A stretch of 47,427 nucleotides of DNA from Reclinomonas americana ATCC 50394 (Eukaryota): contig PS015121.1 in assembly GCA_048213135.1 (NCBI GenBank), positions 175,562 to 222,988 of the forward strand, written 5' to 3'. The position numbers and the translations under genes are program-made. The notes beneath the pieces were generated by a model. That model did not search any database. It was not told the DNA's origin and saw only the letters and a list, made by a program, of their open reading frames with translations. Positions 1 through 47,427 of the stretch are shown one piece after another; within the stretch, counting starts at the first letter, position 1; every line of letters begins with the position of its first letter.

Positions 1-3000
1 ATACCTTGGGGTTGAGTTCGTACTTGCGCACAATCTGGAACACCTGGTTGGAGGAGTTGAGATCCTCACGCAGGTGGGTCATGGCGGCCGCCAGCGTGTT
101 GCGGCACACAGTCTTGCCTCCGCACGACGGTCCGACAAGCATGACGCCGTGGCGCACATTCAGCGTCTCGTACAGCTGAATGATCTTGGTGAGGAAGCGC
201 GGCACCGGCTGCAGGCTCTGCGACGCCAAGTCGCGCTCAATGGCCTGCTGCAGCTCTCCGTAGTCGTGCTCGGGAAGTGTGACGCCGGGGAACAGATCCG
301 ACACAATGGCCTGGAACAGCGGCACATCTTGGGCCAAGAACTTGGGGATGTCTGTGTGTGAGAGAGAGAGAAGGAGAGTGAATAAAAATCACAGATGACA
401 AAAAATGCGNNNNNNNNNNNNNNNNNNNNNNNNNNNNNNNNNNNNNNNNNNNNNNNNNNNNNNNNNNNNNNNNNNNNNNNNNNNNNNNNNNNNNNNNNNN
501 NNNNNNNNNNNNNNNNNNNNNNNNNNNNNNNNNNNNNNNNNNNNNNNNNNNNNNNNNNNNNNNNNNNNNNNNNNNNNNNNNNNNNNNNNNNNNNNNNNNN
601 NNNNNNNNNNNNNNNNNNNNNNNNNNNNNNNNNNNNNNNNNNNNNNNNNNNNNNNNNNNNNCAAGCGCCTACGCACTGCTGTCGCGCATGGCACGGATGA
701 GCAAGAGATCCTCGACAATGTTGGGATTCTGGCGCTTCAGCGAGCCGGCCATGACCAACACACTCTTCACGGCACGCATGCCAAAGTCGTAGTGATCCTG
801 CGACGACAGCTGCTCCGATGACAACTTGTAGAGCTGGACCATCTTGCGTGAAAGCAGCTTGGCGTTCTCGAAACCCTCCGAGAACAGCACGACCTCGGCA
901 ATGAGTCGGTAGTCGGGAATCATACAAGCGACAGGTCGGAAGAGCGACTGTACACGCAAATGATGAGTCTCGTGCATCACGTGCAGGCGTGTGTGCACAC
1001 ACACAGAGGGAGTAAGCAAACCTTCAGATTGTCGGGCAACTCGGTACGACCGGCGTAACCGGGGTTCATGGTGATGAAGAAGCCGCAAGTGTGACGGACG
1101 GCAATGTCACGCCCCTCAAAGTACATGCGCGGCGTCTTCTTCAACAAGGCCGTGCGGATCTCTAGCACTTGTGTGGCAATGACGGACAACACCTGCAGAG
1201 GAGATAGCAGATCATCGGTGAGCAAGAGATGGCGATGGCGCGGTGAACGAACAACATGGCAATTACCTCAATGCCGATGCGGTTGAACTCGTCGAAGCAG
1301 CACCAAGCGCCGCACATGATGAGGCCGGTGAAGAAGGTGGACATCATGAGGTACGTCACACCCTCGGAACAGTTGAAGACCTGCGCGCCAAACACACCAG
1401 CGATTAGCACAACAATCACAGAATGCAGACATGCATGCGTGCACACGCACCACACACTGGCGGCCGAGCGACTTGGCCAAATCCTTGGTGGTCTCGGTCT
1501 TGCCCGTTCCGGCGGGACCGGCAGGCGCACCGCCGAGCGTCAGTTGCAAAGCACCGGTCAGCGTCATGTCTGTCGTGGAAAAAGTGAGCAGAAAAAAGAA
1601 AGATATGACTTGATCGTTCCCGCAAGAGCGCACGCAACAGATGCGATCCGTCAGCGGCGTAATGACGAGACGCGGCTGTGCGCCGAGGTACTCGTAGCCG
1701 TAGTAGAAGCACGAGTTCGACTGGCGCACAAGGCAGTCGTTGACTTCGTCGTCCCAGTAGTAGCGCAGCTGCTTGACCCAGCCAAAGTCGGCCGGTCGTG
1801 ACACGCCGTCCTCAATCATGTTCTCCACCACATCACGAGCGTGCACACTGATCACAATCAGCGCTCCGAGCGTGATACGCAGACGCGAGTCAATGTCCGT
1901 GCGTGTCAGTGCAGCCAACTTGGCCAGTTGCTCAATGGACTGTGGCGGTGGTCAGAAGGAGGAGGAGGAGGCGGAAGAAGCCCCAAAGTGAACAGGCAAA
2001 ACAAACCTTCTTGTAGTAGTCCTTGAGCTTGTGCGAGCCCTCATCGCCGTCGAGGCACTCGGTGACCTCTTGCGCCCAGAAGATTTGCGCCACCGTCAGC
2101 ACAATCTGGGAGGCGTGTGAGCGCATCCACTCCTCGAATGGTTTGGTGGGGTAGTCGAGCACGGACTGGTAGGTGAGATCGCGCAGCGAGACCACCATGC
2201 GCTCCTCTACTTCTGTCAACCACTTTTCGACGGCGCCACGAGCGGCCAGATTCACGCCCATCGACACATGCTCGCCCTCGGGCGACACCAGCTCCTCAAT
2301 GCCAATGTTGTCCGCCGCAAAACCGAGCTCCTTGATGCCGTCAAAGCACTTGCCCATGTACGGCTGCACCACGAGCGGGTTATTGTTCTCGGCAAGAATG
2401 GCCAGCAGATCGTCGTTCGACAAAAAGTAGAAGCGCGGGAAACCCTGACGCTTCTGCTCCAGGAAACGATCGAGACCCTTTTGCACAATGGCCAGCGACT
2501 TGTTGCAATCCTTCAGCTTGTTCAGCAGACCGGGGGCTGTGGTTGCCGGCAGCGCCTTCGGGCTGTCGAATGTGGACTTCATGATCTCTGTGTGCGACAG
2601 CGGTGAGAGGGCGGAAGAAAACAAAGGTGAAGTGGGCGGAGCATGCACGTACCCTTGAAGGTCTTGTCGACCACCATGAAGACCTTGGACTCCTCGACCT
2701 GGCGCTGGATTTCCTTGGATGAGAAGATACTCTCCAAGTACAGCCAGTCGCGCTGGCAGGCCATCCACTCGTCGAGCGTCTTGGCCATGAGTGCCAGATT
2801 CTGATCCCACTGCTCCACGCGCTGCGCAGCAACAACGAAATAGGATACAGAGAGTCAGAGCCAACTCTCGCGTGTCACACAAAACGATGCTGTGCGGGCA
2901 CTAACCGCTCGAATGGGACCGACAAAGCGCGAGCCCATGATGGAACCGACAGTGAGGCGCGAGTCATCGAGTTGCTCAATGATTTCGTCGAGGCCGCCGA

Positions 3001-6000
3001 GAATGAACACGTTGCCGTGCTGGTTGAGCGTGTACTCGGCCACCTCCCACACGTCGGCGACCTTGCGCAGCAGCTCTTCTAGGGCCGCCAACTGCGACGC
3101 TTGCAACGACAGCTGCGCAACTTGGTCCTTCTCTGCGCAGGGAGAAAGGGAGAGAGTGAGTGAGTGGAATGATGGCAAAACAGAGACAGACTTGCAAACA
3201 AAAAGTAGAGTGATGCGCAACTGCCCAACAAATTCGTGTCAATGAGAGCGCCGAGAGTGAGCTCCTCCGACTCGAGTTGCACACCGAGGAGTGCGTCGAC
3301 CTCGGTCATGTGCGCCGGCTTGTTGCGCAAACTCGGGTTGCACAGATCCACCAGAACCGGCACCACCTCCTTGAACTCCTCGACCATGGTCAACAGCTTT
3401 GGTGCCACGGGGTTGTTCGGCAGCGCCTTGGTGACCTGATTGGCGGTACGGTGGAACTTGGCCACTTCCGCCTCGATCACATCCGCATCCATGTCGCTGT
3501 GGTCGTTGCGATGAGTAAACGAGTGCCACCAAGAGAGAGAGAAAGAGAGAAGAATAAGAGGCCTCACCGGAACACCAGTGCGTTCCACTCCTTGTGCATG
3601 ACGGTCCAGTCCTTGATGGAGCGCCACAGCTTGTACTTTTGACCGACAGAGCCCGTCACCGACTGCACCACGTCGAAGCGATCCGGTGGCATGTTCAGCC
3701 GCTCTTGGTACGTCTGTGGTCGAGTGAGACATTGGCTGGTGCGTGGTAAAGAAGCATGCAACAACGACGCAACTCCCAGTTGTTCGGCACGCGATCGCTT
3801 GTCCGACAGGTCAGTCTGCACGGAATCGATAAACGCCAGCACCTCGTCCATATTGGCGTCGGGGTCGCTGATCGACTCGTTTTGGTCGCACTTGCGACCC
3901 AGCTGATCAATGGCGGTCTTGAGCTCGGTGATTTCGCGATCGAGTTCCACCTGGAAGCGGCCGACATTGTCGTCCTTGGTGTCCTCGGCAAACGAGTGTG
4001 TCTCGCGCAGCTCCTTGAAGGTGTTGACCGTCTGGTTCTTGTAGAACTTGAGCTCGTCGGGTGGCACCGGAATCGACTGCTTCTCCATGAGCTCGTACAA
4101 GTCCTTGACGTCGGAGAACTTGGTCTCGAAGTCGTTGAGTTTCTGCGTGACCGCCTCCAAGTGGTCCAAGTAGAAGACAAAGTCGTCGACCTGAGGCGCC
4201 AAGACAAAAAATTCAGTAAAAAATATACGAATACTGCGCGCATACGTGGTGCCACACGCACCGACTTGGGCCGATTGGCAATCGACTGGTGGCTCTCGTG
4301 GAGCTCCGAGAAGAGGGCTCCGGTCTTGGACTTGGCCAACATCGGCAGCAAGTCGTAGATGCCCTGGAGGCAGCGCTCGGGTGAGGGCGCCACGTTCGCC
4401 TTCAGGTGCTCTGTGTCGACACGGAAAATGCCAATCAGGCGACGCAGGCGCATCGTCTGGATGTCGGCCAGCTGTTGCTTGTACTTGACGATTGAGTCGG
4501 AGAAGAACTCGAGCGGGTGGTCTTCCTCGCGCAGCCGTGCAATGTCGAGGCGGCGGTTCTCGATAAACAGGCGACGGAACGGATCGAACTCGACGGCGTA
4601 GTCGTCGACACGGTCGCAGTTGATGCGCAGAATGTCGGCAATGCGCTCGCTGTAGTCCTTGTAGGCTGCGTTGCCGACAATGAGCTGCTCCAGATCGGGG
4701 CCCTCGCCGAGTCCCGAGTCCTCCTTCTTGTCGGTGACCAGCGGGCGCACGTACGAGTCGAATTGACTCTGCGGCGCGACACAATGAGTGACCGTGCGGG
4801 GGGAAAGAGACGAAATACACCTTGTTTTCTTGGCTAACCTCCTCGAGCAAACGGTCGAGACCGGTGACCGCCGACACGTACTCTTGCAGCAGGCAACCGA
4901 TGCGATCGAGGAACTCGTTGACGTCGGGTGACGAGATGAGGTTGTCGTCGAGCAGTTGGATATCCACCACAAAGAGCGGATTTGACTTGGGCTTGTTGGC
5001 GTGCATAAAGTCGTGCTCCTCGTGCTCCACCTCGTCGGCGTCGGGCTTGTTGAAGAGCTCCGTCATCACCTCCAGCAGGTTGCCGACAGAGCCGACGCAC
5101 ATCTTTTCGAGCGCATTGACCACCAGGTAATCGCACAACTGGATAAAGCTGGCCAGCTTCTTGCACAGTGCGCGGCGCGTGGCCAGATCGGTGAACGAAA
5201 TGGTCGGCTTGCTGGGGTCGGTGCCTGACGACATGGCCGAGGCGATCTTCTTGACCTCGTCGTCGGCCTCCGCACTGCGGGTTTCTCGAGAGTGTGAGTG
5301 TAAAGCAGAAGGGTGGAAGGATGGGCTTGCATGCACGCACCCTTCGTGTTCCTGCTCAATGCTCTTGTTGGCGGCCACCATAAAGTTCTGGCAGCCGTCG
5401 AGCACCGTCTGTGTGACCGAGGACACAATCTCGGCCATGGTGTCCTTCAGTTCCTCCACACGCGCCAATTGCTGCGTGTAGAACTTGTCGAGAGTCTGCG
5501 TGTCACCGCGCCCCGTGGTGCGGAAGAAGCGCAGGTTGGCCAGGCGCACGCAGTGGCGGCGCACATCCAACAACGACCTGGACAGCACATCGTGCAAGTG
5601 GAAGAGATTGGCCTCGAGGAAGTCGCGGCAGTAGGTCGCACGCTTGGCGCGCGTGTACGTCTTGAGCGAGTAGTAGCAGCGCCACACCTGCGTCGCGGAA
5701 GAGTGCGTGAGTGCAACCGAGGAAAGGGGAAGTATTGGCGACGAAACACACCTTGAAATTGCGGAAGAAGCGGATCTTGGCAATCGTGGAGAAGCGCTCG
5801 TATTCGCGCACCCACTGATCCAGCGGCGTAAACTCGGCCTCGCCACTCACGAAATGCGTGACACCCGACGCCGACAGCGTGTAATAATTGTCGAGATTGC
5901 GTTGCGAGTGCGGCACAATGACCAGCGAGTAGGGGTTGTAGCAGTCGCGCAGCGGATCGCGCAGCGTGTTGTTGAGGTAGACAAACTCCAGCGTCGACGG

Positions 6001-6669
6001 CGTGCGTCGAATCTTCTCAATGAACCAGAACGGCGATTTGTCGGCCGGCACATGCGACAGGAAACCAGAGCCAGACGCCGCCGCANNNNNNNNNNNNNNN
6101 NNNNNNNNNNNNNNNNNNNNNNNNNNNNNNNNNNNNNNNNNNNNNNNNNNNNNNNNNNNNNNNNNNNNNNNNNNNNNNNNNNNNNNNNNNNNNNNNNNNN
6201 NNNNNNNNNNNNNNNNNNNNNNNNNNNNNNNNNNNNNNNNNNNNNNNNNNNNNNNNNNNNNNNNNNNNNNNNNNNNNNNNNNNNNNNNNNNNNNNNNNNN
6301 NNNNNNNNNNNNNNNNNNNNNNNNNNNNNNNNNNNNNNNNNNNNNNNNNNNNNNNNNNNNTGCTGTGGGTGCCATGGCGCCATTATGTGAAGACGAGGAG
6401 GCGCCAGTGGTGCCACTGGCACCGCCACTCGAGCCACCCACTGTCGAGTACAAGTTCTGCGTCAATGCGCGCGACTTGGCCGCTGCATTGGCCCGCGCTG
6501 CCGCGAGCAACTCATCGGGCCGCCGCCGCGGTGCTGCTCCTTGTCCCGCAGGAGGAGGCGCTCCCGGAACACCAGAGCCCTTTTTGCACACACACAATGA
6601 GAAACTCACACACACAACGCACGTGCATGCACACACACACACGCGCGCGCTCACCGGTCGTGACGCCAT
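1..6669 (-). CDS. DNAH6: Axonemal inner-arm dynein heavy chain, DNAH6-like; 5' part (tail, linker, AAA1), multi-exon, continues past the left window edge
   Basis: Spliced exons give P1 loop GPAGTGKT, WCCFDEFNR, FITMNPGYAGRTELPDNLK, QDHYDFGMRAVKSVL, linker FPRFYFLSNDDLL, and an N-terminal YNPYSL..YYTLSASGVTHF..EFTPLDQWVREY block that I recall as typical of DNAH6-type chains. ATG at 6669. All visible introns are GT-AG. The dynein call is secure; the paralogue assignment is less so. Confidence 0.9.
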
Positions 6670-7094
6670 CAATCAGCACACACGCAGACAGACAGCGAGA
6701 GAGCGAGAGAGAAAACGTGTGTGTGCGCGAGATAAGTTGAACGCGCGCGCGCAAAACAAAATAGTCGATAACGGTCAATGTCGATCGACCGATCGGAGAA
6801 TGAAAACCACACGAAAAAAAACAAGTGTCTCTTTTTCGCCCTTGTCGCTTTGTACGCTTGCTTGTACCAAAACAGCTGCGTGCGGGGTGGCACAAAGAGA
6901 GAACGCGCGAACGGCACATGGCTGGACAGAAACGTGCTCGCGCGACCTCTGTCCTCTGTCCCGAGCGACTTGTTCATCCACGTTCTTTCTTTGTTTGCGT
7001 GCGGTGTGTGTGAGTGACTGAGTGTGCAACAAAGACACACACTATTGCGCTTGTGTAAGCGATGAACGTCTGTGTGTCGGCTGGATCGTCGAGC
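6670..7094. promoter_or_regulatory. Divergent promoter region between dynein and the Arf-GEF
   Basis: Head-to-head ATGs 425 bp apart; no specific motif identified. Confidence 0.5.
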
Positions 7095-8025
7095 ATGGAA
7101 GTGTTTGTGCAACGCGCTTTGGCTCAGGTGCGTGCATGTCTCTCTCTCTCCCTCTCTCTCCCTCTCTCTCTCGCTTGCTTGCCTGCTACTCTCAGAAGTG
7201 GAGAGAAAGACAAACAAACAAAAACGCGTGTTCACAATGACCGACCATGCCCAACACGCACACACACTCACAGACACGCTCCCTCTCGCTCTCCCTCTCT
7301 CAAACACACTCTCTTGCTACACGCCCTCCTTACTCAACACATGCCATTTCTCTCTCACTCTCGCTCATTGTGCACTTTCACGCTGTCTCCAAAGTGATGC
7401 TCCGACTTCCTTCTCTCACTTGCGCGTGTGTGTGTCTCAGATCTTGGAGGAGGCACCGCGTCGATTTGCCGAGCTGCGCAAGTCGTGCCGCGATGTGCTC
7501 GGTTTGTGTTGTGTGTAGATTGTGCACAGTTTGGCGATGATGCATCAGCGACTGATTTTGTGCATCTGCTGTCTCTCTGTGTGAGCAGCTGAGCTGCAGC
7601 AGCGGGGTGCGCAAGGGTGTGTTTATTGTCGACGCGTGTGCGTGTGCGTGTGTTTATCTATTTTCGTGGTGGTGACAACAATAGCATGCAGTGCCGATCC
7701 GAATCGATGTTTCCGCCCGTTGCTGGCGGCGTGCAAGTCGGGGCACACGCGGACCATGGAGGTGGCACTGGATTGCATACAGGTAGAGTACGCCTTCTCT
7801 CCCCCCCGCCCTCGCTCTCCTCCCCTCTTTCCTCTCTGTGAGAGACTGACGTGCGTGCCGCAGAAACTGTTTGCGTACGGCTGTCTCGACGGTCTCATTC
7901 CGTACGCCGACGACTCGTCCAAGTTGTTGACGCACATTGTGGTCAACACGATCACGCAGTGCCAGGAGCACCAGGAGGACAGTGTGCAGCTGCAGATCAT
8001 CAAGGTGACAGTCGCACACACTCCG

Positions 8026-8056
<31 letters not shown>

Positions 8057-11000
8057 ATTTTTTGCGGCGCAGGCGCTGCTCACCGCCGTCTCGGCGCCGC
8101 ATTGTGAAATCCATGGAGGCGTGCTGTTGACTTGTGCGCGCGTGGTCTACAACATTCACTTGTCGTCGCCCAACGCCGTTATCCAGTCGACGGCCAAGGC
8201 CACACTGTCACTGATGATCAATCACGTCTTTCAGCGCATGGAGCAGGAAGTGGTGCGTGCGATTATTTTCGCTCTGTCTTCGAATTCGAGCACAGAGTGT
8301 ATAATAATCATTGCGTGCGCAGGCCCGCAAGGCACCTCTCGACCCTGGTGTGTTTGTGAATCGCAACATCTCCCTGGAAGTCGCCTCCACATTTGCCACG
8401 GCGGCCTCGGCTGCCGTGGGTGGCCTGCACGGTGCGAATGGGCAAGCGCCGCAGCGACCCGACGAGGTGTTTGACGAGGAGGAACAAATGAGCCATCGCG
8501 AGTTGCGCACGCTCCCTTTCTCACACACCGCCTGCTCCCACACTGGCTGTGCACTCACATGCGTACTCACCACACTCAGTGAGGCTGGCGAGTCGGCGGC
8601 CGGCAGCGACATGACCGTGCTGCAAAAGGACGCGTACCGTCTCTTCCGCTCCCTGTGCCAGTTGTCGACACGTGACATTCCCGAAGAGTGCGTCGCCACC
8701 TCTGACCGGAAGCGGTTTCGGTGTCGTTGTGTTTGACTCTCACACCCGTACGTGGCACAGAGCGGAGCCCGATTCTATTCTCATCCGGTCGCGTGTGCTC
8801 TCGCTGGAGTTGCTGCGCGGCATTGTGGAACAAGCAGGACCGGTGTTCCGCACCACGGAAAAGTTTATTGGTCTCATCAAGCAGTACCTGTGCGTGTCGC
8901 TGGTCAAGAACTGCGTCTCGACGATCCCACCCGTCATGCAATTGTCGCTGTCGATTTTCCACTCGGTGTTGCACGGCTTCAAGGACCACCTGAAGGGCGA
9001 AATCGGCATCATGTTCACCAACGTGCTGCTGAAGATTCTCGAGTCGGAGCTCACCTCGTTCAACCAGAAGACGCAAGTGGTGGAGACGCTGCTGAAGATC
9101 TGCCAGGACTCGGAGCTGCTTGTCAGCATCTTCCTGAACTACGACTGCGAGTTGCACTCGACCAATGTGTTCGAGTCGATTGTGTCGCACTTGTCGGAGC
9201 TGGCTCGTGTTCCGCAGCAGAACATGGCCTGGTTCAATCCGCAACAACAACAGGCCATTCGTCGACTGGCACTCGATGCTCTGGTCAGCATCTACCGTTC
9301 GCTGGTCGATTTCTATCACCGCATGGCGGCCGAGAAGGACGATGCCACCAAGTCCGAGTTGGACGGTGGGTTTTTCTGCTGCGCCGACGGGCACCTTTTT
9401 TTTTATTTGTGACTTACCAGCCTGTGTCACCGACACACAGGTGATGGGGCACCGACTGCGGCCGCTCCAGCGGCTTCGTCGGCGTGGGGAGCGGGAGAGA
9501 GTGAGGGTGCGTCGGGGTCGGGCTCGTCTTCGGCCGCCGCCGGCTCGTCGACTCCAGCAAGTGGCGGCAGCAGCAACATGCAAGTGCGGTCGCGTGCCAT
9601 GACCACCATGACGGCGCCGTCGCTGGAGACCATCGAGGGAGGACCGGGCACACGACCCGCCGTTGCCGGCAAGTTCGAGTTGCAAAAGATCAAGAAGGTC
9701 GAGTGGGAGTCAGGTGCGTACTGCGGAGGAAAGAACTCGTCGATTCGCCATCTTACCTTACTCACACGCTCTATGTGGCACAGGTGTGCAGCTGTTCAAT
9801 CAAAAGCCAAAGAAGGGCATCCAGTTCCTCATTGCCAACGGACATTTGGACGAGGAGCCGGAGAAGGTCGCCAAGTTCTTCCTCGACTGCGACACCCTCG
9901 ACAAGGCCGCCATTGGCGAGTACATGGGCGATCCGTTGCGTTCTCCTATTTTGGGCCCTCTTTGTTTGTTGGAAGGTGGAGTCGGCTCATGCTGGAATGT
10001 GTGTAGGGACGAGTTCAATCGCAACGTGCTCTACCGCTACGTCGATATGTTGGATTTCACCAACATGGAGCTCGATCTTGCTCTGCGGTTTGTTTGCTGT
10101 GCAGAGCCGTGTGTTGCTTTCTGCGTGCGTGTGTGCTTACTGCTGCGGGTGGTGTGTTAGTGACTTCATGTCGCGATTCCGTATTCCGGGCGAGGCGCAA
10201 AAGATTGATCGTATGATGGAGAAGTTTGCCGAGCGCTACTGCAAGAACAACCCAACAGCCTTCTCGTCTGCCGATACGGCCTACGTGCTGTCGTTCTCGT
10301 GCATCATGTTGCACACGGACGCGCACAATCCGGCCATCAAGAATCGCATGACCAAGGAAGCGTTTTTGAAGAACAACCGCGGCATCGACAACGGCAAGGA
10401 CGTGCCACCGCAGGTGCTGTCGGGCATTTACGATCGCATCACCACCACCGAGTTCTCCATTCGTGGCGAGCCCACGCGTCAGCAGCTGGAGGCCACCACC
10501 AAGAAGGAGAAGGACCACGGTATGTGTTTTTTTGCAACGCAGAGCTCTCTCTTCAAGTTGCCTCCCCGCCGCTCATCACCACATTGCGTGCAGCGGCCGC
10601 GGTGGCCAACCCGGCGCAGAAGCGTCGTGTAGGTCTGACGCGCGAGACGCAGGCCATGTGGAAGGATGTGGAGTCCATGATCAAGATGCAAGGCGGCAAG
10701 TCGTCGACCTTCCATGTGGCGTCGCACGCCGGGCAGATTCGACCAATCTTTGAGATCTCGCACCCGCTCATTTTTGTGCCGCTGCGTGAGATTCTTGATC
10801 GAATCCCCGACCCGCGCATGATCAACCTCTGCTTGCTGGGCTTTGAGAACGCCATTCACATTGCATGCCTCTTCTCGCTGGATCGCGAGCGCGACGATTT
10901 GGTGGCCGCACTCGCTGGCTACGCCGATGTCAGCTCGCAGACCACGGTGACGCACCGCACGATTGAGAGCACCAAGCTCGTGCTGCGCATCGGTCTGAAC

Positions 11001-14000
11001 GAGGGCGACTTCCTCGACAAGTCGTGGGTGCAGGTGTGTGTGAGGGAGGGAGAGGGGGAAGGGAGAGAGGGANNNNNNNNNNNNNNNNNNNNNNNNNNNN
11101 NNNNNNNNNNNNNNNNNNNNNNNNNNNNNNNNNNNNNNNNNNNNNNNNNNNGCGTGGGTTTGTGGTGATGACTCAATTGGTGTCTTGTGTGCAGATTTTG
11201 AGTTGCATCTCGCAACTCGAATTGGTGCAGGCCATGTCGTCGGGCATCCGCTCTCTCAATCCCGGCCGATCAGAACGGTGTGTGAACTCGTTCATGGTGT
11301 CGCAGCAAACTGTTTATTTATCATTGTGTGTGTGTGTGTGTTCGTGCTGCAAACAGACCGCGCACCTCCAAGGATCGGCCACTGCCGTCGGTGAATCCGG
11401 ACGACTTCCGTGCGCAGGTGATTTGGCCGCACGAGGGGAAACGAGTGAGAGAGCACGCATAGCTTACTCACACAGTACGCGGGTCACAGACATTCGAGGA
11501 CTCGGAAATGGCCAAGCGACTCGGCGATTCAGCAATTGTGCTGAACATCGATCGCATCATCACCAAGAGTGCCGAGCTCGACAGCGTTGCGTTCTGCCGC
11601 GCGCTCGCCAGGCGCTCACTCTGCATGAGCGCTAACGGCGGTCTGTCTACATGCAGAATGCTGTCGTGTGCTTTGTGGAGGGTCTGTGCGCGGTATCGCG
11701 GGAAGAAATCAGCTCGACGAGTCAACCACGCTTGTTCAGTTTGCAAAAGATTGTCGAGGTTGCCTACTTTAACATGTCGCGCATTCGTTTTGTGTGGAGC
11801 CGCATCTGGCAGCACATGGCGGAGCACTTTGAGAATGTTGCGTGACGTGGGCGCACGCCAGACGATTGTGACTCGCACGCCACTGACGTGTGTTGGTACG
11901 TACACAGGTCGGTTGCCACCAAGAGGGCACCATCGCCATGTATGCGTTGGATTCGTTGCGACAGCTGGCCATGAAGTTCCTGGAGAAGGACGAGTTGTCA
12001 AATTACCAGTTCCAGCGCGATTTCCTCAAGCCGTTCCACTCGATTCTGATTCGCAGCCGCAATGCTGACATTCGGGAAATGGTGCGTTGTGTGGAGACGT
12101 GACGTCAAAAAAGCGGATATCGACCACGTGTGTGTGACTTGCAATGTTGATTTTTTTGCAGGTTGTGAGCTGCTTGCAAGTCATGATGTTGGCACGGTCG
12201 TCCAACATTCGGTCCGGTTGGTGGCGTATTTTCCAGGTGCTGGGCGACGCAGCCAAGGACTCGGCAGGTTGGTGGTCCTGTGTGGGCAAGAGAGCTGCTC
12301 GTCGGCATGTGTGTAACTCGTGTGAGAGCGCAGAGAAAGTTGTGCGGTTGGCGTATGAGACCACACAGCAGGTCTTGTCGGGCTACTTCCCGCTCATTCG
12401 CGACAACTTTATCGATTGCTTCCGATGCGTTTGCGACTTTGCGATGAACACGGCTGCTGTGGAGATAAGGTGGGGGTGTTCGTACGTGCAAAGCGGGAAT
12501 GCGTGTGTGCGTGTGTGCGTGGCTGACATGCGGCTGTGGTTGCTGCAGTACGGGTTCACTGCTCATGGCTGAGTGGTGCCTGGATCGAGTGGTTCGCGGA
12601 TACCTGGAGCCCAGCATTCCTCGACTCACCGCTGAGCCGTTTGTGGGAGAAGAGATCAAGCGCGACAGCAATCATGTGGCGCAAATCAAGTTGCGCGCTC
12701 AGCTGCATCATCTCGTTTCTACGATGCGTACTGATCTGTCATTCGCACATACTCGCAGCATGTCGTGGTTTGGTGGACCGCGCGTGGAGATTGTGGCTGA
12801 CATGCCGGCAGTGTACCTCGGCGATGAGGTGCCGCATGCCAACCTGTGGACCGAGTCCCTCAACATTCTGGTGCACGTGGTGGCCTCGGATCGCCGGTCG
12901 GTGGTCCGACAAGAGTTGCGGCTCCGTGAAACGCACCACCAAGTGTCGTTCCAATGGCACTCACTCGGTGTGCGTTGTGAATGTTAGGGCTCTGCAAACA
13001 ATAGCTCGCATGTTGCGAAATGTCGGCTGGGCCTTTGACGAGTCGCTGTGGAGTCAGTTGTTCCACAAGTTCTATATGGCACTGTTGGATCGCTTCTGTG
13101 CTCGTGGAACACCGACGGTTGCGTACGCCCGCGTTACCTGTGTGTGGGTGTGATGTGCGCTAACCACAAGGTGTGCACACAGACGGCACACTACGAGGAC
13201 TGGGTGCAGCAGACGGCACCGGCGCTGTTCGACAACCTGGTGGAGGTGTTTGAGCGATTCTTTTCACGTCTTTCACCCGTCTACGGCGATGTGGTTGCGC
13301 TGTTTGGACGGTGCGCAGTCCATGTCGATCTTCCTCCTCACCGAGAGTGCATCATTACTCATCCGTCATGCAGGTGCTTGCAATGCCTGGAACTCGGCAT
13401 GGGCCGTGTGGCTATGCGTGGTCTCCTGATGCTGCTGAAGCAGGCGGGGCCGCACTTCTCACCCGCCATGTGGGACACCACGGCAACGTTCCTGGCCGAC
13501 ATGTTGGACCGAACACGACCTCGCGTGTTTGTCAGCGATGGCGGCGAGCTCATTGTGCGTGACACGTTGCGCAAGGTCGAATCGGCTCCAATCCTCATCG
13601 GTGAGACGATCGATCGCTTTTGCTAGTTTTCGTGTCCGCTCCCCCCCGTGCTCATCTGTGATATTGTTTGTTCATTCTCTCGACAGTGCCGGCGAGCGTC
13701 GCTGATGTACGGGCGTCGCCTGCATCATCGTCAGGCAAGGCCACGCCCCAAGGCGGAGATGAGCAGCCAGCGGCCGCTGCTGCCGATTCATCCCACGGCA
13801 GTGGTTCCACTCCCGCTGCTCCTGCCGGTGATTCTGCGACTGCAGCGGCGGCAGCAGCGGTGGTGGCGTCGGCATCTGCCACGGGTCCTACGCTGCCGGC
13901 CACCGCCTCAGTGCCGTCGATGACAAGCGAGGCACTTAGTGGCTCGCCACTCACTCCGAAAGCCGACCCGTCGCTCTTCCAGGTGTGTTCTCTCTCCCCT

Positions 14001-14778
14001 CTCTCTCACCCTGCATCGCTGTGCGTTCGTGTGTGTGCGTGTGCGACTCACGACCATCCTCAGTGCCACATCCAACCGCTGTTGGCGGGCGTGGTCGAGC
14101 AAGTACTGGCGGAGCACATGGGCTCGCTGGAGTTGCCGTTGGTGGAGCGCTTCCTCACCATGCTGGACGACACCTACCGCTATGTGTCTGCGTACAACAA
14201 GTTGTGGGCGCGGCGCGAGAGGCAACTGGAGGAGGGCCGGAAGGCGGAGTTGACGCTGCTGACAGATCTGGAGCGCGAGGTGGCGCTGCACTACGTGGAG
14301 GCCGTACATCGACTGTACACTGGCCACGATGCAGCCGCCGAGGCGCTCTCCGAGTCGCTGTTCTTGGAGTTGAGTTTTTTTGTGGATGTACGCGGGCGGG
14401 GCATGCTGTCAGTGCACTGACTGACTGACACACATGTGCAGGTTCTCCGAGGAGCTCTTCCTGTCGTACTTGGAGGCGTGCGAAGAAGAGAAGGCGTCAT
14501 CGCTGCCGTCTGAACTGAAGCAGCATGTGAGCATGACGCCGGTGGTGGTGCGTGTGCTCAACATGATTTACCCGCTGCCGAATGCCAAGGTCAGTTTTTT
14601 TCTGTCTGCACGCTCTCCTTGTGTTGTGGTCAGCTGACACACACCTCCGCAGTTCCTCAACGCATGTCGCAAGTTCCCGCGGTGCCTCACGGACATGCTG
14701 ATGTGCGAATCGGCGAGCGTACGCGGTGGTCTTCGCAAGGTCTTTGAGAAACTCAACGAATTGTTGTTGCTCTCGTGA
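7095..14778 (+). CDS. Large Arf guanine-nucleotide exchange factor, BIG/Sec7 family (DCB-HUS-Sec7-HDS), about 25 introns
   Basis: Starts [18 protein letters not shown] box FLNYDCEL. Sec7 catalytic motif [21 protein letters not shown], then [24 protein letters not shown] motifs [18 protein letters not shown] and [16 protein letters not shown]. Stop TGA at 14776-14778. Confidence 0.95.
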
Positions 14779-15268
14779 AACCTCCACAGTGTAATTACCT
14801 CGCTCGTATCATTGCATGTGGTAATCGCGTGTGAGACTGCAGTGCTTGTATGGCCGTGGCGATGTGCAGAGGTCGTTGCCCGTTTGCAAAGCGAACACAC
14901 GTTCGATATCCACACTTGCAACCGGACACCATTCATCCCTCCCTTCCCCCCACCCTCCGCCTCCGCTTCTTTCTTTACGTCCCACCCCTCTGCCTGCATC
15001 AACTCCACTCACTCCCACCCCTTCCCCCCTCACCAACAGTTGTTCCCTCGCCACACAAAACATTCGTCTGTCCGAAAATCCACCTCAATTTGCACTTGTA
15101 TTCGCCGCAGCGCAACGAAGACCATCGCGGCAGTCTTCGCCACCCGACTCGCACACGCCATAAAGCCGCCACGATGGCCCATTGCAACCACCCATTACAC
15201 CTCACTTGTGAGAGCTGACAACCTCCCTCCACACAACAACGACAACAACAACAACAACAACAATCATC

Positions 15269-17104
15269 ATGATCTTCTCTCCTCGTGTGCTTGCCGTGCT
15301 GGCACTCTTGGTCATCGTGGCCGTCACGTGAGTCTCTTCTTCTCTCCCTCCCTCTCCCGCCACACCACAGCCCACTGACCTCTGCTGCTCACACAGTGCA
15401 CAAGCCGCCTCTCCTCCACCACCGAAGCCTGCGCCTGCTCCGGCCCCAGCTCCTGCTCCTGCGCCAGCCCCTGCGCCAGCCCCTGCGCCAGCCCCAGCTC
15501 CTGCCCCTGCCCCTCAGCAGCCGGCGCAACCCGAGTGGCGCTCGATTGACGGCGCCAACAACAACCTGCAGCAGCGATGTGTTCCGGATGCGTCGGCACC
15601 CAACAAAAAGAAGTGCCTGCTCGGCTCGGCCGGCCAGGCATACATTCGCTACGCCAACCTCTCCAACTACGGCGCCGATGACAGCCTGCGCGCGGGACCC
15701 AATGCCCGCGACATCTCCAACCTGGTGCTGCAGCAGGGCGTCGACGCCAATGGCGAGCCGAATGAGTTCGAGGCCGCCAACAACGTGTCGGGCATGGTGT
15801 GGCAGTGGGGCCAGTTCCTGGACCACGACATTACGCAGACGGCCAGCGCCAGTCCCACGCAGGACTCGTCGATTGCCGTGCTGGATCCGGCGGATCCGCT
15901 GTTTGGCGGCGCCATTCCGCAGTCGCGCGACGACTACCAGACGATCAATGGTCGCCGTGAGCAGACGAACCACATCACTGCGTGGATCGACGCCTCGCAA
16001 GTGTACGGCTCCGACGCGACCACGGCCAACTCGCTGCGCACCTTTATCGACGGCAAGATGAAGACCTCGGACGGCAACTTGCTGCCGACGAACGGCGCCT
16101 CGCCGGCGATTTCGTCGTACTTTGTGGCGGGCGATGTGCGCGTCAACGAGCAGTCTGGCCTCACCGCCATGCACACGGTGTTTGTGCGCGAACACAACCA
16201 ACTGTGTGACATTATCCTGCGCAACGACGCGCAGCTGGCGGCCATGACGGACTTGGCGAAGAAGGACGAGATTGTGTACCAGCGCGCTCGTCGCATTGTG
16301 GGCGCCGAGATGCAACGCATCACCTACAAGGAGTTCCTGCCGGTGCTGCTGGGCGACTGCACGCCGTTCAACAGGATCACCGCGTACAACTCCAACGCCG
16401 ACGCCACCATCAGCAACGAGTTTGCGGCTGCGGCGTACCGCGTCGGCCACACGATGCTGAGCGATGCGCTGCCGCTGATGGACGAGGCGGACCCGGAGCC
16501 GCGTGAGCCGTCGCTTGCCGACTTCTTCTTCGATGCCACCGAAATCCTGACGCACGGTGTGGATCCAGTGCTGCGCGGCCTGGCCAACTACCCGAGCGAG
16601 GAGGTCGACATTCACATTGCCGACAGCGTGCGCAACATGCTGTTTGAGCACGTGCCGGGCATGGCGCGTGGCCTCGACCTCGCCGCCCTCAACATTCAGC
16701 GCGGCCGCGACCACGGCCTCACCACCTACAACCAGACTCGTCGTCGCCTCGGCCTGCCTGCGCGCGCACTCTTCACCGACATTACGGGCGGCGATGTGGT
16801 GGTGGCGGCGCAGCTGGCGGCGGCCTACAATGGCGACATTGAGATGGTGGATCTGTGGGTGGGCGGGTTGGCGGAGCCGCATGTGGCCGGTGGCATGGTC
16901 GGCGAGACGTTCCGGGCGATCCTCGTGCAGCAGTTTGCGATGCTGAAGGCCGGCGATCGCTTCTTCTACGAGTGGCCGGGATCGCTGACGCAGTTTGAGC
17001 GCGACCTGGCATCGCGCCCTCTGGGCCGCATCATCGAGGACAACACTGGTGTGAGGTTCACGACGCACCAGGGCACCAGCATCATGTACCGCCCTCCGCA
17101 GTGA
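15269..17104 (+). CDS. Secreted animal-type haem peroxidase (peroxidase-cyclooxygenase superfamily) with signal peptide and Pro-Ala linker; exons 15269-15327 and 15397-17104
   Basis: Hydrophobic N-terminus MIFSPRVLAVLALLVIVAVTAQA, (PA)n linker, then RSIDGANNN, WGQFLDHDI (distal His), GDVRVNEQ (distal Arg/Glu), AYRVGHTM (proximal His), LNIQRGRDHG and GDRFFYE. Confidence 0.93.
15427..15514 (+). repeat. Coding (Pro-Ala)n repeat between signal peptide and peroxidase domain
   Basis: Degenerate CCN-GCN hexamers reading PAPAPAPA... in the peroxidase frame. Confidence 0.85.
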
Positions 17105-17463
17105 GCACAGGCCTCGAGCAATCGCACGAGTGCCACACGACAACTTTAAGGATGTACAGTTTAATGAAATCAACAGAAACGTTAGAAACCAACAACTCGT
17201 CCTTCTTGATCTTCGGTCGTTCTCATCGGGTTCTCTGAGAACCACAATTGTCGACCATGGGTTGGCGGTGAACATGCGGACCAGTGCCGGCAGCTCGGCG
17301 CTGGTCAGGTGTTTTTGATGCTGGAAGAACTGCACGATCGAAGCATGTGTGAGGCACAAGATAAGCAGCGAGGCAACCGTTCCTCCTCCACAAACAAATT
17401 GCATGAAACGTCGTGTCCGTCCTTCATGCAATTGCACACCACACGCACACACAAGCAACGCAC

Positions 17464-18796
17464 ATGCTGTTCAAAGTCGCCGTTCGCTCTGGCCAAGCCG
17501 GAGATCATGGAGAGTTCAGCCGCGGCATTTTTGCCACGGAAGACATCAAGGCGGTGAGTGTGTGAAAGAGTGAGAGTGAGTCTCTCTCGGAAAAAAGCAG
17601 TGATATTGCTCACACATGCATGCATGCGCAGGGAGAAGTGGTGTGGGAGTGGGATCGGGTGAGTGACTTTGTTTTGCAGTCTTCCTGCATGCATGTGTGC
17701 TCTCTCTCTCCCTCACACACACACGGATGCAGGATGGCGAGTTCCTGCGCACATTCTCTCGCGCCGACATTGAGGCGGCGGCTGGCGAGGATGCCGCGCG
17801 TGGCACTCTCCTCAAGACCTACTCGTACTTTTGCGGCGACGGTGTCTACGGCTCCACCGACAATCCCGAGGAGGATCCCTCGTACTACTTCAACCACACG
17901 TGCAATCCGAACTGCGGCTACGACACGGACGATCGACTGGTGGCGCTGCGCGACATCAAGGCCGGCGAGGAGGTGGCGTACGACTATGGGTTCACCGAGA
18001 CCGAGGAGTCGTTCCACGCGGGCATGCACTGTCAGTGCGGGAACCCGCAGTGCCGGGGATTGCTGCGATTTGATGACTATCGGTGAGGCAGGAGGAGAAG
18101 GGGGAGGAGGAGGAAGGAGGAGGAGAAGGGGGAGAAGTTGAACAAAAAGGAGGAGGAGGAGAAGAAGAAGAAGAAGAAGAAAAAAAGAAGAAGAAGAAGA
18201 ACAAGAGTAAGAAGCAGATGGAGGAGGAGAAGGAGGAGAAGAAGAAGAAGAAAAAGAAGAACAAGAAGAACGAGAACAAGAACAACAGAAACAAGGAGAA
18301 GATCGAGAAAGAAGAACGAGTGCAAGAGGGAGCGGAAGCAGCATACTTACAAGCAGAAGAAGGAGGAGGAGGAAAGGAAGCAGAACAAGCACAACAATTA
18401 GAGGAATAAGAAGATCGACAACAACAGCAACACGAAAAACATCAAGAGAAAGAAGGAGAGGAAGAAGAAGGAGAAGAAGATGAAGAGGAGGAGGAAGAAA
18501 GAAGCAGATGAATGGTGCAGCAGAACGAGTACCGGTGGAGGGTAAAACGAAGGAGGAAGGAAAAAGAAGAACTGAAGCAGGTCGTGAATTGGACGACGGC
18601 AGGCCATGAAAAGTCGAGTATTAGTCATGGCGAAGTGCATACAGAGAGCAGCCGAGCCGCTCGACTTTGTGCCGACCAATGCACTCATTCCGTTTTTCAC
18701 AGCAATGCCGAGTGGGCGCGTCAGTGGCGCCCCTACTGCGAGGAGCACATCCAGAAGAAGATTGACGAGATCCACGGCGACGCAGCGCGCTCTTGA
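17464..18796 (+). CDS. Small stand-alone SET + post-SET protein-lysine methyltransferase (bacterial-type architecture); exons 17464-17553, 17632-17658, 17733-18082, 18703-18796
   Basis: RGIFATEDIKAGEVV, FNHTCNPN, ALRDIKAGEEVAYDY and post-SET CQCGNPQCRG. Splicing cg|gtgagg...cacag|c extends the frame to DDYRNAEWARQWRPYCEEHIQKKIDEI. Confidence 0.88.
18085..18580 (+). repeat. Purine-rich (GAA/GAG/GGA) low-complexity tract inside the last SET intron
   Basis: About 500 nt of mostly A/G triplet runs on the + strand. Confidence 0.9.
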
Positions 18797-19003
18797 TCAC
18801 GTGCTATGAGAGCACAGAGAAGAGATGCAAATCAATAGAATCACCTTTCCCCCTCTCATGATCGACTCTCACACACGCGTGTGTATGCATGCCATGAACA
18901 GTTCGTGGAGAAGACGAGGGGAAAAAAAAGCAGGCACGTTCACTCACTCGCACACGAGTGTGCGAGAAGTCTTCTCGCGCGCACATTTCTTCTCAACTCT
19001 CAT

Positions 19004-19424
19004 TTACATCATGCCAGCAGCGACACCAACGCCGTCCCACGCCGCCTCGCCGTAGTTGCCCTCGTCGAGGTTCTCGCCCACTGCACACAGTGAGACGTGT
19101 GAGACACACACACACAGAAGAAGAGATAGACAGTCATTATGTGCGCAACTGTTGTAGGCCGACACAGCCGAGCCGAGGCCGGGCACAAACGAGCCCGCCA
19201 CGCCAGTGGCCTGCACGACAACAACATAAACAAAGAGTGAGTCTATGATGATGTCATGTGAGTGCGAGAAGATGCACTCACCGCCTCCTCAGCAGCGCCA
19301 GAGTAGTTTCCGTCCGCCAGGTCCATGCCCGCGTTGATGCCGTCTGTGTGAGGTTTGAGTGAGAGAGTGTAAAGGAAGAGAGAGAGGAGAGAGAACAGGG
19401 CGCACCGTAGATCGCCTCTGCCAT
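19004..19424 (-). CDS. Uncharacterised ~72-aa Gly/Ala-rich acidic microprotein, 4 exons
   Basis: Three GT-AG introns with consistent phases give MAEAIYDGINAGMDLADGNYSGAAEEAATGVAGSFVPGLGSAVSAYNMGENLDEGNYGEAAWDGVGVAAGMM*. Confidence 0.75.
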
Positions 19425-19787
19425 TGCTCTGTCGAATCAATAAAAACTGATGTGGGACGAGACGGGACTCCCGGCTGTCTCCTCTTCATGCACAGCACCC
19501 GCCGAGTCCACAAGAGCAGAAGATAGCCCAGCAGCACATTACCTCTCCTTATTATCATCATGGCCAGTGTGCATGCATGATCCACGACGTCGCTGTCCAA
19601 GAAATTTATGAACGTTTCAAGTCTGCTCTCGCTTGCCGATCGCCCAGCCTCCGCCTCACACTCATGTATCATGCATCATGCGCACTACTAACCACTCGCC
19701 CTCAACGCGCCAGTCTTGCTTCGTGCCGGGTTTGACAAGTCTGTCGTCCTGTCATTGTGCAATTCTATCTTTGTGTGGAGAGAGAGA

Positions 19788-21974
19788 ATGTTGGTGTCTG
19801 CGCTCCTTCTCTGGTACGCTGTCTCACAAACTGCCGGCATCCTGGGTGGATTACTGTATACAAGTGTCAGCACTCATGAACGCAGCAAGGTGTCGGTCGT
19901 CGATTATGTCAGCACGTTTATTCTCAGCACTATCGTATCCACGGGATTCGTCTTTGCCGCTCCTCTCGGCGCCGTGGTGCTGATCGGAGATGCAGCGGTG
20001 AGCAACGTGGCGGCGAGGTGGCAGGCGAATGCGTATGCGGCGGCAGCCGAAGAGCAGAGGAAAGAAGACTTTGCGCATGTCACGCAGCAGGCGAGGGAGA
20101 TGGCGCAGCTGACACTGGAGCTGCAAGCGGAAGACGAGGCGCTGTTTGGCAAGCGCAGCGTTCCGGCACGCTGGCGCTGTTCTATTTCGGGGGTGGTGAG
20201 CATCTTGCCCCCTCGCTGTTGTCTGTGAGGAACTCACTCACGTGTAGTTGTCGTCAGATCATGCGCGATCCAGTGTCGATCAACGGCCAGGTGGTGCTAT
20301 GTGAGCGTCGATTCGCCGAGCTCCTCCTCACCGAGATGCTGGCACTCGGCGTGGTTCTACGGGATCCCGTCACGCACGAGGAAATGGCCGTCGACACGTT
20401 GTGTGTGGCGGCCGTCGACGATGTGCGGGAGGAGATTGAGCAAGCACGCGAGCTGGCACGACGCGGCGACGGGTGGGATCTGGTGCTCGACGCAGACGAA
20501 TTCGAGGCTGGAGTTGACGAGGCAGCAGCAGTCATGATCAGCGGCGAGGCGTCGTCGGTCGCCCTGTCAGCCGACTCGGCAGCAGCTGCGGGCCCCTCTG
20601 GCTCCATTCCACCCGCAGCTCACATGCCAGAGGCTGCCGAGCAAGTGCGGCAATGCTGGCTGCGGGAGGTGGCCACGGCTGCGGTCGAGGCCGACGAGAC
20701 CGACGGCGAGTGGATGCTCCTTCGCTCCGATGTGTTCTCGCGCCAGCACTCGCGACCCGACGAGGCGCGCGAGATGGCTCGTGCCTTGCTGCGTGACCGC
20801 CGTCGTCAGCAGATTGCAGAACTGCGCGAGCAGTACGGGCATGCGAGTAGTGTGGATGTGTCTGTCGAGGCCAACGCCGACGGCCGTGTGATGTGCTCCA
20901 ACTGCACAGCGCGCGACTGGCACAACGGCTATCGGCTGCCATGCGGCCACCACATTTGTCGCGAGTGGTTGCGTAACAAACATTGCAGTACAGGTTGACA
21001 AGGGGATGCTGACAGCCTGCGTGCTTCCCCCCGGTGCAGTGTTGTCGAGTCGCTGCGCGAACTGATGACGCATAGGTCGCGTGTCTCCAAGCCACTGTCG
21101 TGTGCGGTGACGGGCTGCAAGCATGGTACGTGTGGAGCGGAGTTTTTGGTGAGCCACACATTTTTTACACACACGAGCTTACCACTCTTGCGCACAACGC
21201 AGAAATACCCGACTCTGTCATCAGCCACGCATGCGACGGTGCGGAGGAGGAAGTGTGCGAGATACTCGACTCGTATCTGGCGCTGCTGACCCAGTTCTTC
21301 TTGCAGCTGCGCACAAAGAAATGCCCCACGGTCAGCACATGCTTCTGTGTGTGTTTTGTGTTGTGACGACTCGAGCTCGAGCTCGAGCCTCACCGTCGAC
21401 TATAATCTGCAGTGCCACACTCTGTGGCTCCCCGACGAACCTGCGTTGAAGAGCATCACGTGTCACTGCACCACACGCTTCTGCCTAGAGTGCGGCAAGC
21501 CGTGGCGAGGAACCGGTTCAGAATCGTGTGGCAACATTGACTGCGAGACGCCTGTGGAGATGCTGGCCACTTGCCGCGAAGTGGTTCGTTTCCTGCCGTG
21601 CGTCAACAACTGTGGCGAGGAGCTTCCGCATACTCACACTGTGTGTACACACAGTGGGTGTGGCCTCACCGAGACGTACAAGTGCCGGTCATGCGCGCGT
21701 GCCCAGTCTGCCACCACGTGCAAGGTACGCGTCGGCGGCGGTGCACTGCTTTCGTAAATGTCCCTCACGAGTCAACCCCGCGACAGAACACGATAATGGA
21801 TGCAAACATATGCGATGCCTGCAGTGCCAAGCCGAGTATTGCATGCGATGTCTAGCAGTGAAACGCTCACCGTTGGGGGCATGGCCGCCGTCTTGTGGAG
21901 TCTACTCGACCGCATGCCCAGTGGCCCCTCGGCAGAGAGTGAATGGCGCCGGTCGCATTGAGGAGGGACTGTAA
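19788..21974 (+). CDS. Putative membrane-anchored E3 ligase: hydrophobic N-terminus, U-box-like domain, RBR (RING1-IBR-RING2)
   Basis: U-box-like VPARWRCSISGVIMRDPV..CERRFAE..DPVTHEEM. RING1 CSNC..LPCGHHICREC..CAVTGC. IBR CPTC..CHCTTRFCLECGKPW. RING2 RACPVC..HDNGCKHMRCLQCQAEYCMRC. Six GT-AG introns. Start codon uncertain. Confidence 0.8.
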
Positions 21975-22110
21975 TTGGAAGCAACAACGGTGTGGGATAG
22001 ATAAGTAGACACGTACAGACGACAGTGAATGGACGGTACGCAGACGTCAAGCTCGACAGCTCATTTTGATTGATCGCAACAGAGAGAGAGAGAGAGAAGA
22101 GTATACACAT

Positions 22111-23871
22111 TTACAAGCTGTCACTATCAGAATCCACACCTGCGCCGACCACGTATCGAGTGAGCTGCGGTCAACATTGACAAAGAAACAACTCGACATG
22201 GACACACACAAACCAGCAGCCACGCATTCTGCTTGAATACAGTGGACGCGAGCATCCTCCAGAATGAAGCAACGCAACACCAGCGTCGGCAACGAGTCCG
22301 CATCATCGTCAACCTCCTCTTCCCCTTCCTCCATCTCCGTCTCCGCTGGCACTTCGTCCCCCACCGTGACCTGATTTTCGCCAACACGACGCAAACGAAT
22401 GGCATCGTACAAGTCGTAAAGCGCGTCGAGTGCCCGGCAGATCATCACCATCTCCGCTTGCAGCATGCATAGTGCACTCCAGGATCCTGGACTTTTGATC
22501 AGAACTGGGAGTATAGCACGCAAAGGCCTGTGATTCTCACAAGCACGCACCAGAATCCCACAGTCGCACGGTGCCGTCGGCAGCGCTGCTGACAATCTTG
22601 CCATCGTACAGCGCACACACGGAGTTGACGACGGCCATGTGACCCTGCAGGATGGCGACGCACTGGATTNNNNNNNNNNNNNNNNNNNNNNNNNNNNNNN
22701 NNNNNNNNNNNNNNNNNNNNNNNNNNNNNNNNNNNNNNNNNNNNNNNNNNNNNNNNNNNNNNNNNNNNNNNNNNNNNNNNNNNNNNNNNNNNNNNNNNNN
22801 NNNNNNNNNNNNNNNNNNNNNNNNNNNNNNNNNNNNNNNNNNNNNNNNNNNNNNNNNNNNNNNNNNNNNNNNNNNNNNNNNNNNNNNNNNNNNNNNNNNN
22901 NNNNNNNNNNNNNNNNNNNNNNNNNNNNNNNNNNNNNNNNNNNNNNNNNNNNNNNNNNNNNNNNNNNNNNNNNNNNNNNNNNNNNNNNNNNNNNNNNNNN
23001 NNNNNNNNNNNNNNNNNNNNNNNNNNNNNNNNNNNNNNNNNNNNNNGCACACGCACGGATCCACGGCCAGCGAGAATGGCCCGAGCGCAATAACTCGCTG
23101 CTGATTCTCATTGAATCGGCGCACAGAGCGGCCGCTGGCCACCTCGCACTGCACGATGGAGCCGTCATTGGAGCCGGCGAACAGCCACTGTGGTCTGCCG
23201 TACTTGCCCCGCGTCACGGCCAGTGAGTGTACAGGATGCTCAAAAGTCGTGGCGTCCGACGACAACCACTCCAGCTGCGCTGCGGCCGTGGCCGAGATAG
23301 ACCACAGCGCTACGTAGCTCCGCACTCGTCCCTCCGTAAACGCACACGCGAGACGCACAGGTGGTCGCTGGTCGGGCGCAAACACCACCGCCCGCACCTT
23401 GGCCGGCTTCTTTGTGGAAGCAGCAGCAGCAGCAGCACCTCCATCACTGCTGCCACGCATCGGAATGGTCACCAGCGGAGTTCCACTCTGCGCGTCAAAC
23501 ACACGAAGGCTACCATCGTGCTCATGCCGGTCTCCCACAACAGCCAGCAGCTGTTGCAGTTGCATCGCGTACGCTTGCTCCGTCAGTCGTGCACGATGTT
23601 GTGTCACAGACGAAGGTGCTCGTCGCTGTGAGGATGCCGGCGCCGAGGTAGGAACCACACCCTCCAGCAGCGGCAAAGAGAGGGCGACTTGCAAGCTGGC
23701 ACCGCGCCTCGGAATGCTCGTGCTTGCGTGCTGGTAGTGTTGATAGCGACGCAGCTCACACTGGCGCAGCTCGGGCCCTCCGCCATCAAGTACCATGTGT
23801 GCCAGTGGAGGTGTGTCCCGTGGGTGATTGGCAGCCGCGCCATCGTGCTCAGCGCTGGTGGCAGCTCCCAT
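22111..23871 (-). CDS. WD40-repeat protein (interrupted by an N-gap), possible N-myristoylation
   Basis: LQGHMAVVNSVCALYDGKIVSSAADGTVRLWD and WLFAGSNDGSIVQCE. The start MGAATS fits MGxxxS. Last-exon splicing is tentative. Confidence 0.75.
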
Positions 23872-23928
23872 GACAGCAGGAGAGGGAAAAGTTGTCGTGT
23901 GGGACACACTACTCTTGACATACTATAC
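23872..23928. promoter_or_regulatory. Very short divergent (bidirectional) intergenic region between the WD40 and Med22-like genes
   Basis: 57 bp separate the two inferred head-to-head ATGs. Confidence 0.55.
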
Positions 23929-24479
23929 ATGTCGCAAGCGCAGCTGCTGTGGAGGCAGCGCATTCAGAAGGATGTGCAAGGTGTGTGTGTGTCTGTGCGC
24001 GTGTGTGTGTGTGCAGCGTGTGACTCTCTGCGCAGATGTGTCGCGTGACTTCACCTCGATGGCGGAGAAGTTTGAGTCGCTGATCGGCAGCTTCCAGGTC
24101 GGTGCAGTGTGTGAGAGAACGCGTACACACAAGGGACTTACCGCTCTCTCCTTCTCCTCTCTTGTCTCAGTTCCCCACACACAGCAACACGGAGAAGGGC
24201 CTGCTCGATGTGCAGACGTACAGCACACTGATTGTGGATCGGTGTCACCGACTGCTGCGTCGCGTGCAACAGCTGCGACACACCTCACTGTTGCATGACA
24301 CGGAGGTGCTGAGTGCGCGCGTGGAGGAGGCCGATCGACTGTGCACACAGGAGATGCGCGACGGTCGCGACGGGCTGGCCAAGGTGCAGCGCGAGGTCGA
24401 TGAGCTCATTGGGGCAGTGCAGGCGCACTTGGAGTCGTCGCTCGTGCCTCTGCCACCACCACCACCACCACATCAATAG
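23929..24479 (+). CDS. Mediator subunit Med22 (SURF5)-like helical protein, 3 exons
   Basis: WRQRIQKDVQDVSRDF...DVQTYSTLIVDRCHRLLRRVQQLRHTSLLHD...VQREVDELIGAVQAHLESS follows the Med22 hydrophobic pattern and length as I recall them. Divergent, so it needs an HMM check. Confidence 0.55.
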
Positions 24480-24524
24480 CGCATGTCACCGCGAGTGAAC
24501 ATGGAGAGAGAGAAAAGCGACGCT

Positions 24525-25615
24525 TCACTCGTGCTTGGTGTCCTTTTTGACAGCGGGTGCTGGTGGTGAGCTGCTCACCGCCGCCTTCTTCTTGCCGCTG
24601 ATGGCCTTGGCAAAGCCGGCGAGGAGTCGAATGAACCAGTAGACGTTGAGGCAGCCGAGCACGGCGTAATTCGTGCCCAGAGCCACTTGGCTGGCGATTG
24701 GCAGGTCGTAGAAGCGCGGCACCACCGACGCAGGCAGCGAAATCATGGATACTGCGCAGAGTGAGGAGTGTGGCGGCGAGAGCAGAGATGCATCTTGGTT
24801 CCTACACGGCTACGCACCTCCACTGCTGAGGCTGAAGCTCAGCGAGAACGGTCCGTAGACGAACAAAAGTGTGAAGGCCAGCAAGCGGAACACCATCCAC
24901 GCCACCAGCACCCACAAGCCGTTGATGCGTTCGAGCAGCGACAGTGGCTGGTGCTGCTTCAGGCCACGCATGAACAGCATCCAGTTGATGAACGGGGTGG
25001 TGGCCTGAGCGAGACGAGAAGTGTGATTGGCGAGGCCTTTCCGCTGCGACAACTCCTTTCCGCACTCACCTCCGTCTGCAACAAGTACACCGGGTAGTAC
25101 GCTCCCTGCGGCTGCAACAGGAACACCATGTATCCGAAGGCGGCCACGAGATGATGCGCCACACGCAGTGGCGAGTCGAGCAGATCACTGGAGCGCACCA
25201 ACATGCCCGCGTACGACTGCACAAAGTACCCCAACGAGATGGACACCACGACCACTCGCCACTCATGCAACGTCAGACCTCCACACAGCACCTCGGCGCT
25301 GTCCGCACCGCCGGCGACACCATGAGTCAACCAGAGAGCGAGGATGGCACACAAGGCCGAGTGTGTGGACGACGAGACGCGATTGGGGGCTTCTGCGCGG
25401 TCGACACTCGTACGCAGGCGTTCCCACACTTGGTGGGTCAACACGCGCCGCAGGAACACCTCACTGATGTAGAAAATGGTCGGGAAGGCCATCGCTGCGT
25501 GTGCATGTTTTGTGTGAGAGAGTGAGATTGGTTTGCTGCAACTTTCCGCCCTTGACTGACCAGCAAGCAGAGCCAGTGGGAAGCACCATGGCAGGAAGCC
25601 TTCAGCGGTCGCCAT
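24525..25615 (-). CDS. TLC (TRAM/LAG1/CLN8) domain membrane protein, TMEM56/TLCD-like, 4 exons
   Basis: RVSSSTHS, SLGYFV, VAHHLV, TEATTPFIN, WMVFRL and LNVYWF motifs; several TM helices; Lys-rich C-terminus KKDTKHE. Confidence 0.88.
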
Positions 25616-25694
25616 GGCGTTGCGTTTGAGATATAATATGTAAGAAAACACGTGGACGGCGGGACACGGAGTTGTCTGTCATTCATTATGGTGG

Positions 25695-28600
25695 TCATGA
25701 GTCGCCAGCGGCCTCAAGCTCGTGTGCTCGGGCAGCTGCTCGACGTCGTGCAGCTTGCAGACGCTTCTCGCGCTCGGCCTCCACATCGAGTATGCGGAAC
25801 AACGACTGCACGAATCGCAGATGTCAGAAGAAGGCACTCGACTGACTTCAGGCACACCGCACACACCTTAACCAAGGGTCTCCGATCGCGTGAAGGTGGC
25901 GCAGCATGTAGGCACTTGGAGAGCGCACCCAACAGTCGTTCCAGTGCGTCCGCTTGCCAGCCGTCTGTTCTGGCGACCAGTTGCCTGCCGAGCTCCTCCA
26001 GGTCGCTCTCGTCCAGCACCAGCGGCTCCACGACAACGTCAGGTACCTCCTCTTCCTCCTCTTCTTCTTCGTCCTCCTCTACTTCTTGACCTTCTTCGTG
26101 CTTCCCCTCCCCATCATCATCGTGGCCACCCTGATCCCCAGCCGACGCAGCCTCTTGCTCCATCGGCACATCGCCAGTCTCCTTCTCCGCGTGCCCCGAC
26201 GCCGCCTCCTCCCCGTCCACGCGCATCTCGTCGCCGTCCTCACGCTCCGAGTGCACAGACTCCTCGTCCACAATCGCAGTCGATACCACCGAGACAACCA
26301 CTTCTGCCGACATTTCCACATCCTCACCGTCGCGCTCTTCTTCTTTCCTCTCCTGCTCTTCGTCCTCCTCCTCGTCGTCCTCCTCATCGTGCTCGGCCGG
26401 AGGTTGGCCTTTCTCCTTTTCATCCTCCTCCTCCTCCTTCTCCTCCTTGTCCTCCTCCTCTTCTTCCTCTTCGTCATGCAGCACGCGTCGCCGGCTGACA
26501 GGTGGTGGCGCTGCTGCCGCCGACGACAGTGACGTCGGCGATGACCGCAGCGATGACGACAAGGAACCCGACCTCGCCGAGGCACTCGCACTCTTGGCCA
26601 CCCCCAGCATCTCCATGTCCTCTTCGGCCATTTCTACAGCCCCGGCGGCAATGGCAGCCGCCGCCGCCGCCTCGATGGCCTCCATACCTGCACGAGCCCG
26701 GCCGGTCGACGGCAGTGGCACCTCGTCGGCCTCCTTTCTCGCCAGTCGTGCGCTGAAGCGTAGTCCGGCTTTATACGCTGTGCAGTCGGCGGTGAGCACA
26801 AGTGAGTCAGAAGCACAGAAGCACGTACGCCAATCGACTCACCGCTACTTGGAGGTGCCTCGCGTACTTCTGCGAGCTCCTCTTCTTCCAGCTTCTTGTT
26901 GTCGGCATCGGTGGCTCGCCGCGTCGTAATCTCGTTGCACATGCGCAGCAGGCCGCGGTGGAATCGGTTCACTTCCGAGAGCGCCACATCCCACATGGCC
27001 TTGGACTGCAGGCAAGAAAAAATTAGGCAATCTCTCACGACTGGGACACAGAGCACGGAAGAAGAGCGCACCCGATGGAGCAGGCGACGACCGTTGTTGT
27101 CATTCGCATTGTTGTACGCTTCCACGTTGTCGACAATCTGTCCAAGGTCGTCCATGAAACTGCCAAACCGAAAAGAGTGAGCACATGTGATACGCGTGTG
27201 TACACAAGCGATTCCAACCTTGCGATATCAGTGTACCGACCGTCCTCGATGCGGTCCAGAATGTCGTTCAGACACAGCGGCTTGGTGACATAATCCATGT
27301 AATCCGGGACCTCTTCCAGATCCTGCGACAAATTGGTGGGCATTTCGCAACACGGCACCGCCACGAATCGACCCACGCAACGACGGGCTGCACAAACGCT
27401 CGGAACTTGTTGTCCGCGACGAGCTTAAGTACCAGGTCGCGCAGGAGGATGCGCAGTTCCCGCAAGACGCCTTCCTCCACTCGTCGCAACGTTCTCTTCT
27501 GCTCCAGCGTCAGAGTCGCAGGCTTTTCGGGCTGCGCCTTGGCCGGCTTGCGGCTCTGTACAGCAACGCAGTTTACTCCTCCATGGTGCGGCGACGGAGA
27601 GCAATAAGCGCGCTCACCTTTTTCACCTTCTTCTGCGCACCGCCACTCTGTTGCAACGGATCCGTGCGCAGCAGAGTAAAGAGCTCGTCAAACATCGACT
27701 TCCGCTCCTCCTGCGCGTACGAGTGTGAGTCGGCGCTGGGTGCCGAGGAAAATGCAAACACGATGTACGCAACGGCGTGGAGACGGCGCACAAAATGCTG
27801 CGCGCTAGGATCCAGCACACACACGAGGTCGTCCGGCAGAACCCTCTCCACCATTTCTTCGGCCTCCATTTCCGATACTGCATCATCAGCCTGCGGCACC
27901 GTGCATGTGGCCAGCAGAAGCACAGGGAGCCGCGGGTCCGTGTCCTCAAACTGCGAGACAATCAGTTGCCGTGTCGCTTCGGAGCCTGCACGAGACACAC
28001 ACACACACACGAGCGCATGAGCCGGCAGAAGGCAAAGCGAGAGAGAGAGAGAGAGCACTTCCTTACTCCCCACCGTTCTTCCAGATGCGATCCAGGTGCG
28101 GCAGGTACACGATCGATGGTGCGTGAGCACGCGCCTCCTGAAACATTTGTGCCATGGACTCCTCCATCGACTGCACAACACGCCAGCATGAGCAAGAGGA
28201 GACAGGTCGCACCGACAACAGCCTGCACACCTTGGAGATGGGATTCATCAGCATGCTTTGCACGTCCACAGAAAACACCGGCACCTCCTCCAGTATCTGC
28301 AGCAGCACACGCGGCACACTCAGTGAGGTCAAGTCACTCAACAAAACTTAAAAACAGATCGGCGAGCGCAACATGCAACACAGCTGGGGCGATCAGAGAT
28401 GTTTCACCCGAACCCCGTTCACCGGCAATCACAAATGCGGGTCGCACGAACAAGTCTGACGACCCCCCGACCGCACACGTGAGTACAGCACTCAACAAAA
28501 ACCACATCAACTGCAAGAGAACGTACCAAGCCGATTCTCAAACGGTGACGCGTCGGTGCTCCTGTGGCTTTCGTCGCCTTGCAGGACTGTCGTGTAGGAA

Positions 28601-31600
28601 AGAAGACATGAGCAAAAACTGTGGACAAACAAACGAACCACACATGCGACGCAACGACGCAAGTGGCGCAGCAACGAGGGTACCGGAAAAACACTGGCCA
28701 GACGCCTCGCAATCTGAAGCAGCTGCGGAGCGAACGCCGTCTGAAAGGCTGACGGCAGGGCCCGGCTGTGTACGCTCGCGGCACGATGAGCTGCAGGCGT
28801 CAGCTGTGCATTGTCGAGTCAAGGAGTAACATGGCGACAAACGCGATATCACACACAGTCGAGGCGTGACAAGAAAAAAGGATATTCTTCAGCGCGGCGA
28901 AAAAGTCCGACTCGCTGACCTCGACATCGGTGACGTCCAAGTCGAGCTTGTCGTCCGTGGCATACACCTCGGGGAACGAGCGACGCAGTGCACTGAGCGC
29001 CGCCTCGGAGCACAATGCCTGCACGATATGCACCAGTGTTAGGATGCGTAGTGGGAGACGCAAGTGTGTTGTTAAACAAATCACCTTGATGTCGGCACCA
29101 CAGTAGCCGACGGTCTTGGTGGCAATGATTTCGCGCAGTTCCGCAGACGGCTGCGCCTTCCAGTTGCGCGTGTGGATGTCGAGAATCGTTCCGCGCGCAT
29201 CCCTTGTTGGCAACGGGAAGAGAAACTCGCGGTCAAAGCGACCGGGGCGACGCAACGCGGGGTCGACAGCATCGGGTCGGTTGGTGGCGCCAATGATAAT
29301 CACTTGGCCTGCATGGGACGAACAACCACACGCTGTCAGCGACTCCCTTCGTCAGCACACACGGCGGTCACTCACTCACTCACTCACCTCTGCTGTCGAG
29401 ACCGTCCATGAGCGCCAGAAGCGTCGACACGATCGAGCTGTGGATGTAGTCCTGTCGCGACGATCGCACCGGTGCCAACCCTGCATGCAACTCACGTGAG
29501 AAGACTGTGCCGTTGTCACTGCTGGCATCAAAACGGCGCACANNNNNNNNNNNNNNNNNNNNNNNNNNNNNNNNNNNNNNNNNNNNNNNNNNNNNNNNNN
29601 NNNNNNNNNNNNNNNNNNNNNNNNNNNNNNNNNNNNNNNNNNNNNNNNNNNNNNNNNNNNNNNNNNNNNNNNNNNNNNNNNNNNNNNNNNNNNNNNNNNN
29701 NNNNNNNNNNNNCCATCGATTTCGTCGAAAAAGATAATGGCCGGCTGGTTCCGCTGCGCCTCCTCAAACAGGATGCGCAACTGTCGCTCCGTCTCGCCGA
29801 CCCACTTGCTCAGACAATCGGCACCCTTGCGCATGTAGAACGCCACACGCTTGCCAGCCTACCTCGCATATGAGGAATCACCTCGTGTGTGACGTGTTGG
29901 CACGGACAGGCAACGCAACAGTGGAGCACGTGTTGGCTAGCGCACGAGCCGTGAGAGTCTTGCCGGTACCCGGTGGGCCGTAGAACAGCACACCACGCGG
30001 CGGCGCCATTTTGAATTGTGCGAAAAACTCGGGGTACAGCAACGGCAGCATGACCATCTCCTTGAGTGCCTTGACATCTGTGCGCCAAGCAAAAAATGTC
30101 GGCGACCAGTGCAGCCCAAACGCACACAGTTGCACGCCAACACGCAACGCTCGTCAAGACCGCCAATGGCACTCCAATCCACCGAGCGATCGATCTCCAA
30201 CTTTTGCGAGTCGCTGAAGAGTGTCGGGTTGTGCTTCATGCGCTTGTAGGCTGTACGAGGCGAGTAGCCTTCTTCGGCCGCCAAATCCTCCTTATCCTCG
30301 TTCAAGTTGAGCGGAAGCATGCCACTGCGAATGGCCGGCTTGTCGGCGCGAGAGGCGGTGGAGCCCGGAGGACGACCCCTTCCGCGTTTCTCCCGATGGG
30401 ACGTGCCGCCCTGATCGGAATCCGAATACATGGCACTCTGTGCACACGTCNNNNNNNNNNNNNNNNNNNNCCACAGCGTGAGCAATGCACGCATCTCGAG
30501 CAGCCAGGCGACAGTGTGTGCACGAACCAAACTCGAATCGGACCAGCCAATGCGATCCCAGTCGCTGTTGCAGAATGGTGAGCCAACAACACACACATCA
30601 CACACACACAACATGCAGATGGCCGAGGAAACCACACACCGCCGATCCGACGTCGCCCGTGAACCACGGTACTCGCCACCTCGTCGTCTCCGTCGCTCAC
30701 CGTCGTGCGTTTGTTTCTTGAACGACCGATGCACAGCAGAGGCCTCGGCACGCTCTTGCAGCGACTTCTCCGACAGCGATGGCATGTTTTCACGCGAACG
30801 CAGCGCGTATCGCTTTCGCATGCCAAGCAACTCCTCCAGCGTTTCGCGCTGCTGCTGTACAGCTGTGAAAGGCGAGGTGAAAAATCGCGACGGTAAAGGC
30901 ATCATCTAAGCGAAGCGAACCGGCGCTGTTGGCGTTCTCCGAGTTGCTCAGTACACGCATCTCGGTCGAGATTCGCCGCTTGAGTCCGCGAGTAACACGG
31001 CGATTGATGGCACCAAACACATTCTCGACATCAATGTCGTCGGCGGGCGAGGCGGTTCGGTTGCCGCGACCTGCACGACATGTTTCAGCCTCTCCCGTGT
31101 GCACACACAGGTTTGCCCTCCAAACCCAAGTACCAGCTCGTTTCCCGTCTCCGTCACTGTCATCATCATCGTCATCGTCGTCCTCATCCCCGTCGTCCTC
31201 CTCCACAAACTCCTGCAGTGCGCCACAAGAGTCAATACAAACACACACGTACATTCGGCGTGAAATTCAGGCGCAACATCGTCAGAGTCCTCGAAATATG
31301 AGGGTCTACGGCGTTGGCGCTGCGAAAGTCGTCGCCCGCCTCCATCCGCACCGCCCGCATCGTCGTGCTTGGCGCTCGCCTCGCCACCATTCGGCGCATC
31401 CTGTGGCAGCACTCGACGATGAGTGCATGACTGCTGTTAGTAACTCATTGCGTTTTTCCGCACCTGATTCCCGCGCGGCATGACTGCCCGCAGTCGATTG
31501 CGAGTGACGGGTCCACTCTCCGCCAGCACGCTCTCCAGTGCATCCGCGGTGCCGGCCTCTGCAGCCGTCTGACTGCGCGTCAAACGCACACGCTGCAGCT

Positions 31601-33780
31601 GCCTCTCCGACTGGACGACTGCGAGGAACAGGTAAGTGAGCACACGAGGCTCCCAACATTTGCAAGTCGTTCACACAAGCACCAACCCTTGTCGGCATCC
31701 TCGTCCTCGTCCTCATCCTCATCGTCGTCATGCTCATCCTCGCCGTCGTCGCCACTCTCTTCGTCCTCCTGCGGCACGGACACTCGGCGTCGCCGCGTCA
31801 TATAGCCATGAGAAGGAGCCGCTTGTTCGCCCCCCTCGCCCGCCATGTCGGCTGGCAACGGCGGCAGCGCAGAAAAGTCGACTGCCGACTGCTGCGGCGA
31901 GCCGAACCTCTGCTCCGCGCGCTGGTGGTGACGCAAAGTCCGATTGTTGCGTGGAGGTGGGCGCGACTGGGCGGCCTCGGCACTCGCAGAATACTTGGGC
32001 GGCCGACCACGGCCACGCTTCGCCGGCGTGCTGTCGCTGTGTGACGCCGGCGACGTGAAAGTCGACGTCAGTGGCGGTGGTTGCTGCTGCCCGTCGACGT
32101 ACGTGATGGAGGTGGTGGTCGACGATATCACCGTCTGCGATGGCTCTCCACCCATGGCTGCTGCCACTGCGGCGGCTGAGGCGAACCGTCCACCGACTCG
32201 GTACTGCGTGCGACGCACCTGCTCCTGCTGTTGTTGTTGGCGTGCGGCTTGTCGCGACTGCGGCCGTTGTCGCTGTCGTGGTCGTTGCTGCGGTCGCCGC
32301 TGTCGTCGCCGTCGACCGTACTCTTCACTCGACGAATCCTCCTCCTCCTCGTCATCATCATCTTCGTGCATAGCATCATCATCGTCATCATCATCATCCA
32401 CCTCGTCCTCCTCGTCGCCCAGTGACTCATCATCGTCCGGTCGCCACGCCACACGCCGTCGCTTCTCCGGTGGCGCATCAGTGGTGCTGGTGGTCGTCGT
32501 GGTCGTGCTTGCCGCGGCCGCGGCGCTCGCCTCGCCAGTTGTCGACTCCTCCTGCTGCGGATTGTAAATATACGGAGGACGGAGTCGGCGACCCGGTGTT
32601 CGCTGCTGCTCCTGTCGCTCCCGGACCCTTCTGTCCTCCTCTTGCTGCAGCATCATCGCCAGCTGGCCCGGGGGAGGTGGCAAGGAGAGGGGAAGGAAAT
32701 CACGCAAATTGATAAGCATGTGCATTGTGTGTGCATGCATGTGCAAAAATCATCGGTCGGCGCACCTTGTGATCTTCGTCCTCGGTCGATGACCTCGTGC
32801 GCTTTCCCGTCGACTCGCCGATCGCCGCATGGAAGGTGGCGCTGTCGGGGTCGACAAACTGTTGACGCACACCCGCATAGACACAGCAGAGAGGGAGGGG
32901 CGTGTGAGTGCGAATTTTTCGCAAACAAGGCGTATGCAATGTGCATGNNNNNNNNNNNNNNNNNNNNNNNNNNNNNNNNNNNNNNNNNNNNNNNNNNNNN
33001 NNNNNNNNNNNNNNNNNNNNNNNNNNNNNNNNNNNNNNNNNNNNNNNNNNNNNNNNNNNNNNNNNNNNNNNNNNNNNNNNNNNNNNNNNNNNNNNNNNNN
33101 NNNNNNNNNNNNNNNNNNNNNNNNNNNNNNNNNNNNNNNNNNNNNNNNNNNNNNNNNNNNNNNNNNNNNNNNNNNNNNNNNNNNNNNNNNNNNNNNNNNN
33201 NNNNNNNNNNNNNNNNNNNNNNNNNNNNNNNNNNNNNNNNNNNNNNNNNNNNNNNNNNNNNNNNNNNNNNNNNNNNNNNNNNNNNNNNNNNNNNNNNNNN
33301 NNNNNNNNNNNNNNNNNNNNNNNNNNNNNNNNNNNNNNNNNNNNNNNNNNNNNNNNNNNNNNNNNNNNNNNNNNNNNNNNNNNNNNNNNNNNNNNNNNNN
33401 NNNNNNNNNNNNNNNNNNNNNNNNNNNNNNNNNNNNNNNNNNNNNNNNNNNNNNNNNNNNNNNNNNNNNNNNNNNNNNNNNNNNNNNNNNNNNNNNNNNN
33501 NNNNNNNNNNNNNNNNNNNNNNNNNNNNNNNNNNNNNNNNNNNNNNNNNNNNNNNNNNNNNNNNNNNNNNNNNNNNNNNNNNNNNNNNNNNNNNNNNNNN
33601 NNNNNNNNNNNNNNNNNNNNNNNNNNNNNNNNNNNNNNNNNNNNNNNNNNNNNNNNNNNNNNNNNNNNNNNNNNNAAAAAGTTGTTGTTGTTGTCTGTGT
33701 CTGTGTGTGAGAGACAGGGTACGCACGTTGGCCATTTCCGTTCCGTGCCGCGCTCGACTGGAGCGACGCGGCGCATCCAT
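25695..33780 (-). CDS. ATAD2: ATAD2/Yta7-family AAA+ ATPase with bromodomain, acidic tracts and AT-hooks
   Basis: LKEMVMLPLLYPE, GPPGTGKT, FYMRKGADCLSKWVGETERQLR, FFDEIDGLAPVRS, IGATNRPDAVDPALRRPGRFDREF, a degenerate second AAA domain, and bromodomain FVQPVDLEEVPDYMDYVTKPL..NVEAYN. The first exon (ATG 33780) is inferred across an N-gap. Confidence 0.93.
28806..28885 (-). other. U12-type (minor spliceosome) AT-AC intron in ATAD2, 80 nt
   Basis: 5' site ATATCCTTTT, branch site TCCTTGAC ending 12 nt before the 3' end, terminal AC. Removal gives in-frame FFAALKKLTPAAHRAAS. Confidence 0.88.
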
Positions 33781-34399
33781 TGCTCGAGTCGAGGGCACAC
33801 AGGGGGCGGGGGGCGGGGATGGCACGCGAGGAGTGTGCTGGAGTGCGTGCACTGCTCGGAAAGTCAATGGCAAACTCGAAGTGGCGGGAAGACAGATGGC
33901 TGTCACGCGAGCATACCAATTGACCTCGAGCTCGGAAAGTGTTTGTGGATTCATTATATTCCGTGGCAGCGGCCGTGGTCGTAAGCGAAGTCGCGGTCGA
34001 GAAAGGGGTCCAGATCAGCAATCTGGAGGAAGTCCAGAACGATCGATATTGATCCGAATCAGGATCCTGCTCGCAGTTGGAACTGCGCCATGAAGAGGTC
34101 AGGATGAAGGGGCTCCGTCCGGATCCAGGCGTGTGCAGTGGAGGCTGCCATCGATATCATAATTCCGATCGCGACGCAGCGACGTTCGCATATCGCTGCG
34201 TGCGCAAGCGATCATGTCACAGCAGCAGCCTCTTTCACATGGTACTCGCGCCATGCAGCTGTTTCTATCGGATCGGGTGACACGTGTCCGTGCGCGCTTC
34301 TTGCTGCCCGGTCGTCCCAAAAAACCGTGTGAGAGCTCTCTCTGCGAAAAAAGTGCAATTTCAGCTTTTTCTTTGTTGTTGTCGTCGCACGCACTGACA

Positions 34400-37300
34400 A
34401 TGGCCAACACCTTCCTCAACTTTGAGTACGAGCAGAAAGTCACTCGTCTGGCTGTTGCGTACGACACACGCCACTCTCCTCTCCTCTTGTCCCTTTTCTG
34501 TCTCTCTTTTTTTTACATCTTTCACCCTTTGTTGCACGCGCGCGCTCTCTCTCTCTCACGCACACACCCACGCTCACAGGTGAAGCCGACGATGAGTCTC
34601 GCCGAGTCTGTCAACGAATTCTGTCGCGCGAGTGGCGTGGACTCGGATTCCTCACGCTTGGCGCTGACACATCAAGGTCATCCACTTGACATGTCGCTGC
34701 AGGTGAGGAGGAGGAGGAGGAGCAATGCTGACTTGGCGTCCTCCAGTCGCTGACACTCACCTCTGTGTGCGNNNNNNNNNNNNNNNNNNNNNNNNNNNNN
34801 NNNNNNNNNNNNNNNNNNNNNNNNNNNNNNNNNNNNNNNNNNNNNNNNNNNNNNNNNNNNNNNNNNNNNNNNNNNNNNNNNNNNNNNNNNNNNNNNNNNN
34901 NNNNNNNNNNNNNNNNNNNNNNNNNNNNNNNNNNNNNNNNNNNNNNNNNNNNNNNNNNNNNNNNNNNNNNNNNNNNNNNNNNNNNNNNNNNNNNNNNNNN
35001 NNNNNNNNNNNNNNNNNNNNNNNNNNNNNNNNNNNNNNNNNNNNNNNNNNNNNNNNNNNNNNNNNNNNNNNNNNNNNNNNNNNNNNNNNNNNNNNNNNNN
35101 NNNNNNNNNNNNNNNNNNNNNNNNNNNNNNNNNNNNNNNNNNNNNNNNNNNNNNNNNNNNNNNNNNNNNNNNNNNNNNNNNNNNNNNNNNNNNNNNNNNN
35201 NNNNNNNNNNNNNNNNNNNNNNNNNNNNNNNNNNNNNNNNNNNNNNNNNNNNNNNNNNNNNNNNNNNNNNNNNNNNNNNNNNNNNNNNNNNNNNNNNNNN
35301 NNNNNNNNNNNNNNNNNNNNNNNNNNNNNNNNNNNNNNNNNNNNNNNNNNNNNNNNNNNNNNNNNNNNNNNNNNNNNNNNNNNNNNNNNNNNNNNNNNNN
35401 NNNNNNNNNNNNNNNNNNNNNNNNNNNNNNNNNNNNNNNNNNNNNNNNNNNNNNNNNNNNNNNNNNNNNNNNNNNNNNNNNNNNNNNNNNNNNNNNNNNN
35501 NNNNNNNNNNNNCCCGCGCGACGCACCGGAACAGCACAGAGCTCCCGTCCCCGAATCCCATGTAGCGAAGTGTGCGACCGAGCTCGACATCAGTGAGCTT
35601 GCGCTGCTCGAACTGCAACACTGGTCGACCGGCCTCGTTCTGTGTGAAGCTCTCCGGTTGCGACGCCTCACTGCACAGCCAAGGTGAGACGTGTGAGGCG
35701 TCAGAGGTGATGGCGTCACCACGCAACAGCTGCTGAAGCATCTCCAACAGAGTGCAATCGCCATCCACAAAGCCCTGCACGCGTTGACGCGACGGAGTCT
35801 GCACGGCCACAGTCACGGTAATAGGATCTGCGGCGAAGTGGTCAGTGCGCTTCAGAGAGCACACAGAAAGAGGGGTGTGTGTAAACCTGTGGAGGCCGGC
35901 ACCACTTGCAAGCGAGCATTCGGAGTCAAGTTGGCATATCGCAGCTGNNNNNNNNNNNNNNNNNNNNNNNNNNNNNNNNNNNNNNNNNNNNNNNNNNNNN
36001 NNNNNNNNNNNNNNNNNNNNNNNNNNNNNNNNNNNNNNNNNNNNNNNNNNNNNNNNNNNNNNNNNNNNNNNNNNNNNNNNNTGAGGGGGGAGCGGGCTAG
36101 GCGATGCTCTCGATGACTCACAGACTGCTGTCGCGTGTAGGTTGTCCTTTGAGGCTGCCCGAGTGCCCGAGCCAGTGGTTGCGGCGCCTGCTGCTGCCGC
36201 TGCTGCTGCCGCCGCCGCCGGTTCTACAGCGTCTGGCAGGTATGGCCATGATACCTGCGAGCTCCCACCTGTCCACTCAGAGGAACTAAACATTGTGCGT
36301 GCGATGCAGTGCCGTCACACCCATGGCAGTCGACTCCGCGGTGCCGCCTCCGGCTCCCGCCTCTCCTGGAACGATTGCGCGGCAAGCCGGCGTGTATCGT
36401 GTGCCGGCCGCTGTTGGTGCTGGTGCGTTCATGTCACGTGTTGTCGGTGTGTTGTCTGCCTGTTGTTGCCAACGCGCGTGACCGCCGCAGTTCCCGATCC
36501 CGACGAGTCGGATGACTTCTTCGAGGTCACTCCCGAGGATTTGCTGCTGGCCGCCGACAGCCTGGCTGCCCGTGTGCACACGACCTTCCGCCGTCGCGGA
36601 GGACCAGCTCCCGAGGACACGTCGTTGGTGCCGGTGCGGTTACCCTATTGTTGCTGGTTGTTGTGCCTGCGTGCCTCACTTCCACTCGTCGCGGCAGACA
36701 ACCGTTCGAGTCAAGTTCGGCAACGGTCTCATGCTGCAAGCAACGTATCGCTCCGATGAACTTGTGCGCGAGCTGTTCGACTTTATCCGCAGCCATTTGC
36801 GCGATCCGTGGATCCCGTTCTGCGTCGGTGAGTGAGAGAAATGCTCAACAAGCTCCGCGGTAGTCTCATAAATCGTCACTCTGCAGCCATTCCCACCTCC
36901 ACGGCCTCTACGGTGACCGACGAGACGCTCACATTCCGGCAAGCAGGCCTGGTGCCATCCACGGTGGTCGTTTTCAAAAGTGACGGTGCGTGCATGTGTG
37001 TGTGTGTGTGCCGTGCCTTGTCTCCACGAACTCACTGCTTGTTCTGCAGCTGGCTCGGCCGCGGAGCTTCTGAAGCCCGAGGTGTTGGAGGAGGCGACCA
37101 GTCCACCACCGCGTCCGTTTGTTGCGCAAGCCGAGACACCACCGGCAGCCGCTGCTCGGGGGTCACCATCGGCAGCCAGTGGCAGTGGATCGTCGTCCTC
37201 GGCGGGCTCGTCGTCCGGTGGTGGCAGGCGATTGGGTGATCCGGCCCCCAGTCGGCTGGTCACGTCTGCGGGTCCACGCAGACTCGGCAGCCGGGCAGAG

Positions 37301-37488
37301 TCTGCGGCTGACGGCAGCGGCGGGCAGGTTTGTGTGCGGAGCTGCTTGGCAAAAGTTATATGTGCGTGCGTATTGACGTGTTAATCCCATCTCTCCAGGC
37401 GTCTGGTGCCGGCGGATCGTCCTCGTCGTCGTCTTCCGGCGCACCTCGTGGCGGCTCCGGTGCCAAGCCCAAGTGGCTCAAGCTGTGA
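34400..37488 (+). CDS. ASPSCR1: TUG/ASPSCR1 (UBXN9, Ubx4/PUX1-like) UBL-UBX p97 adaptor; internal exons at 35513-35947 are assembled in inverted orientation
   Basis: UBL1 VKPTMSLAESVNEFC..LDMSLQ|LRYANLTPNARL, DESDDFFEVTPEDL, UBX TTVRVKFGNGLMLQATY..AGLVPS, and C-terminal KPKWLKL*. Confidence 0.88.
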
Positions 37489-37565
37489 CCAGCTTTGATT
37501 CTCATCACGTACACCAAAACAGAGTAAACATGATACATTTCTTCGAGAAGCTTTTCTGTTCTAAA

Positions 37566-40500
37566 TCAACATGGTTCAGTACCGAATCCGTACGCTGGCG
37601 CCGAGCTGCGCAGCTCGGGGTTGTAGGCTGCTGGACCCGGCGAAGCGTCGTCCATCTTGAGAGGCGTGCGAACGCCAAAGCTAAAGCTAAGGGTTGTGTC
37701 CAGCGGATGAGGATCATGTGCTCCCGGTCCCTGCACGAGCAATGGTGGGTGAGACCTACTGTTGTCGACGGGGAAGATGTTTTCAGCACATAGACGAACC
37801 ACTGGATTTGCATTTTCCGGCAGCGGCGTACGTTTGCCCATGGTCCATGCAGCACTGCGACGCTTGACGGGAGTCACCTCTGGACTGTACCTGCAAGACG
37901 TTTGTGGAGAAATGTAAGTCATGTGGTGCTCACAAAACCCCTGCGTGCAGTGCAGCACACGAACCATGCCGGGCCAGGGTTGATATCTGGCTTCGGTTCC
38001 GGATGCCGACCCTTCATCGACGCTCCTTCGGTCTTCCACAGAGTGCCACGCACGGCATATTCGCCGGGGCCAGGCAAGCGATCTGACAGGGCGCAACACT
38101 AATTGAGTGAGGTTGCACTGCTGAACAGCGGCATGCATCGCTTGACACACCTGTGCGCGGCTCCGGTAGTCGCTGAGCAATGGTGTACGCCGGTCCTTGC
38201 GGGCCAACATTGACGTCGTACGTGCCGGCTCCGGGAGTGTCAAACGCACCCTGCGCGCACGATCGACATACAAAGTAAGATGCCAATGAGCAGTTCCGAC
38301 TACCACCGTCGTCACGTGTCCACTCACCGTGTGCGTGCGAGACGAAGGGAATCCGCCCATTGTGTAGGCTGGAGTCGATGGCCGCATCGCTCCCAGCACG
38401 TCGTAAGCACCTGCATTTTCTCACGGGCGTGAGACTCCAATCCCAACTACAGCCGGACGTGCTGCCGTGTGTGTGTGTGTATCAAAACAACGAACCAGGA
38501 CCAGGAGCAGCCGATCCGTTGCCTATTTCCGCCGACACACAGGCACACATAAGTAAACTGCACGACACCAGAAAGGCAAAAGGAAACAACACGCACCGAA
38601 AACAGAACCGTGCACGCCTGCCATTGTGAACGCCGGGGTGCTACTCGGACGCACTGGCGAGTACGCACCAGGACCTACATCACAAGAAGCAACACTCCGA
38701 TAAGCAGAGAAGCGCTTCTGTGGTTGACAAGGTCCACACGAACCAGGGATGTTGTTAGAGCCAAATGTGTCGCCATGTCTGCCTGAAATCGAGTACGCAG
38801 GAGCCACGCCAACGGTGGTGCCCAAGTCGTCTGCGCCAAACAAAACGGTTCAGCACAGTGATCCGTGAGAGTAATGCATGGCAGCAAGATTGCTCTCACA
38901 TTGACCGGGACCAGCGTCACTGCCACCACCTGATGGCTCATGATGCCGTGCCGACATTGTCCAGCTCGGCGTTGCGGGGCGCACCGCAGCATCCGAGACC
39001 TGGTGAGCTCCAGGACCCGGTGCAAGCGACTCGTACTTGACTGGCGAGCGACCGGCCATGGAGAATGCCGGCGCCGACTTGCCAAGAGGCTCCAAGACAT
39101 CGTACTTGGGAGCCGGTGTTTGCATGGGTTCCTGCTCTGCGTGTCGCCCTGCAATAGTGAAACCGCCACTATGCGGTAGCGAGACGTCGTACTGGGCACA
39201 CAAGTGATTGTCAGCACGGATCTCACACGAGGTGCTGCGATATCGCGACTCACCGCTCCTGGACCAGGTGCCAGCTCAGCCTTCTGTGACGCTGGCAATC
39301 CACCAATCGTGAATGCAGGCGCCTTGGCCTTCCCTGCGTCAGCACTCACGTCGTACTGCGGTCCAGGTGTGTCGTTGCCTGGATCACACTCGTCAGCACT
39401 CACAACACTACTCTGCTTTCCTCTCTCTCTCTCTCTCCCTCTACCCTCTCTGTGACCGCACGCACCCTTGGGCTCCGGATACCGTCCACTGATCGTGTAT
39501 CCCGTCTTCGACAGTGTCGTTGGAATCTCATACGCACCGACACCTGCGCCAAGCATAGGGTGAGCACAGATCACCCCAATCCACGTCATGTCATAACCCA
39601 GAAAACACACCTGGTGTGGTGCTCTTGGCCATTGGATCGCCAAACGACGTCCGACCAGACAGCGTGTATGCCGGTGCCTTGCCAATCTCCGATCCCAGTG
39701 CATACTGACCCGGTCCGACTGGATTCGGTGCAGCAGATACACCCACTCGACTTCCCATTGTCCACGCCGGTGATTTCCGGAAGAAATCCTCAGCATGTGG
39801 TGTGTGCGCACCAGGTCCAGGTGCCTTGTCTTCGATCTTCATCGGTGGCCGCGACGAGATGCTGAATCCAGGACTGCCACTGCCAAACGGCTTCGCCACA
39901 TCATATTGCGGACCAGGTGTCGATTGTGGCTCTGCACGCACACCATCATCATCATCCGTGTGAGCACAACTTCACACCACCCCACCCGACTGCTCTTCAA
40001 AAGATTCGCAACTCTCCAACGATGTGCGATGACCCATCGTCCACCCAGGTGTCTGCGGCGGCATCTCGATCGTGTACTGCACATTCCAATCCACACAGTC
40101 AGTTCGCTGATGTGTGGCTGCTGCTGCTTCTGCGTTCATGCGACTCACCGCTCCTGGACCGGGTGCCAGCTCAGCCTTCTGTGACGCTGGCAGTCCACCA
40201 ATCGTGAATGCAGGCGCCTTGGCCTTCCCTGCGTCAGCACTCACGTCGTACTGCGGACCAGGTGTGTCGTTGCCTGAATCGCACTCGTCAGCACTCACAC
40301 TCTCTCCCTCTACTCTCTCTGCGACCGCACGCACCCTTGGGCTCCGGGTACCGTCCACTGATCGTGTATCCCGTCTTGGACAGTGTAGTTGGGATCTCAT
40401 ACGCGCCGACACCTGCACCGAGTAGGTGAGCACACACCACCCGAATCCACATCCCAGATAAATGAGTACACACCTGGCGTCGTGCTCTTGGCCATTGGAT

Positions 40501-43431
40501 CGCCAAACGACGTCCGACCAGACAGCGTGTACGCCGGTGCCTTGCCAATCTCCGATCCCAGTGCATACTGACCCGGTCCGACTGGATTCGGTGCAGCAGA
40601 TACACCCACTCGGCTTCCCATTGTCCACGCCGGTGATTTCCGGAAGAAATCCTCGGCATGTGGTGTGTGCGCACCAGGTCCAGGTGCCTTGTCTTCAATC
40701 TTCATCGGTGGCCGCGACGAGATGCTGAACCCTGGACTGCCACTGCCAAACGGCTTCGCCACATCATACTGCGGACCAGGTGTCGATTGTGGCTCTGCAC
40801 GCACACCATCATCATCATCCGTGTGAGCGCAACATCACATCACCCCACCCGTCTGCTCTCTAAAGAGTTCGCAACTCTCCAACGATGTGCGATGACCCAT
40901 CGTCCACCCAGGTGTCTGCGGCGGCATCTCGATCGTGTACTGCACATTCCAATCCACACAGTCAGTTCGCTGATGTGTGGCTGCTGCTGCTTCTGCATTC
41001 ATGCGACTCACCGCTCCTGGACCGGGTGCCAGCTCAGCCTTATGTGACGCTGGCAGTCCACCAATCGTGAATGCAGGCGCCTTGGCCTTCCCTGCGTCAG
41101 CACTTACGTCGTACTGCGGACCAGGTGTGTCGTTGCCTGAATCACACTCGTCAGTACTCACACTAGTCTGCTTATTTTTCTCTCTCTCTCTCTCTACCCT
41201 CTCTGTGACCACACGCACCCTTGGGCTCCGGGTACCGTCCACTGATCGTGTATCCCGTCTTGGACAGTGTCGTTGGAATCTCATACGCGCCGACACCTAC
41301 AAACACCGAGCACTGGGTGAGCACACATCACCCAAATCCACATCACACACAAGAAAGAGTACACACCTGGTGTGGTGCTCTTCGCCATTGGATCGCCAAA
41401 CGACGTCCGACCAGACAGCGTGTATGCCGGTGCCTTGCCAATCTCCGATCCCAGTGCATACTGACCCGGTCCGACTGGATTCGGTGCAGCAGATACACCC
41501 ACTCGACTTCCCATTGTCCACGCTGGTGATTTCCGGAAGAAATCCTCAGCATGTGGTGTGTGCGCACCAGGTCCAGGTGCCTTGTCTTCGATCTTCATTG
41601 GCGGGCGCGACGAGATGCTGAATCCAGGACTGCCACTGCCAAACGGCTTCGCCACATCATATTGCGGACCAGGTGTCGATTGTGGCTCTGCACGCACACC
41701 ATCATCATCATCCGTGTGAGCACAACTTCACACCACCCCACCCGACTGCTCTTCAAAAGATTCGCAACTCTCCAACGATGTGCGATGACCCATCGTCCAC
41801 CCAGGTGTCTGTGGCGGCATCTCGATCGTGTACTGCACATCCAAAGGTCATACAGTCAGTTTGCTGCTCCAGGGCGTCACACGCCTGCATTCATGCGACT
41901 CACCGCTCCTGGACCAGGTGCCAGCTCAGCCTTCTGTGACGCTGGCAATCCACCAATCGTGAATGCAGGCGCCTTGGCCTTCCCTGCGTCAGCACTCACG
42001 TCGTACTGCGGTCCAGGTGTGTCGTTGCCTGAATCGCACTCGTCAGCACTCACAACACTACTCTGCTTATTTTTCTCTCTCCCCCTCTACTCTCTCTGCG
42101 ACCACACACACCCTTGGGTTCCGGATACCGTCCACTGATCGTGTATCCCGTCTTCGACAGTGTCGTTGGAATCTCATACGCGCCGACGCCTGCATCGAGT
42201 AGGTGAGCACAGATCACCCCAATCCACGTCATGTCATCACCCAGAAAACACACCTGGTGTGGTGCTCTTGGTCATTGGATCGCCAAACGATGTCCGACCA
42301 GACAGCGTGGGGCCACCAGGTGACTTTGGGAGCGACACATCGTACGCGCCAGCTCCAGGAGAGTCTGTCTCATACTTTTCTTCGTAGCGACTGCAGCAGC
42401 AACGTCAGCATGGCAGAGTTGCGTGCACCGAGTGTGAGATGAGAAACGCACCCAGATATTGAGTACTGAGGAGCAGTGGGCTTGACTGTGTCGACTTTGG
42501 GCGGGTTGTCTGCGCAAGAAAGATCAATCAGGGATCGACGCGACCTCGCAGCATGCAGTGCACGAAACATGCGGCGGGACCGGGTGAATCGCTCCGCAGC
42601 TTGGTTTCAGGGCGCGCCTTGATGGATGCTTTGGGGCCCTCGCCAATCGTGGAAGGCTTCTGGTAGGTGCCCGGGCCAGGCGTTGTTGGCCCTACGAATT
42701 CTCTTGTTGAGACAAGGAGAACGGATGCAAGCACGACCGCAGTCACCGCACGTAACTTGCGGGCTCCTTGCCACGACCTGAAATCGTAAACCGTGGTGAC
42801 CGCTTCTGCATCGATGGTTCATATGCCCCTGAAAACACGCAGAGAAATACGACACATGAAGTTCAGCGTCGGATCTGCAACGCTCATGCCCCTCTGAGAG
42901 TCAACAAGCCTAACCTGGTCCAGGCAGAACCTCTGTGCATAAACAACACGTACGCGTCAGACCCCAAACAAAACGCGCCGACAGAGACACGAAGAGTGAA
43001 AGAGCGACATGCCTGTCTTCTCCGAGTACCGTCCGTAGAACGACGCCTTGGGACTCTCGCCGATGCACGACTTGACCGAGTACTGAAGATCTCGCACGAT
43101 GAGTGAAAAACACAGGATTTACCCGAGTCCGAGTGCACGCTCAACGCAACAGCGCCTGGGCCTGGCGTATCCGCGTTGCAACCGTCGATCGGACGCCCTC
43201 GTCGTCGCGTGTGCGGCTGCCAGCAACCAATCGCACATCAGCACGGGTGGGGCAATCGCCTTGTGGCACACACACACACACACGAGCGTCACTCACCTGC
43301 AACGGCCCGGCGAACGGCTTCGGTGCTGACTGTGGTCTGGCGCGAGTCTGCGACGAGCTTGGACGCGCGGACATGGGCGGAGTCGGAGGCCGGCGACCGG
43401 CACTCACAGGTCGCCGAGCTGGTGGCGGAGC
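37566..43431 (-). CDS. ODF3/SHIPPO (PGP-repeat, CIMAP1-like) axonemal protein with dozens of PGPGxY repeats; its first two exons lie at 44779-44945 on the inverted segment
   Basis: Recurrent TPGPGAY/PGPQY...PAFT(I/M)(G/S)GR units of about 30-35 aa throughout the spliced frame. Stop TGA at 37566. Confidence 0.88.
39240..42310 (-). repeat. Intragenic tandem duplication of a ~880-bp, 4-exon/4-intron unit (about 3.5 copies)
   Basis: Anchor gcgactcaccgctcctggacc at 39245, 40140, 41003 and 41895 (periods 895, 863, 892). Exons are near-identical and introns still alignable. Confidence 0.95.
42933..43012 (-). other. GC-AG intron followed by an 18-nt microexon (42915-42932)
   Basis: The frame YSEKT-E-VLPGPGAY is kept by CAG|GCATGT...CACAG; the nearest GT alternative shifts the frame. 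Confidence 0.7.
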
Positions 43432-43545
43432 CTGTCCGAACACACGCGACGCACGCATACATACATACGCCCGTGTTAGAGAGGAGGGGGGTGGGAGGAG
43501 AAATGAGGAGATCTTGACCAANNNNNNNNNNNNNNNNNNNNNNNN

Positions 43546-44406
43546 CTGTCGTTCACGCCCTCCACCTCGCCGACGGTGGTGCTCTGCGTGACGTGCTCCA
43601 GCAACCACTTCTACCTGTTTGATTGCGAGCAGTGGGCGCTCACGCCGTGGAGTGTGCGCAACGCGAGGAAACTGCCTCTGGAGTTCCTCCATCAGCCGGC
43701 TCGCATCACCTGGTCGGGATTCGATCCGCAGTCACCCGACCGATTGTTCCTCGCCTCGACTGCCTTCTTTTGTGCCATTGATGTCAGCAACGTTGCGCAG
43801 CAGCCGCCGCTTTCGCGATTTCGTCGTGCATCCCCGTCTCATTTCTGTGCTCTTGTTGCGTGCGTCTCCACAGGATGCGGTGGTTCCGCCGCGATTGCGC
43901 ACCGGTCTCACCAAGTTCAACCCGCCTCCGATGCGTGTACGCAAGGAGGGCGCACCGTTTGTCGAAGCCGAGATGGTGGCGCGTCCGGGGGCCTCCGGGT
44001 CGTCGGAATCCCCATCAGCTGCCGCAGATACGGTGAGTCACAGTGCTGCTCTGTGCGTGTCGGCTGCTGTGTCGCTCACACGATTCGTCACGTCTGCAGA
44101 AGAAGGGAAACAAAGTGGATGTGGAAATGGCGAGCGAGTGCAGCGATGGTCCACGCGACGAAAACGAGGCGGCGCATGTGTTTGGTGAACCCGGCTTCCG
44201 CTTTGTCAGACGGTTCGTGCGTCGTCTGCAGTGGGAGGATGGCGGTGGTGGAGAATGCCTTGGTGTTTACAGTTTTCTGCAGATATCAACCGCTGCTGTT
44301 TGTCGACTTTTTGTGCGAGGGCGAGATGGTGGTGGTCGAGCGTCCATGGGTATCCGTCATGGACGCATTGCCAGGCATGCTGCCACACAAGAGATACCGC
44401 ACATAA
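43546..44406 (+). CDS. UTP4: C-terminal exons of UTP4, on an inverted gap-bounded segment
   Basis: LSFTPSTSPTVVLCVTCSSNHFYLFD..LTPWS and RYQPLLFVDFLCEGEMVVVERPW..LPGMLPHKRY*, the UTP4/cirhin C-terminal signature. Confidence 0.85.
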   Translation: MSFTPSTSPTVVLCVTCSSNHFYLFDCEQWALTPWSVRNARKLPLEFLHQPARITWSGFDPQSPDRLFLASTAFFCAIDVSNVAQQPPLSRFRRASPSHFCALVACVSTGCGGSAAIAHRSHQVQPASDACTQGGRTVCRSRDGGASGGLRVVGIPISCRRYGESQCCSVRVGCCVAHTIRHVCRRRETKWMWKWRASAAMVHATKTRRRMCLVNPASALSDGSCVVCSGRMAVVENALVFTVFCRYQPLLFVDFLCEGEMVVVERPWVSVMDALPGMLPHKRYRT

Positions 44407-44778
44407 AGACCGCTTTACGAATTAAGGACGTCGAACGTCGAGAAAAGTGGGAATTCAGTGTGATGCTGGAAAGGGGGCACTCTCCCACTCCGTGCAGCAC
44501 GTGGGTGGGTGGGGCAGTCAAGTGCACGTCCATGCAACGGCCGTTTTGGAAAAAATATATAAGGCAGTTGACCGACACTTGATATTTTCGGCTCTGCGTG
44601 CAGAAAAGAGGCGTGGTGGACTCGCAAGAGAAGTCAGCCAGCCGCGTAGTGGACTTTGTGCCCTGTCTCCCTCCTGCGTGACCGTGCACTCTTCGCACCA
44701 ACGTCGCACTCTTTCCGGACATCTGTTCGTCCCGTCCAAACCGCCACCTCCCATCGGCCTGCGCCAACAACGTCTTAA

Positions 44779-44945
44779 ATGGTGAGTCGCACGCGTCTCC
44801 CGTGTACATAGAGTGTATGTCTATGCACGTGAAACAGAGAGTGTGTATCTCCATGCGGTTTTGTTCCCACACGGCACGCGACTGACTCTCTTCCGTCCCA
44901 AACTGACGAAAACAACAGGCCGACGCTGCCAAGGCACTCACTCCG
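44779..44945 (+). CDS. Probable first two coding exons (M|ADAAKALTP) of the ODF3/SHIPPO-like gene, on the inverted segment
   Basis: ATG|gtgagt...aacag|GCC..CCG|gtgcgt. After re-inversion the intron continues to the acceptor before APPPARRP at about 43431, in phase 0. Confidence 0.65.
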
Positions 44946-45433
44946 GTGCGTATTGCNNNNNNNNNNNNNNNNNNNNNNNNNNNNNNNNNNNNNNNNNNNN
45001 NNNNNNNNNNNNNNNNNNNNNNNNNNNNNNNNNNNNNNNNNNNNNNNNNNNNNNNNNNNNNNNNNNNNNNNNNNNNNNNNNNNNNNNNNNNNNNNNNNNN
45101 NNNNNNNNNNNNNNNNNNNNNNNNNNNNNNNNNNNNNNNNNNNNNNNNNNNNNNNNNNNNNNNNNNNNNNNNNNNNNNNNNNNNNNNNNNNNNNNNNNNN
45201 NNNNNNNNNNNNNNNNNNNNNNNNNNNNNNNNNNNNNNNNNNNNNNNNNNNNNNNNNNNNNNNNNNNNNNNNNNNNNNNNNNNNNNNNNNNNNNNNNNNN
45301 NNNNNNNNNNNNNNNNNNNNNNNNNNNNNNNNNNNNNNNNNNNNNNNNNNNNNNNNNNNNNNNNNNNNNNNNNNNNNNNNNNNNNNNNNNNNNNNNNNNN
45401 NNNNNNNNNNNNNNNNNNNNNNNNNNNNNNNNN

Positions 45434-47290
45434 CGAGCTCACGGGGTACTGGAAGAGCCGCGGGACGAGGCAATGGTGCTGCAACGGAATCGGAGGTTGA
45501 GCACGCATAACGAGGGGCAAACAAATCCAAACGCAATCACCTTTAGCAGATCCAAATTGAAGACGTGAATGCTGCCGGCCACGTTGGCCGCCGCCAGCCA
45601 CTGACCGTCGGGGGAGACTCGCATCTGGTGAATCAGCGACGTGGATCGGCGATCACTGGAGGCACCCTCGCTAGCGCCGCGAGCCGAAGCACTCTGACCG
45701 TCGGCCACGGTGCGATCTGCAACTCACGTAAGATTGTGCATTCAACAACAACAACAACAACCACAACGAGAGTGAACTGCACCTGGTGGCATGGAGAAGA
45801 TGTGTGTGAGGGCACCCGTTCGCACATCGACAAACAGAATGCTGCCACCGGGCACGGCCAGGAGCAAGGAGTTGCTGTCGGGAGTGAAGGCTGCCAGATG
45901 CGCGCACGCAGTGCTCAGCGAAAACGGTTCCGCTTCGTCACCATCGTCAAAGTCCGCGTCCAGCATCTCTACATCGCGTCGTTGCTTCACTTTCTGCAAG
46001 CGGACCTCGCCGTTCTGCGCGAATGAGAAGTGGAATTGAGGGGCAACAGCTGACAACAAGCCAATAAGACCACGACAGTTACGACAAACCTCCTGCTTCA
46101 GAATGCGGTACAAGCGCGTCCCTTCGCGGTCACGGCACGAGAACGCCAAGTATTCTCCATTCGGTGAAATGTCGGCACAGGAGATGTTGTAGGCCGACTG
46201 CACCGACGCGGAAACGAAGGAAGTGAGTGGAGGTGAGCGACAGAGCTGCACATCGCGGGAGGGTAGTAATGACCTTGCAGTAAAACTGCAGTAGCAGTTG
46301 GTGGTGTTGTGCGAGTGGCAATGCCGCGCCGACTTTGGCGTGCTCCAGCATCTCGTCATCATGGGCGGACGAACGCACAGCACCCAGTTGGTACAACTCC
46401 AGCATGTCGTCTCGCTCCACCAGCATCATTCGCGACTCGCGCGACAGGTGAATGATTCGGCGGTGCGGAAATGGTGGAACCTGTGCCGCAGAGGAGCGTG
46501 AATAGGAGCTGGCGGAAAAGAGTCATTCCGCAAGGCGAGGACACGTACGCACCTTGATGGGCTTTGAGGCATCAAAGAGTGCAATCGACACCATGTACAA
46601 CTGCGTATCAACGCTTCCGCTGCAAAGATACTGCACCACCAAAGTAGGTTGGTCGGTGGAACGCAGGGGGACAAGGCGTGAAAAAAACAGAGCAGACAGG
46701 GCGAACCTCACGACCAGTCGGAGTCATCAGCACCAACAACGCAGTAATTGCATGCGTGTGCGGTCTGCGCTTGCCGGCATACATCCACCCGTGACTCGAC
46801 TGCACCGAGCCGACGGTTTAGGAGAGTTGCATGCATGGTGATGACGGCACACACAAAGACGAGAGTACTCACATCTGCAATCTCCACTCGACGGTACATG
46901 ACAATCTTGTTGTCAACGCCACTGCGCGAGGTGGTTCAGCACCGCGAGACACGATTGCGCAGAAACAACAATTTGTACGAAACGTCGAAAACACCGTGGT
47001 TCGTGCACCCTCGCCCGCAGCCGCCACACAAGTCACATCCGCCGTATGATCCGTGAACGTGACCAACGCCACACCAACGCGTCCGTCCCAGAAGCGCGTG
47101 GACCCGCCCGAATCGCCAGTAACGATGGTCTCGTCACTGCGTCGACGATCAATAACCACTACTTCCCCTACCCACAACTACAATCGCACGCAACGGGAGC
47201 ATCATAATGGACCACACCACGGGCCGCCCACCGCGCCCCGCTCGCCCGCACTTGAGAGTCCACACGTTCTGCCCGGTGTGTGCATCATAC
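45434..47290 (-). CDS. UTP4: UTP4/cirhin (U3 snoRNP t-UTP WD40 subunit), central exons; 5' part lies beyond the right edge
   Basis: VVWSIMMLPDETIVTGDSGGSTRFWD, HTADVTCV..VFSTGVDNKI, RRPHTHAITAL, CADISPNGEYLAFS, VSPDGQWLAAAN..IHVFNL. Confidence 0.88.
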
Positions 47291-47319
47291 CTGGCGGTGC
47301 AACGAGGCAACGTCAGCCT

Positions 47320-47422
<103 letters not shown>

Positions 47423-47427
47423 CGACG

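Follow-up and report, generated by a model that had tools for sequence, protein, structure and literature searches.

The introns in this 47,427-nucleotide stretch of DNA (hereafter, the window) appear, judged by sequence, to follow two donor grammars: exons that end in G are followed by a loose intron start, and exons with a free end are followed by a rigid GTTGCG(T/C). Unsupervised two-class EM divided the donors accordingly, with 74% falling to [ACG][AC]G/GT[GT][CAT]GT and 26% to N/GTTGCG[TC]. By every count given below, the second form is evidently a real and routine donor type in the window, where the shifted class makes up 20/102 to 27/124 introns, in keeping with the share of about one in five put forward in the initial annotation. 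We give about an even chance to a model in which these are major-type introns with two donor grammars, the shifted class being recognized one base out of register.

The initial annotation had listed 26 GTTGCG donors, and the motif is present at all 26 coordinates, 9 on the plus strand and 17 on the minus strand; for minus-strand sites, the coordinate is the plus-strand position of the donor's G. The further displaced motifs that it named, GTTGAGT at 14369, GTTACGT at 42756, and GTTTCGT at 42568 and 46983, are in the sequence as well. The window holds 62 GTTGCG hexamers in total, 27 on the plus and 35 on the minus strand. All counts pertain to this one 47-kb window of about ten genes, the introns of which are short, lie in a GC-rich setting, and share a donor consensus of the GTGCGT type, where +4 is C, as well as a CT(G/C)AC branch box. 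Introns were called using our own self-trained hidden Markov gene finder, the donor-agnostic form of which required GT alone of a donor. In its calls, GTTGCG was the commonest donor hexamer, found in 9/75 introns in the first pass, 16/111 in the next, and 18/115 with an acceptor and branch model. A random draw on the 6015 GT sites would furnish 1.19 GTTGCG donors as compared to the 18 found (binomial 3e-16). Positional independence predicts 0.92 (102 non-duplicate introns of 45–130 nt); the observed frequency thus lies far above the independence figure against which the initial annotation had proposed to hold it, and the dependence on the −1 base is also present.

The donor-agnostic pass regained 18 of the 30 claimed sites and added an unlisted GTTGCG donor at 8502, while a donor-informed pass regained 27/30, missing 28372, 28655, and 47194; 12/30 claimed sites rest on the donor-informed model only or lack verification. 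For three genes, homologues were scored against every in-frame GT–AG alternative. Twenty-seven junctions passed this test, 8 with GTTGCG, all after a non-G, and 19 ordinary, all after G (Fisher p=4.5e-7). GTTGCG was the top alternative by 8 or more at 1638, 3221, 9935, 11586, 11837, 28372, 29919, and 30148, and led by less at 3773 and 27381; ungapped alignment blocks cross 9 well-conserved junctions. In the dynein heavy chain gene, the minus-strand intron 1570..1638 (tct/GTTGCGT) scored 216 vs 145, with an ungapped block, and 3133..3221 (gca/GTTGCGC) 81 vs 64, both being donor-agnostic calls; at 3714..3773 (gga/GTTGCGT), also spanned by an ungapped block, the donor is the best by homology (55) and is used by the runner-up too. 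The plus strand ArfGEF gene provides 9935..10006 in its Sec7 region (tcc/GTTGCGT; 134 vs 120), 11586..11656 (agc/GTTGCGT; 120 vs 77), and 11837..11907 (aat/GTTGCGT; 191 vs 168, with an ungapped block 35/49 identical). On the minus strand, 27323..27381 (gtc/GTTGCGT; 70 vs 64, ungapped block) interrupts the bromodomain of an ATAD2/Yta7-like gene, and 28297..28372 (cat/GTTGCGC) in the ATAD2-like gene, which the gene finder missed, is best by homology at 80, with the top rival donor at 64 and an ungapped block over the junction. Two AAA domain introns, likewise on the minus strand, are 29859..29919 (act/GTTGCGT; 212 vs 201; 38/49 identical over the junction, with tblastn exon edges in agreement) and 30078..30148 (agc/GTTGCGT; 127 vs 109).

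In two poorly conserved segments, homology does not decide the donor, an alternative scoring higher than GTTGCG in each; both introns are donor-agnostic calls on the plus strand: 8502..8579 of the BIG-type ArfGEF gene (cga/GTTGCGC; 61 vs 63), absent from the earlier list, and 12690..12758 (caa/GTTGCGC; 26 vs 30). The latter is among three introns rightly flagged at the outset as in frame and less certain, all of which can be read through without a stop; these are 69 nt (12690), 63 nt (27711..27773, minus, gcc/GTTGCGT; called with the acceptor and branch model, homology tied at 41 vs 41), and 57 nt (35671..35727, minus, gct/GTTGCGT; called by the gene finder) in length. Donor-agnostic calls also comprise 14369..14441 (plus, gga/GTTGAGT; 67 vs 65), 19081..19149 in a small gene (minus, aca/GTTGCGC), 31213..31277 (minus, gat/GTTGCGC; low-complexity flanks, with the best homology models sharing the donor), and 43792..43873 (plus, aac/GTTGCGC). 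The donor-informed pass alone called 12915..12987 (plus, aga/GTTGCGG; weakly best by homology at 44 vs 41), 42510..42568 (minus, cat/GTTTCGT), 42692..42756 (minus, caa/GTTACGT), 43083..43150 (minus, gct/GTTGCGT), and 46922..46983 of a WD40 gene (minus, gac/GTTTCGT), for which the donor-agnostic pass took 46992. For 34454..34579 (plus, gct/GTTGCGT), the passes differ on the acceptor, 34579 or 34707. Three minus-strand aga/GTTGCGA introns are, as had been cautioned, copies within an 863–895 nt tandem unit: 39932..40012, called by the donor-informed pass only and 100% identical to the 41768 copy, and 40795..40875 and 41688..41768, which rest on that pass and on copy comparison. At the candidate 28587..28655 (minus, gtc/GTTGCGT), the motif is present, the alternatives all score 59–61 by homology, and 3163 exon chains are frame-compatible. 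The GTTGCGT at 47188..47194 (minus) had been claimed as a donor and is not supported: its nearest acceptor would yield a 27-nt intron in the wrong frame, called by no pass, the shortest other called intron being 48 nt. That the shifted class is a gene-calling artefact, with nearby ordinary donors being the true ones, is nonetheless barely credible. Such a reading could draw on the 12/30 claimed sites not found without a donor model, on 8502 and 12690 not ranking top by homology, and on the failure of 47194; against it, ten sites beat all in-frame GT–AG alternatives when compared to homologues, several with ungapped blocks over the junction, and the enrichment appears without any donor model.

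The two grammars differ most sharply at the end of the exon. A −1 G is present at 1/20 shifted and 45/52 ordinary donors (p=1e-10), at 0/8 and 19/19, respectively, of the homology-verified junctions, and at 75/82 ordinary donors overall. Following a non-G, 7 donors are GTGCGT-type in place and 24 are of the shifted class. Among the 26 listed GTTGCG sites, A, C, or T precedes 24, as had been reported, and the two exceptions, both plus-strand GTTGCGT, are 13118..13182 (acg; donor-agnostic call, homology tied at 34 vs 34) and 20968..21039 (gtg; donor-informed pass only, the donor-agnostic pass having taken the in-frame 20965, 3 nt upstream). The proposal that shifted donors are used where the −1 G is missing thus holds as to their tight link with non-G exon ends, with one refinement: G is not avoided at −1, where the base is simply unselected, G preceding 2/27 donor and 4/35 non-donor GTTGCG sites (p=0.69). 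Outside GT, the shifted motif is the more rigid, at about 8.1 bits vs 5.7 bits for ordinary donors.

Beyond the donor, intron length (69–71 nt), branch motif, branch distance, and CAG acceptor show no difference between the classes. The branch boxes CTCAC, CTCAT, or CTGAC are common to both, at a median distance of 19 nt in each; branch scores are alike (p=0.34), and CAG acceptors terminate 23/27 shifted and 79/82 ordinary introns. Excision of ten GTTGCG introns restores frame and homology better than all in-frame GT–AG alternatives, as befits major-type (U2-type) introns. The shared length, CTCAC-type branch site, and CAG acceptor therefore argue that these are not minor-spliceosome introns, and the shifted class appears to consist of genuine major-type GT–AG introns with a CTCAC branch. 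We consider it highly improbable that the shifted sites belong to U12-type introns in which the donor has diverged, or that they are the termini of a mobile ‘introner’ family: the rigid donor without exon preference does recall U12-type introns, yet branch motif, spacing, and acceptor match those of ordinary introns. A TCCTTAAC-like branch box, CCTT(A/G)A(C/T), was found in 0/27 shifted introns; with this box absent and with GTTGCG as the donor instead of (A/G)TATCCTT, a U12-type identity was rejected. An all-against-all blastn of the introns returned similarity only among tandem-unit copies and GT/CT microsatellites, and an introner origin was set aside as there is no similarity among copies past these.

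The identity of the additional base is informative as to mechanism. At +3, the shifted donors carry T 18 times, C twice, and G or A never, while the window at large contains 62 GTCGCG, 75 GTGGCG, and 62 GTTGCG. At +7, T is found in 16/27 donor vs 6/35 non-donor GTTGCG sites (p=0.001), mirroring the +6 T of ordinary donors, and GTTGAGT, GTTACGT, and GTTTCGT are one-base displacements of GTGAGT, GTACGT, and GTTCGT. The T-specific +3 and the enriched +7 T favor out-of-register reading over a free bulge, and such reading is, we infer, the most likely mechanism. The ordinary grammar would demand an exon ending in G followed by a loose GTG(C/A/T)GT; GTTGCGT would then be the ordinary seven-letter G/GTGCGT, carrying T in place of its second G and cut one base earlier. 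The G+1 of the intron would take the usual position of the exon-end G, T+3 would take the usual T+2 position, the GCGT block would stay in its normal place, and catalysis would cut at the sole GT present, one base upstream. An unselected −1 base would follow from G+1 occupying the slot of the exon-end G. Exon positions −3/−2 support neither side, with log-likelihood ratios of −3.4 and +0.6 nats, and the T frequency, about 0.30 at −1 of shifted donors vs 0.08–0.15 at −2 of ordinary donors, counts against a register shift. For the near-invariant C at +5, neither U1 nor U6 pairing gives an account, which also speaks against this mechanism.

Alternatively, ordinary U1/U6 might keep to the normal pairing register and bulge out a single intron base, T+3 or T+2, a reading that we regard as unlikely. 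Formally, GT + T + GCGT equals GTGCGT plus one inserted base, and bulge registers are described as validated in humans in PMC4856993; a looped-out base should, however, vary freely, which the T 18, C 2, G 0, A 0 distribution contradicts, and a normal register should keep or strengthen the exon-end G, yet −1 is unselected (1/20 vs 45/52). The shifted class thus displays neither the free filler nor the normal exon preference of bulged-register sites, and the bulged pairing initially suggested is disfavored in its simple form, the extra base being T-specific. Duplexes were computed on the assumption of a canonical U1 5′ end, from which that of this organism may differ. On this assumption, the mean duplex energy is −1.66 kcal/mol for shifted donors, −2.85 for 600 random non-donor GT sites, and −7.04 for ordinary donors, and the shifted value stays at −1.66 kcal/mol even though duplexfold permits bulges. 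With the same assumed U1, 79/82 ordinary donors fold in the canonical register, whereas the best register of the shifted donors is +1 in 11/27 and canonical in 1/27; the poor canonical-register pairing that marks shifted-register sites is thus observed. Since random GT sites pair more strongly with canonical U1 than the shifted donors do, whatever the register or bulge, the earlier proposal that ordinary U1 reads these donors through a shifted or bulged duplex is not acceptable as it stands, and a canonical U1 5′ end alone is predicted to pair too weakly to explain the shifted class. No snRNA gene was found in the 47-kb window.

The ordinary donors fit canonical U1 (79/82), which suggests that the main U1 is canonical and so leaves the shifted class still without a partner. 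It is possible, albeit doubtful, that GUUGCGU donors are read directly by an snRNA complementary to them, either a second, dedicated snRNA of the U1 type or a U1 whose 5′ end departs from the canonical one, while ordinary U1 serves the G/GT class. The rigidity of the motif (about 8.1 vs 5.7 bits outside GT) and its below-background complementarity to the canonical U1 5′ end point this way; a hypothetical 5′ end altered at three positions reaches −10.2 kcal/mol and a single register in 26/27 sites, but such ends were designed to fit, and their good energies are not evidence. Across eukaryotes, the 5′ end of U1 is known to vary hardly at all, which counts against this reading; variant U1 snRNAs are reported as expressed in humans (PMC3561869, PMC10870369). 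In its strongest form, to which we assign the same low probability, a second U1-like snRNA or a remodeled U1/U6 pair would be devoted to about a fifth of major-type introns, reading N/GUUGCGU donors that are out of reach for a canonical U1; if true, this would be a third 5′ splice-site recognition mode beside U1 and U11, with the U2-type branch and 3′ machinery in common. Unlikely, in our estimate, is that selection takes place largely at a step later than U1 and falls to U6, U5, Prp8, or some auxiliary protein, as an extreme of the known split between exon-G (U5-favored) and intron-motif (U6-favored) sites. We know of no pairing between GUUGCGU in the normal register and the conserved U6 ACAGA box, U6 would need a one-base displacement too, and no factor can be named from the window. 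In support, complementarity to the assumed canonical U1 is negligible, and the see-saw between exon-end G and strong intron motif fits the two-class model as presented in PMC11732430.

Should out-of-register reading be borne out, 5′ splice sites of this kind, so far rare human curiosities, would here be routine, occurring in roughly every fifth intron. They would offer a natural system for asking how the cleavage site can be set without regard to the register of U1, why the exon-end G matters so much (75/82 ordinary donors), and whether 5′ splice-site recognition co-evolves with snRNA 5′ ends. Gene finders with a single donor matrix will misplace about a fifth of the donors of this genome.

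Among known systems, the human shifted (+1) U1 register has the same geometry, with G+1 in the exon-end-G slot and +6 G/+7 U in the +5 G/+6 U slots; cleavage is still at GU and the exon-end G is dispensable. The human sites of Roca and Krainer are reportedly rare, of the GUNAAGUAU type, and pair well in the shifted register. In contrast, the class described here comprises 20–22% of introns, has its own rigid GUUGCGU motif, and pairs with the assumed canonical U1 more weakly than random GT sites do. The human register itself is attributed to Roca and Krainer 2009 in PMC4856993, where a control oligo for the shifted register scores −6.5 kcal/mol and validated non-canonical U1 registers are put at 1.5% of human 5′ splice sites (Roca 2012; Tan 2016). 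Bulged and asymmetric-loop U1 registers resemble the present case in that the intron signal is displaced one base from the cleavage site, and differ in that the shifted donors of the window take T specifically as the extra base and have lost the preference for an exon-end G. U12-type introns, too, are a second class of donors whose motif is rigid and whose exon ends show no preference; their donor motif is unrelated, and the shifted introns have the same branch box, spacing, and acceptor as the major class. The AG//GU and NN//GURAG classes, the two major ones among 5′ splice sites (Parker 2022, as reviewed in PMC11732430), likewise pair a G-ending exon with a loose intron start, or a free exon end with a strong intron motif; unlike NN//GURAG, the strong motif in this window is the GTGCGT consensus moved downstream by one base, with T as the filler.

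The window, 47,427 bases at ~58% G+C with eleven N gaps, is compact, intron-rich eukaryotic nuclear DNA. Gene identities were drawn from Pfam and protein searches, which identified an axonemal dynein heavy chain gene at 1–6085 (minus strand), a BIG-type Sec7 ArfGEF gene at about 7.1–14.8 kb (plus), a haem peroxidase gene at 15269–17104 (plus) and an ATAD2/Yta7-like AAA-plus-bromodomain gene at 25.7–32.9 kb (minus). The protein database searches (proteins P0001, P0121 and P0339) gave best identities of 61%, 51% and 46% and returned no same-species protein, which suggests that the collection searched carries no annotation of this genome; the closest relative of the ArfGEF is a transcript-like record, and a metagenome scan for relatives' loci yielded two, at only 36% identity. 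The haem peroxidase gene has one main exon of 1.6 kb with a third-codon-position G+C of 0.81. Its best matches among those listed are bacterial (43–50% identity); the matches that carry a name are metagenome bins of Planctomycetota type, and none of the listed names is eukaryotic. Since these matches are bacterial and the gene lies on gap-free sequence adjoining the ArfGEF gene, it may have been horizontally acquired. The gene at 17464–18409 (plus) ends in a predicted exon, 18088–18409, encoding a long Glu/Lys/Gly-rich low-complexity tail; this exon may be a gene-finder mis-call. Further downstream, a gene at 39245–42309 (minus) consists of an 863–895 nt unit repeated in tandem three to four times, the copies being 70–100% identical and each retaining the same four introns, one with a GTTGCGA donor; the open reading frame 38678–39838 inside it has no Pfam match. 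A WD40-like gene occupies the right end of the window. Long (GT)n microsatellites are frequent and often intronic (e.g., 47337–47418, 11325–11345 and many introns), and GTGTGT is the commonest GT-hexamer in the window, with 216 copies.

The initial annotation had proposed GTTGCG as a second type of 5′ splice site. All 26 of its GTTGCG hexamers, together with GTTGAGT at 14369, GTTACGT at 42756 and GTTTCGT at 42568 and 46983, are present on the strand claimed, and 24 of the 26 follow a base other than G. To test these sites as donors without presupposing a motif, we used a self-training hidden Markov gene finder that describes coding sequence by three-periodic states, includes a shadow strand and models intron lengths explicitly, and in which intron ends need only GT and AG. 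GTTGCG led the donor hexamers from the outset (9/75), remained in the lead after retraining (16/111) and was top again (18/115) once an acceptor and branch model, silent on donors, was added. A chance pick among the window's 6015 GT sites would give 1.19 GTTGCG donors (binomial 3e-16). Independent positional base frequencies would give 0.92 across 102 non-duplicate introns; the proposal, which a GTTGCG frequency equal to this expectation would have undone, thus stands. Of the 30 claimed sites, this donor-agnostic pass recovered 18, and a pass informed by a donor model recovered 27. The donor-agnostic pass also called one extra site missing from the initial annotation, in the ArfGEF gene (8502–8579, plus), where the exon ends in A and the donor reads GTTGCGC. 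The hexamer by itself is insufficient to make a donor, because eleven copies sit in sense exons, unspliced in our models (11955, 13012, 13294, 13566, 29256, 29781 and others); that at 11955 lies inside a conserved exon.

The junctions were also scored by homology, using a relative's ArfGEF (P0001, with 61% identity over the query exon) with animal BIG1 proteins, dynein fragments, and ATAD2-like proteins as three homologue sets. At each junction, all in-frame GT–AG alternatives within 36 nt were scored against the homologues, giving 63 junction rows in the first round, and a junction passed if its donor scored 60 or more and led every other donor by 8 or more. Twenty-seven junctions passed: 8 used GTTGCG, each preceded by A, C or T, and 19 used a different donor, each preceded by G (Fisher p=4.5e-7). 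GTTGCG was also best, by smaller margins, at 3773 and 27381, and at 28372, which the gene finder missed, it scored 80 versus 64 for the best rival donor. Ungapped alignment blocks span the junctions at 1638, 3221, 3773, 9935, 11837, 27381, 28372, 29919 and 30148. In poorly conserved segments, GTTGCG fell below the top model at 8502 (61 vs 63) and 12690 (26 vs 30), and it tied at 13118 and 27773. The existence of GTTGCG donors is thereby confirmed, save at two sites: 28655, where 3163 exon-chain solutions surround the site and homology does not separate the alternatives, and 47194, which was rejected as its intron would be 27 nt long and leave the wrong frame. The three in-frame introns, at 12690, 27773 and 35727, contain no stop on read-through, so that, going by sequence alone, their retention is possible.

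Two donor grammars emerge from these data. Unsupervised two-class expectation maximization split the donors into [ACG][AC]G|GT[GT][CAT]GT (74%), where G has a frequency of 0.90 at the last exon position (−1), and N|GTTGCG[TC] (26%), where that frequency is 0.10. Among the donor-agnostic calls, an exon-end G precedes 1/20 shifted donors (GTTGCG and its kin) versus 45/52 ordinary donors (p=1e-10), which bears out the initial annotation in describing a routine second donor type tied to the missing exon-end G. Ordinary donors rest almost wholly on that G (75/82, and 19/19 homology-verified junctions) and tolerate very loose intron starts, verified examples being G|GTGACAG, G|GTGGGGA and G|GTAATTG. 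A rigid motif marks the shifted class, with 8.1 bits outside the GT versus 5.7 for the ordinary class. Its −1 base shows no selection, not even against G, which stands before GTTGCG at 2/27 donor sites versus 4/35 non-donor sites (p=0.69). The seventh intron base is enriched in T, which is found at 16/27 GTTGCG donors versus 6/35 non-donor copies (p=0.001), most of the latter lacking it. Of the filler bases at +3, 18 are T and 2 are C (one C belonging to a doubtful 37-nt intron), with no G or A among them; GTCGCG and GTGGCG match GTTGCG in window frequency.

The introns behind the two kinds of donor are alike. Intron length (median 69–71 nt), branch distance (median 19) and pyrimidine content show no class difference, and the branch box (CTCAC, CTCAT or CTGAC) and CAG acceptor are common to both. 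As their 3′ features equal those of the ordinary class and none of the 27 carries a U12-type branch box, the 3′ ends of the shifted introns are of the major type. A mobile intron (introner) family was ruled out, since an all-against-all comparison found no shared internal sequence beyond tandem-unit copies and microsatellites. Nor do the classes differ in how the 5′ end of the intron pairs with its remaining sequence, in the first base of the downstream exon or in folding energy per base.

Putting T for the second G of the seven-letter ordinary signal G|GTGCGT, and cutting one base earlier, gives GTTGCGT; GTTGAGT, GTTACGT and GTTTCGT, which are rarer, stand in the same relation to GTGAGT, GTACGT and GTTCGT. 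This suggests a donor read one base out of register, in which G+1 would take the exon-G slot and T+3 the T+2 slot, the GCGT block would stay in its normal place, and the cut would fall at the only GT. Such a reading predicts a T-specific filler, a motif reaching +7 and no exon-end preference, as observed. The bulged pairing named as one option in the initial annotation, with one intron base looped out freely, fits worse: the bulged base should vary, yet the filler is T-specific, and an exon-end G should remain favored, yet that preference is lost. Overall, the interpretation given in the initial annotation finds partial support. Exon positions −3 and −2 carry no information on register either way, and the near-invariant C at +5 of the shifted class is not explained by U1 or U6 pairing.

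Pairing energies were computed on the assumption that the U1 of this organism has a canonical 5′ end. For ordinary donors the duplex energy is −7.0 kcal/mol, with 79/82 in the canonical register. Shifted donors average −1.66 kcal/mol, a weaker pairing than the −2.85 of 600 GT sites drawn at random from non-donors, and only 11/27 fold in the +1 register. A search of the window found no snRNA gene at gathering scores and none at E up to 1 (one chance CRISPR-repeat match). A variant U1-like RNA reading the shifted donors is a less favored possibility, which we consider unlikely. That later-acting spliceosomal components read them appears more doubtful still. Out-of-register reading is the best account of the donor anatomy, but because the energetics leave the case open, we regard it as evenly balanced between right and wrong; ordinary snRNAs, a variant or later components may do the reading.

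A search of open-access full texts found nothing relevant linking GTTGCG or GUUGCG to splicing or introns. According to PMC4856993, the validated non-canonical U1 registers of human together account for 1.5% of 5′ splice sites; the shifted register described there has the same geometry as the out-of-register reading proposed here. We judge the shifted class to be a species-wide, high-frequency form of something that is otherwise known only in rare cases, and one whose recognition step is unexplained. The two-class model of 5′ splice sites, AG//GU versus //GURAG, as set out in PMC11732430, describes the same see-saw, with G at the exon end on one side and a strong motif in the intron on the other; unlike in that model, the strong motif here is displaced by one base.
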